This document shows, one piece after another, positions 1 through 64,000 of a stretch of 64,000 bases of DNA (its first letter is position 1; each line of letters begins with the position of its first letter). Under the pieces are notes generated by a model. The model did no database searches. It saw only the letters and a program-made list of their open reading frames with translations, and was not told where the DNA came from. The DNA lies in IMG/VR virus record IMGVR_UViG_3300037205_000062, positions 98,912 to 162,911 of that record; one strand, 5' to 3'. This stretch comes from a virus. The position numbers were made by a program, and so were the translations under genes.

Positions 1-125
1 GGCCAAATTTCACCTTTTTTATGTTTCTTAAAGCAAACTTCAAAATCATTAGAATGAAATGCGGTTTTTTTAAAAGAACCACAAAACCAACCACCCTTCC
101 ATTTTTTTTGTCTAAAAATTTTCAT
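1..125 (-). CDS. Partial cupin-like protein associated with sugar nucleotidyltransferases (runs off window)
   Basis: Manual translation MKIFRQKKWKGGWFCGSFKKTAFHSNDFEVCFKKHKKGEIWP; ATG overlaps upstream stop. Confidence 0.6.
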   Translation of the reverse strand, partial: MKIFRQKKWKGGWFCGSFKKTAFHSNDFEVCFKKHKKGEIW

Positions 126-877
126 TATAGATTTCTAAGTTTTTTGTAATATTCATAATCAATTGGTGTTCCAATAGGATAATGCATGTTAAATGAAAAT
201 GGCAATACTTTCATACCCCTTTGGATCATATAATTATAAGATGGCGCTACATAATATTCTCCATTTACTGTATCTTCGTTTCTTTTCATTTGATTAAATG
301 ATTCAATAAAATATAACCCTTTTTTCCACCAATGAAAACCATTTGTAGCAATATTACTGATAACTCGTTTTTCTTTAATATCTATTATTTCATTATTATC
401 GCTTAATTTAATATAACTATTTTTTGGGCTACAAGAATGAAAAGTGCCTAATACTCCATCAGCATTATTAGTTTCGCAAAAATGTTCAAAAATATCATAA
501 TTCCAATCTTCTATAATTTGATCACAATTTGTTATTATAAGGGGAGATTCAATATCTGTTTTTATAGCACCAATTAATGCTGAATCTGCTGGTCCTTGAG
601 GAAGGTAATCTATAGGTATTATTTGAAAAAAATCTCTTGGTAATTGTTTATTAATTACTTTGAAAATGTCATTTTCATTTAATTGTTTAATATTAACGAT
701 AAAGGTAAAATAGAACGACTTATTAAACCCCATTTGCTTGTCAAATAAATTTTTTATAACGCATTCAATCATTGAATATTTTCCTAATGAAAGAAGGGGT
801 TTGGGTAATGTATAACCACAATCGGAAAATCTTTTCCCAATTCCAGCCATAGGTATTACTATATTAATTTTATTCAT
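125..877 (-). CDS. Sugar-phosphate nucleotidyltransferase (NTP_transferase family)
   Basis: IVIPMAGIGKRF...PKPL motif, NCDQ, EK..IS..AT.G, GEYYVAP; start moved to MNKINIV. Confidence 0.85.
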   Translation of the reverse strand: MNKINIVIPMAGIGKRFSDCGYTLPKPLLSLGKYSMIECVIKNLFDKQMGFNKSFYFTFIVNIKQLNENDIFKVINKQLPRDFFQIIPIDYLPQGPADSALIGAIKTDIESPLIITNCDQIIEDWNYDIFEHFCETNNADGVLGTFHSCSPKNSYIKLSDNNEIIDIKEKRVISNIATNGFHWWKKGLYFIESFNQMKRNEDTVNGEYYVAPSYNYMIQRGMKVLPFSFNMHYPIGTPIDYEYYKKLRNL

Positions 878-1496
878 AAATTTTTGGTCGAACATCTGAA
901 CCAGCTCCATTTTTATAAAAATTAGATAATTGTAAATTCTTTTTAATCCAATATATATCAAATTCTTTAGTTAAATGATTAAAGAAATTAAAATTTTCAA
1001 AAGTTTCTTTGGATTTTTCTATATAATTATTAGTCAGTCTAGTTTCTGGTGGAGGATAATGATTATCTTTTGATTTATAATTCCAAAATATTTTTGAATT
1101 TTCTAAATTTCCAAAAGAAAACCAATCGCATACTTGACGGTAATTCATATACATACCATAATGTATAAAAGATAAAGTTTTGTTATTTTTACTAATTATT
1201 TCTAATAATTTATCAATATTATCAAATACCATATCACTTCGTGTTTTAAAAATAAATTGCGTATTAGATTGTTTAATCCCATTAAAAGAAGAGGTACATT
1301 GTAAATTTATATTAGAAGTCCCAACGTTATTAGGTTTAGACGTAATAATTAATGGTATTTCTTTACTAATCTGATTTAAATTTTCATCTGGTTCGTTATC
1401 CCATGTTGACCAAACATATTGTTGATTACTAGAGAGATTTTTTAAAACTTCTTTATAATAATTTGTTGGTCCTTGAATAACTATTGTTGTATCCAT
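870..1496 (-). CDS. WavE-like polysaccharide synthesis protein
   Basis: TIVIQGP, VWSTW, NINLQ..S..G, K.RSD motifs. Confidence 0.65.
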   Translation of the reverse strand: MDTTIVIQGPTNYYKEVLKNLSSNQQYVWSTWDNEPDENLNQISKEIPLIITSKPNNVGTSNINLQCTSSFNGIKQSNTQFIFKTRSDMVFDNIDKLLEIISKNNKTLSFIHYGMYMNYRQVCDWFSFGNLENSKIFWNYKSKDNHYPPPETRLTNNYIEKSKETFENFNFFNHLTKEFDIYWIKKNLQLSNFYKNGAGSDVRPKIYE

Positions 1497-1497
1497 T

Positions 1498-2106
1498 TTA
1501 TTTACCTAATAATAACTGACAACATGTTGGATGATAATAAATAGGTTTATATCCGCAAGCTAATAAAAAGGGTATACTATATTCGCTTTTACCTCCTTTA
1601 AATTCTGAATTTTTAATATCATCTAATAAAATTAATGAATTTTCATGTAAATTAAAAATGATATTTTGAATTTCTTTTAATTGATGTCTACATGCTTCTT
1701 CTATTATATTTTTATTATAATCAGAAGTATCCATACTATCCAAATATAAAAAATCTACAGGTTTTTCAAAATTACGAAGATACGCTACGGAATCTTGCTC
1801 TATGTATTCTATATGATTAGAAAATTGTTTTGTAGAGTTTTTACAATCATTTATACTTTCAGAGTTAATATCAACTGTAATTAATTTTGAATTAGTTAAT
1901 TCGCACCATTTTCCAAAAACTATTGTACTACCCCCTCCACCATTAATATCATTAATATTTTTACCCCTAGTTGTACCAGTTTCTAACATTATAATAGGTT
2001 TATCTCCAAATCTTTTATAAATATTATCGAATAATTTAAGAAAGGATTCTGCTCTGCTTTGATATGGTAAATTTCTTATATAATTTTTAATTTCATCTAA
2101 TTTCAT
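1498..2106 (-). CDS. Class I SAM-dependent methyltransferase
   Basis: MLETGT, ITVDI, DSV..L, DFLYLDS, ILLDD. Confidence 0.75.
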   Translation of the reverse strand: MKLDEIKNYIRNLPYQSRAESFLKLFDNIYKRFGDKPIIMLETGTTRGKNINDINGGGGSTIVFGKWCELTNSKLITVDINSESINDCKNSTKQFSNHIEYIEQDSVAYLRNFEKPVDFLYLDSMDTSDYNKNIIEEACRHQLKEIQNIIFNLHENSLILLDDIKNSEFKGGKSEYSIPFLLACGYKPIYYHPTCCQLLLGK

Positions 2107-2107
2107 A

Positions 2108-2770
2108 TTAAAGTTTAATTTTTGATGCTAAATAGTTACTATGGTGAAAATGTTCTACTGGATATTCAGCATATCTTAATACATCTTTTTCAACATTATA
2201 TATATATCTCCCCTGTAACAAATCATACATATTTCCTAAAGTTTTACCAGCTAAAGGATACCTTTCTCCATATTCAAATTGTATAAATTCTATTTTATCT
2301 AAATAATCTTCTGAACTTTTAATTACTTCATATTCAAGACCTTCTACATCAATTTTAATAAAATCAATATTAGATATATTTCTTGAATCCATATACTTCT
2401 TAAGAGTAGTTAAAAATATAACGTCTTTTTGGTCTTTTCCATCGTGATTATAAATGGATTCTCCATTATAATAATAAGTAAAATATCCTTCTTTATCATT
2501 AATCCCAAAGAAATTTAAATGGATATTTGGATTATTAATTAAGTCATCGTTATTAATAAGTTCCTTAAAAGCAAATTTATTAGGTTCAAATAGATGAACA
2601 TCTTGGTCTTTGAAAATTTTACAAAAGTCAAAATCTTTTTGTGCTCCTACTGAAAAAATAGTTTTAACTCCAAATTTTTCTTGCATTAATCTAGCTAGTT
2701 TATCTTCACCCTCTGACAATTCTTGAGCTACATGTAATCTAGGTCTTTGGTCGTAATAAATGATGTTCAT
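2108..2770 (-). CDS. FkbM-family methyltransferase
   Basis: HLFEP, IDFIKIDVEGLEYEVI, IQFEY. Confidence 0.85.
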   Translation of the reverse strand: MNIIYYDQRPRLHVAQELSEGEDKLARLMQEKFGVKTIFSVGAQKDFDFCKIFKDQDVHLFEPNKFAFKELINNDDLINNPNIHLNFFGINDKEGYFTYYYNGESIYNHDGKDQKDVIFLTTLKKYMDSRNISNIDFIKIDVEGLEYEVIKSSEDYLDKIEFIQFEYGERYPLAGKTLGNMYDLLQGRYIYNVEKDVLRYAEYPVEHFHHSNYLASKIKL

Positions 2771-2803
2771 AATTAATATATTATACTTTATTGTATATGT
2801 TTA

Positions 2804-3508
2804 CTATAAATAGTCTATTTTAATTAATGTATCTTGCGGTTCATTAGGAAAATCTAATCCATTTATAGGATACTTAATTTTCAACGGAGAATGTCCTACT
2901 GTGTAGGTTCTATTTAAAAAAGTTATTTCTGGAGTATCAGGGAATTCAAAGCCATTATAATCTAAAGAAAATCTTGAAGTATTACCATGGACATGAATAA
3001 TATCAAATATTTTTCTTAATTCTTTCAAAATGCTTAAAAATTCATTTAATCGAGTATTAATATTATGAAATTCTACAATCATACATCTTAATTCTAAAAG
3101 TTGAATTTGTTTACTATGATAAAAAAAATCATACTCCGCTCCCTCTGCATCAATTTTAAGAATAGTGTTTGATAAAAGTTTATTATCTTTGTTCTGTTTT
3201 ATATGATTAAAAAAAGTATTTGTACAACGCCCTTGCTGACCAGATAATCCTTCTTGATGAAATTGAAAAGTATTTATTTGATTAGATAATTGAATAGTAT
3301 GGTCATAACCATGTATTTTAACATGTGGATTTAATCTCTTTAAATGTCGTTCAAAAGAAATTTCATTATCTATTCCATAACTATAACATCTTTTACATTG
3401 ATTAATAGTTTCTAGGTTAATGATATAACCACCATCACGCTTATGTCCTACGCGTATTAATTTATCTTTAGTTTTTACGGGTTGTGTTAGATTTTGTAAG
3501 ATATTCAT
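2804..3508 (-). CDS. FkbM-like (Methyltransf_22) methyltransferase
   Basis: RVG..RDGGY, YSYGI...ISFE, LKIDAEGAEY, VEFH, HVHGN. Confidence 0.8.
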   Translation of the reverse strand: MNILQNLTQPVKTKDKLIRVGHKRDGGYIINLETINQCKRCYSYGIDNEISFERHLKRLNPHVKIHGYDHTIQLSNQINTFQFHQEGLSGQQGRCTNTFFNHIKQNKDNKLLSNTILKIDAEGAEYDFFYHSKQIQLLELRCMIVEFHNINTRLNEFLSILKELRKIFDIIHVHGNTSRFSLDYNGFEFPDTPEITFLNRTYTVGHSPLKIKYPINGLDFPNEPQDTLIKIDYL

Positions 3509-3511
3509 AAT

Positions 3512-4321
3512 TTAAATATTATCCAAACTATTAATAAAAAACTGAGGATATTTTTCTTTAGTAATACTGGTAGGTAAATATGGGTTAGTGATAAAAGTTA
3601 CAGGATGGTCGGTATTATGGCGTATATTAAATTGCCCTTCTTTTAGACGTTTTTTTAATACTTCCCTTAAAACTTCTTCATTAGGAATTTCGGATTTATT
3701 TAACGTTTCTCCTGCATTTAAAAACTTATGTCTAATAGATTCTACACCACCCATGTAACTTAAATGCCAACCACCCATAGTTAATCTAGGTAATTGGTCT
3801 TTCCTAGTTCTAAAAAATTGTGGATTAAATTGATTTAATGTACTTTTTTTTACAGCTATTGTACCAGGAAAAGTATGAAATAATGAAACTATATTCATCC
3901 AATAAACATGGTGAACGTGTGAAAAAGCTAAAGCATTTCCATGTTTAAAATGATTACTTAATAAGTACTCAAACCATTGATGGTGAGGAATTTCATCCAA
4001 ATCAGAAATTAATACAATATCATTTTCATATACATTATTTAATCCCTTAACTATAGAATTGCGTAAGTAATTATCAATAGTAAAAACGTCACCATTTAAA
4101 GGGGGACAATCCGTTACAACTACATGAATTATTTTATCAAGATAAGTAGAAAAACGATTTTTATTATCACTAAAATATAGTGGTTTTGGAACTGAACAAT
4201 GATTGATTGTAGATTCTACAATAACGAACTTGTCGATATACGGAGAAAGGTATTCTAATCTAGCTTCTAATAAATCTAATTCATTAAAAAATTGAATACA
4301 ATCGTAAATTTTAGGTTTCAT
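3512..4321 (-). CDS. Glycosyltransferase family 17 (beta-1,4-GlcNAc transferase-like)
   Basis: IYDC..FFNELDLLEARL, FVIVES, ISDLDEIP, GGWHLSY. Confidence 0.85.
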   Translation of the reverse strand: MKPKIYDCIQFFNELDLLEARLEYLSPYIDKFVIVESTINHCSVPKPLYFSDNKNRFSTYLDKIIHVVVTDCPPLNGDVFTIDNYLRNSIVKGLNNVYENDIVLISDLDEIPHHQWFEYLLSNHFKHGNALAFSHVHHVYWMNIVSLFHTFPGTIAVKKSTLNQFNPQFFRTRKDQLPRLTMGGWHLSYMGGVESIRHKFLNAGETLNKSEIPNEEVLREVLKKRLKEGQFNIRHNTDHPVTFITNPYLPTSITKEKYPQFFINSLDNI

Positions 4322-4739
4322 AAATATTTTTCCTTATAATATCGTTATATATATAATCTATCGCTTCTTGAAAAGAAAAACATATATAATAACAATGGTT
4401 ATACAGCCATATATCAATATCCAAACTTCGAGGTACAACCATAATAACCTTCTTATTATTAAATGAACCATAAGCGGCTACCATAGCTGACCTACAAGAC
4501 CATTTAGAAAAATTAATTAAAATATAATCAGATGCTAAAATATCTTGTTTATCTTTATTAACGACTTCATTATATTTAGAATTTGATTTAATAATTGAAT
4601 ATTGTGAAGGTAATGAATCAAGTATGCTGGTTTTTAGATGTTTCTTTACCCATTCTCTCCAATCAATAGGATATGTATTTACACAACTTTTCTTAGGACC
4701 GAAAAGATAGGTTTTTATGGTAATTTTATTTTTTTTCAC
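4311..4739 (-). CDS. Nucleoside 2-deoxyribosyltransferase-like protein
   Basis: YLFGP...DWRE, DK.DI..SDYILIN pattern; catalytic Glu not evident. Confidence 0.5.
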   Translation of the reverse strand: MKKNKITIKTYLFGPKKSCVNTYPIDWREWVKKHLKTSILDSLPSQYSIIKSNSKYNEVVNKDKQDILASDYILINFSKWSCRSAMVAAYGSFNNKKVIMVVPRSLDIDIWLYNHCYYICFSFQEAIDYIYNDIIRKNIYET

Positions 4740-4744
4740 TATAT

Positions 4745-5695
4745 TTATAATAGTATAGATTTAGGTAAAACTGTATAATTTCTTCTAATAGCCTGATTAT
4801 CAAAATGGGTTAATTGTGGTACTAAAATATAAGCTTTATTAGATAATACCTTTTTAACAAAATTAGCCATATATATACAATCATAATTTAAAGGAAAGCA
4901 TGTTTCAGGAAATGGCATCCATCTTAATTGATGACTTGGAAAAGGTTGGAATGGCGCTGATACTTGGCGACTTAAACAAAGGGTAGGGATTCCATAGGAA
5001 TATCCAATCACACGTAACCCACTATCTATTGAAAACATTAATTTTGCGGCTGAAATAGCCAAACAAGCCTCTTTTAATCCAACTGCTAAAATTTCAACGT
5101 TTGGATAATTTTCAAATTTAGAATAAATATTTCTTATATCATTTGTACAAATAAGTTTACATTTTATAAATTTGCTAACTTCTTCTACTATACGTTCTAT
5201 ATACCAACGTTCTAAACCGTGGTCATTTTTTGTATTAGACATAAGATGAAATGCCACATATTCCTCTTTTGTATCTAATTTTTGTAAATCTGGCTTGGGA
5301 AAAAATCTATAATATCTTAACCAATCAAAATCATAATCTACCCATTTTAAAGAGTCTATATGACCATCATACCAAATATCATGAGATTCAATTTTTGCGC
5401 GCCATTCATCTGGAACATTTTCATAAACACCCATACTCTTTTCTTCTCCAAATTGAGAAGAAATATAACATTCTTTATATTTTTTATGAGGTATAACAAT
5501 AACTTCTTTATAAAAAGAAGGATATAAAATTTCAATTAATTCTTTTTGAAAAGTTTTCCCTTCGCTATCGACATAAAGATAAATGTCATAATCTGGATAT
5601 TTTTCTTTAATAGCTGGTATAAAACGATTAAATAATAAAATATCACCCGCCCCACCTTCAGCTCTAATTCCTATAGTTTTATTTATACTTTCCAT
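4745..5695 (-). CDS. GT9 (heptosyltransferase-like) glycosyltransferase
   Basis: GGAGDILL...IPAIKEKYP, IDSGL..IG...GIPT. Confidence 0.7.
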   Translation of the reverse strand: MESINKTIGIRAEGGAGDILLFNRFIPAIKEKYPDYDIYLYVDSEGKTFQKELIEILYPSFYKEVIVIPHKKYKECYISSQFGEEKSMGVYENVPDEWRAKIESHDIWYDGHIDSLKWVDYDFDWLRYYRFFPKPDLQKLDTKEEYVAFHLMSNTKNDHGLERWYIERIVEEVSKFIKCKLICTNDIRNIYSKFENYPNVEILAVGLKEACLAISAAKLMFSIDSGLRVIGYSYGIPTLCLSRQVSAPFQPFPSHQLRWMPFPETCFPLNYDCIYMANFVKKVLSNKAYILVPQLTHFDNQAIRRNYTVLPKSILL

Positions 5696-5698
5696 TTT

Positions 5699-6940
5699 TT
5701 ATATAATTTCTACAATAGGTAATGGGAAAATAAACTTAGTTCCATTTTTTATTGTTTCCTTTTCTCTTTCTAATATTTCTTTTTTAAAATGATATGGACC
5801 AACTAAATAATAGTCTGGTTTCATTTTTCTGCTTTCTTCTTCTGAGATTAGTTTAATACCACTAATAGTTTTAGCACCAAATTTTTCTGGACTTCTTTCT
5901 GCTGCATATTCAATTAGTTCTGGTCCTATTTTACAATAACCTAAAATAGTATTAAGTTTAGTAGACGAACCATAAATATGAATTGTTTTTCCTGATTTTT
6001 TAATGTTATTTATTAATGATACTAGAGTAAATTTTTGCTCTAATACTGACATTCTAAATTTCTTATAGGTATCTTCATCATCTAGCGACGCACAAAATTC
6101 TTCCATTCTTATATTTGATAAGTTTTTCTCAAATTCATTATTGTTATAATCAAAACACGATTTATGAGATACAAATACCATTAAACTACCACCATTTGTA
6201 TCAGTCTTTTGGGCATTAAAAATTTTTAACCCAATAGAATTTAACATTATCTCTAATGGGGCTAAATGATAATGAATAATATGTTCATTTACTATACTAT
6301 CATACGCCAAATTATTTAACATAGAAGGCCAATATGCCACTTCAAATATCCATATTCCTTTATCTGTTAATATCTTTTTTATTTCTTCCGCAAATTTTGT
6401 TGGATTTTCAACATCATAATAGCACGCAATAGATGTAATAATATCAAACTGTTTTCCACATAATTTATTAGTTGGAAACAAATCATTTATTACAATTATA
6501 TCTTCATCTGTTTGTTTTGCTGATATGTCAGACGGATCAACTCCATATTTAATAAAGTTTTTTGGATAATTTCTTAATAATGTATTGTCGTTAGAAGCTA
6601 TATCTAATACTGATCCAAGTTCTAATTGAGTTAACTTTAACGCATTATTTACAATAGATTTAAGATGTTCTCTCATTGTAAAACTTATACCAGATTGATA
6701 CCAATAATTTGTATAAAGAATTCTTGGCGGAATAGTATGTTTCGTTTGGATTAATCCACACGCATCTTCATATTTAGATGTATCGCATCTAACTACTAAA
6801 TTTGGAGTTTTTCTGAGTGGTGGATTTGGAATTCCATCCTTTATAAAGGAACCTTGAAAATACTGTTCTCCTAAATCAATTACATCAGTTAAATTAGGAT
6901 TTCCACAAATTCTACATGTTTGTTTATATTTTATATTCAC
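5699..6940 (-). CDS. NDP-hexose C-methyltransferase
   Basis: N-terminal CRICG...DLG zinc motif, LDIASND..LL, EH..HY, IYG...K.NT. Confidence 0.9.
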   Translation of the reverse strand: MNIKYKQTCRICGNPNLTDVIDLGEQYFQGSFIKDGIPNPPLRKTPNLVVRCDTSKYEDACGLIQTKHTIPPRILYTNYWYQSGISFTMREHLKSIVNNALKLTQLELGSVLDIASNDNTLLRNYPKNFIKYGVDPSDISAKQTDEDIIVINDLFPTNKLCGKQFDIITSIACYYDVENPTKFAEEIKKILTDKGIWIFEVAYWPSMLNNLAYDSIVNEHIIHYHLAPLEIMLNSIGLKIFNAQKTDTNGGSLMVFVSHKSCFDYNNNEFEKNLSNIRMEEFCASLDDEDTYKKFRMSVLEQKFTLVSLINNIKKSGKTIHIYGSSTKLNTILGYCKIGPELIEYAAERSPEKFGAKTISGIKLISEEESRKMKPDYYLVGPYHFKKEILEREKETIKNGTKFIFPLPIVEII

Positions 6941-7275
6941 GTCTTAAATTCGGAAATTGAATTATGAAAGAATTTTTTTTGTAAAACTTGTTTAGCCCTA
7001 TATCTTAATATATTATAATTATCTAATTCCTTCGCTGTAATTAAATTAAATTTAGCTTTATCCACTCCATTAAAAATTAATAAATTAGTTTCTTTTAAAG
7101 AAAGATATTCTTGAGATTTTAAAATAGAAGAAAATTTTACGTGCCCAATTTGTTTAGACAAGAACAGGTAACATTCTTTATAATGTTTTTCCTGTTCCTG
7201 AAACTTATCTTTTTTAATTTCTAATATAGATAAATAATCAAAAGCATATGATTCACTAACTAATAGATTAATCAT
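6937..7275 (-). CDS. Hypothetical phage protein
   Basis: Coupled ORF; DYLSILEIK motif. Confidence 0.5.
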   Translation of the reverse strand: MINLLVSESYAFDYLSILEIKKDKFQEQEKHYKECYLFLSKQIGHVKFSSILKSQEYLSLKETNLLIFNGVDKAKFNLITAKELDNYNILRYRAKQVLQKKFFHNSISEFKT

Positions 7276-7507
7276 ATATTTTAATAATTACTTATTAAAT
7301 ATAAATTTTACCTGTTCGGACTTGAAATCAATAAACTTTTGAGTTTTCTCGGACCAAACAATCACCTTAATATCTTCTGTTTTTGCGGCGATTCCTTGTT
7401 TTTGAAACAGTTCTGCAACAGTTCCCAAAACTTCAGAAGCATCCAATTCAGCATTTATTTGTATTTTCATAATAGTATTATATATTAGTTTTATTTATAT
7501 GTCAATA

Positions 7508-7864
7508 TTAAATTTCTATTACTTCACCACTAGTTTTAGATGGATGAAGTTTCTTTGTCTTTTTCTCGTAGTCGTCAATTACTTTTTGTTTTACTGGGTC
7601 TTGGCCAGATACTTTTGCCCTTTTATCGCTTAATTCAGAACTTATATCCCACATGTCGCCTATAGAATAGTTTTTATTTTTAGTGTGATTGACAAAATCA
7701 TTAGCGGAATTAGGATTAATTTTAGTATCTATAGAAGCTGTAGGTTTAGTAAAAATACGAAGCCATTTTGTTCCATTTTCGGAATATTCATGAAGATCAT
7801 TCATACCTTGAAATATTTCTTTAATTTCTTCTGTTTTTGGATGCTGGAAAAGATAAAGTGGCAT
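7508..7864 (-). CDS. FmdB-like (MPLY-start) protein lacking zinc cysteines
   Basis: MPLYLFQHPKTEE start resembles FmdB family. Confidence 0.4.
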   Translation of the reverse strand: MPLYLFQHPKTEEIKEIFQGMNDLHEYSENGTKWLRIFTKPTASIDTKINPNSANDFVNHTKNKNYSIGDMWDISSELSDKRAKVSGQDPVKQKVIDDYEKKTKKLHPSKTSGEVIEI

Positions 7865-8101
7865 AATGTTATTTCGGATAAGAATTAGTGAGTTTATATT
7901 TTTCTTTTTGTCTTTCTAATTCTTTAGTAAAATCATCATGATTATCTGGGTGTTTTTGTTTGGCGAAAACTGCCGCTAATTGTCTTTGTAATTTCCACAT
8001 AATTTGCTCTTCTGTTCCATCAATAAGAAAATGACCAATATCAACTGGATTTTTTCTAATATCAAAATCATCTTCGCATAAAAAAAGACAAGTAGTTAAT
8101 T

Positions 8102-8788
8102 TCATATATTATAATATTTTTCTATTTCACTTTTACTAAAAATAAAGAAAATTTTATTATCTTCTTCTTGAACTGATATAATATGAGAATTAATGAATCC
8201 TTTATTTAACATTTCAGATTTGAAAGTGGGGATATGTTCTGGTTCAAGAACCGTTTCGCCGCAAATGCTTTGTACTTTACTTAGGTTAGCTTCTTTTAGG
8301 ATGTCTCTTTCTTGGTATCCTATATTAATTTTTAATATATCAATACTAGTTTCTTTACCGCAATATACGTCTAAAATTTTTGAAAGAGTATCACTTGGGC
8401 AAAAATATCCAAGTGTTTCGTTGGATGGGGCAACTGGTTGAAGATTTGAATAATTAATAAATGATTTTTCTGATTTTGGATGTCCTATTTTTAATCCAGA
8501 ATTATCTTTAGAAATAGATATAAGGTGAGGAATAGCAAATGGATTTTCAGATAAATTTTTTATTAACATCTTAAAATTATCTAAATATGGTTCAAAAGAA
8601 TAAACTCTTTTTGCGCCCAAAGCTAATGAAGTAATAGTAAAATAACCACAATGCGCCCCAATATCTACGACTATAGGACGTTCTTCTTCCTTTTTAAATC
8701 CTCTAACACGATACGAATTAGTATTAAATATCTTATCTAACCAATATTGATCGTCTGAAAAACTACGAATATGTATTACGGGAGTCAT
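8102..8788 (-). CDS. FkbM-family methyltransferase
   Basis: VVDIGAHCGYF, VYSFEP, IDILKINI. Confidence 0.8.
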   Translation of the reverse strand: MTPVIHIRSFSDDQYWLDKIFNTNSYRVRGFKKEEERPIVVDIGAHCGYFTITSLALGAKRVYSFEPYLDNFKMLIKNLSENPFAIPHLISISKDNSGLKIGHPKSEKSFINYSNLQPVAPSNETLGYFCPSDTLSKILDVYCGKETSIDILKINIGYQERDILKEANLSKVQSICGETVLEPEHIPTFKSEMLNKGFINSHIISVQEEDNKIFFIFSKSEIEKYYNI

Positions 8789-8799
8789 AAATAAATATA

Positions 8800-9900
8800 T
8801 TATCTAATAGAGGTTTCGATTATTCTATTAACAAAATCTTCTTTATTAAATTTAGTTTGAAGTTCTAATCCAAATTTATTAACTCGATCTTTTTCTACTC
8901 TAGTAATTGCTTTACGGCAAGCAAATATAAACTCTTCTTCATTCCAGTCAAAAATATTACCTTGATTAAACATATCACCTTTACGGAAAAATATGTTATC
9001 AACAGAATCTATTTTCCCACTAGGATTAATTAGAACAGAGTTATTACTATTAGCCCAACCTTTATAAGCATGAGCATCTAAAATAACAGCATGTTTTCCA
9101 ATAGCTACTGATTGGAATTCTGGAAGTCCCCACCCCTCACCTCCAGAAACTCCCAAAACAATATCTCCACTATTAAGAAAATCATTATAAATATAATTTT
9201 CTTTAAAATTAGGAAAGAAGTTTACATTAAATGGTTTATCCCCTCCTAAAATTTGTTTAATAAATTCGTGATTTTGTTCGGGAGACAAAAAATGATTAAA
9301 AATAGCGCATTGTAAATGATAACGTCTATCGTTGCCAAAGGCTTTAATCCAAGATTGAATTACTTTTGCGTGATGCTTTCTTTTTTCTAATTTTCCGCAA
9401 AGATTAAATACAATTCTACCATCTTGATGATATTGTTTATTTAATTTTGTAAAATTATAAGAGTCAAAAGCAAGAGGAACATAACTACAATTAACTCCAA
9501 ATAATTTAAAGACAGTACAAGCGTATTCACTACTAAGAATTAAATTATTATTTTTAGCTATATTAAGTTCAATTTTAGTTGGACTATCTAGTTCATAAAA
9601 ACTTAATAATGATTGTTTATAACCATAAGATTCAAGACTTTGATTAAGATGCCATAATTTGAACACTGGAATATCTTTAGTATAGTTTTCTAATGTTTTA
9701 ACTAATTTTGATTGAAGCCAAGCTTTAAAATCTTCTTCTATTTTTTGAGAAGAAAGGTCTATATTAGCAATAGCAAAAAGATATAAATCAATGTCACTTG
9801 TTCCATTCTTTTCTCTTTCAAAGAGAGTTTTTAAAATAAGAGTGGATACTTGGCCTAGTGAAACGCTATTAATTGGAAGATGTAAGGCTAATTTATTCAT
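8800..9900 (-). CDS. GT4-like glycosyltransferase
   Basis: GKLEKRK, SGGEGWGLPEFQSVAIGK GT-B motif. Confidence 0.8.
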   Translation of the reverse strand: MNKLALHLPINSVSLGQVSTLILKTLFEREKNGTSDIDLYLFAIANIDLSSQKIEEDFKAWLQSKLVKTLENYTKDIPVFKLWHLNQSLESYGYKQSLLSFYELDSPTKIELNIAKNNNLILSSEYACTVFKLFGVNCSYVPLAFDSYNFTKLNKQYHQDGRIVFNLCGKLEKRKHHAKVIQSWIKAFGNDRRYHLQCAIFNHFLSPEQNHEFIKQILGGDKPFNVNFFPNFKENYIYNDFLNSGDIVLGVSGGEGWGLPEFQSVAIGKHAVILDAHAYKGWANSNNSVLINPSGKIDSVDNIFFRKGDMFNQGNIFDWNEEEFIFACRKAITRVEKDRVNKFGLELQTKFNKEDFVNRIIETSIR

Positions 9901-9960
9901 TATTATGACTGTAAATAAAGAATATTCCATCTTTACTTACAGTTTTGACTATTCTAAATA

Positions 9961-10269
9961 TCAGAATACTTCACTATTATCTGTTTGTTCGGTAGGAACA
10001 ACCTTAGTTTTAGTTTCTACTGATTGAGTAACTACTTGTTTAGTAGCTTCCCTTGATTCAGCGAAATAAACATTAATATCTGGCTGGGAATCAGTTTTCT
10101 TATCCTTATTAGAAAAGGCGATAATGTCAACCTGTTGACCAGCTTTTACATCAAATGGGAATTTTAATCCACCCTTTAAGTAAGCATCACCCTTTTGTGA
10201 CTTGTTTTTCCATAGACCACCGAGACGGTTAGTTTTCCAATCGGTTTTAGTATTTGTATTTGTAGGCAT
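9961..10269 (-). CDS. DUF736-like small protein (possible ssDNA-binding; acidic tail ending in F)
   Basis: LGGLWK...G..YLKG, K.TDSQPD. Confidence 0.5.
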   Translation of the reverse strand: MPTNTNTKTDWKTNRLGGLWKNKSQKGDAYLKGGLKFPFDVKAGQQVDIIAFSNKDKKTDSQPDINVYFAESREATKQVVTQSVETKTKVVPTEQTDNSEVF

Positions 10270-10286
10270 AATTTGTTATATTATAA

Positions 10287-10314
10287 TAGACCTTAAATTT
10301 AAGTATTTATTCAA
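10287..10314 (-). promoter_or_regulatory. TTGAATA-N16-GTCTA promoter (ECF-like class)
   Basis: Bipartite motif recurring upstream of five genes. Confidence 0.6.
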
Positions 10315-10931
10315 ACTATATCTGAAATATTTTTACTATTGATTTTACTTTTCACTAATTTAACGCCCTTGTCATGTAAATTTACTACAGTTTGCGTACT
10401 TAAATTCATTTTTTTAGCTACTTTACTCCAAATCATTTTTTTATCTCCGCAATATCTATATTTAAAAATATTACATATTCTATCATCTTTTAATTGATTT
10501 AGTATATTAAATATATAATGATAATTTTCTATATAATTTTTATTATTATTAGAGTAGTCAGTGGTTGCTTGTTTTTCTTCTATACGAGTTTTAATTTCGT
10601 CGCTATCCATTGGAAGAACTAATTTATCAGAATTCATTGTATTCAGACATAAATATCTAGTACAATTCCCTATCCAAGTTGATAATTTAGCATTCTTTTT
10701 AGACTTAAAAGAAAGAATACAACGGTAAATAACGTAATTTTTTTCATCAAAAATATCTTTAATATTAATACCACTAAGTAAGAGTGCTAAATTATACTTT
10801 TGACATATTTTATAAAAAATATTTTCATATCTTTTACAAATCTCATTAAATGAATCATTGTCACCGTATTTCTTAACTGAATTAATTAATTGTAAATCAG
10901 TTTTTTGTTCTGGTAGTTTATTGTTTTTCAT
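10311..10931 (-). CDS. Phage sigma-70-like RNA polymerase sigma factor
   Basis: Region 2-like KNAKLSTWI, C-terminal HTH W.KVAKKMNLS.QTV. Confidence 0.75.
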   Translation of the reverse strand: MKNNKLPEQKTDLQLINSVKKYGDNDSFNEICKRYENIFYKICQKYNLALLLSGINIKDIFDEKNYVIYRCILSFKSKKNAKLSTWIGNCTRYLCLNTMNSDKLVLPMDSDEIKTRIEEKQATTDYSNNNKNYIENYHYIFNILNQLKDDRICNIFKYRYCGDKKMIWSKVAKKMNLSTQTVVNLHDKGVKLVKSKINSKNISDIV

Positions 10932-11328
10932 TACAAAGTTTTTTAATAACTTCTATAGGTAAATCTTTAGGTAAATCATCTAATTCTTTTGGAAGTAGCC
11001 CTATTTCAATTCTTTTCTTTGTATCAATTAAACAGAGTAAATTCCAAGCCGCCGCAGTTAAATGAGGTTCATCATTTTGACCCCTCAAAGCTTTATTTAG
11101 ATGACGTTTAGCTGAATCCGCATATCTTGAAAGAGGTTGGCCTTTTTCCCAATTTCTTTCGCCGTACTTAATCGCTCCACCTTCAAAATGCTTTGCTATC
11201 TCTTCTTCCGCAAACATTGGTAGTAAATCAAATCTTCCTTTACCATCTCTAGTGTCTCTTCTCGAACCTGTATTAAATTCTTGTCTCTTACCAGAATCTT
11301 TAATTACAGGAGTTATTTTAGTAGTCAT
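10918..11328 (-). CDS. dATP/dGTP diphosphohydrolase-domain protein (DUF5664-like)
   Basis: GKGRFDLLP, GA.KYGERNWEKG, SA.RHL, EPHL.AAAWN. Confidence 0.85.
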   Translation of the reverse strand: MTTKITPVIKDSGKRQEFNTGSRRDTRDGKGRFDLLPMFAEEEIAKHFEGGAIKYGERNWEKGQPLSRYADSAKRHLNKALRGQNDEPHLTAAAWNLLCLIDTKKRIEIGLLPKELDDLPKDLPIEVIKKLCNEKQ

Positions 11329-11334
11329 ATATTA

Positions 11335-11363
11335 TAGACATTAAAAAGTACATGTTTATTCAA
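11335..11363 (-). promoter_or_regulatory. TTGAATA-N17-GTCTA promoter
   Basis: Same motif, just upstream of ATG 11328. Confidence 0.6.
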
Positions 11364-11446
11364 TTTTTATCGGATAAAAATTAATCCTTTCAGGATTTTC
11401 TTAAACCACCTTTCATTATTTAATAATATGTAATATATAACAGTGT

Positions 11447-11806
11447 GTTGACGCAGTTTCTCCCCTGAAAAGGTTTTTATAAAATATGTATTGGTTCAAG
11501 ATGCTGGTTGGCCTATCATCTTATGTATTTTATAACTATCCAACGGTCGTCACTTCCAGTTTAAGGTACTAACGTGACCCCATGTTTTTGACATGAAAAG
11601 ACTAATTTGAATTAACGTTTTATGTTCCATTCAATGCTTTATCAGTTTGTTGTTTATTCAGTTCGGCACGCAAGTAATATGCGTAATATCTGGCTCTCAC
11701 CAACTTGATTCCGTCTAACTGATGTCCGTTTCTAACCAATTTTCGGACTATTACTCAACAAGTGGCCGATTTTATATATCTACGAGCAATTTGTTGAATC
11801 GTCATA
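11447..11806. ncRNA. Candidate ~360-nt structured ncRNA (or origin) at the strand switch
   Basis: No long ORF; terminal TGACG/CGTCA pairing and at least 7 internal stems. Confidence 0.45.
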
Positions 11807-11846
11807 TTTATTAAGACACAAAAATACATCTTTTTATTCAAACTCA

Positions 11847-11874
11847 TTGAATATTTTTTTTCTATAACTGTCTA
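11847..11874 (+). promoter_or_regulatory. TTGAATA-N16-GTCTA promoter
   Basis: Same motif, upstream of ATG 11882. Confidence 0.6.
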
Positions 11875-11881
11875 TTTATAT

Positions 11882-12238
11882 ATGAACGAATTAGAATTTT
11901 TAAGTTTTATTATAGTTATACTTTATGTTTTATTTGACACGGATGCTATACCAGAATATCTTGGATTAATTGATAAAAATTGGTTTAAAATAAATGATTA
12001 TAATAAATTTAAACAAATAGGTTCAATTCCTTTGAGTTATCTTGAATGGTTATCATCTTTGTTTCCTAATAATTTTTTTCTCAAATTGCTATCTTGTTCT
12101 ACTTGTTTAATTCCTTGGTTAGTATTTTTATTTAATTTTTTGTGTAATCTTAATTGGAAAACGATAGGATATGAAATACTCATAGTTTGGGTAACTTATC
12201 CATTATTGAGAAGGATAATTAAGAAGTTATATGAATAG
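11882..12238 (+). CDS. Hypothetical membrane protein with CxxC
   Basis: Hydrophobic segments; LLSCSTCL..W. Confidence 0.55.
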   Translation: MNELEFLSFIIVILYVLFDTDAIPEYLGLIDKNWFKINDYNKFKQIGSIPLSYLEWLSSLFPNNFFLKLLSCSTCLIPWLVFLFNFLCNLNWKTIGYEILIVWVTYPLLRRIIKKLYE

Positions 12239-12689
12239 TATTATATTTAACAGGATACAGGAACAACAAAAACACAATTCAATTTCTAAACCTAAAATTG
12301 TAACAAATAAACCAATTATTGAACCAATTAGTCCTGAAAAATTACAAAACGAATTAGAACATTTATTTCAAGTAGAACAAGTAAATAATTCTATTATTGA
12401 AAAGAAAAATATTCAAGAATTTCCAGACTTATTTCATTTTGTAGAATGGTATTTAGGAAAAGAAAGTCTTTTTTTAGAAAAGCAAAATGAAGCACTAAAA
12501 ACTTTAGTACAAGCAAGAGATTTAATTAATGTTGGTTGCGCTTGTAAGAGAACTCAAAGAATTGAAGCGGCGCATAATTATTTTAAGATTTTTTGGGCTA
12601 ATAACGCTAAAACTAATTTAGTATCATCAGTATTACAAGCATGTAAAACTGAATCTGTTTTATTTGGTAATTTTCTACATTATCCATAA
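12231..12689 (+). CDS. Hypothetical protein
   Basis: Coupled ORF, GCACKR motif. Confidence 0.5.
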   Translation: MNSIIFNRIQEQQKHNSISKPKIVTNKPIIEPISPEKLQNELEHLFQVEQVNNSIIEKKNIQEFPDLFHFVEWYLGKESLFLEKQNEALKTLVQARDLINVGCACKRTQRIEAAHNYFKIFWANNAKTNLVSSVLQACKTESVLFGNFLHYP

Positions 12690-12769
12690 TACACATAAAA
12701 AGTTCATTTATAAATAAATGATTTTTTCCTTGCGTTTTAAGTAAAACTAATGTAATATAATTTTATCAT

Positions 12770-14917
12770 ATGACAATAAATAAAGAGGTTGAAAAGGTTG
12801 GGGTAGATTATTTGGAAGAAATATCAAATTTTATATTTTTAAGTAAATATAGTAGATATAACGAAAAATTAGGAAGACGTGAATCTTGGAATGAGGCAGT
12901 TTCTAGGGTAGAAAACATGCATTTGAAAAAGTATTACTTCTTATCTGATAAGGATAAACAAGAAATTAATCAATCTTTTGATTTAGTTAGAAGTAAGATG
13001 GTAGTTCCATCAATGCGTTCATTACAATTTGGTGGTAAAGCTATTGAAGCTAAAAATGAAAAAATTTATAATTGTTGCGTAAGACATATTGATTCTATTC
13101 GTTCGTTCGCGGAGGTTCTTTATTTACTATTATGTGGTTGTGGTGTTGGATTAGGTATTTCAAAGTATTTTTTAAACAGACTTTCTTTTTTGGCAAATGA
13201 AAAAGATAAAACTGGTTCTATTTTAACTTATACAGTTACAGATAGTATAGAAGGATGGTCTGATTCAGTTGAAGTATTATTAATGTCCTTTTTTAAAAAT
13301 ACTCCATTAACAGGACGAAAAGTAGTATTTGATTATAGTAAAATTCGCGCCGAAGGAGAATCACTTAAAACTAGCGGAGGTAAAGCACCTGGATATAAAG
13401 GTTTGAAACAATGTCATAAAAAAATAAAGGAATTATTAGATCATGTTATTGAATATAAACATCAATCAAGACTTAAAACAATTGATGCTTATGATATTAT
13501 CATGCATTGTGCTGATGCTACATTAAGTGGCGGAGTAAGACGTTCTGCTACTAGTGTTATATTTGATAAAAATGATGAAGATATGATTAATGCTAAGGCT
13601 AAATTTAAGGTCGATAAGGTTTTTCATTTTAGTCATATTGGTGAGGAAACTGTTGGAGGGTTTACTAATAAAATTTACGAGGGCAAAATTAATTTTGAAG
13701 GTTCAAGATATGAAATTCAAATTAAGGAATATGAACTTGAAGATTTAAAAAATAATTTGGTAAGTTGGAATCATTTATTTCCACAAAGAGCAAGATCAAA
13801 TAATAGCGTTTTATTATTAAGGGACAAAACTACGCAAGAGGAATTTGCGAAAATTATTGAAAGGACTAAACAGTTTGGAGAGCCAGGTTTTGTATGGGGA
13901 AATCATCCTTGGCAACTTTTTAATCCATGTTTTGAGATTGGTTTTATTCCAGTTACCAAAGATGGAATTTGTGGTGTGCAATTTTGTAATTTAACCTCAC
14001 AAAATGGTAGAAAAATTACTTCTAAAGAAGAATTTAAGAAATCTGTTATATCTGCCACGATTATTGGAACTTTACAAGCTGGATATACTCATTTTCCATA
14101 TCTTTCTAAGGTTTCGGAAGATTTAACGAAAGAAGAATCCCTTTTAGGAGTTAGCATAACTGGCATGATGGACAATCCTGATATTTTATTAAATCCAGAA
14201 TATCAAAAAGAAATGGCCGAATTATCTATAGAAGTTAATAAAATTTGGAGCCAAAAACTTCAAATAAATCAAGCGGCCAGAATTACTTGTGTTAAACCAG
14301 AAGGAACATCTAGTCTTATTTTGGGTACTGGTTCTGGTATTCACGCGCATCACGCTCGTAAATATTTTAGACGAGTACAAGTAAATAAGCTAGAAACCAT
14401 TTATAAATATTTTAAGAAATTTAATCAACATTTATCTGAACCCTCTGTATGGTCCGCTAATAAAACTGATGATGTAATCTGTTTCCCAATTGAAGTTTCG
14501 CCAAGAGCTATGATTAAAAAGGATTTGAGCGCTATTAAGCATTTAGATTATATTAAGTCTACTCAAGAGAATTGGGTCTTATCTGGCGTAACCAAAGCTA
14601 ATCAAAAACCAATTGAACATAATGTAAGTTGTACTATTATTGTTAAAGATAATGAATGGAATGATGTAATCAAATATATATTTAATAATAAAAATTATTT
14701 TGCCGCCATTTCATTTTTACCAGATGGTAGTGACAAAGTTTACCAACAGGCTCCAATGGAAGCTATTGTAGATGAAAAAGATGAATTAAATTGGAAAAAT
14801 ATTATAAATAATTTCCATAGCGTTGATTACAAGCAACTTAAAGAAACCGATGATAATACTGCTCCAAGCCAAGAAATAGTTTGCGCTGGAGATAAATGTA
14901 GTATTGTAACTATATAA
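12770..14917 (+). CDS. nrdJ: Class II (B12-dependent) ribonucleoside-triphosphate reductase
   Basis: PSMRSLQFGG, YNC, GGVRRSA, NPCFEI, FCNL, TCVKPEGT, C-terminal CAGDKC. Confidence 0.93.
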   Translation: MTINKEVEKVGVDYLEEISNFIFLSKYSRYNEKLGRRESWNEAVSRVENMHLKKYYFLSDKDKQEINQSFDLVRSKMVVPSMRSLQFGGKAIEAKNEKIYNCCVRHIDSIRSFAEVLYLLLCGCGVGLGISKYFLNRLSFLANEKDKTGSILTYTVTDSIEGWSDSVEVLLMSFFKNTPLTGRKVVFDYSKIRAEGESLKTSGGKAPGYKGLKQCHKKIKELLDHVIEYKHQSRLKTIDAYDIIMHCADATLSGGVRRSATSVIFDKNDEDMINAKAKFKVDKVFHFSHIGEETVGGFTNKIYEGKINFEGSRYEIQIKEYELEDLKNNLVSWNHLFPQRARSNNSVLLLRDKTTQEEFAKIIERTKQFGEPGFVWGNHPWQLFNPCFEIGFIPVTKDGICGVQFCNLTSQNGRKITSKEEFKKSVISATIIGTLQAGYTHFPYLSKVSEDLTKEESLLGVSITGMMDNPDILLNPEYQKEMAELSIEVNKIWSQKLQINQAARITCVKPEGTSSLILGTGSGIHAHHARKYFRRVQVNKLETIYKYFKKFNQHLSEPSVWSANKTDDVICFPIEVSPRAMIKKDLSAIKHLDYIKSTQENWVLSGVTKANQKPIEHNVSCTIIVKDNEWNDVIKYIFNNKNYFAAISFLPDGSDKVYQQAPMEAIVDEKDELNWKNIINNFHSVDYKQLKETDDNTAPSQEIVCAGDKCSIVTI

Positions 14918-14957
14918 TTCTTGACAAATAAGTAAATTTGTGTAATACTTAAATATC

Positions 14958-15343
14958 GGGGATGAAAGGTTTCGATTAATAGTATTGAGACTAAGTAGCA
15001 CGCACTGGATTACTGTTGGCCAGTTAAAACATCAGTAAAAACATTAAATGCTAAATCAGCACTTAAATCACTTGTTAGCAAGAGCTTCCTAAAGCTTGCG
15101 CCTCAAGCTGAACTAGCAGTAGCCTAATTAAGACTACTCCATCAACCAAAAGATGCTCGATATTTTGGAAGATGAACTATGCGAGCAAAAAACCTTAGAT
15201 TAATTGGGGTTTAGAATTCAATTAATATAATTGTATTTAATTTTGTTATTTTTAGAATACAATAAGAATTAAAAAATAAACAAGCGTGTAGAGCTAAATT
15301 GATATGTTATTAAGACCCGTCTTCAATGACGGCATCTCCACCA
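14958..15343 (+). ncRNA. ssrA: tmRNA; tag (A)AKSALKSLVSKSFLKLAPQAELAVA at 15050-15127
   Basis: GGGGATG/CATCTCC-ACCA acceptor with G3:U70, GGTTTCGA 5' motif, TTAAAT-GCT resume context, tag ending LAVA. Confidence 0.92.
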
Positions 15344-15365
15344 TTGTAAGGCTAGGGATTATAAT

Positions 15366-15400
15366 AAACCCATTCTTTTTGAATAAGATTGGGTTTTTTT
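15366..15400 (+). terminator. Intrinsic terminator after tmRNA (overlaps a TTGAATA..GTCTA promoter)
   Basis: AAACCCA/TGGGTTT stem plus T-tract. Confidence 0.6.
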
Positions 15401-16496
15401 GTGTCTATATATTATGGGCGAGCAATATAAATTAATAGCAATTAAACGAAAATATATTCCAGAATGGTTATTTTTTGTTATGTCAGTACCAATTGATTTT
15501 ATTAGTCCAAAATGGCTCCCATTTAGGTATTTATTTACTACTCCAATAGAATAAAAGTATGCCCGAATCTGACTTACAAAAGGAAATGTTAAGAGAGGCT
15601 AATTTAATACTTGATAGTATAGATTGGTTAGAAAATCAAATAGATAAAAAAATAATTTTATTTGATAAGGCTATGGAAATTAGTGATTTTGAGGTATTAA
15701 AAAATGTTGAATTAGAAATAGAAACCTTATTATTAAAACTCCATAAAGAGGAAGAAAATATGGATAATTATATGATAAAATATAGAAAGCTAATTAAAGA
15801 TGAAAAAGAAAAAATTCTACACAATCCTAAGTAAAATTACCAGACATATTTATGGAGCTTTTGAAAGAAACAAAGAGGGTTTGCTTCAAGCTAAAAAATA
15901 TAAAGAAAAGCTGAAAAAAGAAACTAAAATAGATTTTATAATAAAATGAGTAAAAATAATATAAATGCTTCATGTATTTGTGGTAGTTCAACTAAGACAC
16001 TTGACATGGATAATATAAATAAAATAAATGAATTATTGAATGTTCTTATCGCTTTTGAATATCATAAAGATCAAGAGGAAAAGAAAAATAACGTTAATTT
16101 AAGTGGTCAATCTTTTACTTTATTTCATTTAATACAACTTAAAGAACTTATTGATAAAGAGTATAATTTGAAATAATACATATGATTACTTTGAGCTTGA
16201 TTAAAGAATTATTTTTTATTTCACTTTACATTAAAAAAATCGTAAGTGTGACGTTTAATATAAAATATAATCTTGATGTTAAAGTAACTCCAGATGGATT
16301 TTTGACTATTTATTATAATGGCAACTATATTTGGCGTGAATTAATAGAGGGGCCAACTTCAATGTTTGGCGTAGAATCATGCGACGCAATTTCTCGTATT
16401 ATTGCTTGTATTGATTCTAATGATTCTTCTTGGCCTAAATATAGGTTCATTCAATAAAATCTTGACATTTATATAAGAGTAATTTATACTTCTTAT

Positions 16497-17036
16497 ATGT
16501 TAGGTACACTAAATAGAACAAGATGTTACTTGGTTGGTTCTATGGAATTCTCAAACGGCCAACCATGGAGAAATTATGTTAAAGAACACTTAAAAGAGAC
16601 TGGAATAATTTTTTTCGATCCTTATCATAAGCCATTTATCTCTTCTATTGAAGAAGATGATGAAGCGAGGAAAGATTTCAAAAACTGGATGCAAGAGGAG
16701 CAATACGATAAAATGGCTAAATTTATGCGTATGATTCGTGCCGATGATCTTAGACTATGCGATTTAAGTGATTTTTTTATAGTTCAAATTAATCCACAGG
16801 TAGCTTCATGGGGTTCAGCAGAAGAATTGACAACGATTAATAGACAAAAAAAACCTGTTTTTATTTTTATAGAAGGTGGCAAAAACAAATGTCCAATATG
16901 GATTATGGGTATGATACCTCACAAATACATTTACAATAATGTTGATGAAATTTTAGAAGTTATAAACAATATTCATTCTGGAGCAAAAGAAATAGATAGT
17001 GATAGATGGCATCTTCTAAAAACAGAATATAGATAA
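16497..17036 (+). CDS. Nucleoside 2-deoxyribosyltransferase-like protein
   Basis: CYLVGSM, WR, FDP, DL..CD.SDF, SWGSAEE. Confidence 0.7.
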   Translation: MLGTLNRTRCYLVGSMEFSNGQPWRNYVKEHLKETGIIFFDPYHKPFISSIEEDDEARKDFKNWMQEEQYDKMAKFMRMIRADDLRLCDLSDFFIVQINPQVASWGSAEELTTINRQKKPVFIFIEGGKNKCPIWIMGMIPHKYIYNNVDEILEVINNIHSGAKEIDSDRWHLLKTEYR

Positions 17037-17037
17037 T

Positions 17038-17685
17038 ATGGAAAATACTAATAATAGTTTATTGATTGACAAAATCAAAAACGGTGATATTCAGGCATTT
17101 CAAGAATTTTTAGAAGAAAACTTTAAAAAATCTAAATGTATTATTCAGAAACAATATAGATTATCTTATCACGACTTAGAAGATATTATACAAATAACTA
17201 GCTTAAAAGCTTGGAAATCTATAAGAAATCTTAAAAAAATTAATGAACCTTATAATTGGTTTTTTTCAATATTTAAAAATGAGACAATTAGATTTCTTGT
17301 TCATAAAAATGAAATAGAAAAAAATGAAATATCTGATTTAACTTTTTCGGAGGAAATTGATTTCTGTAAAAATGATAACATTTACCATCTTACGGTGTTA
17401 GACCAAATATTAAATGATACGGCCAAAACTTTTCTTGAAAAGAAAGAGGATATTGAAGAATATAAAAGGGTTATTCATTATATGATGACTAAACTTAAAA
17501 AAAATCATAAGGAAATTATTGAATTAATTTTAGTTCAAGAAAAATCCTATAAAGAAGCTTCAGATATTTTGAAAATTCCGTTAGGATCAATTATGAGTAG
17601 ATTACATTATGCGAAGTTAGAAGCGCAAAAAATTATCAATGAATATTCAAAGAGTATTAACATCGAACTTGCTATCTTGGGATGA
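17038..17685 (+). CDS. ECF-type (sigma-24-like) sigma factor
   Basis: GD..AF..F, DLEDIIQ...LKAW, SYKEASDILKIPLGSIMSRLHYAK. Confidence 0.85.
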   Translation: MENTNNSLLIDKIKNGDIQAFQEFLEENFKKSKCIIQKQYRLSYHDLEDIIQITSLKAWKSIRNLKKINEPYNWFFSIFKNETIRFLVHKNEIEKNEISDLTFSEEIDFCKNDNIYHLTVLDQILNDTAKTFLEKKEDIEEYKRVIHYMMTKLKKNHKEIIELILVQEKSYKEASDILKIPLGSIMSRLHYAKLEAQKIINEYSKSINIELAILG

Positions 17686-18364
17686 ACCTATTGGGGTTCC
17701 TTTTCCAGAACATCTAAGACTTTTAGTAGAGTCTATAGATTGGAAATCTACTACTTGGCAATCATTTGGTTTGCCAGTTCATTTAGGTAAATATTCTATT
17801 GTGGGAAAACTACTATATTTAGATGAATTAGCTGATGGCACCCAGAAAGTTGTTAGAGAAGAAATAACTGGTACTATTTATGCTAGTGTTCTTTTAATGG
17901 ATAATATAGATTTTGGAACATCACATTATGCTATTACTTTTTCTATTACCTTTGTTAAAGGAGAAATATTAGAAATTAAATTAGCTGAATTACAATCATT
18001 AGATAAGGTTGAATATAATAAAAATATACAAAATTTTCAAAATAGTTTTAAGAAAAAACTAAAGTTTAAAAATTCTTGGTTTTATAAAAACATTTATATT
18101 CCATATTATTTTATACTTAAGGCTATATTTTTTATTCCTTTATGGATTTTAATGTCTTTACAATATTTGGTTGTTGGATTATTTAAGTTACTAACTTGGT
18201 CATGGAATGAATAAAATTTATAAAATAAAAAAGCTACATGAATTACCCGAAGACCCATTGGGTGTCGATAAAAAGAAAAGAGATAAAATTGAGGAAGCTA
18301 TGGGCAAAAAGTTTACTGATGCGGAATGGATAAATTATAAATTAATGATTTTAGGATTAAAAAG

Positions 18365-19333
18365 ATGAAATATTTATCATATCAAGATGTATTATTAGTG
18401 GCTAATTATTCAGAATTAGAGACTAGGGATAACGCTGATGCTTCTGTAGAATTATGTGGATTTAAGTTTAAACTTCCAATAGTTCCATCGAATATGTTAG
18501 ATGTAATAAATCCATTGTTAGCAAAATATTTATCAAATAATGGATATTTTTATATTTATCATAGATTTGGAAAAGGTTTTGATGTTAATCTAACAGATAA
18601 TTTGAATACTGTTTATTTTGTTAAAATTGCCAACAAAGAGAAATGGTCATTAATTAGTATTTCTACTGGTATTAACCAAGATTCTTTGAAAGAGTTAATG
18701 ACTATTAAAGCTTTAAGGTTACGTGTTGATTTTATTACTATTGACGTTGCTCATGCTCATCATATTAAAGTAAAACAGCAAATAAAATGGATTAGAGAGA
18801 ATTTACCAAATACTAAAATCATAGCTGGAAATGTAATGACTTCTCAAGCTTGTATTGATTTAAAAGAATGGGGGGCAGATGTTTTAAAGATTGGCGTTGG
18901 GCAAGGTTCAATTTGTACGACACGTTTTCAAACTGGTTTTTCTATGCCTATGTTTAGTTGTATTCAAGAATGTAATTGTTGTGATTTTAATGTTCTCCCT
19001 ATTATTGCTGATGGCGGAATACAAACTATAGGTGATATATCTAAAGCTTTGGTGGCAGGGGCCAAGATGGTTATGAGTGGAAAACTATTTGCTTCATGTA
19101 TTGACTCTCCAGCCCAAATACTTGATGGGAAGAAACAATATCGTGGTTCCACGTCATTTGCGGTTAAAAAACACAATAAACATATCGAGGGTAAAACTAT
19201 TGATTTAGAAGCTGATATTACTTTTGCCGAACGTCTTCAAGAGATAAAAGAAGCGATTCAGTCATCAATTTCGTATGCGGGTGGGAAAAATTTAGATTCA
19301 TTTAAAAAAGTCAAATGGATTGAAATCACATGA
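18365..19333 (+). CDS. guaC: GMP reductase
   Basis: ITIDVAHAH, IAGNV, KIGVGQGSICTT, IIADGG, SSISYAG. Confidence 0.9.
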   Translation: MKYLSYQDVLLVANYSELETRDNADASVELCGFKFKLPIVPSNMLDVINPLLAKYLSNNGYFYIYHRFGKGFDVNLTDNLNTVYFVKIANKEKWSLISISTGINQDSLKELMTIKALRLRVDFITIDVAHAHHIKVKQQIKWIRENLPNTKIIAGNVMTSQACIDLKEWGADVLKIGVGQGSICTTRFQTGFSMPMFSCIQECNCCDFNVLPIIADGGIQTIGDISKALVAGAKMVMSGKLFASCIDSPAQILDGKKQYRGSTSFAVKKHNKHIEGKTIDLEADITFAERLQEIKEAIQSSISYAGGKNLDSFKKVKWIEIT

Positions 19334-19708
19334 AACATAATATTGAACAATTAGAGGCGAAAATTGACAATCTTATTTTAGAAGCACAAAATAAAATTAA
19401 AGATGTTGTATCTGGTAAATTACATACAGATAATGATATAGAATTAAATTTAATAGTTAATGAAGTAAAAAAAATTATTAAAAAACTTAAGAAATTAAAA
19501 AAGGAATTAATAGAATGGTAAATAAAATACTTTTACAAGAGAAAGAAGTTACTGATCATTTAATGAATGCTTGGGAACTTTTTTGCCAATTAGAACAAAC
19601 GCACCCTTGCCATGGACCAGATTTTTGCGATGGAATACATAAGTGTCAACAAATCATTATGTGGCGCGAATGTCAAAGAAATAATCCAGAAAAATATCCC
19701 ATGAAAAT

Positions 19709-20197
19709 ATGAATCTTTTTGTATTGGATAGAATGCCAGATAAGGCTGCCCAGTATAATTGTGACAGTCATGTTAGAAAAATTATTTTGGAAGCTACCGA
19801 AATGATGGGTTGCGCTTATGATGATGGAGATTTTGCCCCTTGGCCTTGGGTATCTAAATCAAAATTTGTAAATCATCCAATGTCGTATTGGGTAAGAGAA
19901 AATCGTCATAATTTTTCTTGGACACTAGAACATGCTTATGCTCTTTGTAGTGAATTTGAATATCGTTTTGGAAAACCGCATAAATGTTTCCAATATTTAG
20001 ATTGGATTTCTCATAATATTCCAATAAATAATTTATCTGATGATAAACAAAGTGATTGGCCAAGATGTTTTGGTTATTGGAAAGAAGATATTGAAATAAC
20101 TAATGATGCCATACAAGATTATAGAAAATATTATCGCTTGGCAAAACGTCATTTAATGATTTATACGAAAAGAAATTTGCCAGAATGGTATTATTAA
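19709..20197 (+). CDS. Pyrimidine-dimer DNA glycosylase-like protein
   Basis: MNLFVLD..P..AA, HVRK.ILE, NHP...W, EFEYRFGK.H. Confidence 0.7.
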   Translation: MNLFVLDRMPDKAAQYNCDSHVRKIILEATEMMGCAYDDGDFAPWPWVSKSKFVNHPMSYWVRENRHNFSWTLEHAYALCSEFEYRFGKPHKCFQYLDWISHNIPINNLSDDKQSDWPRCFGYWKEDIEITNDAIQDYRKYYRLAKRHLMIYTKRNLPEWYY

Positions 20198-20234
20198 TAC
20201 TTGACAAGAATATAAATAAATCTTATAATTAGAT

Positions 20235-20561
20235 ATGAAGTTACCTTTAATTAATGGTGAAGTTGACACTGATAAACTCAACGATAAAGATGCGGCGATA
20301 TATGAATCCATCATAAACTTCTATGATGTTTGTAAAAAATATAACGTTACTGGTTTCGCGAAACTAATTCTACAAGAAGAAAATGGACTAAGTATGTTAC
20401 ATATTCCAGATGAAAATGATGAAGTGCGAGCTAGAGAATATACCAAACTTATTACCTATCTTTCAGAATGGATTAATAAAACTAGCGGGGGGAGATTAAT
20501 AGTTATTGATACTCAGAAGGATTCTGAATCACAAGAATCAGATGATGAAAAAAATACTTGA
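20235..20561 (+). CDS. Hypothetical protein, paralog of 28852-29151
   Basis: Shared INGE.(V)DT.KL.D start and (T/Q)SGG(R/K) near end. Confidence 0.55.
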   Translation: MKLPLINGEVDTDKLNDKDAAIYESIINFYDVCKKYNVTGFAKLILQEENGLSMLHIPDENDEVRAREYTKLITYLSEWINKTSGGRLIVIDTQKDSESQESDDEKNT

Positions 20562-20596
20562 CAAAAGTATAAATAAAATATATTGTTTTTTTGTAA

Positions 20597-21220
20597 ATGA
20601 ATATACAAACAATAAAAGTAGAGCAATTTCCTTTAATTATTATTACTGATAGTCATTGTAATTTAGAAAATATAAGAAAATTACAAGAATTATATCCAAA
20701 AAATGAGATTATCTCATTGGGAGACATTACTACTTTATGGAAACAGAGAGAAGAATTTAATAAATTTTCAATAGATTTTTTTATTAATAGTAAAATTTGT
20801 ACTCTATTGGGAAACCATGAGGATTTTATTTTAGCGGTGGATAAAAATGATAGGAATATTATTAGTAATGTAACAAATAAAAATTTACAAAAATACAATT
20901 TAGAAAAATATCACATTGATTTTTTGTCGTCTTTACCTATTGGTTTTAAGTTAGATTTTCTTAATGGCAATTATTATTTAGCATTTCATAATTTTCCTAA
21001 TGATTTATGGGGTTTTAGCGATAACATTACTAAGGAAAAATTCTTAGATAGTTATTCTGTGGTATGTAGTAATTGTATCGGGGTTTTAGTTGGTCATAAT
21101 CATAAAAGTTTTATAAAAACATTTGAGGGTATTTTTACTAAACTTATTGGAATTGGCGCGCTAAAGGACAAAGATTACGCCATACTGAATGAAGGAGGGA
21201 TACAATTTAAATCATTATGA
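20597..21220 (+). CDS. Calcineurin-like metallophosphoesterase
   Basis: DSH, GD, GNHE, H, GHNH motifs. Confidence 0.85.
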   Translation: MNIQTIKVEQFPLIIITDSHCNLENIRKLQELYPKNEIISLGDITTLWKQREEFNKFSIDFFINSKICTLLGNHEDFILAVDKNDRNIISNVTNKNLQKYNLEKYHIDFLSSLPIGFKLDFLNGNYYLAFHNFPNDLWGFSDNITKEKFLDSYSVVCSNCIGVLVGHNHKSFIKTFEGIFTKLIGIGALKDKDYAILNEGGIQFKSL

Positions 21221-21483
21221 TTTATTATGATACTATAAATAGTTTATTTGAAATTTCTGCTGGTTTTATTTTTTGGTTTAATATAGTCGAAATAACAATA
21301 GATAAACAAGTAAAAGGAATATCATTTTGTGCCTGTATATATTTTTTGATATGGGCATATTGGAATATTTATTATTATTTTAGCATAGGACAAACTTATT
21401 CATTTTGGGGTGCTGTGTTTTTAGCTATGCCAAATACTATTTGGATATTGTTGGTAATGAAATATAAGAGAAAAAAATTATGA
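21217..21483 (+). CDS. PQ-loop/SemiSWEET-like small membrane protein
   Basis: Three hydrophobic helices, K.VKGIS. Confidence 0.45.
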   Translation: MIYYDTINSLFEISAGFIFWFNIVEITIDKQVKGISFCACIYFLIWAYWNIYYYFSIGQTYSFWGAVFLAMPNTIWILLVMKYKRKKL

Positions 21484-22007
21484 GTAAATGTGTTTTACAA
21501 GATTGGGTGTTAGAATTACCTTTCATGCAACAGTCAGTTTTAATTTCGTCAATTCGTGGGGCAGATGGAGTTATTAAAGACCATCCATCGAAAAATTTAA
21601 TGCGTTGGTTACGTAGGTGTGTTTTATTATCAGCATTTGATAAAAGGGTATTGGATAATCCATATGAAGAAGGAGGGGGTAGTTATACTGGACCAAGTTA
21701 TCTGACTGAAAAAAAATTAACAGATGATCCTTTATACAAATGGGAAGATATGATGGACGTAGTAGTAAAAGATTTTATGAAATCTCAAGACTCCTTACCT
21801 TTACATTTTTATTTACATGTAATTCATGCCTCTTCTATTTTAGGTTATCATCATTCCAATGAACGTATTCGTAATTGGTGGAATAAAACGTACAATAGGT
21901 TGTGCCATGACATGCATTTACATCCAGAAACTCAAGAAGAATTAGATAATAGATTAAATGATAATGAAAAAGCATGGAGAGCAGATGAAAGTAGATTTAA
22001 AAAATAA
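21480..22007 (+). CDS. Hypothetical phage protein
   Basis: VLQDWV..LP.MQQ.VL...IRG.DG; LH.HPET. Confidence 0.55.
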   Translation: MSKCVLQDWVLELPFMQQSVLISSIRGADGVIKDHPSKNLMRWLRRCVLLSAFDKRVLDNPYEEGGGSYTGPSYLTEKKLTDDPLYKWEDMMDVVVKDFMKSQDSLPLHFYLHVIHASSILGYHHSNERIRNWWNKTYNRLCHDMHLHPETQEELDNRLNDNEKAWRADESRFKK

Positions 22008-22008
22008 T

Positions 22009-22443
22009 ATGCCAAAAGCAATCAATATTAATGCCTATCAAGCGGGCGACATCATACAGCTTGCGCCAGATACAGTTATGGTTTCTATTAATAATGAACA
22101 CGAACAATTATTTCCATTACTTTTAGATAGAAAATCCCCAAAGGTGCTAACTTTGCAATTTGCCGATATTCAAGATGATAAATATATGAATGGAACGACT
22201 TATCATCCAATTCCAGAAGAACAAGCGTATTGGCTTTTGAAATTTATTGAAGAACATAAGGGTAAAAATTTCATTGTACATTGCGCTGCTGGTATTTCGA
22301 GGAGTGCGGCGGTTTGTCTATTTTTACATTTAATGCATGGTTACGATTTAAAAGAGAACTTCTGGAAAGTCTCGCACCCAAACAAATATGTAGTTGGGGC
22401 ATTAATGGTGTATTATGCCAAAAATAAAAATAACCTAATTTAA
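22009..22443 (+). CDS. Dual-specificity/tyrosine phosphatase
   Basis: VHCAAGISRSAA (CX5R), F.DI, HPN; start moved to MPKAIN. Confidence 0.85.
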   Translation: MPKAININAYQAGDIIQLAPDTVMVSINNEHEQLFPLLLDRKSPKVLTLQFADIQDDKYMNGTTYHPIPEEQAYWLLKFIEEHKGKNFIVHCAAGISRSAAVCLFLHLMHGYDLKENFWKVSHPNKYVVGALMVYYAKNKNNLI

Positions 22444-22445
22444 GT

Positions 22446-22523
22446 ATGAAGTCAAGGCAAGTTATTTTAAGAGATAAGAAAGTTTCTCCACAAAAACTAT
22501 TGTGTAGCAGATTTTATTTTTAA
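22446..22523 (+). CDS. 25-aa ORF with MKxR tag (MKSRQVILRDKKVSPQKLLCSRFYF)
   Basis: Manual translation; shares N-terminal tag. Confidence 0.4.
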   Translation: MKSRQVILRDKKVSPQKLLCSRFYF

Positions 22524-22719
22524 AAAATTAATATGAAATTACTAGGAATAATAGATGGTGTACCAATTTATGATTACAGTGATGGAGAAGATGAAGATGA
22601 TGATTTTGATTATGGCGAAATGCCAGATATTCCTAAATGGCTGGTTATTTTAATGATTACTATAGGGATTGGAATAGTTGGTTATTGTTTATATGGCTTA
22701 ATTTGTTTTATAAAATTAC

Positions 22720-23022
22720 ATGAAAGCTTATAAATTATTCAGATTAAAGAAAAATGAGGCAATTACTTCGCTTTTTATCAATAAAAGCATAGAATTACCA
22801 ATTGGACAATGGATGTTGGCCCATAATCATCCAACTAAAGGGTTTCAAGTTCGCAAGGGCTGGCATTCAATGAAAAAGAAATCTGCCCCTCATTTAAGTA
22901 AAAATGGTAGAGTATGGTGTGAAGTGGAAATTCTTGATTTTAAAGAGTTTAAGAGACCAAAAAGTCAAGGCGGTCAGTGGTATTTGTCAAATCGCCTAAA
23001 GATAAATTCAATTTTATCTTGA
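22720..23022 (+). CDS. Hypothetical phage protein
   Basis: AYKLFR, HPTKGF..R.GWH, APHL, RVWCEVE. Confidence 0.55.
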   Translation: MKAYKLFRLKKNEAITSLFINKSIELPIGQWMLAHNHPTKGFQVRKGWHSMKKKSAPHLSKNGRVWCEVEILDFKEFKRPKSQGGQWYLSNRLKINSILS

Positions 23023-23346
23023 CAAACAAATAAATAAATGGCATACTTTAAATATGAATAAAACAAATAGTAATAAACGAGTGGTTTACGGTGTTTCATA
23101 CAAGAATCATGGTCGATGGACGACTCCATCAAATATGAGTATCTTTACGAAGACACAGGTAAAGCAATTGAGTGGACAGCCCAAGAATTCTCCTATGGAG
23201 AGGCATTTGGCGGCTTTTACTGAAATTGCCGCGTGGGATAGAAAGCAACCAGCGCGCATTGTCAAGTTTGCTGCTTAATTGGGGAAAACCAGAAGAGCAT
23301 TTCCTGTATTAATTTATTGGTAATGCTTCATTGCATATTTAATAAA

Positions 23347-23547
23347 ATGAAATCAAGAAAAATTATTCCAAGAAATCGTACTGATATGGTGCCTTTATAT
23401 TATGTATGCGATATTAATAAGACGGATCGTGTGGTATATCAGGGGACTAACGAGGAATGTCGAGATTATGCTATAACAGCTAATAAAAGTTGTGGGTATA
23501 CGCTATATTGGTATAAAAATTCATATAAGGTTTTTAAAAAAAATTAA
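23347..23547 (+). CDS. Small protein with MKxR tag (MKSRKIIPR)
   Basis: Internal ATG at 23347. Confidence 0.55.
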   Translation: MKSRKIIPRNRTDMVPLYYVCDINKTDRVVYQGTNEECRDYAITANKSCGYTLYWYKNSYKVFKKN

Positions 23548-23765
23548 TGATTTATGGATGAATATGATAAACAATTTATATATGGCATTGAACAGATTTT
23601 TAATACCTTTCTTGAATTAAATAAACAATCTGATATTAAAATAGGCAGCAAAGCCAGCGTTGATTTTACTAATAAAAAAAATAAATTAACAATTGAATTA
23701 GAATTTGTTGAAAATAATTTAGAAAATAATTTCACAACGTCTATAATTAGATGTAAGTAAAGAAA

Positions 23766-23933
23766 ATGAAAGTAAATTATATAGTTTCGCAATTGATTTC
23801 CCAAAAATGGGAATGCGCTACTATGCGCCCTAGTCTCTTTACAAAAGGTAATAGAGTTGCAATTTTAGATAGTATATAAGGTGGGAAAAGTTAAAGTTTC
23901 ATAAGTAACCCACCAAAAAATGGTGGGTTTTTT
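23766..23933 (+). promoter_or_regulatory. Putative leader-peptide attenuator (37-aa ORF, antiterminator, terminator)
   Basis: ORF 23766-23879; GGTGGG 23880-23885 complementary to CCCACC of terminator 23907-23933. Confidence 0.5.
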
Positions 23934-23964
23934 GTTTTAGACTTGGTTTTAAGTAAAAAAGTAG

Positions 23965-23993
23965 TTGACAAAGAAAAAAGTAGATGTTAGATT
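23965..23993 (+). promoter_or_regulatory. Sigma-70-type promoter for tRNA array
   Basis: TTGACA-N17-TAGATT. Confidence 0.6.
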
Positions 23994-24023
23994 AGTGTTG
24001 TTGAAAGAATTTTAATGTTAGAT

Positions 24024-24154
24024 TGGTTTAGACCCGTAGATGTACCATTAAACATCATGCTGAGTACAGCGTGCAAGACATCATTGTGCGAGTCTGTGCG
24101 ACGTGTAACGTAAGTTACAAAAGTTTCAGTGGCCTTGAAGTCTATTAAAAACCA
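24024..24154 (+). ncRNA. Unknown multi-branch structured RNA
   Basis: TGGTTT/AAACCA and TAGAC/GTCTA closing stems; four hairpins including TGTAAC-GTAA-GTTACA. Confidence 0.5.
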
Positions 24155-24161
24155 CTTTTTT

Positions 24162-24235
24162 GCGGTATTAGCACAAAAGTAGTGCATTTGCTTGCCAAGC
24201 AAGATAAGTCGGAGCATTACCGACATACCGCTCCA
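24162..24235 (+). tRNA. tRNA-Gly(GCC)
   Basis: Cloverleaf, U73, CCA; T-loop AGCATTA. Confidence 0.9.
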
Positions 24236-24240
24236 TTTTC

Positions 24241-24578
24241 GTGACTGAATTAAAACGATACTGTTATCGTTAAAGTTTTAAGCAGGTGAAGAATCTGTTT
24301 AAGTTGCCATGAAATCTTAGTAAATAAGGTAGTCAGAAACTTAGATTGGCCAATCGAAGTCTATGATGTAAGCTATTACTTATAGAACATAACGGATAGC
24401 TTTTTGCTGCGACGGCGGCGAGTGACTGAAATAAAATTGAAAAGATGTAATGCTTGGGCGTAGAAAGGAATCGCCCCGATTTAATTTATCTTTAGACGAG
24501 ATAGGCAAATGTCCTATTTACGAAAAGTGCAGGGAAAGCTACCTAGAAAGCTTGACATGATGGAGAGACATCTTTTCA
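24241..24578 (+). ncRNA. One or two unknown structured RNAs
   Basis: Dense hairpins; TGAAAAGATGT/ACATCTTTTCA closes 24438-24578. Confidence 0.5.
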
Positions 24579-24579
24579 T

Positions 24580-24654
24580 TGTAAGGTATCATAACAGTAA
24601 TGAATTTGCCTGTTAAGCAAAATTATGCAGGGGCGGAACCTGCCCTTACAGCCA
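24580..24654 (+). tRNA. tRNA-Asn(GTT)
   Basis: U1-A72, G73, CCA; T-loop GGCGGAA. Confidence 0.9.
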
Positions 24655-24773
24655 AATCATAAAGATAGTTATCCCTCTTATTTATAAGATTACTCGAAAA
24701 CGAGAAACAAAATAGGTGATGCTTGAGTGGGATTAAAATGGATAATATAGATTAATTTCTGTATTGTTCACTA

Positions 24774-24863
24774 TGCTGCGTGAAGGAAAATAGCCTTGTC
24801 GCCCTCATAAGGCGAATACTGAAAATGCGTATAAGTGGATAAAGACCCGCCGTTCAGCAACCA
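24774..24863 (+). tRNA. Atypical tRNA(CAT) with long variable region and bulged acceptor
   Basis: TGCTG/CAGCA-ACCA; TCGCC-CTCATAA-GGCGA. Confidence 0.65.
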
Positions 24864-24926
24864 TTTAGATAATCCTTGTGCCTTAATAACTTATAGAAAA
24901 ATCGGCAACGGCAAGAATTAAAAAAC

Positions 24927-24998
24927 ACACCCATGTTTAAGTAAACAATTTCGTCTCCAAAACGAAAAATCAAGGAGCGTTACCCTGTGGGTGTGCCA
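24927..24998 (+). tRNA. tRNA-Trp(CCA), small D-loop
   Basis: ACACCCA/TGGGTGT-G-CCA; CTCCAAA loop. Confidence 0.85.
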
Positions 24999-25005
24999 TT
25001 AATTT

Positions 25006-25083
25006 ATATGCGCTAAGTTCGTTTGAACCTTTTAACTTAAATGTTAAATTAGCCTAGACGTTAAACTCGTCTTGCGTATTCCA
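25006..25083 (+). ncRNA. tRNA-like element, anticodon undefined (loop CTTAAATG)
   Basis: ATATGCG/TGCGTAT-T-CCA, T-arm AGACG/CGTCT, two small hairpins. Confidence 0.55.
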
Positions 25084-25087
25084 TTTT

Positions 25088-25161
25088 ACCAAACTCCGAA
25101 AAGCAGTTCTAAGAGAACCACTTAGAGGTTCATCCGATGGTTCGGGATGCGGCTGTTTGGT
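25088..25161 (+). ncRNA. Three-way junction RNA with potential kissing loops
   Basis: ACCAAAC/GTTTGGT; complementary loops GAACCA and TGGTTC. Confidence 0.55.
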
Positions 25162-25177
25162 GATTAATTTAGAAAAT

Positions 25178-25268
25178 GGTCGGTGTCCTCATTGCGAATC
25201 TGTAAAATTCGTCCTTACAACAAAAATGAGAAGTTAGGTCAATGGAGCGTTACCATCACTGACTACCA
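25178..25268 (+). tRNA. Rewired tRNA-Tyr(GTA): D-loop-like segment 3' of anticodon arm
   Basis: Acceptor, A73-CCA, T-arm and CTGTAAA loop intact; CTCATT/AATGAG encloses anticodon arm. Confidence 0.7.
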
Positions 25269-25322
25269 TGTAATTAAAAATATTATAACAATCAGTAAAA
25301 TCTTTTGCCTAATTTATCTAAT

Positions 25323-25410
25323 GGAAGTCGTAAGTATCAGAGTTGATACGACGCACTTGAAATGCGTATGTGCCTACGGGCATGGGGGGCAGAACCTCAC
25401 ACTTCCGCCA
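25323..25410 (+). tRNA. tRNA-Ser(TGA)
   Basis: GGAAG acceptor (one bulge), long variable arm, G73-CCA. Confidence 0.85.
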
Positions 25411-25413
25411 TTT

Positions 25414-25614
25414 ATGACATTAAAAGAAGAAAATCAATGGTTTACTAATCATAAAAACCTTTGTAAATATAGTAGAAAACCAGAAAAAATTGACGAATCT
25501 GTTGCATGTGATTATTGTGGCACAGAAAATACTTATCCTTGGTTAGTTTGTGAAAATCCAAATTGCTATGAAGTTGTAGCATTAGAAAAACAAAGAAGAA
25601 AAAATAATTTCTGA
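25414..25614 (+). CDS. Small zinc-finger protein
   Basis: MTLKEE...CDYC...CENPNC; the upstream part of the tracked ORF is tRNA. Confidence 0.5.
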   Translation: MTLKEENQWFTNHKNLCKYSRKPEKIDESVACDYCGTENTYPWLVCENPNCYEVVALEKQRRKNNF

Positions 25615-25720
25615 CAGGCGGTAAATAAAGGGGTAAAAACATCATAGGTTTAGGCTATTTAGATAGTCAGAATCCTTCCAATTATTTAGGAAGTCCTTGA
25701 AAAATAGCCATTAATTTATT

Positions 25721-25796
25721 GGGGGTGTGGCTCGACAAGCAAGGCACCACGTTTGCAACGTGTTTTATGCAGGAGCGATACCTGTCACCTCCACCA
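25721..25796 (+). tRNA. tRNA-Ala(TGC)
   Basis: G3:U70, ACCA. Confidence 0.9.
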
Positions 25797-25798
25797 TT

Positions 25799-25910
25799 TT
25801 TGATAAGATTTGACGCGTGGACTACTTCGTAAGATGATAAAGTCCGAAGCTGGAAACGGCGAGAAGCCTGTTAAAACCAAAAGAGAGATACTTTTGTGTC
25901 CCTTATCAAA
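25799..25910 (+). ncRNA. Unknown structured RNA
   Basis: TTTGATAAG/CTTATCAAA closing stem; GGACT/AGTCC; GCTG-GAAA-CGGC; CAAAAG/CTTTTG. Confidence 0.5.
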
Positions 25911-25918
25911 TTTTTAAT

Positions 25919-25992
25919 TCCCGTTTCGTATAGAAGCATTACCTGCGCCTTTGGAGCGTAAGAAGGTGGAGCGTTACCATCAACGGGAGCCA
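25919..25992 (+). tRNA. tRNA-Gln(TTG)
   Basis: U1-A72, CTTTGGA loop, CCA. Confidence 0.88.
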
Positions 25993-26031
25993 AAAGATTT
26001 ATTTAGCATTAAAAATTTGTCAACATAAGTT

Positions 26032-26110
26032 GGGATATAGTCCGAAGTAGTCGAGGTACTTTCCTGTCACGAAAGAAATCTAACGGATGCGAGTTCCGTA
26101 TATCCCGCCA
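26032..26110 (+). tRNA. tRNA-Asp(GTC)
   Basis: CTGTCAC loop, G73-CCA. Confidence 0.88.
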
Positions 26111-26122
26111 ATTTAAATATAT

Positions 26123-26199
26123 GGACGTATAACTCAATTAGATAGAGTATCAGCTTGCGAAGCTGAAAGTTGAAAGTGCAAATCTTTCTACGTCCACCA
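26123..26199 (+). tRNA. tRNA-Arg(GCG)
   Basis: TCAGC-TTGCGAA-GCTGA. Confidence 0.88.
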
Positions 26200-26219
26200 A
26201 GGCTTTATTGCCTTTGTTT

Positions 26220-26270
26220 TTCAATTCATAAACAAAATTGAATGGTGGAGGCGGCGGGAAACCGTCGCCC
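26220..26270 (+). ncRNA. Two-hairpin element containing 18 nt antisense to a host-type tmRNA 3' end
   Basis: 26243-26260 is the reverse complement of TTCCCGCCGCCTCCACCA; caged in GGCGGCGG-GAAA-CCGTCGCC. Confidence 0.55.
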
Positions 26271-26286
26271 TTTAAATTTATTTAAT

Positions 26287-26362
26287 GGTATATATCCTCT
26301 ATGTAGTAAGAGCGCGGCCTGTGAAGCCGCCAAAACGAATGCAAGTTTCGTTATATACCCCA
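26287..26362 (+). tRNA. tRNA-His(GTG)
   Basis: G-1:C73, CTGTGAA loop. Confidence 0.9.
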
Positions 26363-26367
26363 ATTTT

Positions 26368-26451
26368 GGCCTCGTGACCTATTTGAGAATAGAACATCAT
26401 ACGGATTTAAACCCCGTGGTTTTGAAGGTGCAAGTCCTTTCGAGGCTACCA
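26368..26451 (+). tRNA. Atypical tRNA-Leu(TAA) without long variable arm
   Basis: TTTAAAC loop on ACGG/CCGT; acceptor identical to Ile(GAT); expanded D region. Confidence 0.6.
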
Positions 26452-26627
26452 TTTTTATTGATTATTTCTAAATAACTTAGAAAATTGGATTGATAAAAAC
26501 AAAATCTATGTTAGAAATTACAAGAAGTTTTGGATTAAAAAGTTCCAATTCAATTCGTAAATGGTGTCAATTATACCAAATAGATTATAAATCTCTTTCT
26601 CCATTTTCTTATAAGAAAAATTTTAAT

Positions 26628-26711
26628 GCGCTTATGTTGTAATAGAAGCCAAGCTGCGTTTAGACCGCAGTGGAGAAATCCGTGGGGGTGCAAGTCCCTC
26701 TAGGCGCACCA
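26628..26711 (+). tRNA. tRNA-Leu(TAG)
   Basis: Class II cloverleaf. Confidence 0.9.
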
Positions 26712-26713
26712 TT

Positions 26714-26827
26714 AGATTAGATCATATTAATGGTATTCGTAACGACAATAGACTAGAAAATCTTAGATTTTTATGTCCCAACTGCCATAGTCAAACACAA
26801 ACCTTCGGTTCTAAAAAAAGAATTTAA
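26714..26827 (+). pseudogene. HNH homing endonuclease remnant
   Basis: RLDHINGIRNDNRLENLRFLCPNCHSQTQTF, no start. Confidence 0.8.
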
Positions 26828-26828
26828 T

Positions 26829-26904
26829 GGCCCGTAGTAACAACAGCATGTTTGCCTCCTTTACACGGAGAATCGAGCAAGGGCAGCACTTGCACGGGCT
26901 ACCA
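26829..26904 (+). tRNA. tRNA-Val(TAC)
   Basis: TTTACAC loop, ACCA. Confidence 0.85.
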
Positions 26905-26949
26905 TTTTAATCTTGACATTACAATAAGAATCCACTAATATAGTTATAT

Positions 26950-27026
26950 CGGAATGTAGCGTAGGCTGGTAACGCGTCTGCTTTGGGAGCAGAAGATCGT
27001 GAGTCCGAATCTCACCATTCCGACCA
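26950..27026 (+). tRNA. tRNA-Pro(TGG)
   Basis: C1-G72, GG D-loop; TTGACA promoter just upstream. Confidence 0.92.
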
Positions 27027-27281
27027 TGTATGTTTGAAAAGTATATTACTCATATTTTTGAGAATAATGAGGAAGCAGAAAATGAATCAGCAAAAATTAT
27101 TCATTCAACAGCTAGTAGTATTAGAGGATGGGAACAGTATCAATCTTTTTTAAAAGATAAAAAAGAAAACGATACATTAGTTTGGTTTGATTATAGTTAT
27201 CCAATGGCTTCCAGAAAAGGATTGGGTATTCTAAGAAACGGTAAAATAATTTCTCATTGTATTTTTATAATGAGTTGATAC

Positions 27282-27370
27282 GGCTTCAAGATGTAAAGTG
27301 CATGGGGGGACTTATAATCCCTATAATCGGCAGATTGCCGTTCTGGACGGTGCAATTCCGTATGAAGCTA
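27282..27370 (+). tRNA. tRNA-Ile(TAT) with long variable arm, CCA not encoded
   Basis: GGGGA-CTTATAA-TCCCT; GGCA-GAT-TGCC arm. Confidence 0.75.
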
Positions 27371-27384
27371 CTAATGGTTTTAAT

Positions 27385-27460
27385 GGCCTCGTAACTCAAT
27401 TAGCAGAGTGTTCACCTGATTAGTGAAATGTTGGGGGTGCAAGTCCCTTCGAGGCTACCA
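27385..27460 (+). tRNA. tRNA-Ile(GAT), U37
   Basis: TTCAC-CTGATTA-GTGAA. Confidence 0.88.
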
Positions 27461-27475
27461 TTAAATATTTTTAAT

Positions 27476-27613
27476 ATGGACGAAACGATTACTATTTCCA
27501 AAGAAGAATATGAGGAACTTTTAGAAGATGCTAAATTCATGCGTGCATTAGAAGCCGCAGGAGTAGATAATTGGGAAGGATACGAATACGCCCAAGATTT
27601 ATTGGGAAAATAA
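27476..27613 (+). CDS. Small phage protein with GVDNWEGY motif
   Basis: MDETITISKEEY...ALEAAGVDNWEGY. Confidence 0.65.
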   Translation: MDETITISKEEYEELLEDAKFMRALEAAGVDNWEGYEYAQDLLGK

Positions 27614-27619
27614 TTTAAT

Positions 27620-27695
27620 GTTGCCGAATACAAAGAGACGAGTAAGTAGTCCTTCAAACTACTCCTAGCAGGTGCGAGTCCTGTCGGCAATACCA
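27620..27695 (+). tRNA. tRNA-Glu(TTC), C33
   Basis: GTAGT-CCTTCAA-ACTAC. Confidence 0.8.
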
Positions 27696-27700
27696 TTTAT

Positions 27701-27775
27701 GCATATGTAACTCAGAGGCAGAGTATTGCACTTCCAATGCAAAGGTCGAGATTTCAAAATTCTCCATATGCTCCA
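27701..27775 (+). tRNA. tRNA-Gly(TCC), canonical elbow
   Basis: GG D-loop, TTC T-loop. Confidence 0.92.
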
Positions 27776-27876
27776 ATTTCCAAGACGGAATCGTTTCTGG
27801 CGTTGCCAGACTAGAAATAGCTAAGTTACAATGTTTCGGTTTTAAAGACAAAATAACTACACCTGTCCTTGGAAAT
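27776..27876 (+). ncRNA. Unknown structured RNA filling the Gly-Thr spacer
   Basis: ATTTCCAAG/CTTGGAAAT; TCTGGC/GCCAGA; AGTTA/TAACT. Confidence 0.5.
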
Positions 27877-27880
27877 ATTT

Positions 27881-27955
27881 GCTTCGTAAGCATAAAAAGT
27901 GATGCACTTGATTTGTATCCAAGATAAGCCAGAGCGTTACTGGCACGAAGCTCCA
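27881..27955 (+). tRNA. tRNA-Thr(TGT)
   Basis: Cloverleaf, CCA. Confidence 0.88.
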
Positions 27956-28032
27956 ATTTTTTTAGTTTTAAAAAAACAATTAATTTTCAAATAATACTTG
28001 ACACAATTTTAAATATTTGTTAATCTTTAAAT

Positions 28033-28470
28033 ATGACTAAAGTATCTATTGAAGCTGTTTTGGAGGGTTTGAAGCGGGCGGGAGTAGCAGCCAAAGAAGT
28101 TGGAGTAACATTGAATTATTTGGAAAAGGTTGCTCAAGAAGAACAAGCTCAAAAGGACGCTGAAAAGCTTCCGACTCAAAAAAATGAATATGGTGTTATT
28201 TTATTTGATGTAGATGGAGTAATATCTGGAAAAGATTTTTCAGCAGTTGTTTACCAAATTCCGCAGGGTGATGACCATGGTTTAGTTTTGGGCAAAATTT
28301 CGGAATCTATACGAGAACAAATGGCAGCAGCAAAACGTAAAAAATTTACAATTGATACACTTGGCGCGGCAATTCAAAGCTTAAAGCGTAAGTTTATTAA
28401 AGATAAAAATGTTAATTTGAAGACTAAAAATCCCGTGAGAGTATTGATAAGTAATAATAAATTAGTTTAA
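28033..28470 (+). CDS. Hypothetical protein
   Basis: ORF behind TTGACA promoter. Confidence 0.55.
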   Translation: MTKVSIEAVLEGLKRAGVAAKEVGVTLNYLEKVAQEEQAQKDAEKLPTQKNEYGVILFDVDGVISGKDFSAVVYQIPQGDDHGLVLGKISESIREQMAAAKRKKFTIDTLGAAIQSLKRKFIKDKNVNLKTKNPVRVLISNNKLV

Positions 28471-28505
28471 TATGCAAACATGAAGATAGAAGAATAATAA
28501 TTTAA

Positions 28506-28582
28506 GCGTTCGTAGCTAAAATAGCCAAAGCATTCGGCTTTTAACCGAAATAGTGTGGGCGCAAGTCCCACCGAGCGCACCA
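28506..28582 (+). tRNA. tRNA-Lys(TTT)
   Basis: CTTTTAA loop. Confidence 0.9.
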
Positions 28583-28604
28583 TTTTGTTAAAAGTTTTTA
28601 ATTT

Positions 28605-28678
28605 GCGCTACAAGCATTAAAATGATGCAAAAGGTTCTTACCCTTTAGAACACGGCGTATTACCGTGGTGGCGCACCA
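28605..28678 (+). tRNA. tRNA-Lys(CTT)
   Basis: TTCTTAC loop; T-loop CGTATTA. Confidence 0.85.
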
Positions 28679-28851
28679 ATCTAATTTAGTAACCTCACCA
28701 GCTATCGCGCTTGGTCAAGAAAAAATAATACTTGTGGTGTCGCAAGGAGGCGAAGTAATTTTATGGAAATAAAAACAATAGACAATTTAATTATTGATAC
28801 TCATAAAGAAAACTATATTAACGCAGAAATGATTGAGTTAATGGAAAAATC

Positions 28852-29151
28852 ATGAAAATTAAAACTATCAATGGAGAGACTGTAGATACTGTTAAATTGG
28901 CAGATTTGAAATCTCAATTTATTGAAACAATGGAATCAAATGCCATAGTAGATTTTTCAAAGAAATTTGGTGCGTCATTTTTTTTATTTGGAAGATGTCA
29001 AGATGAAGGTTGGGTAAAATTTAATATACCTAATGAAAAAGAATTCAATTTTTTATTAATGGCGATAAATGAATACGTTGATACACAATCTGGCGGTAAA
29101 TATCATTTGGAAATGGTTCCGAATAATATTGAGCCAACGGAAGAAATATGA
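28852..29151 (+). CDS. Hypothetical protein, paralog of 20235-20561
   Basis: INGETVDTVKLAD...SGGK. Confidence 0.55.
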   Translation: MKIKTINGETVDTVKLADLKSQFIETMESNAIVDFSKKFGASFFLFGRCQDEGWVKFNIPNEKEFNFLLMAINEYVDTQSGGKYHLEMVPNNIEPTEEI

Positions 29152-29379
29152 AATTTTATGTTAAAGCAATTGGTCCGAATAGATATTCTGGTGGAAGTTG
29201 TAATTGGCTATTAATAAGAGAAATAAAAAGAGAAAATGATAGTTTAGTTATAAAAATTAAAACTAAATGGGGTATTAAATATATTTCTTGTAGTTTAGAT
29301 ATGGTAACTCCAAATTTAATTTTTAAGAATGAACTAAATGGATTTGAAAATTTTAAAAATATTTGCGATAAATTTAAAT

Positions 29380-29455
29380 GACTACTAAACTAATCAAGTG
29401 AAAGTGCAATTCTGAAAAAATTGAAAGTCGTGAGCGTTACACGAAGTAGTCACCA
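29380..29455 (+). tRNA. tRNA-Phe(GAA)
   Basis: CAATT-CTGAAAA-AATTG. Confidence 0.85.
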
Positions 29456-29459
29456 GATT

Positions 29460-29552
29460 GGAAGATACACGAATAGTTAGGTTTTCGTAGAAATTTGCTA
29501 AATTTCCGTTCCCGAAAGGGGACTGTCGGGGCGGCACCGACATCTTCCGCCA
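29460..29552 (+). tRNA. tRNA-Ser(GCT)
   Basis: Long variable arm, G73-CCA. Confidence 0.9.
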
Positions 29553-29639
29553 ATAAACAAAAATGAAATATGATTATCAAAATCAAATTTAATTTAAAAG
29601 ATAAAGTGTTAATCAAAGAACGTAAGTGTAATAATCTAC

Positions 29640-30371
29640 ATGGCTCAATGTCGTCAATGTAAAGCGAAACTTAATGCTCATGTAAATTATTGGCATCAGG
29701 AATTGACTCCTACCGATAATCAAAATAGTAGAGAGGATATTTCTAAAGCTTTACCTAGTTGGGCTAGTGAAATGGCCGCATTTTGTAGCGCCAAATGTCT
29801 TTCAAGTTATCTTCAAGGTCAAGGTCAATCTGTAGCCAAATTAGATGGTACGCCTTCTGGGACTGGTATTGTTGATCTTTTGCGCGAACCTTTTAAATAT
29901 ACTAATATAACAAAACAAGAATTGGATAGAAGAGGTTTTAATGCTCTTCAAAATAAAAAAGTAGTTAATGATATAACGGAAGATAGAAAAATAGTCAATC
30001 AAACCTATGACAAAAAAGGCGCAAAAAATGATGGAAATAAGGGGGATTTAAGAAGTCAAGTAGGTTTAGCTACGCCAGAAGAAGACGCCAGCCAAAAACC
30101 AGTTTTTGATAAATTAAAACAACTTAAGGATAAAGAAAATATGGAAACTCAAGCAAAAACAACAAAAACTTGTGATAATTGTAAATGCGTTCTTGATGCT
30201 AAAGAAGATAAAGGGGAAATGATTAAGGCTACACTAAACGACCATTCAACACAAAAAAATAAGCAATATGATCTTTGCAGCGAGGAGTGTCTTCGTCAAA
30301 TGTTAAACGGAAGAAGTAAAAAGAAAAAATCTAAAGCCAGTATTATTGAATTAGATATGTCTATCGAATAA
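29640..30371 (+). CDS. Protein with two TRASH/MYM-like Cys zinc-binding units
   Basis: CRQC...FCSAKC and CDNC...LCSEEC; GTGTAAT promoter. Confidence 0.6.
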   Translation: MAQCRQCKAKLNAHVNYWHQELTPTDNQNSREDISKALPSWASEMAAFCSAKCLSSYLQGQGQSVAKLDGTPSGTGIVDLLREPFKYTNITKQELDRRGFNALQNKKVVNDITEDRKIVNQTYDKKGAKNDGNKGDLRSQVGLATPEEDASQKPVFDKLKQLKDKENMETQAKTTKTCDNCKCVLDAKEDKGEMIKATLNDHSTQKNKQYDLCSEECLRQMLNGRSKKKKSKASIIELDMSIE

Positions 30372-30419
30372 AATTATAAAAATATCTATTTTTTTGTGTA
30401 ATTACTTTTATAATAATTT

Positions 30420-30994
30420 ATGAATACTTCAAATGCTAAACATTGCGTAGCTTGTGATGAATGCGGGGCTAGTCTTGGTGAACTTTATCCTAATGACCAT
30501 AATAATATCTCTGTACAATTGAGTGATATGGGTAAACATCATGCTGGTGATAGCGAAACTGCTTACCATAACCCAGAAAAATCTCTTAGTTCTAAAAAAA
30601 CATTTCATTTTTGTGATGAAAGTTGTATGGCTTCCAATCTAAATAAGCGCGCCAAAGCTAAAGCTAAGATGTCTAAGATGTCTAAGGCGAATGTTGTTGA
30701 TTATCAAGGTAATATAGAAGTAGATATGACTGATTACCTAAAAAAAAAGAGTTTGAGTTAAGCGAAGCGGCCTATATATCAACTCATGAAAGAAGTAAGT
30801 TGGGTGAGGAACATTTTTTAGACAAAAAGCGTCGTTCTTTTCCCATTAGACCAGGTCATGAATGTACTGATTTGAACGCTGCACTTCATAGAATTGGAAC
30901 ATATAAAGGTGAATTAAGTCACGAAGAACTTCATAGTAAAATTTTAAGTCGTATGAAATCTCATGGCTGCCCTTTACCCAAAAGCGATAAATAA
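30420..30994 (+). CDS. TRASH-like zinc protein probably joined by -1 frameshift (A9G at 30740-30749) to downstream domain
   Basis: Frame 0 ends at 30761; -1 frame open from the A-run to 30994 with no ATG before the domain. Confidence 0.5.
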
Positions 30995-31009
30995 ACATTT
31001 TATAAAATT

Positions 31010-31312
31010 ATGAAAAAAACTCTATTTACTACGGTATCTTTAATGGCGTTAACTGTTTGTGCTTTCGGACAAACAAATAACATCACGCCCGTGATTGTAA
31101 CCGACTTTCCATCTGCTATTAGCGCCGCATTTCATTTTGTTAACATAAACGTTAATCCAACCTTACTAATTTTAGTTCTACACTTGTTAGGTAAATATTA
31201 TACTAATTATCATCTTGCTGATAAATTTTCTCACGAAATTAATTGGTTTGGTAAACTTGCTAGTGTAGTTGCTTTAATTCCTATTAAACAAATATCCCCA
31301 TCATCTAAGTAA
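31010..31312 (+). CDS. Secreted/membrane protein
   Basis: Signal peptide MKKTLF...AFG, hydrophobic segments. Confidence 0.55.
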   Translation: MKKTLFTTVSLMALTVCAFGQTNNITPVIVTDFPSAISAAFHFVNINVNPTLLILVLHLLGKYYTNYHLADKFSHEINWFGKLASVVALIPIKQISPSSK

Positions 31313-31600
31313 TTGTATATATGTCATATACTACTGGTACATTACCATATTTAGAAAGTAGAATGCATCAGCTATCTCAAAATAGTGGAGATTTAAATAG
31401 TTATGCGTTAGAAGCTCAAAATAATTATACATTAACTCCATCGCATGCTGATAAATTAAACAAAGAATTTCATAAAATAATGTTATCAGTTCATAATGTA
31501 GTCGAAACTGGAAAACACTTTTAAAATTTAAGCCATCCGAAAGGGTGGTGACGATTACATAAACGATAATCCTCAAGGGTTGTCGCTTTTTCTCATTGTT

Positions 31601-31669
31601 GCCAGTGACGTTAAGAACGACCAAATCTTCATAAGATTTAGGGAGACGGGGCAGAACCGACCATTGGCA
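31601..31669 (+). tRNA. Degenerate tRNA(CAT) (Met or Ile2), no CCA
   Basis: GCCAGTG/CATTGGC, AAATC-TTCATAA-GATTT, 3-nt D-loop. Confidence 0.6.
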
Positions 31670-31673
31670 GTAT

Positions 31674-31768
31674 TTTACATAGTGACAAACGAAGATGCTA
31701 CCTACCATTATTGTAAGTCGTTTAAGTACGTTGATATTGGTTAGAACGGTGTGCAATTTCTATGTAAA
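31674..31768 (+). ncRNA. Unknown structured RNA
   Basis: TTTACATAG/CTATGTAAA closing stem; AAACGA/TCGTTT. Confidence 0.4.
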
Positions 31769-31772
31769 TAAT

Positions 31773-31845
31773 GGGGTTATAGAATAATAGTTAATTCGCT
31801 AATTTCTCGAATTAGTTATCGTGAGTGCGATTCTCCGTAACCCTT
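31773..31845 (+). tRNA. tRNA-Glu(CTC), copy 1 (bulged T-stem, no CCA)
   Basis: CTAAT-TTCTCGA-ATTAG. Confidence 0.7.
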
Positions 31846-31847
31846 CT

Positions 31848-31932
31848 TGCGCAATGGCGTAATTACAAGCCGCGCCAGTTTCAAACTCTGGTGTTGAAAA
31901 ACGTGTGGGTGGAAGTCCCTCTTGCGCAACCA
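31848..31932 (+). tRNA. tRNA-Leu(CAA), copy 1
   Basis: Class II; C19-G56. Confidence 0.8.
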
Positions 31933-32243
31933 ATTTCTTCTTGACAATATTCTAAAGATAGCATAATATTTGTTATGCCTTACATTAAACCAGAAAATAG
32001 AAACAAATATACAAGTTCAATCAATAATTTAGTTAATTTGTTGACTAATGATGGTTGCGAAGCTGACGTAGGAGAAATTAACTACGTTATCTCTTCTGTT
32101 ATTTGGAAGTTATTTAAAAATAAACGTAGATATAAAACTGGTAATGATTTAATGGGCGTTTTGGAATGCGTTAAACAGGAATTTTATAGACGGCAATTGG
32201 CCGAACTAGAAAATGAAAAAATTAAAGAAAATGGAGATATTTT

Positions 32244-32762
32244 ATGAAGGTAATTAATCTTTTCGCAGAAGCGGGAGCGGGTAAATCTACTACTGCTGCT
32301 GGTCTATTTTTCTTAATGAAGTGTGCGGGCTACCATGTTGAATTAGCAACTGAATATGCTAAAGATTTAGTACATGAAGAACGTACAAAAACTTTTAATG
32401 ATCAGTTGTATATTACTGCAAAACAAAATCACAAACTATTTTTATTAAATAATAAATATGATTATGCCATTACTGATTCTCCATTGTTATTGGGCTTAGT
32501 TTATAGACAAGATGATTGTGTATCATATTTTGATGATTTAGTATTTCAATTATTTAATTCATATGAGAATGTAAATATTCTTTTAACTCGATCAAAACCT
32601 TATAAACAAATTGGCAGAAATCAAACAGAAGAGGAATCTAAAAAAATCAGAGAAAATATACTTCAAATGTTAAATTATTATAATTTGGATTATTATTCAG
32701 TTGTAGCTGACGATAAAGCGCCACATGAAATTTTTTACAGATTAAAACTTGACAAATTTTAA
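32244..32762 (+). CDS. P-loop kinase/ATPase (AAA_28, NadR-like)
   Basis: INLFAEAGAGKST, EYAK, ITDSP, GRNQ. Confidence 0.75.
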   Translation: MKVINLFAEAGAGKSTTAAGLFFLMKCAGYHVELATEYAKDLVHEERTKTFNDQLYITAKQNHKLFLLNNKYDYAITDSPLLLGLVYRQDDCVSYFDDLVFQLFNSYENVNILLTRSKPYKQIGRNQTEEESKKIRENILQMLNYYNLDYYSVVADDKAPHEIFYRLKLDKF

Positions 32763-33048
32763 AACCTATTTTACATTTGATTATTAATAAATAATTTATG
32801 AATTTTGATCAATGGTATTTCAATTTTGATGAAACTAACAGGGTGGCAACGGCGCAAGATGGTTGGAATGCCTGTAAAAAAGAAATTATTAAAATAATAG
32901 CCAAACACGAAAAGGAGACTTATTGGATTACTTTAGATTGGAAAGAACAAGATTGGATTAAAAAAATAAAAGAGTTGTGAAAAAAGATTCTTTTTATTAC
33001 GATGGTAGATAAGTTTACTTAACTGGCGAAAGCCAAGAAAGGAGAATA

Positions 33049-33453
33049 ATGGAAAAATATTATGAATGTATTGGAATAGTAAATTATTCTGATAAAGATG
33101 GTTGGATAACTATGACCCTTCCCCAATCTTTATCTAATTATTATTCTTGGTGGGTTAAGAGATTTATTTGGAAAGGTGTTTCTACTCCGCTATACGGTTG
33201 TCATTGCACCATTTTACCAGCAAAACACAACGGAGATTTTCGCAAACATTCAGCGTGGAAAAAACATCAAGGAGAAAAAGTAAAAGTAATATATGAGTCT
33301 AAAATATATACTGATAATGATTGGTTTTTTATGGGGCGCTATTTTTGGTTGAGAATCCAAACAGATATTGTTGGGCAAATAAGAGGAGAATTTGGTTTGC
33401 CAAAAGAATTATATTGGCCGTTGCACGCTACTATTGGTTATTGTCAACAATGA
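33049..33453 (+). CDS. 2H phosphoesterase-like protein
   Basis: Two HxT motifs (HCTI, HATIG) about 75 aa apart. Confidence 0.6.
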   Translation: MEKYYECIGIVNYSDKDGWITMTLPQSLSNYYSWWVKRFIWKGVSTPLYGCHCTILPAKHNGDFRKHSAWKKHQGEKVKVIYESKIYTDNDWFFMGRYFWLRIQTDIVGQIRGEFGLPKELYWPLHATIGYCQQ

Positions 33454-33744
33454 TAAATTGTATATTTGTATTATGAAAGAAATTAAAATTCCCATGAATG
33501 ATTATATAGAAAGACAAAAAGATATAAATTTTCTGTTAAGCTTTTCGTGTGATATTATAGCAAGTTATTCTTTATTAAAAGATTATGATGTTAGACATGT
33601 GGCTTGGGCGATAGATAGATTATTTGGTTATAATCCATCGCTAGAAGAACAAAAAGAAATTTGTAAACCCAATAAAAATGTAAAAGTCCCCAAATATGAT
33701 TTACTGACAGAGGGTTATGACCCTAATAAATTGCCAAAATAAAT

Positions 33745-33831
33745 GCTTATATGGCGAAATAGAAAACGCATAACGTCGAGAGCGTTACACCCGTAAGGGG
33801 TTTGCAAGTGCAAGTCTTGCTATAAGCACCA
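33745..33831 (+). tRNA. tRNA-Leu(GAG), C33
   Basis: TAACG-TCGAGAG-CGTTA, long variable arm. Confidence 0.85.
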
Positions 33832-33880
33832 TTTGCAAAGAATGTTGGGAAAAAGATTTTAAAGATTTAGAATAAATATT

Positions 33881-33956
33881 GGGGTTATCGTCTAATTAGA
33901 TAGGACTAGAGTTTCTCGAACTTTGAATTTGGTTGCAAATACCAATAACCCCTCCA
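33881..33956 (+). tRNA. tRNA-Glu(CTC), copy 2
   Basis: AGAGT-TTCTCGA-ACTTT, CCA. Confidence 0.85.
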
Positions 33957-33959
33957 AAT

Positions 33960-34044
33960 AGCCAAATGGCGTAATTACAAGCCGCGCTAAACTCAAAATT
34001 TAGTGTCGAAAGACGTGAGAGTGGAAATCTCTCTTTGGCTACCA
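33960..34044 (+). tRNA. tRNA-Leu(CAA), copy 2
   Basis: CTAAA-CTCAAAA-TTTAG. Confidence 0.88.
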
Positions 34045-34049
34045 TTTAT

Positions 34050-34559
34050 ATGTCTTTTCAATCTGCTACCCCTCAAGGCCCAAATAATACTATGACAGAT
34101 GTTTGGATTACTCCTCAATGGATTATAGATAAAATTGGCGTATCTGACCTTGATCCTTGCGGATGGTTGCCAAATGGAACCCCTATAATTCAAACCGCTT
34201 ACAATTATTTTACAGAAAAAGATAATGGATTAATACAAGATTGGTCAAAATATAAAAGTGTTTTTGTTAATTTTCCTTATTCACAAAGTTATGAATGGCT
34301 TGAAAAATGTAAAATAGAATCAAATAAAGGATGCGAAATTATAGTTTTGTGTTTTGTCAGATCAGAGACTCGTGCTTGGCAACAAAATATTAAAAATGCC
34401 ACGGGTATTAATTTAATAAATAAAAGAATTAAATTTTTAACTCACGAAGGGATAGAAAAGGGAAATGGAAATTGCCCAAGTTGTTTGATAGCATGGGGAG
34501 AAAACTCCTTTAATAGAATTAAAAAAGTTGATGGGATTTATTTAAAACTTGACAAATAA
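34050..34559 (+). CDS. Phage DNA N6-adenine methyltransferase
   Basis: W.TP, DLDPC, DNGL..DW, VFVNFPYS, RSET..W. Confidence 0.8.
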   Translation: MSFQSATPQGPNNTMTDVWITPQWIIDKIGVSDLDPCGWLPNGTPIIQTAYNYFTEKDNGLIQDWSKYKSVFVNFPYSQSYEWLEKCKIESNKGCEIIVLCFVRSETRAWQQNIKNATGINLINKRIKFLTHEGIEKGNGNCPSCLIAWGENSFNRIKKVDGIYLKLDK

Positions 34560-34562
34560 TAA

Positions 34563-34832
34563 TTTGCTTCTAAAACAGCTATTAGAGATAGTATTAAATA
34601 TCCTTGGCGCGTAGATTGGAATAAAGAATTATCTATGAAAGTTATGCGTTATGCTTTAGACTATAAATTTAAAAAAGGTACAGATTGGTATAGAAAGTTA
34701 AAATTAACTGAAAATTGGGAAATAATAGAGTGGAATAATTGGCATGATGTTTGGTGGGGTAAAGATATTAAAACGCGTAAAGGCGAAAATCATCTTGGAA
34801 AGATATTAATGGAAATAAGAGATAAGACTTGA
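34563..34832 (+). pseudogene. N-terminally truncated NADAR-family gene
   Basis: R.DW...MKVM...L..KF, E.NNWHDVWWG, GENHLGKILMEIR. Confidence 0.65.
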
Positions 34833-35035
34833 ACGGCTTGATAATAATGAAAAAAATTCCAATTAAAGATTGTAATGGAAAAATGATTTATGAAGGTGAT
34901 TTAGTTGAAATAGACGGTAAAATTCACAAAGCTTTATTTTTTAATGAGAATGATTTTTGGTTCTATAAAGATGGCGCTGGATGGATTTATGACTTGGGAA
35001 AATATAAAATAAAATTATGGGGCAAGTCTTTATAA
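34829..35035 (+). CDS. YopX-like protein
   Basis: KDCNGKMIYEGD. Confidence 0.55.
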   Translation: MNGLIIMKKIPIKDCNGKMIYEGDLVEIDGKIHKALFFNENDFWFYKDGAGWIYDLGKYKIKLWGKSL

Positions 35036-35046
35036 ATTAAAAAATT

Positions 35047-35325
35047 ATGACAACCGTAGTGAATATTAAGAATGGTAATAAATATGATGTTTATTGTGGA
35101 CGAGGCAGTATATTTGGAAATCCATATGAAATAGGGAAAGATGGAACAAGAGAACAAGTCATAGAACGTTATAAAATTTGGTTTAATTTCTTATTAAAAG
35201 ATAAATTTTTTGTAAACGAATTATTAAAACTTAATGGTAGAACTTTGGGCTGTTTTTGCGTGCCACAAAAATGTCATTGTGAAATAATAAAGGAATGGCT
35301 TGACAATCCCAAAAACTTTAAATAG
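35047..35325 (+). CDS. DUF4326-family protein
   Basis: DVYCGRGSIFGNPY, LGCFC.P..CH. Confidence 0.8.
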   Translation: MTTVVNIKNGNKYDVYCGRGSIFGNPYEIGKDGTREQVIERYKIWFNFLLKDKFFVNELLKLNGRTLGCFCVPQKCHCEIIKEWLDNPKNFK

Positions 35326-35988
35326 TATATAAATATGACCTATGCTTTTAGAAAATGGTGATTATTATTGGCAGGGAAACGAGGAAGAATGCAATGATTG
35401 TCATGAAAAATATCCTATGATGTGGATGATAATGTGTGATTTTGGTATAATAAGATGTTTTGATTGTTGGCAAAAAAACGAAGAGTATGAAAGAAAAAAA
35501 ATTTAAAATACTTAAGTATTATAAAACTTTTCGAGAGTGGTCAAACGAAGGATATAGTATAAACAAGGGAAGCAAGGCGACGTGGGTAAATAATATACCA
35601 AAATTCAGTCGCTCGCAGGTTACTAAAAGATTTAGTAATAGTAGACGTTATTCTATTTGGGAAAATTATGATCCGCGAGATGGTGATGCGGATTTTGAAA
35701 ATGGTTATAGTGACGAAGAAATGGGTTTTGATATAAATGATTTTGGAGATAATTAAAATATGAAAAAGAAATTTTATAAAACAGTTCCATGCGATTGTAA
35801 TGAATGTAAATCGTCTCGTTCTATTGGTGGAAATTCTGGTACTAAAAAAATAGAAGTTAAACCACATTCTTGTTTCGAGAATTCGCGAGTTACCAAATGC
35901 GATGGGGGAGCAAAAGATGAACGCACTTGTAATATATGTGGGAAAGTTTGGGAATGTTCTTGTAATTTTGATGATGATTTTGATTAAT

Positions 35989-36064
35989 GGTGTCGTGGTC
36001 GAGTAGCTAAGACAGCGGATTGCAAACCCGTTATTCCTTGGTGCAAATCCAAGCGATACCTCCA
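35989..36064 (+). tRNA. tRNA-Cys(GCA)
   Basis: U73-CCA. Confidence 0.9.
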
Positions 36065-36190
36065 TTTTAAGTACGATTTTATTAAATTGAATAGTGTAAG
36101 TATTATTGATGGATTGGCCCGCAATAATTACTTTCATAATAATAGCAACAATTTTAATTGGTTGGTCTATTTTTATTTTGAAATGATAAT

Positions 36191-36266
36191 GGGCATATAA
36201 CTCAAATAGATAGAGTCCTCCCTTCTAAGGAGCGAGATTCGGGTGCAATTCCTGATATGCCTACCA
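36191..36266 (+). tRNA. tRNA-Arg(TCT)
   Basis: CTTCTAA loop, AGATA D-loop. Confidence 0.88.
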
Positions 36267-36394
36267 TTTGTAACATGACACAAAAAGAAAAAAATGCTTT
36301 ATTAAAGATTGTAAAGGAACTGGAAAAACTTAAATAACGAGACAACTTTAATGTTGGTTTCACGCTATTAGCGTGAATGTGTAATAATTAGTGT

Positions 36395-36733
36395 ATGATT
36401 TCCTTAATCAAACACTATTATCACAAGTTAACTAAAAAAATTAGCGAGCCAAAACGTTCTGACAAATGGCCAACAGTTAGAAAACATCATTTAGAAAAAG
36501 AAGGTTGGTGTAAATTTTGTGGTGGGACAGAAGGTTTACAAGTACATCATTGCGAACCGTTTCATATTGATCCTGCAAAAGAATTAGACCCAACAAATTT
36601 AATTACATTATGTGAATTAATGGACAAAGAATGTCATTTACATATAGGACATTTAGGTAATTGGAAAAACTTTAATCCAAAAGTAAGAGAACAAGCTAAT
36701 TCTCCTAAAGTTGGGACGCCAGCTTCTAAATAA
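36395..36733 (+). CDS. HNH endonuclease
   Basis: CKFCG...VHH...NLITLC...CH; GTGTAAT promoter. Confidence 0.8.
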   Translation: MISLIKHYYHKLTKKISEPKRSDKWPTVRKHHLEKEGWCKFCGGTEGLQVHHCEPFHIDPAKELDPTNLITLCELMDKECHLHIGHLGNWKNFNPKVREQANSPKVGTPASK

Positions 36734-36743
36734 TTTATTATTT

Positions 36744-36820
36744 GTTCGTATATCGGTCTAGCTTCCTAAGCCTGATACCGTAGATAGATAAGGTGGGTGC
36801 AAATCCCTCTGCGAACTCCA
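36744..36820 (+). tRNA. Rewired tRNA-Arg(CCT): D-loop-like segment 3' of anticodon arm
   Basis: GTTCGTA/TGCGAAC-T-CCA; TTCCTAA loop; TAGATAGATA before T-arm. Confidence 0.65.
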
Positions 36821-36894
36821 TGCTCTATGGTGTAGTAGGAACACGTTTGACTCTGAATCAAATATCTTGGGTGCAAATCCTAATAGAGCAACCA
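36821..36894 (+). tRNA. tRNA-Gln(CTG)
   Basis: CTCTGAA loop, U1-A72. Confidence 0.9.
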
Positions 36895-36921
36895 AAATAG
36901 TTAATAGAAGATAGATTGTAT

Positions 36922-36995
36922 GCCTTGTTAGTTTAACAGAAAAACGTATCATCGGTAATGATAAAACGTAAGGGCAGCACTTACACTTGGCTCCA
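36922..36995 (+). tRNA. tRNA-Thr(GGT), C33, two U-U mismatches in acceptor
   Basis: TATCA-TCGGTAA-TGATA. Confidence 0.8.
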
Positions 36996-37260
36996 TTTAT
37001 GGAAAAATGTAAAATTTGTGATGGTCTTGGTTGGTATGGTCAATTGGTTCATTCTAATTTACCTTGGGAAGCTGAACAAGTACAATGTAGAGACTGTTTG
37101 GGAACAGGATACGAAAACAATGCCCAACAAGAACCTCTTAAAGAAATTATTATTGAAAATTTGCCTTGCGTAAGAACCTAGTTCTATTTCGTAAATAGAC
37201 GTGATACCTGCAATGGTATGCTTGGCTCAATTGTTAGAACGGTAATATAATCGGCGGACT

Positions 37261-37295
37261 ACCCCGTATCATCGAAAGATGGTATGGGGTTTTTT
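37261..37295 (+). terminator. Intrinsic terminator ending tRNA region
   Basis: ACCCCGTATCATC-GAAA-GATGGTATGGGGT plus T-tract. Confidence 0.8.
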
Positions 37296-37657
37296 ATTTA
37301 TTGACATTAAAATAAAAGTGTAATAAATTTAATAATAATAAATTCATTTAATATGAAAGAACCATGGGAAGATAGCCCTTGGTATAAAGAATGGTTAGAA
37401 TTGGCCCATAATAAGCCAAAACAACCTGAAATTGGTTATTGGTATTGGGACAGTGTAAATAAATGTTGGAAATTTCAAAACTAGATAAATAATAAATATG
37501 AGTTGTGTAAAAGTAGAATGTAGTAATGCTTTGTTATGGATATGGGCGTTATGCTTGTTTGGTGGAATGATTTTAGTTCTATCTATGGGCATAGAAGACG
37601 GCTGTCATCTTTTAAAAGATTACTTGACAAATAAATAAAACTAACCTATTATTGATT

Positions 37658-38134
37658 ATGGTTGATTTTCTTAATCAAGATTTGTTAGAAGTTAGTGTTG
37701 ATGTTATAATTCAAAGTAATAATTGTTTTTGTACTCAAGGCACGGGAATTGCAAAAGCTATCCGTGAAAAATATCCAGAAGTTTTTACCCAAGATAGTCT
37801 TACTAAAAGAGGCGATGCGAATAAATTAGGGACTATTTTACCAGTTAAATTAGTAACCTCCGTTGCTCCTTATTATTGTTTATTAAACTATAATCAATAT
37901 AAATTTGGAAGAAATAAAAGACAAGTAAATTATGAATCATTTTATCGTTGTCTTGAATTATCTAAAGATTTTTGTATCAAAAATGGTTGTAAAACTTTGG
38001 GATTGCCGTATAAAATGTCTTGTCACAATGCGGGAGGATCGTGGCCAGTTGTTTTGTGTATGATTGAATCAGTTTTTAATGATGAAAATATTAAAGCATA
38101 TATATGTAAATTGCCTGAAATTGACCCTTTTTGA
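37658..38134 (+). CDS. Macro domain (ADP-ribose hydrolase-like)
   Basis: DLL...DVIIQS.NCF...G.GIAK.I..KYP, LPY...AGG.W. Confidence 0.8.
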   Translation: MVDFLNQDLLEVSVDVIIQSNNCFCTQGTGIAKAIREKYPEVFTQDSLTKRGDANKLGTILPVKLVTSVAPYYCLLNYNQYKFGRNKRQVNYESFYRCLELSKDFCIKNGCKTLGLPYKMSCHNAGGSWPVVLCMIESVFNDENIKAYICKLPEIDPF

Positions 38135-38143
38135 TATTATAAT

Positions 38144-38668
38144 ATGAGTGACGTTATGTATAATGATTTTCCAGATTGGAAAGAAAAGATAAAAAGTTAT
38201 CTTGTTCATGATGAAGCTCAAATAAAGGGATTTTTCTTTGATTATCGTTGGTTAAGTAACTTTTCTAAAGGTAAGTGTTGTTATGAAGGCGATATTTATC
38301 TTTATTCTGAAAATGCTTATCAGGCCGCCAAAGTGTCACCAGAACATAGAAAAAGGTTTTTTTTCTGTTCCCCTTCTGAATCAAAAAAGATTTGGAAAGA
38401 TTTACCTCCAATAGATATTAGCAAAGACGACTGGGATAAACGCAAATATGATGTTATGTTTGACATTGTAGTAAGTAAATTTTTGTTTAATAAAGATTTG
38501 CGCCAAAAGTTAATTGATACTGGCAATCGTTATTTGGAAGAAACAAATCATTGGCATGATAATTTTTACGGTTATTGTATATGCGAGCGGTGTAAGGATA
38601 AAATACATCAAAATATGCTTGGGAAAATCCTTATGCTTAATAGGACTTTTTATCAAAATAATAAATAG
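38144..38668 (+). CDS. NADAR-family protein
   Basis: WLSNF, SENAYQAAK, W...KYDVM, L.E.NHWHDNFYG, N.LGKILM. Confidence 0.88.
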   Translation: MSDVMYNDFPDWKEKIKSYLVHDEAQIKGFFFDYRWLSNFSKGKCCYEGDIYLYSENAYQAAKVSPEHRKRFFFCSPSESKKIWKDLPPIDISKDDWDKRKYDVMFDIVVSKFLFNKDLRQKLIDTGNRYLEETNHWHDNFYGYCICERCKDKIHQNMLGKILMLNRTFYQNNK

Positions 38669-38803
38669 AATAAGTTAAATAGACTTGACAATTTGATAAT
38701 TTTATGTCCTAATTGTCATAGTCAAACAAATACAAATAAAGGAAAAAATGCAAGCAGAAAACATTATAGAAAGGGAAAATGTCCGACAACAGAATCAAAG
38801 TAG
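38669..38803 (+). pseudogene. HNH endonuclease remnant
   Basis: NRLDNLIILCPNCHSQTNT. Confidence 0.65.
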
Positions 38804-39442
38804 ATTCTGGTTTACGTCGGATACTTAGCTCATTTTTTTCATAAAAATATTATCAAATATTCTAGTCGTCCATTTTCTAATATCGAAGAAATGAACGAAA
38901 CTATCGTAAATAATTGGAATAAAGTAGTGAATGAAGATGACATCGTTTATTTTCTTGGTGATTTTATTTTTGGAAACAGTGCGCAAACCAAAGACCTTTT
39001 TTTTAAATTAAAAGGAAAAATTAAAATAATTTGGGGCAATCATGATTCTACTTTAAAACAATTTTTAAAAGGTATAAATAATTATCCAGAATTAAAAAAG
39101 AGAATCGAAATTTTAGGTGATTATGCCGAAATAAAGATAAACGAGCAAGATATTACTCTGTGTCATTATGCTATGAAAATTTGGAATCATTCGCATCATG
39201 GAGCATGGAATTTGTTCGGACATAGTCATGGAAATCTTCCAGATGATCCGCATAGTTTGAGTTTTGACGTAGGAGTAGATTGTCATAATTTTTCACCAAT
39301 TTCTTTTGATGAAGTGTCTAAAATAATGTCCAAAAAAGTTTGGAAATCTATTGACCATCATGGAGAAAAATTTAATAAAGAGGATTATTCTAAATTAGAG
39401 CGTCAACGTCAATACGAAATGTTAAAATTAGAATTTAATTGA
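38748..39442 (+). pseudogene. Metallophosphoesterase interrupted by 5 nt (TAGCT) inside DxH motif
   Basis: FWFTSDT-[TAGCT]-HFFHKNII...LGDF...GNHD...CHY...GHSH...DVGVD. Confidence 0.75.
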
Positions 39443-39479
39443 CAAAGTATAAAATTTAATATATGTTTTTTTTAAAATC

Positions 39480-40157
39480 GTGAAACCTAACAAGATTATA
39501 TTAGTCAGACATGGCGAAAGTCAAGGCAATGTTAATAAAGAAATTTATTCCGAAATTCCAGATTACGCTATTTATCTAACTGAAAAGGGTAAGAAACAAG
39601 CTCAAGAAGCTGGACAAAAAATAAAACATATTATAAATAACGAATCTTATTGTGCTTATTTTTCACCTTATTTTAGGGCGCGACAAACAATGGATATAAC
39701 ATTAGATGAATTAAACCCTTTAAAATTAGCATTTTTTCGAGAGGAACCGAGAATTAGAGAGCAAGAATATTCTGGAAAACTACGTGATGGCAAACTTTTA
39801 AATGAAAAGGAAAGAGAATCTTTTGGAAAATTCTTTTATCGTTTACATGGTGGAGAATCAGCGGCTGATGTTTATGATCGTGTAAGTGATTTTATTGGTT
39901 CTCTACATAGAGATTTTGTAAAAGAAAATTATCCAAATAATATTTTACTTTTTGGTCATGGAATGACAAATAGAGTCTTTTTGATGCGTTGGTTACATAT
40001 TTCTATTGAAGAATTTGAAATGTGGAAAAATCCTCATAATGGTGAATTGCATATTTTGGAATTACAAAAGGATGACAAATATAGACTTATTACAGAAATG
40101 AGAAAACACGAAAAGGGTTATGGATATAAATATAATTTTAAAGGACATGAAAATTGA
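39480..40157 (+). CDS. Histidine phosphatase (phosphoglycerate mutase family)
   Basis: LVRHGES, SPY.RARQT, GES..DVYDR, GHG. Confidence 0.9.
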   Translation: MKPNKIILVRHGESQGNVNKEIYSEIPDYAIYLTEKGKKQAQEAGQKIKHIINNESYCAYFSPYFRARQTMDITLDELNPLKLAFFREEPRIREQEYSGKLRDGKLLNEKERESFGKFFYRLHGGESAADVYDRVSDFIGSLHRDFVKENYPNNILLFGHGMTNRVFLMRWLHISIEEFEMWKNPHNGELHILELQKDDKYRLITEMRKHEKGYGYKYNFKGHEN

Positions 40158-40425
40158 TATACAAAATCGAAGTAAAATTACTAAAATAATTAATGGCGCG
40201 ATTATAAGCGCCATTAATGATCATGGACCTATTACTGAAGATAATTATAGTAGTGCTTCTAAACGAGTGTATGGCGAATTGAAATGTTTAGCTAAAAATC
40301 AACGGGATATAGATGAAAATATAGAAAATAATATAAATTCTCAATGTTTAGCAGATACTTTTGGTAGTCACGGGCAGGGATAAAAAAGTCTTGACATTTC
40401 AGAAAATTTGATCTAAAATATACAA

Positions 40426-40663
40426 ATAGAATAATCTAACGCTGTATTAGGTAAAACCCTAATATAGAGGAAGTTCGACGGAGCTAAACAGCCGTGGCAG
40501 GAATAAAATCCGTTATTGACCACAAGGTAGCTCTAATTCTAAACGTCCGAGGGTAATGTTTCCCGTTGACGACAGGTTGAAGCAGCCATTATTAGTACAT
40601 GGCCATTAGAAATAATGAGATAAATGTTAGATTGAAATTAACAAAACGTCGGCTATTTTCTAT
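40426..40663 (+). ncRNA. rnpB: Compact RNase P RNA (~238 nt)
   Basis: P1, P2 AATCTAAC/GTTAGATT, P3, P4 GAGGAAGTTCGACG / AACAAAACGTCGGCT, J18/2 AGATAAAT; TTGACA promoter at 40391. Confidence 0.85.
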
Positions 40664-40746
40664 ATACATTTCGAGTCGCAAATAACGAGCGTATAAACCA
40701 TGCTTAATACTTGACATTCTATAAAATTCCAATATAATAGATTTAT

Positions 40747-41100
40747 ATGTATAATTTGTTTCTCGATGACGAGAGGATGCCAAAAAACGTAACTTGGGTA
40801 AAATTACCATTAGTCGAGTGGGTTATTGTGCGTAGTTATAATCAATTTGTTCAAGTCATCAAACAAAAAGGTCTTCCATCGCTAATATCCTTCGATCATG
40901 ATCTTTCTTACGAGGACGAAAAAAAGACAAAAGATTTTAAAGAAAAAAATGGCTATGATTGCGCGAAGTTTTTATTTGAATATTGTATGTCAAAAAATTT
41001 AGAATTGCCAAAGTATTATATTCACTCACTTAATGTTGTTGGTCGCGAAAATATTTTTAATTTATTAAACTCTTTCAATAAATTTCAAAATATAGATTAA
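40747..41100 (+). CDS. Cyclic-phosphate-processing receiver-like domain protein
   Basis: LFLDDER.P, ISFDHDL, GYDCAKFL, HS.N..G..NI. Confidence 0.75.
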   Translation: MYNLFLDDERMPKNVTWVKLPLVEWVIVRSYNQFVQVIKQKGLPSLISFDHDLSYEDEKKTKDFKEKNGYDCAKFLFEYCMSKNLELPKYYIHSLNVVGRENIFNLLNSFNKFQNID

Positions 41101-41149
41101 TATAAAAACAAGTGCTTGACAATAATTAAAATTGTGATAATTTCAAATT

Positions 41150-42268
41150 ATGAATAGGGAAATGGTTCAAAAAATTCACGAAACACCTTTTAAGTTTTTT
41201 GCGGCTATTAGTGGTGGAGGACAAGGTTTTTTGGGCGATTTTTGCAAAATAGAAGGGGCATCTAATAATTTTATTGGTGCCATTATTCCTTATAATCAAA
41301 ATATTTTTAATAAATTTTTAGGGGGCAGGAGTCCAGACCATTATGTTAGCTCCGAGGCGGCGAGAAAGCTTGCTGTATCATCGTTTATGGAATGTTTAAA
41401 TGCTAATATCCCGCGTCAAAATGCCGTAGGGTTAGCGGCAACCTGCTCCCTTGCGAAATTTAATGAAAGAGAAAATAGAAAACATAAAGTGTATATTGCT
41501 GCCCATTGCTATACGTTTACATTGGTTATTGAGATTATTCTAAATCAACATCGTCGTAACCGTAGTAGCGAAGATGAATTAGTGTCCAATTTGTTGTTTG
41601 AAGTATTAGCGTATGTTACTCTGGCAAAACCCATTAATATTAAACCGTTTTATATTGATGAAGAAAATGGGGAAAGTTTCAAAATTACAGAAGAAAGAGA
41701 TAAAAATTTAGGTTATCTTATTAATGGCGAAACTGATTTAATTAGTACTGTCAATTTAGCTGAAACTAAAGAACTTGTAATATTTAGTGGTTCATTTAAC
41801 CCTATTCATAATGCCCATAAAGAGATTGTCGAGGCGGCACAAAAAATTACTAATCAACCAGTATTTTTAGAATTAACTATAAATAATGCTGATAAAGGTT
41901 TTCTAGACTTTATTGAATTAGAAAATCGTATCAATAATTTAGCTGGATATGAATTTATTTTAACTAATGCTCGCACTATGAAAGATAAAGTAGATACGAT
42001 TAAAAAATATGCCCCAAAAGCTAATTTAATTTTCGTTGTTGGTTCGGACACTTGGGAACGTATTTGGAATCCCAAATATGGATTTGAATTACATTTTCTT
42101 GAACAGTTTTTTACGAATCAAAACGTTAGGTTTATTAAATTCAAAAGAGGTGGATTTGTTGAAAAGGAAATTTCTTGTGGTAAAAATTTGTTAATTCAAC
42201 ATGATAAAATTAATGAGCCAACCAAAACTATTAGTTCGAGTGATATAAGAAAAGGTTTGACAACTTAA
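41150..42268 (+). CDS. CinA/PncC-like domain fused to NMN/NaMN adenylyltransferase
   Basis: GAS..F.G..IPY, VS.EAA..LA; FSGSFNPIHNAH, VGSDT, ISSSDIR. Confidence 0.75.
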   Translation: MNREMVQKIHETPFKFFAAISGGGQGFLGDFCKIEGASNNFIGAIIPYNQNIFNKFLGGRSPDHYVSSEAARKLAVSSFMECLNANIPRQNAVGLAATCSLAKFNERENRKHKVYIAAHCYTFTLVIEIILNQHRRNRSSEDELVSNLLFEVLAYVTLAKPINIKPFYIDEENGESFKITEERDKNLGYLINGETDLISTVNLAETKELVIFSGSFNPIHNAHKEIVEAAQKITNQPVFLELTINNADKGFLDFIELENRINNLAGYEFILTNARTMKDKVDTIKKYAPKANLIFVVGSDTWERIWNPKYGFELHFLEQFFTNQNVRFIKFKRGGFVEKEISCGKNLLIQHDKINEPTKTISSSDIRKGLTT

Positions 42269-42291
42269 CAAGTATAATATAATTTATTTTT

Positions 42292-42726
42292 ATGGATTAT
42301 CCTACTTCATTTCAAACTACGGATGCTTTTATTTTTAATCGTGTTACAAGAGGTATGTTACTTGGACGAAAGAAGGGTGCAGATAAATGGCGATTTATTG
42401 GAGGGTTTGTTGATCCAAAAGACGTTTCTTTAGAAGCCGCCGCACAACGCGAAAGGATTGAAGAGGCTGGAAAAAATTTAGAATGCGCTTTTCCTGAATA
42501 TATTTTTAGTTTTCGTGTTGATGATCCTCGTTATAAAGATAGTCCACATAAAATTCTTACCGCTGTTTTCGCGCACGAATATATTTTTGGCTATGCTCAA
42601 GCGGGCGATGATATTGAACAAGTTGATTGGTTTGACTTTTCTTATATTAGAGGAAGTTATAAAAAGATTGTGGTTAAAACTCATTGGCCAATTGTTGAAA
42701 GTTTAATAAAACATGGTTTAATATGA
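42292..42726 (+). CDS. Nudix hydrolase (ADP-ribose pyrophosphatase-like)
   Basis: GGFVDP.D.SLE.AA.RE..EE, AGDDI. Confidence 0.85.
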   Translation: MDYPTSFQTTDAFIFNRVTRGMLLGRKKGADKWRFIGGFVDPKDVSLEAAAQRERIEEAGKNLECAFPEYIFSFRVDDPRYKDSPHKILTAVFAHEYIFGYAQAGDDIEQVDWFDFSYIRGSYKKIVVKTHWPIVESLIKHGLI

Positions 42727-43151
42727 AAAATGAATATCAATTATGTGGAGTTTGTATAATTTGGTGCGGCGGCAAAATTGTTTTAGCTGAAAGAAAAGCT
42801 ACAAGTTTTAGTGGATATTATGGGGTTGCTGGCGGTAAAATCAATAAAGGAGAAAACATTTTGGATGGAACAGTTAGGGAAGTTTGGGAGGAAACTGGTG
42901 CTTATATTTATAAGGGTGGTTTAGACTTAATAGATTGTTACGTTTTAGATGATAAAAAGCAAAAGGTTTTTATTTTTGAATCTGGCCAAGACATTATTTA
43001 TTTTCATAATATTAAGCATACTGAACCTAAAAAACTTGGTCCTTGGAAACTGTATACAAAAGAGGAAGCGTTAAAACTTAATTTAATGCCATATATTCGT
43101 GAATATTTGGAAAACGTTAATGTTAAAAAATTCAAACCAATTTTTGCTTGA
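42723..43151 (+). CDS. Nudix hydrolase
   Basis: GGKI..GE......REVWEETG. Confidence 0.85.
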   Translation: MKNEYQLCGVCIIWCGGKIVLAERKATSFSGYYGVAGGKINKGENILDGTVREVWEETGAYIYKGGLDLIDCYVLDDKKQKVFIFESGQDIIYFHNIKHTEPKKLGPWKLYTKEEALKLNLMPYIREYLENVNVKKFKPIFA

Positions 43152-43182
43152 CAAACCTTTAAATATACATTAAATTTTAATT

Positions 43183-44595
43183 ATGAGTAATATCATATTC
43201 CAAACGGATAGTTATAAACTTAATCACTGGAATCAATACCCAGAAGATACAGAAGTAGTTTATTCTTATTTTGAATCTCGTCATGGTGCCGCATTTCCCT
43301 ACACCATTTTCTTTGGATTACAGGCTATTCTTAAAAAGTATTTGGTTGGGCAAGTGGTTACTCGCGCAAAAATTGAACGGGCTGCGGCTTTATGCTTGGC
43401 GCATTTTGGTACTAATACCATGTTTAATCGTAGTGGTTGGGAATACATTTTAGAAAAACATAATGGTTTTTTGCCTATTCGTATTAAAGCAATACCAGAA
43501 GGATTAAAAATTCCGACTAATAATGTTTTGATGACGGTTGAAAATACTGACGAACAAAATTGTGGATGGTTAACAAATGCTTTAGAAAGCGTTTTAACTC
43601 ATGTTTGGTATTCGAGTACGGTAGCAACTCTTTCGCGAAGTGTAAAAGAAACTATTCGAGTTTATCTTGAAAAAACTTCTGAAAATATGGGTGGTTTAAA
43701 TTTCATGTTACACGATTTTGGTTATCGCGGTGTAAGTAGCGATGAATCTTCGGAATTTGGCGGTGCTGCTCACCTTGTTAATTTTATGGGAACTGATACC
43801 GTGCCAGCCATGGAATTTATAGTTGATTATTATAACGGTAAAAAGGATTTTTCTGGAATTGCTTATAGTGTTCCCGCGACTGAACATAGTATCATGACAG
43901 CTTTAGGTAAAAATGGCGAAGCTAATGTTGTTGAAAGACTTTTAACTCAATATCCCAAAGGTATTTTGTCGGTTGTCGCTGATAGTTATGACATTTATAA
44001 TTTTGTAAATATTATTGTTGGAAAAATATTTAAAGAAGAAATCTTAAATCGTGATGGCATATTTGTTGTACGCCCTGATAGTTGTGACCCAACTCACCCA
44101 ACTCCAGAAAGTTTAATGGTTTGGATTATGAATGCTCTTTGGGGCAATTTTGGCGGCACTATCAATAAAAAAGGCTATAAGGTTATTAATCCAAAGATAC
44201 GTGTGCTTTGGGGCGATGGAATTGATAACATTGGAATTGAAAAAATTTTGCAAGCCGTTATGGATAATGGGTTTAGCGTAGAAAATATTGCTACGTTTGG
44301 AATGGGCGGCGGCTTGCTTCAAAAAATTAATCGTGATACACAACGTTTTGCTTTCAAGAGTAGCGCACAAAAGCGAAATGGTCTTTGGTATGATATTCAA
44401 AAGGAACCTAGAGATACTACTAAAATTAGTAAAAAGGGGCGTTTGAAGTTAGTTAATGACAATGGTAATTTTTTGACAGTTCCAATTACTGATAATCGTC
44501 CTGATGTTCTTCAAACAGTTTTTGAAAATGGACAATTAATTAAGGAGTATACATTTAATGAAATAAGGGCGAACGCCGAAAAGGATTTAACATGA
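43183..44595 (+). CDS. nadV: Nicotinamide phosphoribosyltransferase
   Basis: TDSYK..H, LHDFGYRG, AHLVNF.GTDT, PATEHS, DSYD, RPDS, GDGI, GMGGGLLQ. Confidence 0.95.
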   Translation: MSNIIFQTDSYKLNHWNQYPEDTEVVYSYFESRHGAAFPYTIFFGLQAILKKYLVGQVVTRAKIERAAALCLAHFGTNTMFNRSGWEYILEKHNGFLPIRIKAIPEGLKIPTNNVLMTVENTDEQNCGWLTNALESVLTHVWYSSTVATLSRSVKETIRVYLEKTSENMGGLNFMLHDFGYRGVSSDESSEFGGAAHLVNFMGTDTVPAMEFIVDYYNGKKDFSGIAYSVPATEHSIMTALGKNGEANVVERLLTQYPKGILSVVADSYDIYNFVNIIVGKIFKEEILNRDGIFVVRPDSCDPTHPTPESLMVWIMNALWGNFGGTINKKGYKVINPKIRVLWGDGIDNIGIEKILQAVMDNGFSVENIATFGMGGGLLQKINRDTQRFAFKSSAQKRNGLWYDIQKEPRDTTKISKKGRLKLVNDNGNFLTVPITDNRPDVLQTVFENGQLIKEYTFNEIRANAEKDLT

Positions 44596-44703
44596 AAAAA
44601 CAAAAAAATAAACAAACTTATTGTCGCTGGTGCGGTAGCTATGGATCACATAAAAGTTCTGAACACGTTTACGAAAACGAAAAACCTATTATTCTATCCG
44701 AAA

Positions 44704-44940
44704 ATGAAAGCAAGAAAAATAATAAAAAGAAGCGTCTTTAAGTATTTTCATAAAGATTCTAATGTTGTATATAGAACAAAGAATAATGTTTCATTATGTG
44801 GATATATGTATTTAGAAGAACATAATCATTGGTATCCAGCAGTATTTGCCAACAGGAAATCGGAAGAAGTACTTATAAGTGATGGATGGAAACTTATTCC
44901 TTTTGACGCAATTGATAAATTAAGACAAAAATATTTATAA
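44704..44940 (+). CDS. Small protein with MKxR tag (MKARKIIKR)
   Basis: Internal ATG 44704. Confidence 0.55.
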   Translation: MKARKIIKRSVFKYFHKDSNVVYRTKNNVSLCGYMYLEEHNHWYPAVFANRKSEEVLISDGWKLIPFDAIDKLRQKYL

Positions 44941-44947
44941 CATAATT

Positions 44948-45469
44948 ATGAAAACTAGAATAATTAAAAAACGAAGTGACTATTTGTATTTTTACCATCC
45001 AAATGATCGTAGAGTCTGTAGAGTTAAGAATAATATTTTTATGTATTCGACTGATATGGAAAAATGGATTATAGACAAGAGTATAATTTCTATTTCTCGG
45101 TTAACAACCATATGTAATTGGAAAGAATGTTCTTATGAATTTGCAAAAGATTTATGCGATAAAAAAAATTCAGGCAATTCAATTGCTATTGATTCAATTC
45201 CTGAAGATTTAATTGTTGTTGATCCAATCAAAGCTTACCCTTTAAACTCGAATTATAATTGGTCGGACGCAGTAAATAAATCACCTTGTAGAGATTTATC
45301 TTCGCGACTAAATGAAATTAAGAAAGGATCACCTCAAATACTGCAAGACTATCTTATGGCCGTAGTTGAACCTAATCCAACAAATATAACATGTGCCGAC
45401 AATCCTTGTAATTCTAAAAATCACCATGACGAAATAGTAAAATGGATAGAACCAGATTATAATACTTAA
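44948..45469 (+). CDS. Protein with MKxR tag (MKTRIIKKR)
   Basis: ORF track; N-terminal half resembles upstream neighbour. Confidence 0.55.
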   Translation: MKTRIIKKRSDYLYFYHPNDRRVCRVKNNIFMYSTDMEKWIIDKSIISISRLTTICNWKECSYEFAKDLCDKKNSGNSIAIDSIPEDLIVVDPIKAYPLNSNYNWSDAVNKSPCRDLSSRLNEIKKGSPQILQDYLMAVVEPNPTNITCADNPCNSKNHHDEIVKWIEPDYNT

Positions 45470-46099
45470 ATGGATTTATTAAATGACAAAAGGGTTTTAA
45501 GACTTAACGCAAATTATCAAAGACTTGGTTTTTGCAGTGGACAAGATGCTTTTATTGCCCTAATGGGAGAAAACGCTGATGGTTCACCACCAGCTTTAGC
45601 GTTAGATATTTATTATAATTATGATGAATTTGGAAAACCTATCATTGAAAAAATAAAATATTTTGATGCTTTAGATTGGGAATTTTGGCTTTTAACAGAA
45701 CCACGCAAGGGTGATTTAGATAAAGTCATTCATACTTCTAAAAGAATCGTTAGAATACCAACGGTTTTGGTATGTCCAAGATTTCGTAAAATGCCAATGA
45801 GACAACAAAAGGCTACTCCATCCGCTATATATGAACGGGATGGAAATAAGTGTGTTTATAGTGGCATTCCCTTGACAAATAAAACTCGTTCACTTGATCA
45901 CGTTATACCTCGCTCAAAAGGTGGGGAAAATACTTGGGAAAATTTAGTGGCATGTCATAGAGATATTAATTCAAAAAAGGGAGATAAATTCAATCATGAA
46001 ATTGGTTTAAAAATTGCGCGGCCAATTCCTTCTCCAAGAATATTGCCCTTATGTTCGACCATTAAAGGTGTTTATCATCCAGATCATGAACATTTTTAG
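45470..46099 (+). CDS. HNH endonuclease (McrA-like)
   Basis: IYERDG.KCVYSG, DHVIPRSKGG...WENLVAC...N..KGD. Confidence 0.85.
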   Translation: MDLLNDKRVLRLNANYQRLGFCSGQDAFIALMGENADGSPPALALDIYYNYDEFGKPIIEKIKYFDALDWEFWLLTEPRKGDLDKVIHTSKRIVRIPTVLVCPRFRKMPMRQQKATPSAIYERDGNKCVYSGIPLTNKTRSLDHVIPRSKGGENTWENLVACHRDINSKKGDKFNHEIGLKIARPIPSPRILPLCSTIKGVYHPDHEHF

Positions 46100-46436
46100 A
46101 ACAATAATTTAAAATAAAATAATTTTCTTTAAAAAAGAACTTGACAATATATTAATATTGGTTTAGTTTTCATTATATGAAATTGTTGCTTGAATTTACC
46201 GAAGGCGAATTAGAAAATTTTCGTACATTTTCTCAATCCGTTGAAAAACAACTTGGCAACGTTTATGTTGGAACAAATTCACTTTGTGTTTATTACGATT
46301 ATCCAAAAGAATTAGCTGGACTTTTGCGACCAACGGCAGGGAATCCTTATGTGAGTGACGCAGAACTTGCTGAATTAAAGCATAAACTTAAATCAGGAAA
46401 ATTAGTTTTTGAAATATTTAGTAGTAAGCCGCAAAA

Positions 46437-46700
46437 ATGAAACATAGACCTTTAATTTTACGTTCTGATGCTTCTTGTGAATATTTATGGAGTGGTACCG
46501 TTTATGAACGGTCGTATTATGAATGGCCGTACGTGAAAATTTTTAAAAAGAATAAGAATGGTGTTTTTGTCAAGCAATTAAGTGGTAATGAATGGATTTC
46601 TATACATGATGTTACTTGGAATTATTACCAATTTGTAAAAGAATGGAAAAAAATTGGAAAAAAAGAACTACAGTTTTATTATCCAGATATAGTTTTATAA
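46437..46700 (+). CDS. Small protein with MKxR-like tag (MKHRPLILR)
   Basis: ORF track. Confidence 0.5.
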   Translation: MKHRPLILRSDASCEYLWSGTVYERSYYEWPYVKIFKKNKNGVFVKQLSGNEWISIHDVTWNYYQFVKEWKKIGKKELQFYYPDIVL

Positions 46701-46991
46701 GACCCTATTGCTTGAAAAATTTCTTGACAAATCATAAAAACCATCATAAATTTATTCTATGAACAAACATATTAAAGATGTAGAATCATTCAATATTGGA
46801 CTTCAATCCGCCTTGGATGTATTGCGGCAACATTTTTTTGCGGGCAATCTCGATGGCGCTAATAACGCCATTCTTCAAATTGAAAGAATGATTGTACCCA
46901 TATCGGATAATGGAGTTTACGACGATATTTATATTCCTGATTCTGTAAAGGAGGAATTCGTCCCCCCCGCTGATTTAATGGAGCAAGTTTA

Positions 46992-47393
46992 ATGTTATTT
47001 CCTAATCCTAATGGTAAAATTATAGCGGTTATTGGTAGTAGAGAGTTTGCAGATAAAAAACTTCTTTATGATTATCTTACACCACGTAGAGATAAAATAA
47101 AATTAATAGTTTCAGGCGGCGCACGAGGCGCTGATACATTAGCGGTAAAATTTGCAACCGATTTCGGTATACCTTATTTAGTATTTCCTGCTTTATGGCA
47201 CGATTTAGAAACTGGAGTATTTAATAAAGGCGCGGGCTTTAAAAGAAATTGGTTTATAATTTCTAATTGTGATGTTGTTATTCCTTTTATAAAAAAGGGC
47301 GGAAGCAAAGGAACACAAAATTCTATTGATATTGCTAAACAATTAGGAAAACCAGTTAAAATTATTGAATTTGAACCAATAGAAACTTTGTAA
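46992..47393 (+). CDS. SLOG-family (YspA/DUF2493-like) protein
   Basis: AVIGSREF, IVSGGARGAD, AGFKRN, SKGT. Confidence 0.8.
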   Translation: MLFPNPNGKIIAVIGSREFADKKLLYDYLTPRRDKIKLIVSGGARGADTLAVKFATDFGIPYLVFPALWHDLETGVFNKGAGFKRNWFIISNCDVVIPFIKKGGSKGTQNSIDIAKQLGKPVKIIEFEPIETL

Positions 47394-48258
47394 TTAAAAT
47401 TCTTGACAAAAAGTAAAAATTAATCTATATTAAACATATGAGTAATAAGTATAATTATCGTGATAAATCAGGCAAATTTGCGAAATCGGTTTCAAATACC
47501 AAAATCGTTGCAGGCAGATTATACTCTTGGAAAGGTATAACTGTTCGCGCCATTTCTGCCGCCAACAAAGAAAACGCCATTGTTAGCGTACATAAAGCCT
47601 TAATAGGAACTGTCCCTAAAAGCGAGCTTCAACTCCTTTCCAAGGACCAAGTTCTAGCTTATTTGGAAAACGTATAAATTACTTGACTGAGTTATAAAAG
47701 TACGTCATAATTTGGGTAATATGAGAAATGTTGAATATTTATTACCTCTTGAAAATAATGGCGAAGCAGTTGAACGACATTTTAAATCTCATATCTCCAA
47801 AGGTTCAATATCGCCCACAAAAAGAGTTGCGAATGTTAATTTAAGTGAAGTGGAAAAGGCTAGAGCAGAGATGATACGCAAGCACCGAAATTGGCGGCGA
47901 CGGAGGAATTCACTTTTAAATTCTTACTATGAATAATAATTTATGATTAACGTTTGCGTCATTTATCCAAATACACAAGAATCCAGAAATAGTATTTTTG
48001 GAAAACTTGTTGAATGGTCTAAAAAAATAGATTTAGAAACCCAAGGAATTTCAGCGAACCATTTTAAGGTAGTTAAAGGCTGGCCACCAAAAGAGGTATT
48101 AGAAAATTTTCCTTTAAATCTTCAAATTGAAGAGATTATTATAGAAAATGATAAGATAACTACTATCCGTAAATTAGTAGTTGATGCTGAAATTATTGAA
48201 AATTCGACCGTAGAAGAAATTCAACAAAAAGAAACTTCACAAATTATTGAGACTACAA

Positions 48259-48741
48259 ATGTTTAAAGGAATTATAGCAATGGATGATGCCCGAACCATA
48301 GGTAAAGATAATGATTTGCCTTGGCCAAAACAGAATGGAGATTTATCTTTTTTTAAGGAAAAGACTTGGGGCGACAATGTTATTTTTGGTCGTAAAACAT
48401 TTCAAGGATTAGGAAGGACGTGTTTACCTAATCGTAAAATTTATGTAATGACTAATTTTAATCCTTATGGATGGAGTTATTCAGAAATTAATTTTTCTGG
48501 CGGCAAAGGCGAAACAAGAATTATTCAACATGAGTCAGATTTACCAGCAGAAGATTTTTGGGTTTGTGGCGGGAAAGCTATTTATAATTTATTTCTACCC
48601 AAAATGACTGAGTGTTTTGTGACCTATATAAAAGGTGTATTTGATGGAAATGTAAAAATGAATTATTTTGAAAATCAATTTCCTTATCAGAAAGAAATAG
48701 CTCAAACAGAAAATTATAGAACTGTATGGTTTTGGAAATAA
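48259..48741 (+). CDS. folA: Dihydrofolate reductase
   Basis: IIA.D..RTIG..NDLPW, GRKTF, LP.R, CGG..IY. Confidence 0.9.
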   Translation: MFKGIIAMDDARTIGKDNDLPWPKQNGDLSFFKEKTWGDNVIFGRKTFQGLGRTCLPNRKIYVMTNFNPYGWSYSEINFSGGKGETRIIQHESDLPAEDFWVCGGKAIYNLFLPKMTECFVTYIKGVFDGNVKMNYFENQFPYQKEIAQTENYRTVWFWK

Positions 48742-48780
48742 GCTATTATTTAAGTTGAAATATACTTAAATGATAGTGAT

Positions 48781-49200
48781 ATGAATGGAAGAAAACGCTT
48801 GTCTTGGGAAGAAACTGCATTAAGATTAGCTTATAACATCGCTGATTATCGTTCGGAAGATTTATATATACAAGTAGGTGCGGTTATTATTAAAAATGAT
48901 AATTCAATTATATTAGGTTATAATGGTGCGCCGATTGGTATTGATATTGATTGGTCTAATCGTGATGAAAGACGTAAGAGAGTTATTCATGCAGAAGAAA
49001 ACGCATTAGATAATATTACATTTGGAGAAGCAAAGATAGTAGCAGTTACCGCAATGCCCTGCGAAAAATGTATGGTTAAATTAGCTCAAAAAGGAGTTAA
49101 AAGAGTTATTTATGGTTGTGAATTAGAAGGATACGATAATAATTTTGCTAAACAACTCGCCAAAGAATTTGGAATAGAATTAATTCAAAAAATTATTTAG
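48781..49200 (+). CDS. dCMP deaminase
   Basis: RSED...QVGA, GYNG.P, HAEENA, PCEKC. Confidence 0.9.
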   Translation: MNGRKRLSWEETALRLAYNIADYRSEDLYIQVGAVIIKNDNSIILGYNGAPIGIDIDWSNRDERRKRVIHAEENALDNITFGEAKIVAVTAMPCEKCMVKLAQKGVKRVIYGCELEGYDNNFAKQLAKEFGIELIQKII

Positions 49201-49236
49201 TATAATTTGTAAAGAAGTTGGAAATTATAAAAAATT

Positions 49237-49752
49237 ATGATATTTTCTCGTACTTGGGCAATGCCGTCGCATGAGACTTTTAAAATGAAGCCTTGTGCCG
49301 AATTTGTTAAAAGGTATTTAGCTAACTCTAAGATAAGTATTGACCCATTTGCTCGAAATTGTGATTGGGCGACTTATACTAATGACATAAATCCTCATAC
49401 TTCTGCCCAACATCATTTAGATGCTATAGAATATTTAAAGTTATTATATAGTCAGGGAGTAAAATCTGATTTAATTATTTTAGATGCACCATATACATGT
49501 CGCCAAATTAGTGAATGTTATAAAGAAATAGGAATTAAAGTAACTCAAAAACATACTCAAATTGGCTCTTTTTACAAGGATATTAAAGACGCTGCCGATT
49601 CTATTATAAGCCCCAATGGTATAGTTTTGACATTTGGTTATAGTTCCGTAGGGATGGGAATTAAAAGAGGATATAAGATAGAGGAAATTAGACTTGTTGC
49701 CCAAGGTGGTCCACATTTTGATGTTATATGTGTGGCCGAAAGGAAAACTTAG
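49237..49752 (+). CDS. DNA amino-methyltransferase
   Basis: IDPFA, TNDINP, LDAPY (DPPY-like), RQISECY. Confidence 0.75.
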   Translation: MIFSRTWAMPSHETFKMKPCAEFVKRYLANSKISIDPFARNCDWATYTNDINPHTSAQHHLDAIEYLKLLYSQGVKSDLIILDAPYTCRQISECYKEIGIKVTQKHTQIGSFYKDIKDAADSIISPNGIVLTFGYSSVGMGIKRGYKIEEIRLVAQGGPHFDVICVAERKT

Positions 49753-49753
49753 A

Positions 49754-50182
49754 TTATATAATTACCATAAAGGCTTTAGCGCCCTTGGCCCTATCATTGT
49801 CAAAAGAACTTTTCCCGCCTAAAGCTACTCCCTCATAGATATTAAAGATAGTTAAATCTCCATCACCAGATAATTCCATAGCTTCTTTTAATAGATTATT
49901 ACTATCTTCAAAAGATAAGTTTGCTGGTGTTTTACCATCGGCTAATAGTAAAGTATTGCGGTAAGCACAATCGTGAAGATAGGCGGCTTTCCAGTAGGTT
50001 CCGAATGGAGCTAATCCAGTTGACCATAGAGCTTGTGGTGTACTCGCGCCATCGGATGTTGCGCCTTTTGGTAAGATGTAAGTCGTACCATTTTTTGATA
50101 TATATATGGCGTTTTCAAGTAAAAAGAAATTATGTCCATCTGCCGTTGCTACTGAAAAGTATGGAGATTGAAAACCATTCAT
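49754..50182 (-). CDS. DUF1353-family protein
   Basis: P.G..SDGAS.P..LW, AAYLHD..Y. Confidence 0.75.
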   Translation of the reverse strand: MNGFQSPYFSVATADGHNFFLLENAIYISKNGTTYILPKGATSDGASTPQALWSTGLAPFGTYWKAAYLHDCAYRNTLLLADGKTPANLSFEDSNNLLKEAMELSGDGDLTIFNIYEGVALGGKSSFDNDRAKGAKAFMVII

Positions 50183-50248
50183 ATAAGTTATTACACAAAA
50201 AAAACTCCTTACTTTCGTAAAGAGTTAGTATGTATTATAAGTAAATTA

Positions 50249-50674
50249 TTATTGGCCTAGACCTTGATTTATACCAGCACTAATCCAACCAGTGATTTCT
50301 TGAACTGTCGCATTAGTTCCATTAGCAGAATATTTATCAGCTAGATTTAATCCATTAATTACAATTGGAGCAATGATAGCATCCTTTACTCCCGCTTGAG
50401 TTAAAGCGGCTGATACTTGGGCTGTTGTTAAAGTATTAGTGCCAGTTGAAATTCCATTTAAAACAGATTCGGCAAGTACAAAATCGGGTTTATATTGCGC
50501 GCCATTTGATTGTGATAGAATCTCAGCAGTTCCAATGCTAACGGCACTGGTTATAGCAAACTGTTCAAGAGCAATGTTATTTTGATTGGTACTGACAGTA
50601 GTACAACCAGTTACAATAGCAACTAAACTTAACGCTACTACGCTTATTGTGGAAAATATTTTAAATTTTGTCAT
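50249..50674 (-). CDS. Lipoprotein
   Basis: Signal with lipobox IVTG-C. Confidence 0.65.
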   Translation of the reverse strand: MTKFKIFSTISVVALSLVAIVTGCTTVSTNQNNIALEQFAITSAVSIGTAEILSQSNGAQYKPDFVLAESVLNGISTGTNTLTTAQVSAALTQAGVKDAIIAPIVINGLNLADKYSANGTNATVQEITGWISAGINQGLGQ

Positions 50675-50711
50675 AACTTATTATATTATATTACACTAAT
50701 TTTTTCTAATA

Positions 50712-51299
50712 TTAGAATGAAAACAATTTAATATCTATTTTTCCAGTAAAACCGTCATCTTTACTTATAGTAGAAAAGCGTTGAACCAAAGAAAAATCTA
50801 AACGATAATGATGACTAAATAGAATTATATCATGGTCAATTCCTAAACCTAATCCAAAATTCTTTGAACCATCGTCTAATCTTGTTTCCGCTAAACTTTT
50901 AAGCATAATATCCCATGTATTCAAATATTTAATTGTTGAAAAAGGGGTAATGCGGTAGTCTGCCGCGACGGAAGCGTGATCTATATAATCAATAGCATTA
51001 CCCGAATAAGAATCTAAATTATAAGAACCTAATTCTACCCCAACTCCTATGTTTTTAGTAGTCCACATTTCAGTTTCAAGTGAATAACCAGTTGTCATTT
51101 TTTTTAGTCCTAAACTTGTTAATGATGGCACACTAAAGGTTGGCGCTATTGATATATCAAATTCTCCTGCATTAAAAAACGAATTGGTATTTATAGTAGG
51201 GGAAATGTAAGGGAAATTAAAATTTTGCGCCGATGCCGTCATCACTCCTAAAACTATAAAAGTAACAAGATAATTTATTAAATTTTTAAAAGACTTCAT
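50712..51299 (-). CDS. Outer-membrane beta-barrel-like protein
   Basis: Signal peptide ending ASA, alternating beta strands, C-terminal Phe. Confidence 0.6.
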   Translation of the reverse strand: MKSFKNLINYLVTFIVLGVMTASAQNFNFPYISPTINTNSFFNAGEFDISIAPTFSVPSLTSLGLKKMTTGYSLETEMWTTKNIGVGVELGSYNLDSYSGNAIDYIDHASVAADYRITPFSTIKYLNTWDIMLKSLAETRLDDGSKNFGLGLGIDHDIILFSHHYRLDFSLVQRFSTISKDDGFTGKIDIKLFSF

Positions 51300-51374
51300 A
51301 TTGAGAATTACACTTAATTTTTTATTTGACTTTAATTAAATTATATGTTAGTATTCTTATATGGATTTATCTTT

Positions 51375-52451
51375 ATGAATAACGCTGACAAACAATATCT
51401 TGAATTAGTTGATTATGTTTTAGCTAATGGCAGGCTTAAAAAAAATAGAACGGGAATTGATACAATTGGGGTATTCGGCCAACAGTTACGATTTAACTTG
51501 TCAGAGGGTTTTCCCTTGCTTACGACAAAAAAAGTTTTTTTTAAAGGCATAGTCCATGAATTATTGTGGTTTTTGTCTGGAAGTACAAACATAAAATATT
51601 TAGTTGATAATGATGTTCACATTTGGGATGAATGGGCATTTAAGCGTAATCAGCAAGAATTTCAAGAATTTCAAAAAAAGTGGCCAAATTCTATTGTTCA
51701 ACCAGTAGAATATAAAACACAATCCGAATTTATTGAAGCGGTTAGAAAATATATGTCTCCTAATGGTTTAGGTGAACTTGGAGAGGGAACTTATGGGGGA
51801 ATGTGGCGTAAATTTCCCTATTCTGAATTAGATAAATTTTATAATTCGGAAACTGGTTTTACAGAGGTTGGAGAAAAAATTGGTTATGTTGACCAAATTC
51901 AAAAAGTCATTGATAAATTAAAAACTAATCCCGATGATAGACGTATGATTGTATCGGCTTGGCATCCTTATTGGGTAGAACATTGCAGTTTACCCCCCTG
52001 CCATTGTCTATTTCAATTTCATACGGAAGAATTAACAATTGAAGAAAGAAATTCTTATGGAATAAATGTTATGGGACAGTCGTTTTTAGATGAAAAAGAA
52101 ATGGATGAAAAGGGTGTTCCAAAACGTCGTTTAAATTGTCAATTGTATCAAAGAAGTTGCGATTTAGCCATCGGAAACCCATATAATATAGCGAGTTACG
52201 CACTATTAACTCACATGATAGCGCAAGTATCTAATATGGTAGTTGGTGATTTTATACATACTTTTGGCGACTTACATATTTACGTTCCGCACATTGAAAA
52301 TTTAAAAATTCAAAGAACAAGAGAACCTTATCCATTACCTACAATTCAGCTTAATCCTGAAATTAAAAATATTTTTGATTTTAAAATTGAGGATATTAAA
52401 CTTCTAAATTATCAGAGTCATGGGAAGTTGGCTTTTGAGGTTGCCGTTTAA
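51375..52451 (+). CDS. thyA: Thymidylate synthase
   Basis: RTG..T, FPLLTTKK, ELLWFL.G, LPPCH, YQRSCD, PYNIASY, GDLHIY. Confidence 0.95.
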   Translation: MNNADKQYLELVDYVLANGRLKKNRTGIDTIGVFGQQLRFNLSEGFPLLTTKKVFFKGIVHELLWFLSGSTNIKYLVDNDVHIWDEWAFKRNQQEFQEFQKKWPNSIVQPVEYKTQSEFIEAVRKYMSPNGLGELGEGTYGGMWRKFPYSELDKFYNSETGFTEVGEKIGYVDQIQKVIDKLKTNPDDRRMIVSAWHPYWVEHCSLPPCHCLFQFHTEELTIEERNSYGINVMGQSFLDEKEMDEKGVPKRRLNCQLYQRSCDLAIGNPYNIASYALLTHMIAQVSNMVVGDFIHTFGDLHIYVPHIENLKIQRTREPYPLPTIQLNPEIKNIFDFKIEDIKLLNYQSHGKLAFEVAV

Positions 52452-52907
52452 GCTTGACAATCAATAAAACTTTGTTTATGGTTGGATATGGATTCGCATT
52501 TAACACAAAATACATTGGATATTATCGCTTTTATGAACGAAGCAATTGAAAACGGGCAACGCTTTAAACTTGGCGACGAACCAAATGAAATTGTTTTGTT
52601 TGATGGAGTAAGGGATGATATTAGGATGACTAATACTCATGGTGGCGGCACTTGGCACATTAATGATTATCAATGATTTATGAGAAGTTCAGACGACCCA
52701 ACTTTAATTGGAGCATTATTTCAAGATGATTTGCCCGATGGTTGCTGCGCTATAAAATGCGAAAAATGCACTTGTATTTTTCCTGACAAAAGCGAAATAG
52801 GCGAACCCTGTATTTGTCCTACTTGTAAAACGGAATTATTTTATCGTAGTTGGTGTAGTTGGTAATTTTCTCTTGACAATTTCTTAAAATTATTCAATAA
52901 TCAAATT

Positions 52908-53300
52908 ATGAGTCATCCAGTTAAATTTAGAGCGTGGTTTAATGGCAAAATGCATTATCCAGTATTTTTTGGTTTTGAAAACGGCATTCTTCTATGGGAG
53001 TGGAAGGATGGAGATTTTAACAAAAATTCTCGCGAATTTCAAATGTTTACAGGTTTGTGCGACGTTAACGATAATGAAATTTATGAGGGGGATATTTTAA
53101 CAGGCATTAAACTTCCTAACGTTGGTAAGGGTACTTTTTTTGCTCAAGTTCAATATGTACCTTGTTATTATAGATTTGTAGCTACACTTCCGAATGGGGA
53201 ACAGTTGACGCCAATTTTGAATGGTGAAGGTGTTTATACGCATCACCTTAAAATTGTTGGAAATGCTTTTGCTAATCCAGAACTTTTAAAATTTTTATGA
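52908..53300 (+). CDS. YopX-family protein
   Basis: KFRAW, FTGL.D.N..EIYEGDI, IVGN...NPELL. Confidence 0.8.
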   Translation: MSHPVKFRAWFNGKMHYPVFFGFENGILLWEWKDGDFNKNSREFQMFTGLCDVNDNEIYEGDILTGIKLPNVGKGTFFAQVQYVPCYYRFVATLPNGEQLTPILNGEGVYTHHLKIVGNAFANPELLKFL

Positions 53301-53604
53301 AAACTTTTACATCGAAAGACGGAAAATATTCAGCAAAATATGATGATTCTTTTAAGGTTGGTGATTTAATTACTGCTTATCAAAAGGGTTATCATGAGTT
53401 TGTAAAATATCAAGAGAGAGGTGAAACTGCTGCTCCCCTTATATATTATAGACGTGTTTTTAAGTTTAATGGACGTTCAGCAAAGTCTAAAAAAGTATTA
53501 TGCTGCGATGCCGTGTATTGTCATAAAGCTTCCGAACATATTAAAAATTTAATTAAAAATTTACACGAACAGATAAAACTTTTGGAACAAATTCCAGCTT
53601 AATC

Positions 53605-53630
53605 ATTAAGCTTGACAATTAAGCTTGACA
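53605..53630 (+). repeat. 13-bp tandem duplication containing TTGACA
   Basis: ATTAAGCTTGACA x2. Confidence 0.85.
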
Positions 53631-53660
53631 ATTATTTAAGGTTAACATATTTTTGATACT

Positions 53661-54629
53661 ATGGACTTTGACCATTTTACATATATTCCCAATGGACGTT
53701 GGCAAATGGGATGCGAAGTTGAATGTTGTATTAAGCGCGCCCAAAACAGAAGCTTTGAGAAACAACTTAAATCTTTACACAAAGGAATTGAATTTGAATA
53801 TGATGGTTCATTAAGGCCAATTGGTTGGTCACACGATAATCATAATAGTGAACTGTATTATAATAGAGGGGACATTAGAAACGACGCTCCATTTGATCAA
53901 GGACACGAATTACTGACGCCTGTTTTACCTGTAAAAGATGCTAGTTTACTTTTAATTGAAATTTTTCGTTTAATTGAAAAAGATGGTTATACAAATAAAA
54001 GTTGTGGGCTACACGTTAATTTTTCTCCAATTAATAAATCTGATTATGGAAAGATCAATCCTTTCTATTTAGTTTCGCAACCTATTTGGAATGAAATTCG
54101 GGAAGTGTTTGGGCGTATGAAAAACAAATATTGTAAAAATATTTTTGTGCGCGAAGATATTTGTAAAAATCCCACTTCTATTTTGGAGCATGTTAAGCAT
54201 GGGAAATTTTGGGATAAGTATGATGGTATTGAAAGGACGACTGATTATAAGCATTTGAATGCGATTTCCCTATGGCGTTACATGGTAAAAATGCAGCAAT
54301 TTAATCGTTTTAATAAACAACGTTTTGTTGATTATAAGTGGCATTATTCAGTTGTTAACTTTGATCATTATACTCCCTTACCCGCGCATGATTCAAGAAT
54401 TGAAGTTAGGGGATTTGGTAATAAAAATTATCATTTAAGATTAGAGGAAATTATTTCATACATAGAAAAAATTATTGAATTGTTTGAAAATTCTATGAAT
54501 TTTACTTTAAAGGATATTGGCAAAGAGGAAATAATAGCACCAAAAAAGGAAATTAAACCAAAAAAAGCGTTACAATCTCCTTATTCATCTATTCTTGATG
54601 AAGAATATGATTATACTGAAGCCTTTTAA
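53661..54629 (+). CDS. Putative amidoligase (COOH-NH2 ligase)
   Basis: GCEVE, DGSL, ELLTPVL, TNKSCGLHVN, RIEVR. Confidence 0.8.
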   Translation: MDFDHFTYIPNGRWQMGCEVECCIKRAQNRSFEKQLKSLHKGIEFEYDGSLRPIGWSHDNHNSELYYNRGDIRNDAPFDQGHELLTPVLPVKDASLLLIEIFRLIEKDGYTNKSCGLHVNFSPINKSDYGKINPFYLVSQPIWNEIREVFGRMKNKYCKNIFVREDICKNPTSILEHVKHGKFWDKYDGIERTTDYKHLNAISLWRYMVKMQQFNRFNKQRFVDYKWHYSVVNFDHYTPLPAHDSRIEVRGFGNKNYHLRLEEIISYIEKIIELFENSMNFTLKDIGKEEIIAPKKEIKPKKALQSPYSSILDEEYDYTEAF

Positions 54630-54631
54630 TT

Positions 54632-55102
54632 ATGACAGCTACACCTGAACAATTAGAACAACATGGCAAAGCGGTTAAGAAGCATGTTTTTTATGTGAGA
54701 AAAAATGGCCGTAAATTAATTAAGGAATTTCAGAAACGCCTTAAGGAACATGATTTATCTAAATTAGAAGAGCCAGAATTGAGTGTTTACGCCGAACATA
54801 ATGATAAACTTAAACTAACAGAGTATGGAACGAAAGAATATGAACAACTTTTGGAATTAGTAAAACCAGCTATTACCGCACATTATAGTCAAAATAGGCA
54901 TCATCCAGAACATTTTCCAGATGGAATAAATGAAATGGATTTAGTTGATTTGTTGGAATTACTGTCGGACTGGACAGCAAGCGTAAAGAAAAATAAGAAC
55001 GGCAATATTCATCGTTCTATTGAATTAAATACTAAAAGATTTAATATTAGTCCACAGTTAGCACAAATTCTAACAAATACTGTTCACAGATATTTAAGTT
55101 AA
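54632..55102 (+). CDS. DUF5662-like HD-type protein
   Basis: HDLSK..EPE, HY..NRHHPEHF..GI..M.LVD..E...DW. Confidence 0.75.
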   Translation: MTATPEQLEQHGKAVKKHVFYVRKNGRKLIKEFQKRLKEHDLSKLEEPELSVYAEHNDKLKLTEYGTKEYEQLLELVKPAITAHYSQNRHHPEHFPDGINEMDLVDLLELLSDWTASVKKNKNGNIHRSIELNTKRFNISPQLAQILTNTVHRYLS

Positions 55103-56551
55103 TATTATGAAAATTACTTTAGAGCATTTGTTAAGCCAGCAATATTTAAGGGAAGATTATAGCTCTTATTATCCAGAAAAAAATACTGATGAAGATTTTC
55201 GGGTAGAAATTACTCGATTGTTTAATGATTGGGACAAACATCCTTGGGACTGTAAGTGTTTAATTTGTGTTTAATGCTTGGCAAACGATAAAAAACTTTT
55301 TATTATTTTAATATGAAATTCAAAGTATCAATTATTGTTGGAGTTGTTGAAGCTAACTCCCAAGAAGAAGCTAACAAAAAGGCTATTCAACATTTAGAAA
55401 ATTTTGCTGGTTCTAATGATGGTAGCGAAATTTTGGCGAATGCTGAACCTATTCTTACAGAAACTACTACTAATGCTTCATGGAGCAAATGGGGAGGATT
55501 TAAAAATTAACATGAAAAACGTCCAACGAGAATATATTTGCGAAAATCCAGAATGCGGGAACGGAATGAGAGTTTGTGTATTTCATTCTAATATGAAATC
55601 TCGCCAGCAACAATGTGCTTGGTGTGGTCAAAAAATAAAAGATACAGGTAGATATTGGCTTGTTTGGCGCAAAAATGTTATTGGATATAATGGAGACGGT
55701 ACAAAATTTGAGATTTTTAAAAGAAAAGATTTAAAATGAAAAAGAAAAAAGATTATCCACGTTTGTCTAATGGCGAAATTGATTATTCAAAAGTTGATGC
55801 GGGTAACTGCTTTCGAGATTTTCCCAAAATCTATTCGACAGTTGAAGATATTGAAGAATTCATTTTACATAAAAATTGTTATTATCCAGTATTAATGAAT
55901 CTTCTTAAACTCCGAAAAGAGAATAAGTTAAACTTAACCCCTACGGAAGACGCATTTTATTTTGAAAATCTTTTTGATTATATTTATGATGTTTATCGCA
56001 TCCCTACCGAAGAAACTTATAAGAAAGTAGCTGAATGGTTGCAACATATTGAGTATTCTTTGGTTTTTAGCGGTTTATCTTATGTAAAGTGTAATTCATA
56101 CGAATCTGTTAGAAGCAATTGGGAAGCAAAAGTAAGGTTAGCTGAATTTGCAAAAGAATCTGGTATTAAAAATACTAAATTCGATTTAAAAGAAATTAAT
56201 TGCTTTATTGATATTGGGGAAAACAATGATTTTTATAATAGAAAAGACCCGAAGTTAATTGAATCTTTTTGGATTAAATGTGATAAATGCGTTATTCAAC
56301 CCATTATTAAGGGCGATGAAGCTTATGCTCGCGTCCACGTTTATCCTGAAAGGGTTTATATTTGCGGTTGCGATGATTCATCCTATACACTGTTTACTAA
56401 AACCAAAAAAGAAGCAAAAGAATTTGCGCTATATTTAAAATGTGCCGCGCCAGTTTGGAATTTTCGTTATACTAATATAATTCATCACAAACTTGAATTT
56501 ACTAATTAAATTACTTCACTTTTCCCTAAACTTGTCTTTTTTTTTATAAAA

Positions 56552-56761
56552 ATGAAATCGCGCCCCATTCATCCTAGACAACACAAAGAGCTTGCCATCG
56601 GTGACATTGTATATTTTAGAACAAGTTGTATGAATTTTAATCAAGGTGATTCGGCTAAAGTGACTAAGTTTTTAATAAAAAATGGTAAACCTGCTTATGT
56701 CACTGTAGAAGGAAATTCAATGTTGATCCCCTTTTACTATTTTTGTAAAAAGGAAATATGA
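56552..56761 (+). CDS. Small SH3/KOW-like protein with MKxR tag (MKSRPIHPR)
   Basis: IGDIVY pattern. Confidence 0.55.
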   Translation: MKSRPIHPRQHKELAIGDIVYFRTSCMNFNQGDSAKVTKFLIKNGKPAYVTVEGNSMLIPFYYFCKKEI

Positions 56762-56970
56762 AAGCTCGGAAAATTATACCAAGAGAAGAAAAAGAGTTTC
56801 GTGTGGGAGATACGGTTTATCTTCTAAATGATCATGTTGCTCACTTCAGAGGAGAAGCTTTTAAAATTAAAAAAATAATTATTTCGTGGGGCGCGAAGTA
56901 TTTTGTTTTTGATGGTCAAAAAGATGACGAATTTTTTATGGAACATAATTTTTCTAAAAAGAAACCTTGA
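56758..56970 (+). CDS. Small SH3/KOW-like protein with MKxR tag (MKARKIIPR)
   Basis: FRVGDTVY pattern. Confidence 0.55.
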   Translation: MKARKIIPREEKEFRVGDTVYLLNDHVAHFRGEAFKIKKIIISWGAKYFVFDGQKDDEFFMEHNFSKKKP

Positions 56971-57002
56971 CTTTTATATAAGGTTATCTTATTATTAGTT
57001 TA

Positions 57003-57533
57003 ATGAAAATATTTATTAAGGATGTAAAAGGTCTTTCTATTCCAAAACAAGCCACTGAAAATGATGCGGCTTATGATATAATTGCTACCACTCCCCCTAT
57101 TATATTTGGAACTAAAATTCAACGTTCTATGGACTATATGGATATGTGGAGCAAAATTACTTTTATTGAATATGGCACAAATGTTTTTATTGCGCCAGAA
57201 GATAAGAATTTTCATACTTTACTTCATCCTCGTTCTAGCATTTCTAAAACGAATTTAATTTTGGCAAATTCCGTGGGATTAGTGGATAACGGCTATCGTG
57301 GACAACTTTATTGCCGTTTTAAATATATTAGTCAACCCGAAGATTTAATAGTTTTAAATGAAGCGGGTGGCACACGAGTTTATACTATTGTTAATTTAGA
57401 TAATATATATAAAGAGGGCGACAAAATTATTCAGATTAAAGCGAGCCAAAATATTCCGATTGATTTTGAGTTAGTATATGATTTAAATAAAACTCAAAGG
57501 GGCGAAGGTGGATTTGGGTCTAGTGGCATTTGA
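57003..57533 (+). CDS. dut: dUTPase
   Basis: AAYDI, PRSS, NSVGLVDNGYRG, RGEGGFGSSG. Confidence 0.92.
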   Translation: MKIFIKDVKGLSIPKQATENDAAYDIIATTPPIIFGTKIQRSMDYMDMWSKITFIEYGTNVFIAPEDKNFHTLLHPRSSISKTNLILANSVGLVDNGYRGQLYCRFKYISQPEDLIVLNEAGGTRVYTIVNLDNIYKEGDKIIQIKASQNIPIDFELVYDLNKTQRGEGGFGSSGI

Positions 57534-58281
57534 TATTTCTTGACAAAGTATAAAAATTGTTTTATAGTTTTTATATGAAAACGAAACTGTATTTAATAGC
57601 ACATCAAACTGATTTGTTTGGTACATGGGAAACTCCCGAAGAAGCGGTTAAACAACATTTTTCTTATGAAATTAAACACAATGGTTTGAATGTTGACGAA
57701 CAAGTTAAAAAGATGCTAAATCCTCGTTCTGATTATCCAATTTTTATTAAATTGGAAGCTGGCAAGAAATTTAGCATGGATAGATAATTTTGTCGTTCTG
57801 GAAAATAACACTTGACATTAACAAAAAATTTTGATATTGTTGAAATATGAAAATTAACATTATTTACCCTAAAGGTTGGTGGAGACTATCAAAAGGTCAA
57901 ATGATGAAAAAGGGAGATAAATTTTGGGATGGGGATTCTGGCGAGGGTTATTGGTTTTTGTATAAGGGCAAGCCTTGTCCAGTTGAGGATACACTTGTTG
58001 TAAGAAAGTATTTAAGCAAGAAGTCTGCTTTAAAACTTAAACAAGAAGAAACCAAAAGGGTTATTAGTGAAAATGTTCCTGTTGTAAATGTGAGTAAAGC
58101 TTTATCGGGAGAATTGAAACCAAATGCTTTTGTTTATCAAGACGAATTTGGAAGAATAGGTATTCTGTTTGGTGTGAGTGGTTGGTTGGGTGCAAAGATT
58201 GAGAAATTTGAGGGTGACCAAGCGCCATTTTGCGGTTAATTTACACCCCACTATAAATCAAAAAAACTAAAACGGGGTGTC

Positions 58282-58306
58282 GGCGGGTCGCAAGACTTGC
58301 CTTTTT
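58282..58306 (+). terminator. Intrinsic terminator
   Basis: GGCGGGTC-GCAA-GACTTGCC plus T5. Confidence 0.75.
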
Positions 58307-58666
58307 ATTTTATTGACAAATCGACAAATTGATGTATATTTGAAGTATGGGCAAAAATCGCAACAAGAACAAAAATCTCAATTTCTCAAGAGGCGAGAAA
58401 ACTATGTTGGCATTGGTCGCTAACTTAAATTCGCCAAATAGAAAATATCCAACAGAATTGGAAACACAGAATGCCCTGATGAATATTCAGGGGCTTCTTA
58501 ATGTTTTGAATGGAAAAGCCTATCGTGTTGCGCGGTGTATTGTAGATAAATCTTATCAAGAAGATAGTGATAAAATTAAAAATTACGCCCAAGGTTTAGT
58601 CGAGTGGGCAGAGACGATATGATAAGATAATTTGAATATAGATCACTTTTTTTAGGTCTATTATAT

Positions 58667-59173
58667 GTGTACATTAATAGATTTGATAAAAATGGTAAAT
58701 GCGCCCAAGACGGTAATAAAGTAGAAGATTTATTTTATAATCTTTTAATAAAAAGGGGACAGGTCAGAAAAGCTACCATTGGAGAACAACGTAAACATAT
58801 TGATTTTATTCTTACTAAAGAAGGGAAAGAAATTACTTACGATGTTAAGGCGCTTAAGCGGATTAATAGAAACGATTCTGATACTGATGATAGTTTAATT
58901 TGGATAGAATGGTTAAGCGTCGGAGGGAATGATGGTTGGATTAGCGGCAAGTGTGACTTCATTGTTTTTGAGCAAAAAAATTCTTTTATTATTATACAAA
59001 GAGAGAAACTAAAGGAACTTTGTATGAAACTTTGTGATTTAACTTCAATTGTAAAATCTTCCAGCAACGCTCTTTATTGTTCGTATCAAAGATATGGGCG
59101 AAAAGATTTACTTTCTCTTATTAAGACTTCTGACATTATACCAGTGGCTGATGAAATTGTTCAGAAAATTTAA
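58667..59173 (+). CDS. PD-(D/E)XK nuclease-like protein
   Basis: E..F, HIDF, YDVK, WIE...V.G..GW; TTGAATA..GTCTA promoter at 58632. Confidence 0.6.
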   Translation: MYINRFDKNGKCAQDGNKVEDLFYNLLIKRGQVRKATIGEQRKHIDFILTKEGKEITYDVKALKRINRNDSDTDDSLIWIEWLSVGGNDGWISGKCDFIVFEQKNSFIIIQREKLKELCMKLCDLTSIVKSSSNALYCSYQRYGRKDLLSLIKTSDIIPVADEIVQKI

Positions 59174-59945
59174 TTTTATATTTTACATAAACGTCTCATT
59201 TTTGGACATTTTTCTTGACATATATAGAAAATTACTGTAAATTAAGATTATGGACACGATAAAAATTATTCTAAATGAAAAAGGTCAATTAGACACAATT
59301 CTTAGCGATGGGGAACCCAATATACAAGTTCTACAGCGCGGGAAAAATGACAGTAAAATTGACGAATTTGAAAGCATACTCGACGTAGTAGATTATTAAT
59401 TCTCATGGATATTGATACACTTCAATTGCCAATATGGGTTGTGCAAGGCGTTAATTTTATTGCTAAAGTTCAAACGGATGAATATAACGCGCAATTCGCG
59501 CCCTTACACCAAGCCGAAGAAGCCGCTACTCGAATCATAGAGCAATTCAAAGGGCATGATAGAAAAATTCCTTGTGAAATTTCAGGTGAACAAAAAATTC
59601 CAGAATTAGGCGGCGTACTTCTTGTGTATTTATTAAATTCAGACCCGCAAGATGGTTTTCTTTTAATGGTACATGAATTACTTGCTAATGCTGGTTTTTA
59701 TAAAGACTCTTTTGCAGTTCAAAAATTAACAGAAGAAACTCTAAAAGAAAATAATCAAACAGAAGATGATATTTTAAAAATTAAAAAAACCAAAAAGGAA
59801 AAAAAGAAACCAGTCAAAAAACCACGTAAACGTGGACCTAACAAGAAAAAGAAAAAATAGCACTTGACATATAATAAAAAGTATTTTAATGTCATATTAT
59901 GACACGTATATAACGCTCTAACAAATTTGGAGCGTTTTTATTTTT

Positions 59946-60293
59946 ATGAAATCACGAAAAATTATACTAAGAAATAGTTGTTTCAGCTATAAATTTTTTA
60001 AATTGGGGCATTTATATGAATTAGTTAAAATTGGCAAAAACCCACTTAAATCTTCTAATTATTGGTTTGGTGCAAAAGTTTGGCTACGTGAAAATGATGA
60101 AAAAATAGAAAAAGTTGGTCTTTTGCGTAAGGGCCAAATCGCATGTATTAAAGATGACGTTTTATTTCCTCATATTGCCTTTGATGATTCTTTTAAATTT
60201 TTAGAAGATAATAAACCTCAAACATTAATTGCAAAAGCATGCAGAGGGAAAGCGGTAAATTATTCTAAAACATTTGGAACTGTTACGACATAA
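59946..60293 (+). CDS. Protein with MKxR tag (MKSRKIILR)
   Basis: ORF track. Confidence 0.55.
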   Translation: MKSRKIILRNSCFSYKFFKLGHLYELVKIGKNPLKSSNYWFGAKVWLRENDEKIEKVGLLRKGQIACIKDDVLFPHIAFDDSFKFLEDNKPQTLIAKACRGKAVNYSKTFGTVTT

Positions 60294-60646
60294 AATAAAA
60301 TTTACAAAACAAACTTGACAAACCAAAAAAGACAATCTAACTTAATAATATTATGGCACAAAAACCAACAAAAAGTATCGGGCAACCTGAAATAATGGTT
60401 GCGGAAACACAAATCGTTCGGGATGCAGTTGTTATCTCGTTCCCCAAGAGTATTCTTAATAAGGTACCAATTGAAAATGGGCGCGCCTTTTTCTGTGTTA
60501 CCAATGGTGTGCTGCAAGTTAGCGGCAAAGTGCCTAGCGCAGTAATGCCGATGGCAGTAATTAGCGATGAGGGCTTTATGCCCCAAGGTGGACAAGGTTA
60601 ATTTTTTCTTGACATAAACGCAAAACTAAACTATACCTAAATTATT

Positions 60647-61552
60647 ATGTTAAATAAAGAATCAGCATATATCAAAACAGGTGAATATAAACCCGTTGTA
60701 GATTTTACTATGGGAGCTGACCCTGAATTTTTGGTTGTTGACAAGAAAGTTGTTGTCAAGGGTAATGAAATCTTGAAGGAGGGGGATGATTTTGGGGTTG
60801 ACGGTAATGGTGTTTTGTTTGAAATTCGTCCTGAACCATCTACTTCCCCATTAGAAGTCACAAACAATGTGAGACAGGCAATGGTACGTCAATGTATCAA
60901 AAATCCCAAGTTTCTTGATTTTGACTGGTATGCTGGAAGCTTTCAGCGCGATTTTGGTATTGGCGGCCATATTCATTTTGGCATTAAAGATAATCTGATT
61001 GATTTTCCCAACGCCTCAAATATTTTGGCGCAATATGTTGGCGCGGCATCAATCCTGTTGGAAGATAGGGAACAAGGTTTGTGTCGGCGCAAGTGGAAGA
61101 ATGGTCAATACGGACATCATATAGATTTTCGTCCCCAACCTTATGGTTTTGAGTATCGTTGTCCTTCAAGTTGGATTACTGACCCCAAGGTTTCGGCTGC
61201 TATTATGTGTTTAGCTAAGGTCGTCATGTTTGAAGCTTTAAATAATAATAAATTTAAGGTTGTTAATCGTATCAAGAAAAATCATGTGCAAGAAATGTTG
61301 ACTGATGAAGTACGAAGTTTTTGGCCTGATATTTGGAATGACATTACAAAAATGTCTTTGTATCCTCATTATAAATCTTATTTGGATTTGATTTATTTTA
61401 TGATTAAGCGCCGTAGGAATTGGTTTCCTAATTGTTCGCTTAAAGAAGCTTGGGGAATCGTTGACCTAACGGCGTTTCAAACTTCACCCTTGAAATTGCA
61501 AGCTATTTGGCAAAAATTTCCGAAAAATGAAATGTCAATTGTACAATCATAA
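60647..61552 (+). CDS. phiEco32-like COOH-NH2 ligase type 2
   Basis: MGADPEF, GVDG, EIRP.P, GGHIHFG, R.QPYGFEYR..SSW. Confidence 0.88.
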   Translation: MLNKESAYIKTGEYKPVVDFTMGADPEFLVVDKKVVVKGNEILKEGDDFGVDGNGVLFEIRPEPSTSPLEVTNNVRQAMVRQCIKNPKFLDFDWYAGSFQRDFGIGGHIHFGIKDNLIDFPNASNILAQYVGAASILLEDREQGLCRRKWKNGQYGHHIDFRPQPYGFEYRCPSSWITDPKVSAAIMCLAKVVMFEALNNNKFKVVNRIKKNHVQEMLTDEVRSFWPDIWNDITKMSLYPHYKSYLDLIYFMIKRRRNWFPNCSLKEAWGIVDLTAFQTSPLKLQAIWQKFPKNEMSIVQS

Positions 61553-61600
61553 ACAATAATTTAACAAAAAAAACAAAACCAACACATAAATAAAACTATT

Positions 61601-61996
61601 ATGGTAAACTTCAATAAAAAAGACGATAACATGGAACAGATTGCAAATGCAACTGGTATGCTTAATCTAAGCACAAAAAATGAATATCGAATCTATGGTT
61701 TAGCTAACGAGCTTAATCCTCCCATTCTTTTTTCGGCGCAAGAAAACATAGTTAATGCCGAACAAGAAAAAACCATAGCTGGTTTCTTGGCTACCAACGG
61801 CATTGATTGCGCCACAGAAGATGTTGAAGCTAATAATAATAAAATATATATCGGTCTTCGGCGCGATGTTCGTAATAACATCTTATTGGCATCCAATTTA
61901 ATTCAAACTTTTGTGTACTTTTTGGAAGGGAGAGTTGAATTACCAATTGACTTCAAGGTGGATGGTATTCCATCTTTTAAGACGAATATTTCTTAA
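61601..61996 (+). CDS. Hypothetical protein inside ligase module
   Basis: ORF between ligase and GATase. Confidence 0.5.
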   Translation: MVNFNKKDDNMEQIANATGMLNLSTKNEYRIYGLANELNPPILFSAQENIVNAEQEKTIAGFLATNGIDCATEDVEANNNKIYIGLRRDVRNNILLASNLIQTFVYFLEGRVELPIDFKVDGIPSFKTNIS

Positions 61997-62087
61997 AAAT
62001 CATTGACAAACATACAAAAATATTTTATATTTTATTATATGAAACATACATACCAAACCACTCAAACGAAAGGAACTAATTAATATT

Positions 62088-62900
62088 ATGTGTAGGCTCG
62101 CTGCTTTTCCTCCTCACTTTCCACAAGATAAAGCATTAGAAATTTTGCTTGAAATGGAAGGGGGCAATACTGACGGTGTTGGTAGTGCCCATCTTAATGC
62201 AGATGGAGAATTCGTTGTTCAAAAATGGCCAACGTCGCTTTCTAAACTAATTGAAAAGCCTACTCCTTTTCTGCAACATATGGCTGGTGACGGTCATAAT
62301 GGATGGACAATTACGCATCTTCGCGCAAAATCTCATGGTGAGGTAGCAATGAAAAACACTCACCCTTTTGTAATTGATAATAAATGGGCGTTTTGTCATA
62401 ATGGGGTTTGGGGTGATTATGACGTGGTAAAACTCGCTCTTTCAAAAACCGTAAAGTTTGAGGGAGAAACGGATACGGAAGTAGCTGGACATCTATTTAA
62501 TATTGCTGGCGCAAAAGCGTTTTGCGATACCATAGACACTGCGGGTGTATTTCTTGCGCTTCGCAAAGATGGCGCTTTATACATTGTTAAAACTAGCGGT
62601 TCGCTAGAATTCACAGAATTGGACAATGGAAAAATTCTTGGCGCTTCCGACTTGAAAAGAGTTGAATGGAATAAGGCAGAATGCGTCCAAGCTGGTTGGT
62701 ACTATTTTAAGAAAGATGGTACTTTACAAAAAAGTGGACGAAAAACTTCTTATTTTTCCACTGGACATTCGTATCCTTATACTGGATATAATAGTTCTAC
62801 TGCTGGTGATAAATGGCTTCCAGCAGCTTTTAAGGATAAAGATAAGGATAAAGATGAAAAGACCATTACGGCAGGATATGAAAGTCTTTACGAAGAATAA
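62088..62900 (+). CDS. Class II (Ntn) glutamine amidotransferase
   Basis: MCRL, DG.G, HLRAKSHG, NTHPF, HNG, GETDTE. Confidence 0.9.
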   Translation: MCRLAAFPPHFPQDKALEILLEMEGGNTDGVGSAHLNADGEFVVQKWPTSLSKLIEKPTPFLQHMAGDGHNGWTITHLRAKSHGEVAMKNTHPFVIDNKWAFCHNGVWGDYDVVKLALSKTVKFEGETDTEVAGHLFNIAGAKAFCDTIDTAGVFLALRKDGALYIVKTSGSLEFTELDNGKILGASDLKRVEWNKAECVQAGWYYFKKDGTLQKSGRKTSYFSTGHSYPYTGYNSSTAGDKWLPAAFKDKDKDKDEKTITAGYESLYEE

Positions 62901-62913
62901 TATTTAAAAAAGT

Positions 62914-63960
62914 ATGTTTAACTTATTTGCCATGTTTAGTCCGTTAAAGTCTAAATCTAAGACGGCTACCAAAACAATAGTGTCTAAATTTACCAAAGCG
63001 GCTCGTAAACCTTTGGTGAAAAAGGCGACTATAATTAAAAGCTGGATTAAACCTGCTTCCATTTATCATATTCCTGCTCCCAAACCAATAGTAGTCAAGA
63101 AACAGGTACCAGCAGTAATTCCGCCCGCTCCTGTTATTAAACCTCTGCCATCTCACATATTAATTCCTGTTATTTATCCTTATGATCGCACCTCCGAAGC
63201 TGCGCGTTTACTCGCAAGGGAATTAAAAACCAAGCGGGTGTTTGAGAATGGTTCTTATGTTTATCAACCAAATAATTTGGTAATTAACTACGGTAATAAG
63301 CGTCAACCAAATTGGGGATACAATAGAAACGTAAAGATTTTGAATCATTGGAATGTTATTCAATTATCAAGTAATAAGTTGACAGCATTAAATCGTCTTA
63401 AGGAACGAAAAGTCTCCACTATTGAATTTACCACAAGCAAAGACAAAGCAGTTGAATGGGTAAGAAGTGGGCAAACTGTTATGTGTCGCACTATTCTTAA
63501 TGGTCATAGTGGACATGGCATTGTGGTTGCTATTGCGCCCGAACAGGTTGTAGATGCACCATTATATTCCGTTTATAAAAAGAATATTGGAGAATTTCGC
63601 CTTATTATCGTGAATGGAGTTGTCGTAGATTTTATGCAGAAAAAGCGTAAAATTGATTGGAAAGGCGAGAATGGGGAAAAGGTAAATCCATTAGTCAAAA
63701 ATCATTGTAATGGTTGGATATTTGCGCGCCAAGATGTTCATCCTCCAAAAATTGTCCTAGATGAAGCCGTTAAAGCAATGGAAGCATTGGAATTAAATTT
63801 TGCGGCAGTAGATGCCATTTACAATCAAAAGGAAAACAAAGCTTATATTTTGGAATGTAATACTGCAATCGGTCTTGAAGCCGATGGAACTACACTTAAG
63901 AATCTTAGTACTGCATTTTTGGCGATTTGTAATAATCAAAAACCAAAATCAGTAATTTAA
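62914..63960 (+). CDS. ATP-grasp (RimK-like) ligase with Lys/Pro-rich N-terminal extension
   Basis: INYG, NKL, GHSG.GI, EFRL, L.FAAVD, ILECNTA.G. Confidence 0.85.
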   Translation: MFNLFAMFSPLKSKSKTATKTIVSKFTKAARKPLVKKATIIKSWIKPASIYHIPAPKPIVVKKQVPAVIPPAPVIKPLPSHILIPVIYPYDRTSEAARLLARELKTKRVFENGSYVYQPNNLVINYGNKRQPNWGYNRNVKILNHWNVIQLSSNKLTALNRLKERKVSTIEFTTSKDKAVEWVRSGQTVMCRTILNGHSGHGIVVAIAPEQVVDAPLYSVYKKNIGEFRLIIVNGVVVDFMQKKRKIDWKGENGEKVNPLVKNHCNGWIFARQDVHPPKIVLDEAVKAMEALELNFAAVDAIYNQKENKAYILECNTAIGLEADGTTLKNLSTAFLAICNNQKPKSVI

Positions 63961-64000
63961 TAATTTAGGGAATGAGTGAGCTAAAAATTGATTAACAAGC

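Follow-up and report, generated by a model that had tools for sequence, protein, structure and literature searches.

In multi-precursor RiPP systems, such as those of the prochlorosins and the MSDIN peptides, a conserved leader is followed by a hypervariable core. Short unstructured peptides at the N-terminus, such as the ClpX N-motifs or that of lambda O, serve as recognition signals for AAA+ proteases and are read by a hub. The internal proteins IPI, IPII and IPIII of phage T4 carry an N-terminal capsid-targeting sequence (CTS) of about 10 residues (PMC9026906, PMC3012670); its last residues are the gp21 site L/I-x-E, and cleavage takes place after the Glu (PMC9026906). Lineage-specific expansions of small domains are described as well, like the approximately 35 Zn-ribbon copies of Bacillus phage G (PMC7824862).

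In the 212-kb genome of an uncultured phage, small proteins of the early region begin with a basic peptide of nine residues with the consensus Met-Lys-x-Arg-x-Ile/Leu/Val-x-x-Arg, referred to here as the tag. Like the T4 CTS, the tag spans about 10 residues at the extreme N-terminus, starts with Met-Lys and is the sole conserved part of small, fast-evolving proteins, which with 63–173 aa are also comparable in size to IPI–IPIII. It differs from the CTS in being strongly basic, in its invariant terminal Arg and in the absence of a conserved Glu. Furthermore, the T4 CTS has 3–4 carriers, whereas the tag has 21, the genes of which are located in an early arm with sigma70 promoters. RiPP systems likewise comprise many dispersed genes with a common N-terminal peptide followed by unrelated sequence, but the tag is only 9 aa long, the bodies of 63–173 aa include at least one modelled SH3/KOW-like barrel, and neither an adjacent maturase nor a known leader-recognition domain was found. 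With the ClpX N-motifs and lambda O, the tag shares a short, unstructured N-terminal peptide with basic and hydrophobic residues, but its sequence does not match the published N-motifs. The expansions in jumbo phages resemble the tagged set in that dozens of small paralogous genes occur in one lineage, partly in tandem. They conserve the whole domain, however, whereas in the tagged set conservation is limited to nine N-terminal residues, without detectable relationship of the bodies across subfamilies.

Occurrence and Statistics of the Tag

The window analyzed is a stretch of 64,000 nucleotides on a 163-kb contig of the phage, the complete genome of which (211,938 bp) was rebuilt from an ENA scaffold of the same phage. 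Eight tagged ORFs had been listed for the window in the initial annotation, and the coordinates, peptides and Arg codons of all eight could be verified. A six-frame scan for MK.R....R resulted in exactly eight occurrences in the window, all on the plus strand and at or near the start of an ORF, and I, L or V is found at position 6 in each of them. The family extends well beyond the window, with a further 13 tagged ORFs located in the 45 kb beyond the end of the contig. In total, 21 tagged ORFs are present in the 211,938-bp genome, all on the plus strand, compared to about one expected by chance in six frames over 212 kb. They are confined to one 80-kb accessory (early) arm and, within the part of it in which they occur, account for about 13% of the genes.

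To obtain chance expectations, we used residue frequencies as well as 30 second-order Markov shuffles. For the 163-kb contig, 0.5–0.8 occurrences of MK.R....R are expected, or 0.13–0.22 with the I/L/V condition. In the window, about 0.3 are expected versus 8 observed (Poisson P ~2e-9), so that the shuffled-control scan proposed with the initial annotation places the motif far above compositional expectation. In an unbiased search for any four-position N-terminal pattern, MK.R.I..R ranked first with 10 called genes, whereas the best pattern in 100 column shuffles reached at most 4 genes. Based on the shuffle, pattern-search and Poisson results, chance or composition was rejected as the source of the motif. 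The same type of search in the 170-kb relative G002 yielded only the null value of 3; the apparent motif M.I...G..G of G002 is an internal fibre repeat and was rejected as a tag.

Conservation at the Peptide Level

M1, K2, R4 and R9 are invariant in the 21 tags, and position 6 is always I, L or V. R4 is encoded by all six Arg codons (AGA 8, CGC 4, CGA 4, CGG 2, CGT 2 and AGG 1) with an enrichment of the G + C-rich CGN codons, and the AAA:AAG ratio of Lys2 (18:3) is equal to the genome usage. No conserved flanking or upstream DNA was found around the tags. The six R4 codons and the unconserved upstream DNA indicate that selection is acting on the tag at the peptide level, in agreement with the initial proposal. 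A DNA repeat or an RNA operator was rejected due to the scattered synonymous codons and the lack of conservation in the flank.

The motif is a discrete block, and its conservation ends after residue 9. With 12 independent lineages compared, columns 1, 2, 4 and 9 each score 5.0, and the scores are at shuffle level from column 10 on; summed over columns 10–30, they are slightly above the shuffles (p 0.009). Pro occurs at position 5 or 8 in 8 of the 21 tags, which suggests an extended rather than a helical conformation. A hydrophobic h-region, which in Sec or Tat signal peptides comes after the basic n-region, does not follow Arg9, the next residues being polar or aromatic.

Tagged Genes of the Window

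The first tagged ORF of the window (MKSRQVILR, 22446..22523, plus strand, as are all others) has only 25 codons and represents either a truncated member or a tag-only peptide. An alternative genetic code or read-through was rejected for this ORF, as it ends with an ordinary TAA and the genome agrees with code 11. The second (MKSRKIIPR, 23347..23547) encodes a protein of 66 aa, of which residues 17–54 are homologous to a domain inside a 309-aa protein of this phage that has no tag (residues 203–240, E 1e-10). Directly after the NAMPT gene, the 78-aa protein MKARKIIKR (44704..44940) is encoded, followed by its tandem paralog of 173 aa (MKTRIIKKR, 44948..45469); both were assigned to subfamily A. 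Alternative in-frame ATG codons are located 8 codons upstream for the gene at 23347 and 21 codons upstream for that at 44704, while the Met of the tag was called as start of both by three or four independent pipelines. The gene of the 87-aa protein MKHRPLILR (46437..46700), which has a singleton body, overlaps the upstream gene with its start by 4 nt. Subfamily B consists in the window of two tandem paralogs of 69 aa (MKSRPIHPR, 56552..56761) and 70 aa (MKARKIIPR, 56758..56970) with an SH3/KOW/Tudor-like barrel, a small beta-barrel modelled with AF2 for the latter. The last gene (MKSRKIILR, 59946..60293) encodes a 115-aa protein with a singleton body and has a promoter-like site, a mini-ORF of 4 codons and a hairpin upstream of it.

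Bodies Behind the Tag

The bodies form four small paralog groups, tandem or nearby, and about ten singletons. Within the four groups, homology was detected at E values of 3e-4 to 2e-5. Between groups and singletons, no similarity of the tag-less bodies was found by hhalign (probability <6%), and an iterated hmmsearch in a database of 703 ORFs did not lead to cross-recruitment at E ≤ 1; the sensitivity of both comparisons is low because the families are small. The bodies had been described as largely unrelated, which holds across at least 12 lineages without detectable relationship. Due to the tandem paralogs 44704/44948 and 56552/56758, it does not hold for all of them.

In about half of the members, the tag is directly followed by an aromatic strand and, further on, by a W-x-[IL]-[IL]-P-like motif, which links subfamilies A and C. 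Together with the signal in columns 10–30, these features suggest that part of the tagged set may be one old family. One body is Cys-rich. The AF2 model of the 56758 protein of subfamily B (pLDDT 63) shows residues 1–11 with a pLDDT below 50 and a small beta-barrel from about residue 12 to 68, with structural matches to KOW/Tudor/PsaE-type barrels (Z 5–6.6) that mostly start at residues 10–14. In this sole usable body model, the tag is thus predicted to be disordered and outside the SH3/KOW-like barrel. The AF2 model of subfamily C reached a pLDDT of only 44, and the ESM Atlas entry of the 59946 protein (pLDDT 0.36) is uninformative. The median body pI is 8.9 and does not differ from that of the untagged arm proteins (p 0.35), for which reason body charge was dropped as a clue to packaging.

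Operon Context and Distribution

The tagged genes are located in early operons of the arm, which contains about 72 TTGACA-type (sigma70) promoters typical of early transcription, and the tag is absent from the proteins of the structural module. Only 1 of the 21 tagged genes is promoter-proximal, versus 44 of 140 untagged genes (p 0.009), and tight coupling to the upstream gene was found for 12 of 21 tagged versus 36 of 140 untagged genes (p 0.009). The base at position −1 is T in 8 of 21 tagged and in 65 of 96 untagged internal genes (p 0.014). With SD motifs at 6% versus a background of 7.7%, the genome is without Shine-Dalgarno sequences, and promoter-proximal genes are leaderless.

The tag is restricted to the lineage of this phage. 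A profile of the tag and 21 further residues recovered only 12 own members and two repeat artefacts from 1.84 billion representative proteins, and word-indexed homolog searches, for which three members served as queries, found nothing beyond the query itself or a 95% variant. A strict DNA pattern of the tag resulted in 21 single, chance-like matches in IMG/VR, with no contig matched more than once. In two long relatives (144 and 170 kb, 55% TerL identity) the tag is absent. Searches against Pfam and PHROGs gave nothing significant for 17 tagged proteins.

Discussion

Given the selection at the protein level, the nonapeptide looks like a common docking or address label. With a probability of roughly 55%, it is a modular, extended docking tag that is read by one common partner; that it binds anything, and what it binds, is what we infer here. 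This reading is favored by the excess of the motif over chance, the invariant residues despite scattered codons, the boundary at residue 9, the bodies without similarity between groups, the untagged occurrence of the 23347 body in the 309-aa protein, the position of the tag outside the modelled barrel and the Pro residues in the tag. The interpretation given with the initial annotation is thereby supported in part. M-K-x-R-x-(I/L/V)-x-x-R would be a short linear motif of extended, basic-hydrophobic-basic character at the extreme N-terminus, preserved by selection independently of the domain behind it. Binding would take place by strand addition in one common acidic or hydrophobic groove, which the alternating side chains of K2, R4 and I6 as well as R9 would contact. 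By means of the tag, the effector modules of a changeable panel would all be directed to one receptor. Among the candidate receptors, a cytoplasmic hub of host or phage, e.g., a nucleic-acid machine, an AAA+ unfoldase or an adaptor, is the likeliest, although with the odds against it; in the unfoldase case, the tag would be a shared timing degron. Virion loading in the manner of the T4 CTS, with a prohead or scaffold as receptor, appears unlikely, and a modifying enzyme acting on the invariant Lys2 even more so. A true address code, in which one receptor (prohead core or host/phage hub) collects a 21-member, rapidly renewable panel of early effectors, can be proposed tentatively, with the odds somewhat against it; a new domain would join this panel by gaining nine codons. 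None of the other phages examined has the motif, so a general sorting code lacks comparative support.

The main rival explanation is a single hyper-diverged paralog family resulting from a lineage-specific tandem expansion, in which the bodies drifted beyond recognition and the tag is not transferable. The nine residues would then be a functional core of the protein, possibly an arm that binds nucleic acid or the strand with which a common small beta fold begins. The existence of four paralog groups, tandem or nearby, and the location of all members on the same strand of the 80-kb arm speak for such a family, as do the many small, beta-rich and aromatic bodies with their loosely common aromatic strand after the tag, the W-x-[IL]-[IL]-P-like motif joining subfamilies A and C, the weak residual similarity in columns 10–30 and the large small-domain expansions known from jumbo phages (PMC7824862). 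At least six YopX paralogs are also present in the genome and begin with M(K)xREIKFR; one of them, on the minus strand, starts with MKNREIKFR and matches PF09643 (3.7e-18). The N-terminal YopX strand (M..REIKFRxW) has the same R-x-I-x-x-R spacing as the tag, a further point in favor of a single family, but, unlike the tag, runs on into a conserved W and a conserved domain. None of the 17 tagged proteins scanned matched PF09643 at E ≤ 0.1, and hhalign against the YopX alignment of the phage itself gave probabilities below 2%. Moreover, profile methods do not recruit bodies across groups even at E ≤ 1, and the bodies differ, including a Cys-rich one, an SH3/KOW-like barrel and a domain that also occurs untagged inside the 309-aa protein. 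Conservation is lost in one step exactly at residue 9, which is unusual for a strand intrinsic to a fold, and the tag is predicted to be disordered outside the barrel. A single family is regarded as somewhat unlikely.

The T4 CTS had been named as an analogy and is the closest one. As a CTS in the strict sense, the tag would load the prohead core and be removed by the prohead protease before injection of the panel with the DNA. The protein sizes resembling those of IPI–IPIII and the median body pI of 8.9 fit it. The T-even logic, in which small and diverse proteins, most of them basic, have conserved only an N-terminal peptide of about 10 aa (PMC3012670, PMC9026906), is found here as well. The defining L/I-x-E site is missing, however: the tag has an invariant Arg at position 9 and is followed by a variable, polar residue at position 10, and positions 10–12 are variable without a conserved Glu at or after the tag. 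The genes are located outside the head module, in operons with early promoters, the structural module is without the tag, and the body pI is that of the untagged neighbours. An S77 or S78 prohead protease was not detectable (no PF03420 or PF04586 match, head-module ORFs without Pfam matches), the head genes being too divergent for this absence to count. Such a CTS is considered quite unlikely. Still less probable is an enzyme-recognition leader, with the tag as handle, or Lys2 as acceptor, for a phage modification system like RiPP leaders or Pup-type lysine ligation. Candidate enzymes are the carboxylate-amine ligases and glutamine-amidotransferase-like peptidases of the same arm: three PF14395 COOH-NH2 ligases, an Amidoligase_2-like protein, a GATase_4 and two Peptidase_C26 are interspersed with the tagged genes, and PF14395 occurs in this phage and not in two tag-less relatives. 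A tagged gene also follows 2 nt after an SprT-like zincin peptidase gene, Lys2 is invariant, and a conserved leader with a variable rest formally equals the multi-precursor RiPP layout. This co-occurrence is drawn from three genomes only, however, no enzyme consistently adjoins tagged genes (the peptidase 1 of 21), an RRE-type or other known leader-binding domain was not found, and the bodies of 63–173 aa, one a modelled beta-barrel, are probably folded instead of being short cores beside a maturase. A pairing of the zincin peptidase with a MoxR ATPase was rejected, as the ATPase is RuvB-like and the peptidase gene is next to a single tagged gene. Hardly credible is a translation-linked feature, in which the first nine codons or residues would aid initiation or early elongation of internal cistrons in this SD-less genome with leaderless promoter-proximal genes. 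Its support comes from the rarely promoter-proximal position of the tagged genes, their coupling and their distinct −1 base, but 96 other internal genes start without the tag and much of the position bias can be accounted for by tandem duplication alone. The synonymous codons scattered at every conserved residue and the CGN enrichment at R4 argue against a conserved RNA element.

Even as no more than the conserved head of a single diverged family, the tag would delimit a lineage-specific expansion with 21 members. If, as favored here, a single partner reads the docking tag, it would make about 20 orphan proteins experimentally accessible together, and modular address tags on phage accessory proteins would not be peculiar to the internal proteins of T-even phages. 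For uncultured phages, where the proteins are without homologs, the tag may also offer an easy computational way to find fast-evolving effector panels.

Occurrence of the N-terminal tag

The nonapeptide MKxRx(I/L/V)xxR, which the initial annotation had reported at the start of eight small proteins, was found as described at 22446, 23347, 44704, 44948, 46437, 56552, 56758 and 59946. A six-frame search of the window with MK.R....R gave eight matches, all on the + strand, at ORF starts and with I, L or V at position 6; the only further match in the contig is a YopX protein on the - strand, which starts with MKNREIKFR. By chance, 0.5-0.8 matches per 163 kb are expected. Another 13 + strand carriers lie within 45 kb past the window end, while the final 11 kb of the genome contain no tagged ORF. 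In total, 21 carriers are located in an 80-kb accessory arm of about 160 genes (~13%; Poisson P ~1e-20), three of them being just 24-34 codons in length. When 4-position N-terminal patterns were enumerated without bias, using column shuffles as controls, MK.R.I..R was the top pattern, far over the controls, and the same enumeration in a 170-kb relative (G002) revealed nothing comparable. The motif thus occurs far above chance and does not match compositional expectation.

At 22446-22733, the tagged ORF of 25 codons stops at a TAA and is followed 3 codons on by an in-frame ORF of 66 aa with a hydrophobic C-terminal segment. The arrangement possibly represents a fusion that has decayed, or a leader peptide with its gene.

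Level of selection and boundary of the tag

Across the 21 carriers, Arg4 is encoded by all six codons (AGA 8, CGC 4, CGA 4, CGG 2, CGT 2, AGG 1) and Arg9 by four different ones, whereas Lys2 shows an AAA:AAG ratio of 18:3, as in the genome (81:19). Over 45 nt directly 5′ of the tagged genes, the DNA has nothing in common. The scattered arginine codons, the genome-like Lys2 usage and the unshared upstream DNA show that the motif is selected as a peptide, as had been proposed; by the same data, it is neither a repeat of DNA nor an operator acting at the RNA level.

Column conservation was determined in ungapped register with BLOSUM scores, using one member per independent lineage (n = 12). Positions 1, 2, 4 and 9 score 5.0 and position 6 scores 3.2, and each column from 10 onward is at shuffle level, so the conserved element is a sharp block of nine residues. 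Summed over columns 10-30, the score is slightly raised over the shuffles (p 0.009), corresponding to at most a faint similarity behind the block.

Protein bodies behind the tag

BLAST comparison of the bodies alone resulted in four small paralog groups: subfamily A (44704, 44948 and one member past the window end), subfamily B (56552, 56758) and subfamilies C and D, both past the window end. Between the groups, and against the alignment of the YopX proteins of the phage, hhalign gave probabilities below 6%, and iterated hmmsearch with tag-less bodies against all 703 ORFs recruited nothing outside the own group even at E<=1. Across groups, the bodies thus show no detectable relationship, in line with the earlier statement that they are largely unrelated, which does not hold within these four. 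One carrier past the window end has a Cys-rich body. In the body of 23347, residues 17-54 are homologous to residues 203-240 of an untagged protein of 309 aa with an internal duplication (L119:13739-14668, on another stretch of the genome; 45% identity, E 1e-10), and the domain is therefore present with and without the tag.

For subfamily B, AlphaFold2 predicted a small beta-barrel (pLDDT 63; residues 1-11 below 50), which Foldseek and VIA-align group with SH3-like barrels of the KOW, Tudor, PsaE and NdhS types (Z 5-6.6). The structural alignments start mostly at residues 10-14; as weak evidence, this is consistent with a tag that is flexible and not part of the domain. No fold was obtained for subfamily C.

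Early promoters and operon position

About 72 matches to the pattern cTTGACA-N15-19-TAnnnT are spread over the arm. On the + strand of the window, 34 such sites were found between 16462 and 62033 (e.g., 20201-20229, 41116-41143, 46141-46169 and 59215-59243), 25 of which have an ATG 3-10 nt past the -10 box. Of 140 untagged arm genes, 44 have a -10 box whose end lies 5-10 nt 5′ of the ATG (mode 7), which implies leaderless early transcripts from a sigma70-type polymerase. No Shine-Dalgarno signal is present across the whole genome, and about 70% of the starts have a T at -1.

Compared with these 44 of 140 promoter-proximal genes, only 1 of the 21 tagged genes is promoter-proximal (p 0.009), and 12 of 21 lie <=7 nt from the upstream gene compared with 36 of 140 untagged genes (p 0.009); this bias results in part from tandem duplication. 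None of the structural-module proteins carries the tag, and no difference in body pI or charge was seen between tagged proteins and untagged neighbours. Directly 5′ of the tagged gene 59946, a promoter-like site, a leaderless 4-codon mini-ORF (MTRI-stop) and a strong hairpin with U-run (dG -13.2 kcal/mol, z -4.2) follow each other at 59864-59945; the hairpin either resembles an attenuator or terminates the preceding operon.

Phage genome and neighbouring genes

The window is the final 64 kb of a 162,911-bp IMG/VR virus contig. A second copy of the phage is present on an ENA metagenome scaffold of 211,993 bp, differing at 6 of 14,055 overlapping bases, and by walking this scaffold with exact-protein look-ups the genome was rebuilt as a circular-equivalent of 211,938 bp. 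Its G + C content is ~30%, and its genes are consistent with the standard genetic code. The gene set contains a divergent terminase, DNA polymerase, DnaB helicase, class II RNR, a sigma factor, thymidylate synthase, NAD salvage genes (NAMPT, NMNAT-like, two Nudix) and several amidoligase and amidotransferase genes; ARAGORN detected 13 tRNAs in the window. The large terminase (L030:11364-14504, on the same contig outside the window) comprises 1046 aa compared with ~606 aa in 80 relatives, which suggests that it carries a large insertion, possibly an intein.

Scattered among the tagged genes, the phage has unusually many genes for amidoligase, COOH-NH2 ligase (PF14395, three copies), GATase_4 and Peptidase_C26 proteins (window 53661-54629, 60647-61552, 62088-62900), with further genes of this set on other stretches of the genome (L119:17495-18154, 19407-20309; L121:10390-11142). 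The PF14395 ligase is absent from both long tag-less relatives. A SprT-like zincin peptidase gene (L119:11569-12299), directly preceded by a RuvB-like AAA+ gene, is followed 2 nt on by a tagged gene (MKARKIIKR...).

The phage encodes six or more paralogs of YopX (PF09643) (window 52908-53300; L119:15836-16231; L121:11154-11552; L123:12310-12750; contig - strand 88919 and 71306). Most of them begin with M(K)xREIKFRxW and have the R-x-I-x-x-R spacing of the tag. The tag may have arisen from the 5′ end of a YopX gene.

Distribution outside this phage

In searches of 5.8 billion proteins, three members retrieved nothing but themselves or a 95% variant of another run, and a profile of the tag plus 21 residues found among 1.84 billion representatives just 12 members from this phage itself plus two repeat artefacts. 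NCBI, ENA, Logan and, for the most part, JGI place the gene start at the motif Met. With a strict DNA pattern for the tag, 21 IMG/VR contigs were matched, once each and in chance-like context. None of 80 terminase relatives exceeds 55% identity, and the tag is missing from the two long relatives.

Possible function of the tag

A modular peptide label fits the data better than a fold-intrinsic strand because of the sharp boundary, the selection at the peptide level, the bodies without detectable relationship across groups, one of which is reused untagged, and the predicted disorder. The main competing explanation, a single ancient family in which the head is the sole constrained part, is considered less likely. 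Manual alignment shows a loosely common aromatic strand behind the tag, and subfamilies A and C are linked by a W-x-[IL]-[IL]-P-like motif. An old paralogy is probable for some of the groups. In jumbo phages, small domains are known to have expanded in individual lineages, but there the whole domain is conserved (PMC7824862), unlike the nine-residue block described here.

[quoted passage not shown] The tag shares one defining feature of that sequence, a short peptide right at the N-terminus of small proteins that otherwise differ; another, the Glu-type cleavage site, is absent from the tag. The tag is thus similar in logic, but is not classed as a capsid-targeting sequence. Due to the missing cleavage site and the early-operon context, strict T4-like behaviour is less likely than docking of the label on a cytoplasmic hub or a protease adaptor. 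The alternation of K2, R4 and I6 and the frequent Pro at position 5 or 8 (8 of 21 tags) suggest an extended peptide. Since the arm is rich in ligases, an enzyme acting on Lys2 is also possible. As an extended peptide, the tag would dock on a putative common reader, adding as a strand to a single acidic or hydrophobic groove.

Follow-up and report, generated by a model that had tools for sequence, protein, structure and literature searches.

Clusters of tRNA genes comparable to the one described here are found in phage T5, Bacillus phage Deep Blue and Caulobacter phage CcrBL9, which share with it the cloverleaf architecture, the anticodon repertoire, clustering with HNH homing endonuclease genes and encoded CCA ends. 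Their tRNA elbows, however, combine GG in the D-loop with TTC in the T-loop almost throughout, the exceptions seen being a T5 Ile-GAU with an A19:U56 pair and one unannotated CcrBL9 Tyr gene with G55, whereas the present array has G55 in 30 of 33 genes, with AG in the D-loop. Bacterial L-arrays (Santamaria-Gomez et al. 2021, PMC8421152) are long and horizontally transferred; they likewise supplement a housekeeping tRNA set and are linked to homing endonucleases, but they are not phage-borne like the present array, and the paper makes no mention of T-loop or D-loop deviations. A UGC T-loop with loss of U55 and G18, traits also of the phage genes, characterizes the staphylococcal non-proteogenic tRNA-Gly NP1-3 (PMC13443448, PMC7826273). 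These Gly-specific tRNAs have lost G19 too, are marked by an additional 31-38 pair and by weak determinants for EF-Tu, and serve cell-wall synthesis only; the phage genes, by contrast, keep the 19:56 pair (G19:C56 or swapped), have 7-nt anticodon loops and between them represent at least 18 amino acids.

A T-loop consists of a U:A handle and a turn of the UNR or GNR type; tRNA represents the U-clamp case, and C:A, A:A and G:G closing pairs also exist (PMC2615604). The G-clamp form is that of rRNA and riboswitches, ordinary tRNA being the U-clamp exception (PMC2615604, PMC6158498); in the T-loop of the cobalamin riboswitch, position 2 is a nearly invariant G, an A-U pair closes the loop, and the intercalating base is preferably U or A (PMC6158498). 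The G-clamp T-loops of rRNA and riboswitches (cobalamin J1/3-J6/3) and those of the array have in common an N-G-C-R-N signature with a 1:5 pair (U:A, A:U, C:A or G:G), Watson-Crick pairing of position 3 with a distant base and an intercalating base other than G, the last two read here from the sequence alone. The former belong to other RNAs, and our literature search found neither a G-clamp nor an A18:G55 elbow described for translational tRNAs.

Structure of the tRNA array

We analyzed a window of 64,000 nucleotides from an uncultured 163-kb phage. Positions 24162-36995 of the window hold 33 tRNA or tRNA-like genes, all on the plus strand, identified with relaxed ARAGORN and with a scanner that takes the 3' end as its anchor and looks for CCA, a 7-bp acceptor stem and a 5-bp T stem. 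ARAGORN with default settings reports 13 tRNAs, and 11 genes pass the RF00005 gathering score (29 bits) in a standard Rfam search, or 15 with permissive filters; lower scores are expected for the remaining genes because the most conserved loop positions differ.

24162..24235 (+), tRNA-Gly(GCC): 18-19 AG; 54-58 AGCAT; 7-nt D-loop
24580..24654 (+), tRNA-Asn(GTT): 18-19 AG; 54-58 GGCGG; 7-nt D-loop
24927..24998 (+), tRNA-Trp(CCA): irregular 3-bp D arm with AG; 54-58 AGCGT
25006..25083 (+), odd tRNA-like gene, possibly Leu-TAA: 8-nt anticodon loop; 54-58 TTAAA (U55, A56)
25178..25268 (+), odd tRNA-like gene, GTA (Tyr) anticodon arm: 54-58 AGCGT
25323..25410 (+), tRNA-Ser(TGA), long variable arm: 54-58 GGCAG
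25721..25796 (+), tRNA-Ala(TGC): D-loop AG; 54-58 AGCGA
25919..25992 (+), tRNA-Gln(TTG): 18-19 AG; 54-58 AGCGT; 7-nt D-loop
26032..26110 (+), tRNA-Asp(GTC): D-loop AG; 54-58 TGCGA; A8
26123..26199 (+), tRNA-Arg(GCG): D-loop AG; 54-58 TGCAA
26288..26362 (+), tRNA-His(GTG): D-loop AG; 54-58 TGCAA
26368..26451 (+), odd tRNA-like gene, acceptor stem common to Ile(GAT): 54-58 TGCAA
26628..26711 (+), tRNA-Leu(TAG): D-loop AG; 54-58 TGCAA
26829..26904 (+), tRNA-Val(TAC): D-loop AG; 54-58 GGCAG; A8
26950..27026 (+), tRNA-Pro(TGG): D-loop GG; 54-58 TCCGA (C55)
27385..27460 (+), tRNA-Ile(GAT): D-loop AG; 54-58 TGCAA
27620..27695 (+), tRNA-Glu(TTC): D-loop AG; 54-58 TGCGA; A8
27701..27775 (+), tRNA-Gly(TCC): GG; 54-58 TTCAA; sole fully canonical elbow of the array
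27881..27955 (+), tRNA-Thr(TGT): D-loop AG; 54-58 AGCGT; A8
28506..28582 (+), tRNA-Lys(TTT): D-loop AG; 54-58 CGCAA
28605..28678 (+), tRNA-Lys(CTT): 18-19 AA; 54-58 CGTAT (A19:U56); A8; 7-nt D-loop
29380..29455 (+), tRNA-Phe(GAA): D-loop AG; 54-58 AGCGT; A8
29460..29552 (+), tRNA-Ser(GCT), long variable arm: 54-58 GGCGG; A8
31773..31846 (+), tRNA-Glu(CTC): D-loop AG; 54-58 TGCGA; without encoded CCA
31848..31932 (+), tRNA-Leu(CAA): 18-19 AC; 54-58 TGGAA (C19:G56)
33745..33831 (+), tRNA-Leu(GAG): D-loop AG; 54-58 TGCAA
33881..33956 (+), tRNA-Glu(CTC): D-loop AG; 54-58 TGCAA
33960..34044 (+), tRNA-Leu(CAA), second copy: 18-19 AC; 54-58 TGGAA (C19:G56)
35989..36064 (+), tRNA-Cys(GCA): D-loop AG; 54-58 TGCAA
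36191..36266 (+), tRNA-Arg(TCT): D-loop AG; 54-58 TGCAA
36395..36733 (+), HNH endonuclease ORF inside the array: PF01844 match; typical of mobile tRNA clusters
36744..36820 (+), odd tRNA-like gene, possibly Arg-CCT: 54-58 TGCAA
36821..36894 (+), tRNA-Gln(CTG): 18-19 AG; 54-58 TGCAA; 7-nt D-loop
36922..36995 (+), tRNA-Thr(GGT): 18-19 AG; 54-58 GGCAG; 7-nt D-loop
14958..15343 (+), phage tmRNA: canonical T-loop (54-56 TTC), GG in the D-loop analogue
45470-46099, HNH ORF: common to other G55-rich arrays

With 33 same-strand genes in 12.8 kb amid small ORFs and homing endonucleases, the locus has the make-up of a mobile tRNA array. Regular cloverleafs (7-bp acceptor stem, D arm, 5-bp anticodon stem with a 7-nt loop bearing U33 and R37, 5-bp T stem with a 7-nt loop) are formed by 29 of the 33 genes, and their anticodon arms account for the amino acid coverage given above; no regular Met tRNA is among the 33, and Tyr is represented only by an irregular gene. 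Low Rfam scores and the irregular architecture of the other four genes are what decaying pseudogenes or gene-finder artefacts would produce, but the array can hardly consist of these: the stems are intact and show compensatory changes when paralogues and homologues are compared, CCA is encoded in 32 of 33 genes (the exception being Glu(CTC) at 31773), and the scanner, with 712 hits in real DNA, had none in 2.1 Mb of shuffled sequence.

Composition and covariation of the elbow

Numbered from the 3' end, the T-loops have G at position 55 in all genes except Gly-UCC at 27701 and the odd gene at 25006, with U, and Pro at 26950, with C. Position 56 is C in 29 genes, G in the two Leu-CAA genes (31848 and 33960), U in Lys-CUU (28605) and A in the gene at 25006, and position 57 is always A or G. 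The D-loops read AG at the usual GG site; GG is kept only in Gly-UCC and Pro, AC is found in both Leu-CAA genes and AA in Lys-CUU, where the 19:56 pair is C:G and A:U, respectively. Both conserved motifs of RF00005, G18-G19 and T54-Psi55-C56, are present only in Gly(UCC). In 30 of the genes, the G18-U55 corner contact that nearly all tRNAs have gives way to matched A18 and G55. The sequence-only reading had described the array in these terms, naming Gly(TCC) as the only gene with GG plus TTC, Pro as GG plus TCC, G55 with AG D-loops in most of the others and the swapped 19:56 pairs, and all of this agrees with our D- and T-loop readout. Its statement that 54:58 follows holds for the three main forms, U:A (19 genes), A:U (6) and G:G (5), but three genes have other combinations (A:A, C:A and C:U, one each); the main 54:58:60 combinations are U:A:Y, A:U:A and G:G:A. 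Sequences expected of a G-clamp T-loop are thus found in the array: a 54:58 closing pair of U:A, A:U, G:G, C:A or A:A, G55, pairing of 56 with 19, and a purine at 57.

A simple rule, in which A18 goes with G55, G18 with U55 or C55, and 19 is complementary to 56, is obeyed by 28 of the 29 regular cloverleafs, while no more than 26 did so in any of 200,000 rounds of shuffling the T-loops among genes. Trp(CCA) at 24927 is the sole regular gene not placed by the fixed-numbering rule. Position numbering is unambiguous in 7-nt D-loops, as in Gly(GCC) at 24162, and among 186 other IMG/VR phage tRNAs restricted to such loops the 18:55 combinations are G:U in 143, A:G in 34, G:C in seven, and G:G and U:U in one each (Fisher p=1.8e-36). 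Thus 34 of 35 cases combine A18 with G55, and in 150 tRNAs G18 is accompanied by U55 or C55; neighbouring D-loop positions in the same set display no comparable link to position 55. The covariation proposed in the earlier reading for 18:55, 19:56 and 54:58 across the array is therefore real.

The variant elbows reside in otherwise well-formed molecules: a gap-free alignment of 81 phage tRNAs has a cloverleaf that is 93.8% paired. A Leu scaffold with A18/C19 and G55/G56 is represented by six distinct sequences from different phage contigs, in which 17 stem pairs are altered on both sides and the D arm and T-loop are invariant. The turnover of stems around a fixed D arm and T-loop indicates, as far as sequence comparison can tell, purifying selection on the variant Leu elbow. 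A near-identical counterpart of the D-loop/T-loop pair of Ser(GCT) at 29460 is present in L254, and Pro(TGG) at 26950 has 82% identity to the phiKZ tRNA-Pro, which has TTC. The phage's own tmRNA serves as an internal control: it keeps TTC and GG, so the elbow change is specific to tRNAs. Together with the GC content of G55-rich arrays elsewhere (50-63%, against 31% in the present phage), it rules out a composition effect.

Occurrence in other phages and in bacteria

The A18:G55 elbow is not unique to the present phage, and is also found in other phages and a few bacteria. In phage arrays baited with a canonical tRNA it occurs in 9 of 311 tRNAs (about 3%), in keeping with the earlier remark that G55 T-loops are present in other phage tRNAs, and across phage tRNAs it is spread over 19 amino acids. 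Nine other arrays, some of them bacterial accessory sets, have 86-100% G55, although the apparent all-or-none distribution may be biased, since this sample was baited with the G55 motif. The novelty that the sequence-only reading saw in the extent of the change is therefore not upheld. The low frequency in canonically baited arrays, the spread over many amino acids, the occurrence in fast-evolving reduced genomes and the movement of scaffolds such as the Leu gene between otherwise canonical arrays are all compatible with neutral compensated drift, in which A18:G55 is an acceptable alternative that arises by paired changes under relaxed constraint and spreads by descent, duplication and phage exchange without any benefit. 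We consider drift possible, though a minority reading. It sits poorly with arrays of 86-100% G55 in contexts as unrelated as their GC contents imply, beside canonical native tRNA sets, and with variant loops that stay invariant while stems turn over; moreover, yeast SUP4oc does not tolerate a change at 18, 19, 55 or 56 alone (PMC4117946), which means that two positions must change together at every switch.

Mycoplasma sp. SG1 has 28 tRNAs; those for Asp, Pro, Gln and Glu, each the sole one for its amino acid, have G55 with AG D-loops, and the genome also carries U19:A56, C19:G56 and A19:U56 variants. Because these tRNAs are essential and single-copy, the design serves ribosomal translation; to judge by these genes, the A18:G55 elbow works in its normal course. 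The elbow is therefore compatible with the ordinary translation machinery, and its earlier description as orthogonal is not supported. The same genes, the coverage of at least 18 amino acids by regular anticodon arms and the retained G19:C56 make it very improbable that the array supplies aminoacyl donors outside the ribosome, even though the sole natural UGC-T-loop tRNAs found in our literature search, those of staphylococci, are kept out of translation (PMC13443448, PMC7826273).

TruB was undetected in both cellular genomes with native G55 tRNAs (n=2, one an incomplete MAG), and is present in 14 of 14 control genomes and in two Verrucomicrobia with canonical dispersed tRNAs. The Verrucomicrobia arrays examined here fit the L-array picture: all-G55 arrays are located in TruB-positive genomes beside canonical native tRNAs. 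The absence of TruB from the two genomes with native G55 tRNAs and its presence in the two with canonical ones give indirect support to an independence of the variant elbow from T-loop modification. The two TruB-negative genomes could also suggest that the phage tRNAs follow the design of their host, which would already have G55 tRNAs of its own and be devoid of TruB and related T-loop enzymes. Such host matching appears improbable, as G55 accounts for only 6 of 28 and 4 of 40 tRNAs in those genomes against 91% in the array, all-G55 arrays occur in TruB-positive Verrucomicrobia, and the phage tmRNA is canonical.

Possible function of the variant elbow

Published T-loop structures and the array sequences suggest how the elbow may be built. 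G55 would make the sharp turn of the T-loop in its G-clamp form, and A18, replacing G18, would slot between bases 57 and 58, touching G55. The corner would still be capped by a Watson-Crick 19:56 pair, which may be G:C, C:G or A:U, and closed by 54:58 in one of three matched forms. The L-shape would thereby be kept, and synthetases, EF-Tu, the ribosome and RNase P could use these tRNAs. By their chemistry, G55 and A18 preclude Psi55 and Gm18, and in about 13 array genes m5U54 is impossible for want of U54. The set may fold without the T-loop modification enzymes of the host, a likely reason for the near-complete conversion.

Modification-free folding and escape from T-loop nucleases are the candidate benefits of the A18:G55 elbow. 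The nuclease CbCash acts on 28 E. coli tRNAs, cutting them 5' of U55, and no longer does so once either U54 or U55 alone is changed (PMC13462974); the cut site of CdiA-CT(E479) also lies within the T-loop (PMC9086364). The converted set would be no substrate for nucleases cutting at U54-U55, and an enzyme attacking all tRNAs might be countered only by a complete resistant set. A Schlafen-Argonaute system restricts less a phage with its own tRNA set (10.64898/2026.05.29.728809). The same proposed logic of an uncuttable phage tRNA applies to T5 and other phage tRNAs that anticodon nucleases fail to cut (Azam et al. 2024, PMC11555353, cited in PMC13462974); in the cases covered by that citation, however, the anticodon loop of single tRNAs is changed, while here it is the T-loop/D-loop contact of a whole set, with putative resistance. 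Avoidance of a tRNA-directed defence is plausible. Two points count against it: a nuclease directed at UUC would be left with targets, given that the tmRNA, Gly(UCC) and Pro retain U55 or C55, and the want of a regular Met tRNA and of any but an irregular Tyr gene puts the completeness of the set in doubt. A T-loop-directed phage nuclease that destroys host tRNAs, with the phage set escaping and replacing the host pool wholesale, would explain a nearly complete set with encoded CCA and an own tmRNA. We nevertheless regard such self-immunity as quite improbable: no candidate nuclease was found, the contig has no Schlafen-domain match, and such an enzyme would also attack the canonical tmRNA and Gly(UCC). 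A search of the contig, which is 79% complete, returned no Schlafen, TruB, RtcB or Ro60 gene.

The reading we prefer, and hold with moderate confidence on the strength of sequence comparisons, is that the array encodes functional tRNAs whose elbow follows a second design. With the UUC motif missing from the variant T-loops, the set may have been converted for self-sufficiency, folding free of modification and escaping nucleases.

Thirty-three tRNA genes in the array

The window is the terminal 64 kb of a 162,911-bp IMG/VR phage contig (31% G+C, estimated completeness 79%). Default ARAGORN reports 13 tRNAs in it, and Rfam at the gathering score 11 tRNAs and a tmRNA. Because an encoded CCA terminates almost every array gene, we used a custom scanner anchored at the 3' end, which reads the CCA, the discriminator base, a 7-bp acceptor stem, a 5-bp T stem and a 7-nt T-loop, and then the D and anticodon arms. 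Combined with relaxed ARAGORN, it yields 33 plus-strand genes at window positions 24162-36995; the scanner gave no hits in 2.1 Mb of shuffled DNA versus 712 in real DNA. Standard finders thus recover only 13 and 11 of 33, which, if the tRNAs work, would make tRNA counts in phages and mobile arrays underestimates. Regular cloverleafs account for 29 of the genes and cover 18 amino acids. The other four have good acceptor and T arms and an encoded CCA, with odd or rearranged D and anticodon regions:

25006-25083, plus strand, irregular tRNA-like gene
25178-25268, plus strand, irregular tRNA-like gene
26368-26451, plus strand, irregular tRNA-like gene
36744-36820, plus strand, irregular tRNA-like gene

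One of these has an 8-nt anticodon loop, and one bears the only Tyr (GTA) anticodon arm of the array. Among the regular genes found within 24162-36995, none has a CAT anticodon (Met, fMet or Ile2); Met could be encoded by one of the irregular genes or supplied by the host. U8 is near-universal in tRNA. In seven array tRNAs (starts 26032, 26829, 27620, 27881, 28605, 29380 and 29460) it is replaced by A8 with A14 retained, so that s4U8 is impossible and the 8:14 contact must differ.

A matched change on both sides of the elbow

The textbook invariants of the tRNA elbow, where D-loop and T-loop meet, are G18-Psi55 and G19-C56. The sequence-only reading had claimed that most array tRNAs carry G55 opposite a D-loop AG instead of GG at positions 18-19, and that the 19:56 pair is swapped in a few; the gene-by-gene count bears this out. 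Read from the 3' end, 30 genes have G at position 55; the exceptions are Gly(UCC) and the odd gene at 25006, with U, and Pro, with C. At position 56, C predominates (29 genes), the others being G in both Leu(CAA) genes, U in Lys(CUU) and A in the gene at 25006. The D-loops read AG, and GG is kept only in Gly(UCC) and Pro, the sole regular genes without G55. Positions 18-19 are AC in both Leu(CAA) and AA in Lys(CUU), complementing their own G56 and U56.

A MAFFT alignment of 22 tRNAs from the window proved structurally wrong and was discarded in favor of gap-free alignments of genes with the same architecture; a D-arm pattern scan gave three chance matches, none at a tRNA. We formulated the pairing rule as A18 with G55, G18 with U55 or C55, and position 19 complementary to 56. 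The proposed covariation withstands this check: 28 of the 29 regular genes obey the rule, versus at most 26 when T-loops were shuffled among the genes 200,000 times. The lone exception is Trp, whose D arm is irregular with an AG still inside, while all seven genes with a 7-nt D-loop, where standard numbering is forced, fit. The 54:58 pair is U:A in 19 of the 33 genes, A:U in six and G:G in five, with single cases of A:A, C:A and C:U; position 60 follows it (U:A:Y, A:U:A or G:G:A). Of 32 genes, 28 retain G53:C61, and a purine occupies position 57 without exception. The tmRNA of the window (14958-15343, Rfam 73.8 bits) keeps TTC in the T-loop and GG in the counterpart of the D-loop; the phage's own tmRNA being canonical, the change is specific to tRNAs. 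The rewired elbow of the array is real.

The A18:G55 rule in other phages

Neither a related-locus search with an array ORF nor megablast against cultured phages returned relatives. The one close relative is L247 (the same sequence as L259), a 4-kb contig with four recognised tRNAs, every one of them G55. The wider picture comes from scanning IMG/VR for T arms that have G55 and a CCA after them, with a control scan that used the canonical T arm; together these comprise 236 loci and 706 distinct tRNA-like genes. Among the 186 genes with a 7-nt D-loop, positions 18:55 are G:U in 143, A:G in 34, G:C in seven, and G:G and U:U in one each. A18 is strongly associated with G55 (Fisher p=1.8e-36), with no such link at flanking D-loop positions; positions 19:56 in the same genes are G:C in 180, U:A in two and A:U in one. 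In the IMG/VR set G55 occurs across tRNAs for 19 amino acids, and a 54:58 G:G is almost confined to G55 genes. A gap-free alignment of 81 of the genes has 93.8% of cloverleaf cells paired, versus 60% in shuffles. These comparisons indicate that the matching of A18 with G55 is a general rule of phage tRNAs and no quirk of the window array. At loci baited with canonical tRNAs, only nine of 311 other tRNAs (3%) have G55, eight of them with AG; against this background the window array, at 91% G55, is extreme.

T5 and Deep Blue, two cultured phages, are canonical. In T5, tRNA-Ile(GAU) (L242:8211-8287) has the T-loop triplet TTT and GA at 18-19, an A19:U56 swap in a classical phage. An unannotated tRNA-Tyr of the cultured Caulobacter phage CcrBL9 (L241:15588-15673), adjoining annotated canonical tRNAs, combines a G55 T-loop with an AG D-loop.

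The Leu scaffold of the window phage (A18, C19, G55, G56) recurs in five more phage or metagenome contigs, mostly within otherwise canonical arrays, with anticodons GAG, UAG and CAA. Aligning the six distinct sequences reveals two-sided change at 17 stem pairs, matched by none of 500 shuffles, while no change occurs in columns 8-27 (the D arm with its loop) or in the core of the T-loop. This pattern of changing stems around a fixed core argues that the variant elbow is under selection.

Structural reading of the variant elbow

The T-loop motif has been defined as a U:A handle with a UNR or GNR turn; tRNA is the U-clamp case amid mostly G-clamp T-loops, and alternative closing pairs include C:A, A:A and G:G (PMC2615604). 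The T-loop of the cobalamin riboswitch has an A-U closing pair and a nearly invariant G at position 2, and its third base forms a pair with a distant G; U or A is favored for intercalation, and variants that carry U at position 2 use G as the intercalating base (PMC6158498). Taken with A18 and the 19:56 pair, the T-loops of the phage (UGCRA, AGCRU and GGCRG) match this general G-clamp form. From this match we infer that G55 would make the T-loop turn, that A18 would intercalate and contact G55, and that the L-shape would be retained. The structural reading proposed here is well grounded.

A UGC T-loop is known from the staphylococcal non-proteogenic tRNA-Gly, which is without G18, G19 and U55 and is kept from translation (PMC13443448, PMC7826273). 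By contrast, the phage genes retain the 19:56 pair and normal anticodon loops and serve many amino acids. Our literature search, which covered few subscription journals, found no other published natural tRNAs with a UGC T-loop, and searches on A18/G55, U55G and phage tRNA elbows, with the same coverage, turned up no account of A18:G55 in tRNAs used for translation. Loop deviations go unmentioned in the paper on bacterial L-arrays (PMC8421152).

G55 tRNAs in cellular genomes

The G55 bait was also run over one genome per prokaryote species, giving tRNA-like genes at 42 of 120 loci; a Mycoplasma is among the genomes hit, as are cyanobacterial arrays with tRNA-Met. A tRNA-Cys(GCA) whose D-loop reads AG and whose T-loop is TGCAAAT recurs across numerous bins of archaea (Asgard, Poseidoniales) and CPR bacteria (loci L265, L273, L277, L290, L300, L303, L316, L326 and others). 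Of the 28 tRNAs of Mycoplasma sp. SG1 (623 kb), six combine G55 with an AG D-loop, including the only Asp, Pro, Gln and Glu genes of that genome, and its tRNAs also show U19:A56, C19:G56 and A19:U56. The design must therefore serve ordinary translation there, which speaks against the earlier suggestion of an "orthogonal" elbow. In a Saccharibacteria bin, four of 40 tRNA genes have G55. TruB was not detected in either of these two cellular genomes with native G55 tRNAs, and was found in 14 of 14 control genomes and in both of two Verrucomicrobia bins (7.0 and 5.4 Mb). The dispersed tRNAs of the latter are canonical (17 of 17 checked), and each bin has one contig with an array of about 20 tRNA genes, almost entirely G55. 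TROVE (Ro60/Rsr) genes adjoin two almost all-G55 Verrucomicrobia arrays (L288:2454-3893 and L340:6252-7757). On the phage contig, estimated to be 79% complete, TROVE/Ro60, RtcB, Schlafen and TruB had no match.

Across arrays, AT mutational pressure was rejected as a driver: G55 is, if anything, a larger share of the GC-richer arrays (Spearman 0.33). Nine sampled arrays are 86-100% G55 at 50-63% G+C, so AT pressure is no explanation of the switch.

Other features of the window

Directly downstream of the array, at 37652-38668, 41150-42268 and 43183-44595, lie Macro-domain and NADAR ORFs, a cytidylyltransferase-like ORF and a NAMPT homologue; this block looks like NAD salvage and ADP-ribose handling. 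Between them, at 40426-40663, motifs resemble by eye conserved regions I, IV and V of RNase P RNA, with a long-range helix predicted. No Rfam RNase P model matched this segment, even at E up to 10, and its fold beats shuffled sequences by only a modest margin (z=-2.5).

Possible benefits of converting almost every gene

G55 and A18 cannot become Psi55 and Gm18, and a set folding independently of the enzymes that make these modifications would suit a burst of phage tRNA synthesis. The lack of detectable TruB alongside native G55 tRNAs suggests that cellular U55 is kept largely by dependence on TruB. A second benefit could lie in escape from nucleases. The CRISPR-associated Schlafen CbCash cuts on the 5' side of U55 in 28 E. 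coli tRNAs, and changing U54 or U55 alone abolishes cutting; its authors leave the fate of phage tRNAs as an open question (PMC13462974). CdiA-CT(E479) cleaves in the T-loop too (PMC9086364), and restriction by a Schlafen-Argonaute system is weaker against a phage that has its own tRNA set (10.64898/2026.05.29.728809). A pan-tRNA nuclease would be countered only by a complete resistant set, which would explain nearly all-G55 arrays. Modification-enzyme independence and T-loop nuclease escape are both plausible and mutually compatible; the fit is imperfect for Gly(UCC), Pro and the canonical tmRNA.

Neutral compensated drift, spread by descent, is a serious rival to these benefits. On the question of a single origin, loop-masked identity between G55 genes is 0.57, barely above G55-U55 (0.53) and U55-U55 (0.55) comparisons. 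An HNH endonuclease of the window (45470-46099) has 39-43% identity to ORFs in four other G55-rich arrays (L251, L288, L362 and L378), which is consistent with spread of tRNA clusters driven by homing endonucleases. As for counter-defence at the elbow, we advance it tentatively: all-G55 sets might form a complete replacement pool that pan-tRNA T-loop nucleases of the Schlafen/Cash and CdiA-CT(E479) types could not cut, in phages and as spare arrays in bacteria, and the near-universal G18-U55 of cellular tRNAs would then be kept mainly by dependence on TruB-type enzymes, not by the fold.

At the level of gene sequence, these arrays show whole tRNA sets dispensing with G18 and U55 through what would be a matched A18-G55 contact. 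If the tRNAs work, the requirements of the fold are separable from those of the modification enzymes, the targeting of phage tRNAs by T-loop nucleases such as CbCash becomes testable, and tRNA engineering would gain modification-independent scaffolds.

What the first reader, a model, noticed from the sequence alone, without database searches (positions are those of the whole stretch)
25178..25268. Topologically rewired tRNA-Tyr: D-loop relocated 3' of the anticodon arm
Seen order: acceptor 5' GGTCGGT(G), CTCATT, anticodon arm (GCGAAT-CTGTAAA-ATTCGT), 12-nt variable segment, AATGAG (pairs CTCATT), AAGTTAGGTC (compare Ser-GCT D-loop TAGTTAGGTT), T-arm, acceptor 3', A-CCA. No D hairpin precedes the anticodon. 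It is the only Tyr tRNA in an otherwise complete 20-aa set in this window. Inference: the D-stem strands are swapped (8/9 to 22, 43 to 10, 21 to 48), which could keep the L-shape and elbow with a non-cloverleaf connectivity that tRNA finders would miss.
Basis: partly seen in the sequence, partly recalled or inferred. Interest (0 to 1): 0.9.

Follow-up and report, generated by a model that had tools for sequence, protein, structure and literature searches.

The report
Rewired, pseudoknotted phage tyrosine tRNA
This phage gene encodes a tyrosine tRNA that is not a cloverleaf: it has no D hairpin and rebuilds that helix by pairing with a strand placed behind the anticodon arm. The design is kept in more than a hundred phage and bacterial tRNA arrays, is missed by the tRNA finders I ran, and is absent from the papers I searched.

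Summary
Window 25178-25268 (+) has an 8-bp acceptor stem, no D hairpin, a normal GUA anticodon arm, a 4-bp T stem with T-loop AGCGUUA, A73 and an encoded CCA. The 6 nt before the anticodon arm pair with 6 nt behind it.

- **Detection:** ARAGORN (default settings) and Rfam tRNA both miss the gene.
- **Family:** loop-motif scans that left all helices free found the same architecture in 112 viral contigs and 27 bacterial contigs, giving 85 distinct sequences.
- **Relocated helix:** it is fully paired in 78 of 85 sequences, with 37 different strand pairs and compensatory changes at 5 of 6 positions.
- **New here:** a second 3-5 bp helix crosses the first, so the fold is a pseudoknot.
- **Independent check:** a covariance model built without the window hits it at 78.5 bits (E about 5e-20).
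- **Role:** it is the only Tyr(GUA) gene in a roughly 33-gene tRNA block. 194 tRNAs in related bacterial arrays include no other Tyr.

The most likely reading is a working tRNA-Tyr charged by the host enzyme, but expression and charging are untested. I found no published description. This scan has reported the same class before, on other genomes.

The parts
25178..25185 (+). Acceptor stem, 5' strand (8 nt); pairs with 25257-25264
   Evidence: All 8 pairs are kept in the family, 7 with changes on both sides. The window has G-U at the first and fifth pairs.
25186..25187 (+). Two-nt linker (TC) from the acceptor to the relocated helix
   Evidence: The linker is always 2 nt in 85 sequences: CC 54, AT 19, TT 6, TC 5, AC 1.
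25188..25193 (+). Strand X of the D-like helix. It occupies the place of D-stem residues 22-25 and runs straight into the anticodon stem.
   Evidence: It pairs with 25225-25230. Helix 2 is 98.4-99.3% paired, and 5 of 6 pairs show changes on both sides. It is fully paired in 78 of 85 sequences on a fixed-offset parse.
25194..25212 (+). Anticodon arm: 5-bp stem plus a G-U closing pair, 7-nt loop 25200-25206, anticodon GTA at 25202-25204
   Evidence: All five stem pairs vary, four with changes on both sides. The loop is the usual bacterial tRNA-Tyr loop (C32 U33 G U A A37 A38).
25213..25215 (+). Variable stem, 5' strand (CCT); pairs with AGG at 25236-25238
   Evidence: A 3-5 bp helix is present in 85 of 85 sequences with 17 different strand pairs. 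Cognate partners pair better than non-cognate ones, 0 of 10000 permutations.
25216..25224 (+). A-rich joiner (9 nt) from the variable stem back to strand X'
   Evidence: Length is 3-10 nt and the segment is A-rich across the family. Its role is inferred.
25225..25230 (+). Strand X' of the D-like helix, in the place of D-stem residues 10-13, located 3' of the anticodon arm
   Evidence: Complementary to 25188-25193; covariation as for strand X.
25231..25235 (+). AAGT(T): relocated D-loop equivalent, probable docking partner of the T-loop
   Evidence: GAAGT was fixed by the scan pattern, so its invariance is by construction. Independent support: ordinary cloverleaf tRNAs with T-loop AGCRTTA carry AAGT in the D-loop in 31 of 78 cases, against 89 of 1513 for canonical T-loops.
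25236..25238 (+). Variable stem, 3' strand (AGG). It crosses the X/X' helix, which makes the fold a pseudoknot.
25239..25241 (+). Three-nt linker to the T stem
   Evidence: 1-3 nt across the family.
25242..25256 (+). T arm: 4-bp stem (25242-25245 with 25253-25256) and 7-nt loop AGCGTTA (25246-25252)
   Evidence: The same loop type occurs in Gly, Trp, Gln, Thr and Phe tRNAs of this phage.
25257..25264 (+). Acceptor stem, 3' strand
25265..25268 (+). Discriminator A73 and encoded CCA end
   Evidence: A73 in 85 of 85 sequences and CCA encoded in 80 of 85. Neither was fixed by the scan pattern.

Best explanation
The gene encodes a working elongator tRNA-Tyr(GUA) of a conserved non-cloverleaf architecture. 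An 8-bp acceptor stem stacks on a 4-bp T stem, keeping the usual 12-bp branch. Two nucleotides lead directly into a 6-nt strand that continues into the anticodon stem. That strand pairs with a 6-nt strand lying in the loop of a short (3-5 bp) variable stem behind the anticodon arm. This rebuilds a 6-bp D-like helix as a pseudoknot. The AAGU that follows the relocated strand sits at the elbow end of the helix and probably docks on the unusual T-loop AGCGUUA, giving an L shape with tRNA-Sec-like dimensions (6 + 5-6 bp anticodon branch). Shown here: the helices, their covariation, the family and its distribution, and that this is the only Tyr gene of the block. Inferred: transcription with the tRNA block, end processing, charging by the host's bacterial-type TyrRS through GUA and A73, and reading of UAU/UAC in phage mRNAs. 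Why the wiring was fixed is open. My guess is that a duplication-deletion moved the module 'A-rich joiner, D 5' strand, AAGU' into the variable loop, and that the altered core may help the phage tRNA escape enzymes that recognise normal tRNA-Tyr.
For: - The anatomy is read directly from the sequence, and single-sequence MFE folds of the window and of relatives recover the acceptor, X/X' and anticodon helices.
- Scans fixed only three loop motifs and left all helices free. They found 112 viral and 27 bacterial stretches, giving 85 distinct sequences.
- X/X' is fully paired in 78 of 85 sequences, with 37 different strand pairs.
- On model-guided alignments the whole structure is 97-99% paired, against 75-77% for shuffled and 32-58% for slid partners. 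X/X' has compensatory changes at 5 of 6 pairs.
- The variable stem is present in 85 of 85 sequences with 17 different strand pairs.
- A leave-one-out model scores 78.5 bits, E 5e-20.
- tRNA hallmarks not fixed by the scan are kept: A73 in 85 of 85, CCA in 80 of 85, G1-C72 in 81 of 84, and 8+4 = 12 bp.
- It is the only GUA tRNA in the 163-kb phage record, beside genes for the other 19 amino acids.
- 194 ARAGORN tRNAs in 22 bacterial arrays that carry this gene include no Tyr.
- Tyr makes up 4.8% of codons in the phage's long ORFs.
- An anticodon-free scan returned almost only these Tyr genes.
Against: - There are no expression, processing, charging or decoding data.
- The T-loop lacks the near-universal T54-Psi55, and there is no G18G19, so the elbow contact is inferred.
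- The window's own copy has G-U, not G-C, at pair 1-72.
- The single-sequence fold is no better than shuffles (z -0.94).
- Whether the two crossing helices form at the same time has not been shown.
- The invariance of the anticodon loop, GAAGT and the T-loop is by construction of the scans.
- Related sequences inflate the shuffle statistics.
- No phage TyrRS was found, so charging depends on an unidentified host enzyme.
Confidence: 0.75

Rival explanations
1. It is a conserved tRNA-like RNA that does not decode. It could be a decoy or sponge for a tRNA-Tyr-directed host nuclease or modification enzyme, or a regulator that mimics tRNA-Tyr, as plant-virus tRNA-like structures mimic tRNAs through pseudoknots.
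For: The core is non-canonical and the elbow unusual. Anti-defence-like genes (Macro, NADAR, NMNAT-like, NAMPT) lie just after the tRNA block. Bacterial genomes that carry the arrays also keep an ordinary tRNA-Tyr.
Against: It fills the single empty slot (Tyr) of a set that otherwise covers 19 amino acids, here and in 22 bacterial arrays. It keeps the 12-bp acceptor/T branch, A73, CCA and a regular 7-nt anticodon loop. A decoy would not need all of these.
Confidence: 0.13
2. It is a precursor that is rearranged (cut and religated, or spliced) into an ordinary cloverleaf tRNA-Tyr, as happens with circularly permuted or intron-bearing tRNA genes.
For: The D 5' strand and D-loop motif exist but lie in the wrong order, which superficially recalls permuted tRNA genes (one search lists that literature).
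Against: The 5' and 3' ends are already ordinary acceptor ends with CCA. Removing any single segment does not give a cloverleaf. I saw no bulge-helix-bulge motif. No RNA ligase family was found in the phage record. The variable stem that crosses the helix covaries, which argues that the unrearranged RNA folds as such.
Confidence: 0.04
3. It is a decaying pseudogene or rearranged tRNA remnant with no function.
For: The block holds other degenerate-looking tRNA-like sequences, for example 36744-36820 and 25006-25083.
Against: There are 85 distinct sequences in more than 130 loci from several bacterial phyla and many phages. All helices are kept by compensatory changes. This is the signature of purifying selection on the fold.
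Confidence: 0.03

Closest known systems
Bacterial and phage class II tRNA-Tyr(GUA), ordinary cloverleaf (Rfam RF00005)
   Same: The anticodon loop is the same (C U G U A A A), and A73, G1-C72 (in most members), the CCA end and extra material in the variable region are shared. Phage arrays also hold cloverleaf Tyr genes with the same AGCRUUA T-loop.
   Different: There is no D hairpin. The D-like helix is made between the 5' strand and the variable-arm loop, which forms a pseudoknot. The branch is 8/4 rather than 7/5, and RF00005 does not score it.
tRNA-Sec and (8/4) allo-tRNAs, including (8/4) tRNA-Ser and tRNA-His of phages (Mukai et al. 2016, PMC5389517; review PMC7609411)
   Same: It has an 8-bp acceptor plus a 4-bp T stem, a 6-bp D-type helix followed by a 4-nt motif, a long variable region, and occurs in phage tRNA clusters. 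One viral Tyr gene, L096:1272-1360, has exactly this form with ordinary connectivity.
   Different: Those tRNAs are still cloverleaves with a D hairpin. None is reported for Tyr, and none has the D strands in swapped order.
D-armless mitochondrial tRNAs and the engineered mini HisT (PMC11551756)
   Same: No hairpin lies between the acceptor and the anticodon arm. That work shows bacterial EF-Tu and ribosomes can use a tRNA without a D arm.
   Different: Here the D helix is not lost but rebuilt from a distant strand, and the carriers are phages and bacteria. That paper states that all known bacterial tRNAs are cloverleaves.
Circularly permuted tRNA genes of red and green algae and archaea (PMC3978253, PMC3218864)
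   Same: The order of tRNA segments in the gene differs from the cloverleaf order.
   Different: In those genes the whole 3' half precedes the 5' half and processing restores a normal tRNA. Here the ends are normal and only the D 5' strand and loop are displaced, apparently for good.
Pseudoknotted tRNA-like structures of plant viruses (my own knowledge, not checked here)
   Same: They are viral RNAs that use a pseudoknot to present a tRNA-like shape. Some are tyrosylated.
   Different: Their pseudoknot is in the acceptor arm, they are the 3' ends of genomes, and they do not decode.

Membership tests
tRNA, cloverleaf model (Rfam RF00005) | Acceptor stem closed by a discriminator base and a CCA end | tested here: met
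   8 bp, 25178-25185 with 25257-25264, then A and CCA. Kept across 84 relatives.
tRNA, cloverleaf model (Rfam RF00005) | D hairpin between the acceptor and the anticodon arm | tested here: not met
   Only 9 nt lie between the two arms and they form no hairpin. The same holds in 85 of 85 relatives.
tRNA, cloverleaf model (Rfam RF00005) | Anticodon arm with a 5-bp stem and a 7-nt loop carrying U33 and purine 37 | tested here: met
   25195-25211, loop at 25200-25206. All five stem pairs vary in the family and stay 99.5% paired.
tRNA, cloverleaf model (Rfam RF00005) | 5-bp T stem with a T-loop of the UUCRANY type | tested here: not met
   The stem is 4 bp and the loop is AGCGUUA.
tRNA, cloverleaf model (Rfam RF00005) | Score at or above the family's gathering threshold | tested here: not met
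   No RF00005 match at this place even at E<=10. ARAGORN default misses it too.
tRNA (function) | Aminoacylation and decoding on the ribosome | not testable with these tools
   No RNA or biochemical data.
Bacterial tRNA-Tyr identity | Anticodon GUA, discriminator A73, G1-C72, long variable arm | tested here: inconclusive
   GUA and A73 are met. Pair 1-72 is G-U in the window and G-C in 81 of 84 relatives. The variable arm is a 3-bp stem whose loop is engaged in the D-like helix. These identity rules come from established knowledge of E. coli and T. thermophilus TyrRS and were not tested here.
(8/4) allo-tRNA / tRNA-Sec-like tRNAs | 8-bp acceptor stem plus 4-bp T stem | tested here: met
   The eighth pair is GC in 78 and UA in 5 sequences. 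The T stem is 4 bp, and no unpaired base lies between the T stem and the 8-bp acceptor stem.
(8/4) allo-tRNA / tRNA-Sec-like tRNAs | 6-bp D stem closed by a 4-nt D-loop as one hairpin | tested here: not met
   A 6-bp helix and the 4-nt AAGU are present, but the two strands are 31 nt apart and in swapped order.
Circularly permuted tRNA genes | 3' half upstream of 5' half, mature ends inside the gene, processing through a bulge-helix-bulge motif | tested here: not met
   The ends are ordinary acceptor ends with CCA. I saw no such motif by eye.
Rewired pseudoknotted tRNA-Tyr class (defined in this scan, unpublished) | 8/4 branch, 2-nt linker, 6-bp X/X' helix around the anticodon arm, crossing variable stem, AAGU, T-loop AGCGUUA, A73 | tested here: met
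   All features are present. The leave-one-out model R2 scores 78.5 bits over the full length.

The most novel reading that the evidence does not exclude
Phages and mobile tRNA arrays of several bacterial phyla use a natural elongator tRNA that is not a cloverleaf. It is a tyrosine tRNA whose D helix is assembled as a pseudoknot from a strand moved behind the anticodon arm, together with a re-invented D-loop/T-loop elbow (AAGU with AGCGUUA). It is charged and decoded by ordinary bacterial machinery, and was possibly selected because the altered core escapes enzymes that attack or mark normal tRNA-Tyr.
Probability: 0.65. Interest if true: 0.9.

Novelty: new variant of a known kind. Interest (0 to 1): 0.85.

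Why it matters
The cloverleaf is treated as universal outside mitochondria. [quoted passage not shown]

- **A counter-example:** a conserved, covariation-supported tRNA with different strand connectivity would contradict that view. It would show that the L shape can be reached through another topology.
- **Annotation:** it would explain why tRNA-Tyr looks 'missing' from many phage tRNA sets.
- **Engineering:** it would give a natural scaffold for orthogonal tRNA design.
- **Recognition:** it offers a test of what TyrRS, RNase P, EF-Tu and tRNA-directed defence nucleases actually read in the tRNA core.
- **Gene finders:** current tRNA finders and Rfam need a dedicated model for it.

Tried and rejected
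- **Isolate phages:** BLAST of the region and of a relative's gene against 50,697 isolate phage records gave no match. The ribonucleotide reductase gave only distant matches (<40% identity). The phage has no cultured relative and its host remains unknown.
- **Phage enzymes:** no TyrRS family (PF00579), T4-type or Rnl2-type RNA ligase, or CCA-adding enzyme family was found in the 163-kb record, which is 79% complete. The PF09511 control rang nowhere, so that result is uninformative.
- **The 143-aa ORF at 25183-25614:** it overlaps the Tyr and Ser genes, has no PHROG family, and I treat it as spurious.
- **Plain MAFFT alignment (A1):** it put the relocated strand in two registers, so I replaced it with a model-guided alignment and a fixed-offset parse.
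- **Housekeeping tRNA of Verrucomicrobiota:** rejected. Five carrier genomes also have an ordinary Tyr gene, and none of 150 other genomes of the phylum had a hit (strict filters).
- **The same wiring with other anticodons:** none was found in 0.68 Mb of array loci at E<=1e-8, nor by an anticodon-free scan.
- **GG of AGG as G18G19:** rejected, because those bases pair in the variable stem.

Full report
**What is there.**
Window 25178-25268 (+) reads in this order:
- an 8-nt acceptor strand and a 2-nt linker;
- a 6-nt strand X (25188-25193);
- a regular anticodon arm (25194-25212) with the 7-nt loop typical of bacterial tRNA-Tyr and anticodon GTA;
- CCT, a 9-nt A-rich joiner, and a 6-nt strand X' (25225-25230) that is fully complementary to X;
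- AAGT plus T, AGG, and a 3-nt linker;
- a 4-bp T stem with loop AGCGTTA, the 8-nt acceptor partner, A, and CCA.

No hairpin lies between the acceptor and the anticodon arm. RNAfold recovers the 8-bp acceptor, X/X' and the anticodon arm, but the energy is no better than shuffles (z -0.94). The sequence alone therefore does not settle it.

**Gene finders.**
ARAGORN with default settings reports 13 tRNAs in the window and skips this one. Rfam's tRNA model finds 15 tRNAs between 22000 and 39000 and nothing here, even at E<=10. ARAGORN's mitochondrial mode offers only a shifted 63-nt fold around the same anticodon.

The window is the last 64 kb of a 162,911-bp IMG/VR virus record with about 30% G+C. 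It has no close relative among isolate phages.

**A family.**
I scanned viral contigs for the Tyr anticodon loop followed at 10-40 nt by the T-loop core.

A more specific scan fixed the anticodon loop, GAAGT and the T-loop core, with free spacers. It found 112 viral stretches and 27 stretches in bacterial genomes, giving 85 distinct sequences in 138 loci. These patterns fixed only three loop motifs. None of the helices, the discriminator or the CCA was specified, so their state is an independent test. The reverse also holds: the invariance of those three motifs is by construction.

**Covariation.**
I took X as the 6 nt that end 6 nt before the loop and X' as the 6 nt before AAGT.
- X/X' is fully paired in 78 of 85 sequences, 5 of 6 pairs in six sequences and 4 of 6 in one, with 37 different strand pairs.
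- On alignments fitted to a covariance model (R1), the X/X' helix is 99.3% paired in 23 sequences and 98.4% in 84.
- Changes on both sides occur at 5 of its 6 pairs. One pair, for example, reads UA 32, AU 26, CG 19.
- The whole structure is 97-99% paired, against 75-77% after shuffling partners and 32-58% after sliding them.
- These alignments lean toward the model and the sequences are related. The fixed-offset parse and the slid controls argue that the signal is real.

**A second helix.**
In the window this is CCT with AGG.
- It is present in 85 of 85 sequences, with 17 different strand pairs.
- Cognate partners pair better than non-cognate ones (3.78 against 2.66 bp; 0 of 10000 permutations).
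- Because it opens before X' and closes after it, the two helices cross. The fold is an H-type pseudoknot with the anticodon arm inserted in its first loop.

**Independent score.**
Model R2, built from the 84 relatives without the window, hits 25178-25268 over its full length at 78.5 bits, E 5.1e-20. The next hit in the window is the Phe tRNA at 22 bits. It is the only hit in the whole phage record.

**The fold, as inferred.**
- The eighth acceptor pair covaries (GC 78, UA 5) and the T stem has 4 pairs, so the branch is 8/4 = 12 bp, as in allo-tRNAs.
- X runs 5' to 3' into the anticodon stem, so it takes the place of D-stem residues 22-25. X' takes the place of residues 10-13 and is followed by AAGU, as a D-loop follows residue 13.
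- In a normal tRNA, residue 8 lies at the elbow end of the D stem. A 2-nt link from the acceptor to the elbow end of X is therefore geometrically natural. This rests on my knowledge of tRNA structure and was not computed.
- The stack of 6 + 5-6 bp matches the anticodon branch of tRNA-Sec.

**The elbow.**
- In this phage, T-loops of the AGCRUUA type also occur in the Gly-GCC, Trp, Gln-UUG, Thr-UGU and Phe tRNAs. Four of these five (all but Gln-UUG, which has AAGC) carry AAGT in an ordinary D-loop.
- Among 2024 distinct ARAGORN tRNAs in all fetched loci, AGCRTTA T-loops go with AAGT in 31 of 78 and with GG in only 8 of 78. Canonical T-loops go with AAGT in 89 of 1513 and with GG in 1406 of 1513.
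- Cloverleaf Tyr genes with AAGT D-loops and this T-loop exist.
- One viral gene, L096:1272-1360, has an 8/4 branch, an A-rich 8-nt linker, and a 6-bp D hairpin closed by AAGU, all in ordinary order.
- The rewired form looks like that gene with the module 'A-rich linker, D 5' strand, AAGU' moved into the variable loop. A tandem duplication followed by two deletions would do this. That is inference.

**Is it the Tyr tRNA?**
- With relaxed detection, the block at 24162-37228 holds about 33 tRNA genes for the other 19 amino acids and no other GUA gene.
- Tyr is 4.8% of codons in 76 long ORFs, and 91% of those codons are TAT.
- In 22 bacterial contigs that carry the rewired gene, it always sits in a dense tRNA array. 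ARAGORN finds 194 tRNAs there, and none is Tyr.
- A73 is present in 85 of 85 sequences, CCA in 80 of 85 and G1-C72 in 81 of 84. The window's own copy has G-U at 1-72.
- Each of 84 loci gave exactly one hit to the model.
- An anticodon-free scan returned 82 stretches. Of the 80 listed, 79 were the same Tyr genes and one (L250) is a short oddity. The wiring therefore appears specific to Tyr.

**Where it lives.**
Twenty of the 27 bacterial hits are Verrucomicrobiota MAGs, some on megabase contigs. The others are Lachnospiraceae, Bacteroidales, Bacilli, Crocinitomicaceae, Bifidobacteriaceae, Acidobacteriota and an unclassified bacterium.

Five Verrucomicrobiota carriers all have an ordinary tRNA-Tyr elsewhere. 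None of 150 other genomes of the phylum gave a hit, although strict filters were used. The gene therefore belongs to mobile or phage-derived tRNA arrays, not to the housekeeping set.

**Function and rivals.**
The simplest reading is a working tRNA-Tyr charged by the host's TyrRS. No phage TyrRS was found. I put this at about 0.75.
- A non-decoding mimic or decoy is possible (0.13). It does not explain why the RNA keeps every tRNA end feature and fills the one empty slot of the set.
- Processing into a cloverleaf (0.04) would need cutting and rejoining. No RNA ligase was found, and the crossing helix covaries.
- A pseudogene (0.03) is contradicted by the compensatory changes.

Why the rewiring was kept is unknown. 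Escape from tRNA-directed nucleases is a guess, prompted only by the many non-canonical elbows in this block and the anti-defence-like genes next to it.

**Literature and earlier notes.**
Five full-text searches and three papers read gave no description of a tRNA with this connectivity.
- Mukai et al. describe 8/4 Ser and His tRNAs in phages, but these are cloverleaves and none is Tyr.
- The 2020 review of non-canonical tRNAs mentions no pseudoknot or phage case.
- The 2024 mini-HisT paper states that all known bacterial tRNAs are cloverleaves.

After I had reached this reading, the scan's notebook showed that other agents had reported the same class on other genomes, with the same conclusion. 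It also holds first-reader notes on this phage's elbows and on a possible second rewired gene. These are not independent evidence.

**Limits.**
There are no RNA, charging or 3D data. tRNAscan-SE was not available. The host is unknown. The family census is limited by exact-motif scans, so relatives with other loop motifs were not sampled.

Noticed in passing
window 24162-37228: The phage's roughly 33 tRNA genes use at least four T-loop types: AGCRUUA, GGCRGMA, UGCRAnU and, in only two genes (Pro, Gly-UCC), a near-canonical loop. Most D-loops lack GG, and about half of the genes are missed by default ARAGORN and by Rfam. This looks like a block-wide remodelling of the D-loop/T-loop elbow.
   Followed up: partly
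window 25006-25083 (+): Between tRNA-Trp and the rewired Tyr lies a cloverleaf-like gene ending U-CCA. It has a 7-bp acceptor, a 4-bp D stem with a 4-nt loop, an anticodon stem with a 6- or 8-nt loop (low-threshold ARAGORN calls a 4-base anticodon, taaa) and T-loop UUAAACU. Its fold has z -2.8. It may be a frameshift- or stop-reading tRNA, or a remnant.
   Followed up: partly
window 36744-36820 (+): This is an Arg-CCU-like sequence with a 7-bp acceptor, U-CCA, T-loop UGCAAAU, no D hairpin, and an Arg-type D-loop motif after an irregular anticodon hairpin. The fold is no better than shuffles (z -0.38), the anticodon stem is poor, and model R2 does not hit it. I did not look for relatives.
   Followed up: partly
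window 37652-44595 (+): Right after the tRNA block lie Macro-domain, NADAR, cytidylyltransferase-like (NMNAT-type) and nicotinamide phosphoribosyltransferase genes. This set is suggestive of ADP-ribose reversal and NAD+ rebuilding against host defences.
   Followed up: no
L096:1272-1360 (+): This viral tRNA-Tyr has ordinary strand order but an 8/4 branch, an 8-nt A-rich linker, a 6-bp D stem closed by AAGU, and T-loop AGCGUUA. It is a possible ancestor-like form of the rewired class, and I saw only one example.
   Followed up: partly
L121-L147 (bacterial contigs): The tRNA arrays that carry the rewired Tyr also hold Leu tRNAs of only 75-77 nt, Ile-UAU genes of 92 nt, Thr genes of 86-87 nt and tRNAs with the stop-reading anticodon UUA (L124, L146). 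The arrays may contain further non-standard tRNAs.
   Followed up: no
L250:1405-1530 (-): This short tRNA-like gene has the same T arm, AAGT and an 8-bp acceptor, but no recognisable anticodon arm. It was the only new hit of the anticodon-free scan.
   Followed up: no
window 23907-23993 (+): A strong terminator-like hairpin (23907-23929) is followed by a TTGACA-17-TAGATT promoter-like site (23965-23993), about 170 nt before the first tRNA of the block. This is a possible start of the tRNA transcription unit, but it rests on consensus matches only.
   Followed up: no

Follow-up and report, generated by a model that had tools for sequence, protein, structure and literature searches.

In Escherichia coli, 3'ETS-leuZ and the internal spacer of metZWV reportedly serve as sponges for small RNAs, as Lalaouna et al. 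are said to have described in 2015. The element considered here, which lies in a spacer of the tRNA array of a large phage, resembles RNAs of the 3'ETS-leuZ type in that it is a non-tRNA part of a polycistronic tRNA transcript, carries a stable terminal hairpin, and is proposed to pair with a noncoding RNA. It differs in being encoded by a phage and in having tmRNA as its proposed target instead of an Hfq-dependent small RNA, and its release and stability are predicted. The match between the element and its proposed target is also perfect over 16–18 nt and runs into the element's own hairpin, which sets it apart from the 3'ETS-leuZ type.

A further comparison comes from AgvB and AsxR, which are reportedly anti-sRNAs encoded by prophages of enterohemorrhagic E. 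coli (attributed to Tree et al. in 2014). Like the element in its proposed role, these are phage RNAs that neutralize a host noncoding RNA by pairing with it. While AgvB and AsxR hit the seed regions of small RNAs, the element would be directed at a tRNA-like RNA, specifically its aminoacyl-acceptor end, and it comes together with a putative phage-borne replacement for that target. From the comparison of sequences, we propose that the element may pair with the acceptor end of canonical tmRNA.

Mobile elements that integrate into tmRNA genes are said to carry attP cores taken from the end of the gene, as reportedly set out by Williams in 2002 and in the Islander database. As in such cores, the element is a short exact block of the 3' end of ssrA (the tmRNA gene) on a mobile genome. 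Unlike them, it comes with neither a recombinase gene nor a second copy in the 163-kb record, it is antisense in a tRNA operon, and a plus-strand RNA hairpin is built on the block.

In vitro, trans-translation can be blocked by antisense oligonucleotides that target tmRNA in its mRNA-like domain (PMC8778911). The element is similar in that it is proposed to pair with mature tmRNA; it differs in being natural instead of synthetic and in addressing the acceptor end instead of the mRNA-like domain. The phage also encodes a tmRNA of its own (14958–15343), which, like the tmRNAs of other large phages, is a standard one-piece molecule by the Rfam model. This lineage differs from those phages in its long conserved tag, its fast-changing acceptor and T arms, and the putative antisense module that accompanies the gene. 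Our literature search found no account of an antisense RNA against tmRNA that is natural or encoded by a phage.

The Phage and Its tRNA Array

The DNA analyzed, here called the window, is the final 64 kb of a 162,911-bp linear IMG/VR virus record with an estimated completeness of 79%, and positions refer to the window unless stated otherwise. A 212,454-bp contig carries a protein identical to one that neighbors the element and is probably the whole genome of the phage, which has a GC content of ~30%. The phage is a member of a family of ~200-kb peat phages, and its DNA is present in peat metagenomes. Its genes include those for a ribonucleotide reductase, NAMPT, an NMN adenylyltransferase-like protein, a thymidylate synthase, a GMP reductase, a DnaE-type polymerase, a DnaB helicase, and a terminase. 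In our judgment, this gene content looks like that of a large virulent phage. A further protein, encoded on the minus strand at genome positions 67632–68819 (L129:10632–11819), is a family 9 glycosyltransferase (Pfam E = 7e-8) whose Atlas neighbors are viral GT9 clusters.

Because the terminase has only ~25% identity to that of any cultured phage, the comparison gives no host, and no close DNA relatives were found among cultured phages. A host look-up in the ESM Atlas returned viral clusters only. Shine-Dalgarno motifs are absent upstream of the phage start codons, which hints at a Bacteroidota-like host; the tmRNA of Bacteroides may have a different acceptor stem, a point that counts against the antisense reading set out below.

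The tRNA array extends over roughly 24.1–36.9 kb of the window, and all of its genes are on the plus strand. Contigs from peat metatranscriptomes match parts of the array exactly, which suggests that the array is transcribed in nature. None of them covers 26171–26337, where the element lies; such contigs cannot reveal RNA ends, and we give this gap weight neither way. One RNA contig that matches 24261–24475 exactly has a word depth of ~765, far above the other matching RNA contigs. This sequence is a structured non-tRNA RNA between a tRNA-Gly gene and the next tRNA gene, and may represent a stable phage RNA of very high abundance. After position 24868, one RNA contig has 25 additional letters (AATTGGTTTAATGTCAGAGGTCAAA) that are absent from the DNA contigs, which may reflect strain variation, an indel, or something that happened at the RNA level.

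Some tRNA-like genes of the array were overlooked by ARAGORN and by Rfam at threshold, namely an Asp(GUC)-like gene (26029–26111), a His(GUG) gene (26287–26362), and a Leu(UAA)-like gene (26369–26452). The His and Leu(UAA) homologs are called normally in two related lineages, relatives A and B, and an Asp(GUC) gene is called in relative B.

The tmRNA-Complementary Block and Its Hairpin

The element lies in an 87-nt spacer (26200–26286), a candidate processed small RNA with a variable 5' part, which does not align with the relatives, and a 3' part that forms a conserved module. Upstream is a tRNA-Arg(GCG) gene (26123–26199; found by ARAGORN, Rfam 67.3 bits), and downstream is the tRNA-His(GUG)-like gene (26287–26362), which folds as a cloverleaf with an encoded G-1:C73 pair and has homologs called tRNA-His in the relatives. 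Both neighbors are on the plus strand, which gives the spacer the placement of a spacer-derived RNA, between tRNA genes and on the transcribed strand; the element is placed likewise in both relatives.

Within the spacer, the 18-nt block TGGTGGAGGCGGCGGGAA (26243–26260, plus strand) is the exact complement of the canonical tmRNA 3' end. A preliminary description of the locus had recognized in this block the reverse complement of a host-type tmRNA 3' end, and that core observation is confirmed. The reverse complement, TTCCCGCCGCCTCCACCA, is composed of ACCA, the acceptor strand CGCCUCC, the T-stem strand CCCGC, and UU, and it is the commonest bacterial tmRNA 3' end. It terminates real tmRNA genes in at least 120 IMG/VR contigs, in most of which it directly follows GGACGCGGGTTCRA, and it is also present in the genomes of 28 species from many phyla (beta-, gamma-, and deltaproteobacteria, Verrucomicrobiota, Nitrospirae, Bacillota, Planctomycetota, and an acidobacterium), with Burkholderiales and Lysobacterales among them. 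The full-length tmRNAs that were extracted begin with GGGGGCG, as had been anticipated, and the Rfam tmRNA consensus has the 3' end UCCgCCacCUCCACCA. The complementarity to tmRNA is exact and far beyond chance. TGGTGGAGGCGGCGGGAA occurs once in the window, for which shuffles give 0.00 expected matches at up to 3 mismatches, and once in the whole 162,911-bp record; no second copy or internal target of at least 11 nt was found in the record or in the examined DNA of the relatives.

Searching with the 18-mer had also been suggested as a route to the host. The search did match tmRNA 3' ends, but it indicated no host, because the 18-mer is present in many phyla and is uninformative in this respect. 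When a donor bacterium was sought by extending the core into the phage flank, no further identity common to the 28 species was found. In the 28 bacterial loci that share the core and the 5 nt downstream, TTCAA, identity stops at 18 nt on both sides. IMG/VR scans with the 3' half of the tRNA-Arg gene, the 3' end of the phage tmRNA, a gapped pattern of the element, and two neighboring proteins revealed no similar element. When IMG/VR and metagenomes were scanned with the 18-mer and a 20-mer, the matches were tmRNA genes, att junctions, and coding sequence rich in Gly and Pro. A 2.6-kb metagenome contig of 52% GC has 28 nt in common with the element that include both hairpin arms (GGGCGACGGTTTCCCGCCGCCTCCACCA; L146:326–353), and around this match there is no tmRNA, no tRNA, and no clear open reading frame.

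Eleven of the 18 nt belong to the 5' arm of an 8-bp hairpin, GGCGGCGG-GAAA-CCGUCGCC (26250–26269), with a G:U pair at 26254:26265. The GAAA-capped stem with its G:U pair, first described from the letters, is borne out by folding: the plus-strand hairpin, with the arms GGCGGCGG and CCGTCGCC, has a predicted energy of −17.3 kcal/mol. On the minus strand, the hairpin is weaker by 5 kcal/mol (−12.0 kcal/mol) and the G:U pair becomes an A·C mismatch; wobble pairs in the hairpin exist on the plus strand only. The hairpin can be extended by G48-C70 and G47·U71 with A49 bulged, and the fold of the 87-nt spacer has a z-score of −2.6. The heptamer UGGUGGA had been presented as an unpaired toehold. In minimum-energy folds, either G47 and G48 pair with C70 and U71 or the entire heptamer pairs with the U-rich tail; UGGU (~4 nt) is the only part that is reliably unpaired, and it is this shorter toehold that stands.

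The module ends with a conserved 3' block, CGCCCUUU (26266–26273, plus strand; CGCCCCUA in relative B; alignments A1 and A2). Read directly from the sequences, this block can pair, if wobbles are allowed, with GGGGGCG, the 5' strand of canonical tmRNA. The pairing of CGCCC(U/C)U with GGGGGCG follows from the hairpin's own complementarity and hence is no separate evidence, and the likeness of this arm to the tmRNA 5' end was dropped as an independent argument.

In Rfam searches of the element, the matches to wcaG and frnS were weak and below threshold; the wcaG RNA motif (RF01761) scored 23.3 bits against a gathering value of 42, with E = 0.082 in a 1.2-kb search. The tmRNA model RF00023 gave 8.7 bits on the minus strand of the element against a gathering value of 47, as a local match to the 3' end only. 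An alanine minihelix on the minus strand was ruled out, as positions 1:72 and 2:71 are A·C mismatches in all lineages and the fold is weaker.

Conservation in Related Phage Lineages

Relative A was found by homology with a 243-residue protein neighboring the element, which has a 55%-identical counterpart on Logan contigs, and relative B, a third lineage, was found through the AAA-type ATPase of the array. Both come from other assemblies than this phage (L204, L205, L210, and L211 for relative A and L206, L209, and L212 for relative B). The relatives have a common gene order of reductase, tmRNA, sigma factor, and GMP reductase, with a dual-specificity phosphatase and the tRNA array further on. 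Additional anchor look-ups gave no extra copy of the spacer: L232, L207, and L208 are from nonsyntenic phages, the last two reached via the AAA protein, and L231 stops short of the spacer.

In relative A (L204), the spacer between tRNA-Arg(ACG) and tRNA-His contains TGGTGGAGGCGGCGGG, which is identical at 16 of 16 positions to 26243–26258. The remaining spacer is unalignable, and the flanking tRNAs are ~65% identical (by eye, alignment A1). The 16-nt conserved block begins and ends exactly at the complements of A76 and C61, respectively, a span that corresponds to ACCA together with the entire 3' strand of the acceptor helix and the T helix stacked on it. Across 15 kb of the array, this phage has 169 exact words of at least 12 nt in common with relative A, so the 16-mer is no outlier by length alone; it is notable by its isolation in a diverged spacer and by its borders. 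The hairpin of relative A is different, with a 6-bp stem (GGCGGC/GGGU/GCCGCC). Ten of the 16 conserved nt are outside this stem, and therefore the sequence has been kept, not merely the pairing.

Relative B (L206) has the element UUGGUGGAGGGCUUUGGGAAACCAAUCGCCCCUAUU. It retains UGGUGGAGG (9 nt, 26243–26251), the GAAA loop, the bulged lower stem, and CGCCCCU, and its upper stem has changed with compensation, from C-G and G·U/G-C to U-A and U-A. Seven of the 16 complementary positions are lost and the hairpin is kept, which is the outcome expected from structure-only selection. The 16-nt complement in relative B, CCAAAGCCCTCCACCA, likewise looks like a tRNA-type 3' end, and in very large phages it is found in that position within tRNA arrays; these matches come from only one lineage and could be due to chance. 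Across the three lineages, the hairpin stem is kept through different 3' arms.

The Phage-Encoded tmRNA

The tmRNA gene of the phage (14958–15343, plus strand; Rfam RF00023, 73.8 bits) encodes a molecule with the 5' end GGGGAUG, the 3' end CAUCUCCACCA, and the terminal sequence GGCAUCUCCACCA. Its complementarity to the element extends over 8 nt and one additional wobble pair, in agreement with the 8–9 nt that had been reported from the sequence. A homologous tmRNA gene is found just after the ribonucleotide reductase gene in all three lineages. A comparison of its co-occurrence with phage ssrA genes and with integrases had been suggested: a tmRNA is present in each lineage, and there is no integrase in the record or in the gene tables of the relatives.

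The three copies (14958–15343, L211:7977–8373, and L212:5400–5785) have a conserved, unusually long tag of 23–26 residues ending in LAVA or VAVAA. ARAGORN fails on the copy of this phage, for which the tag AKSALKSLVSKSFLKLAPQAELAVA was read by eye; for the relatives, ARAGORN gives AKKNALKALVSNTFLKFAPQAELAVA and AKNIMKNLVGMTFLKATRVAVAA. The acceptor and T arms differ among the lineages by compensatory changes (alignment A3), with the acceptor stem being GGGGAUG/CAUCUCC in this phage and GGGCGUG/CACGUCC and GGGCGAA/UUCGUCC in the other lineages. In all three, the complementarity between the phage's own tmRNA and the conserved 5' end of the element is limited to 7–8 nt (by eye).

Co-folding energies ignore tertiary structure and bound proteins, and the canonical tmRNAs used may not be that of the host; read in this way, the spacer of this phage gave −16 to −22 kcal/mol with five canonical tmRNAs, −3.3 kcal/mol with its own tmRNA, and a mean of −1.3 kcal/mol when shuffled. 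The corresponding values are −16 to −17, −9.4, and −2.1 kcal/mol for the spacer of relative A and −9 to −12, −6.0, and −2.7 kcal/mol for that of relative B, with controls of five shuffles per spacer folded with one canonical tmRNA (locus L178). These model values largely restate the complementarity in energy terms. The phage tmRNA is predicted to escape pairing with the element.

A Proposed Antisense RNA to tmRNA

The best reading of the locus, which we hold tentatively and rate at somewhat less than an even chance, is that a processed spacer RNA pairs with the 3' strand of canonical tmRNA. The conserved module opens with an unpaired 5'-UGGU, continues with GGAGGCGGCGGG, which forms the 5' arm of a hairpin capped by a GNRA loop, and closes with CGCCCUU. 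On the transcribed strand it is perfectly complementary to the last 16–18 nt of canonical tmRNA, which take in ACCA, the 3' strand of the acceptor stem with its U70, and the 3' strand of the T stem. In the proposed mechanism, an RNase P cut at tRNA-His together with 3' processing of tRNA-Arg would free an RNA of ~85 nt that is protected by its 3' hairpin. The UGGU of this RNA would pair onto the single-stranded ACCA of the host tmRNA, and pairing would then extend into the acceptor and T stems as the hairpin of the module opens. The freed CGCCCUU arm would take the displaced tmRNA 5' strand, GGGGGCG. Held in this way, the acceptor end would be neither charged by AlaRS nor bound by SmpB and EF-Tu.

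The phage tmRNA, whose acceptor and T arms are rewritten and whose tag (23–26 residues) is specific to the lineage, would escape this pairing and could take over ribosome rescue. The locus would then be one part of a two-part takeover, in which the spacer RNA invades both strands of the acceptor helix and blocks charging and a recoded phage tmRNA that is immune to it replaces that of the host. We regard this complete scheme as possible but doubtful. We infer that the spacer is expressed and processed, that the tmRNA of the host matches it, that the two RNAs bind, and that trans-translation is affected. The preliminary description had put forward a similar inactivation and replacement of host tmRNA. 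In favor of that idea are the exact match, the transcribed strand, the conserved place, and a phage tmRNA that avoids the pairing, but the toehold is shorter than had been thought and relative B has only 9 nt of the match.

Further points count against an antisense role. With 11 of the 18 nt in a stable hairpin, only ~4 nt are reliably free, and the target is itself a stable helix that is normally protein-bound. To our knowledge, a perfect 18-nt match that continues into the RNA's own terminal hairpin is rare among the known trans-acting small RNAs of bacteria. The benefit that a phage would draw from blocking host tmRNA is not evident.

If the antisense reading is true, the host ssrA should end in CCCGCCGCCUCCACCA for this phage and relative A and in ...GCCCUCCACCA or an equivalent for relative B, with no difference beyond CUCCACCA. 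The element would then be the first natural anti-tmRNA RNA, and the phage would be the first virus to exchange a host noncoding RNA for its own version. Phages would in this case replace the translation-quality control of the host instead of just supplementing it, tmRNA would be added to the host RNAs targeted by viral antisense RNAs, and many non-tRNA spacers in phage tRNA arrays would become candidate carriers of small regulatory RNAs. We know of no explanation for the role of tmRNA genes in large phages; a mirror RNA beside an escaping phage tmRNA makes this question testable in vitro with three RNAs and AlaRS. The module would also provide a natural design for inhibiting trans-translation, which is an antibiotic target under study (PMC8778911).

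Structural and DNA-Level Alternatives

A purely structural role for the hairpin, which lies upstream of tRNA-His, has to be taken seriously as a rival, because in relative B the fold persists and half of the match, namely its T-stem part, is gone. The hairpin would be a processing or stability signal or a leaky terminator that arose from an inverted tRNA- or tmRNA-type 3' end, and the match to tmRNA would be functionless today. Consistent with such a role, compensatory changes have maintained the hairpin in three lineages, two of which have a GNRA loop, and it is always located 4–17 nt ahead of tRNA-His. In this phage, it is also the top terminator-like site of the region, with the tail CUUUAAAUUUAUUU, and it resembles the intrinsic terminators of the phage (e.g., at 37262 and 58274), in which a GC stem with a GAAA or GCAA loop is followed by a T-rich tail.

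The terminator look is not a conserved property, however, since the relatives have no U tract past the hairpin flank and tRNA-His begins 4–6 nt on; their tails, CUUUAUGG in relative A and CCUAUUAUGG in relative B, make the hairpin unusable as a terminator there. A terminator placed before tRNA-His without a promoter would also silence tRNA-His. Structure alone does not require the unpaired UGGU, which is invariant in three lineages, or the GGG that is unpaired in the loop of relative A and kept between this phage and relative A, and the borders of the block are exactly those of the tmRNA 3' strand. Weighing these points, we find a solely structural role possible yet on the doubtful side.

Either of two kinds of selection could keep the block exact: RNA pairing with the tmRNA end or use of the DNA as a core matching ssrA. 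As DNA, the block would be either an attP core or an attB-like site at which islands or satellites that target tmRNA could land, and identity to the ssrA end would allow recombination to restore the gene. The 18-nt identity to the ssrA 3' end fits this, and exact conservation is expected for an att core too. Elsewhere, the bare 18-mer without the T-loop marks att-like junctions of other elements (L010/L102, L011, L030, and L072) as well as a marine integrative family, and both near-complete records with such junctions carry tyrosine integrases. A DNA-level role is also conceivable because islands that integrate beside tmRNA are carried as satellites by a jumbo phage (PMC12595487).

An attP core had been the alternative in the preliminary description, and it gained no support from a search for its integrase. 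By Pfam, the 163-kb record, which is 79% complete, has no tyrosine integrase (PF00589), no serine recombinase (PF00239 and PF07508), and no IS110 transposase (PF01548), and no recombinase is listed in the gene tables of the relatives (stretches of ~35–40 kb each); an integrase could still lie in the missing 21% of the genome. The block also lacks the second copy noted above, it sits within a tRNA operon that integration would split, its wobble pairs favor a plus-strand RNA fold, and the gene content appears virulent in our own judgment. Taken together, these features make an attachment core quite unlikely. The reading of the module as an RNA that pairs with tmRNA is favored over a DNA core because there is no recombinase gene, the wobbles are specific to the plus strand, the site is in the middle of a tRNA operon, and an escaping tmRNA is found in every lineage.

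The marine integrative-element family, which includes Tara Oceans contigs, has a junction core of TTCCCGCCGCCTCCACCA followed by a conserved arm, GTTTACACCTACATT...AATTATAAACTCTTAAC (L136, L139, L142, L149, L154, L157, L167, L172, L174, and L175). A retroelement primer-binding site, which would be 18 nt complementary to a tRNA 3' end, was considered separately and ruled out, with no reverse transcriptase (PF00078) in the 163-kb record.

It is very unlikely that the module is a cis-acting sensor of RNA 3' ends, loosely similar to a T-box. An uncharged AlaRS substrate, either tmRNA or tRNA-Ala ending in ...CCUCCACCA, would pair with UGGUGGAGG, open the hairpin, and thereby modulate read-through or processing of tRNA-His and tRNA-Leu. 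The invariant 9-mer does match the 3' ends of acceptor stems with G3:U70, including that of the phage's own tRNA-Ala (CACCUCCACCA at 25796), and the pairing site overlaps the 5' arm of the terminator-like hairpin. However, the element has no specifier, no other T-box feature, and no Rfam match, the hairpin is no terminator in the relatives, and in a folded tRNA or tmRNA the acceptor strand is unavailable for pairing.

Although GGTGGAGGCGGCGG-type words arise in the Gly- and Pro-rich coding sequence of GC-rich contigs, a chance resemblance of a GC-rich hairpin to a tmRNA end is extremely improbable in a genome of ~30% GC, where zero matches are expected even at 3 mismatches and the block is conserved with the same borders in a second lineage, and the readings as chance or a neutral relic are now unlikely.

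Other Genes in the Arrays of the Relatives

The arrays of related phages contain, or lie beside, other genes connected with RNA. A Ro60/TROVE protein is encoded just upstream of the tRNA array in several of them (L209:3602–4933, L210:4097–5425, and L231:3410–4744), with none at the corresponding place in this phage, and its presence suggests a Y-RNA-like partner among the non-tRNA RNAs of the array. The tRNA array of relative B encodes a 245-residue fragment of the catalytic core of alanyl-tRNA synthetase (L206:5683–6420; PF01411, E = 4e-21), which has no counterpart in this phage; the fragment is of interest because AlaRS is the enzyme that charges tmRNA. In a fourth related lineage, the array opens with a tRNA (L231:8060–8133) that is called with the anticodon CUA, which reads amber codons.
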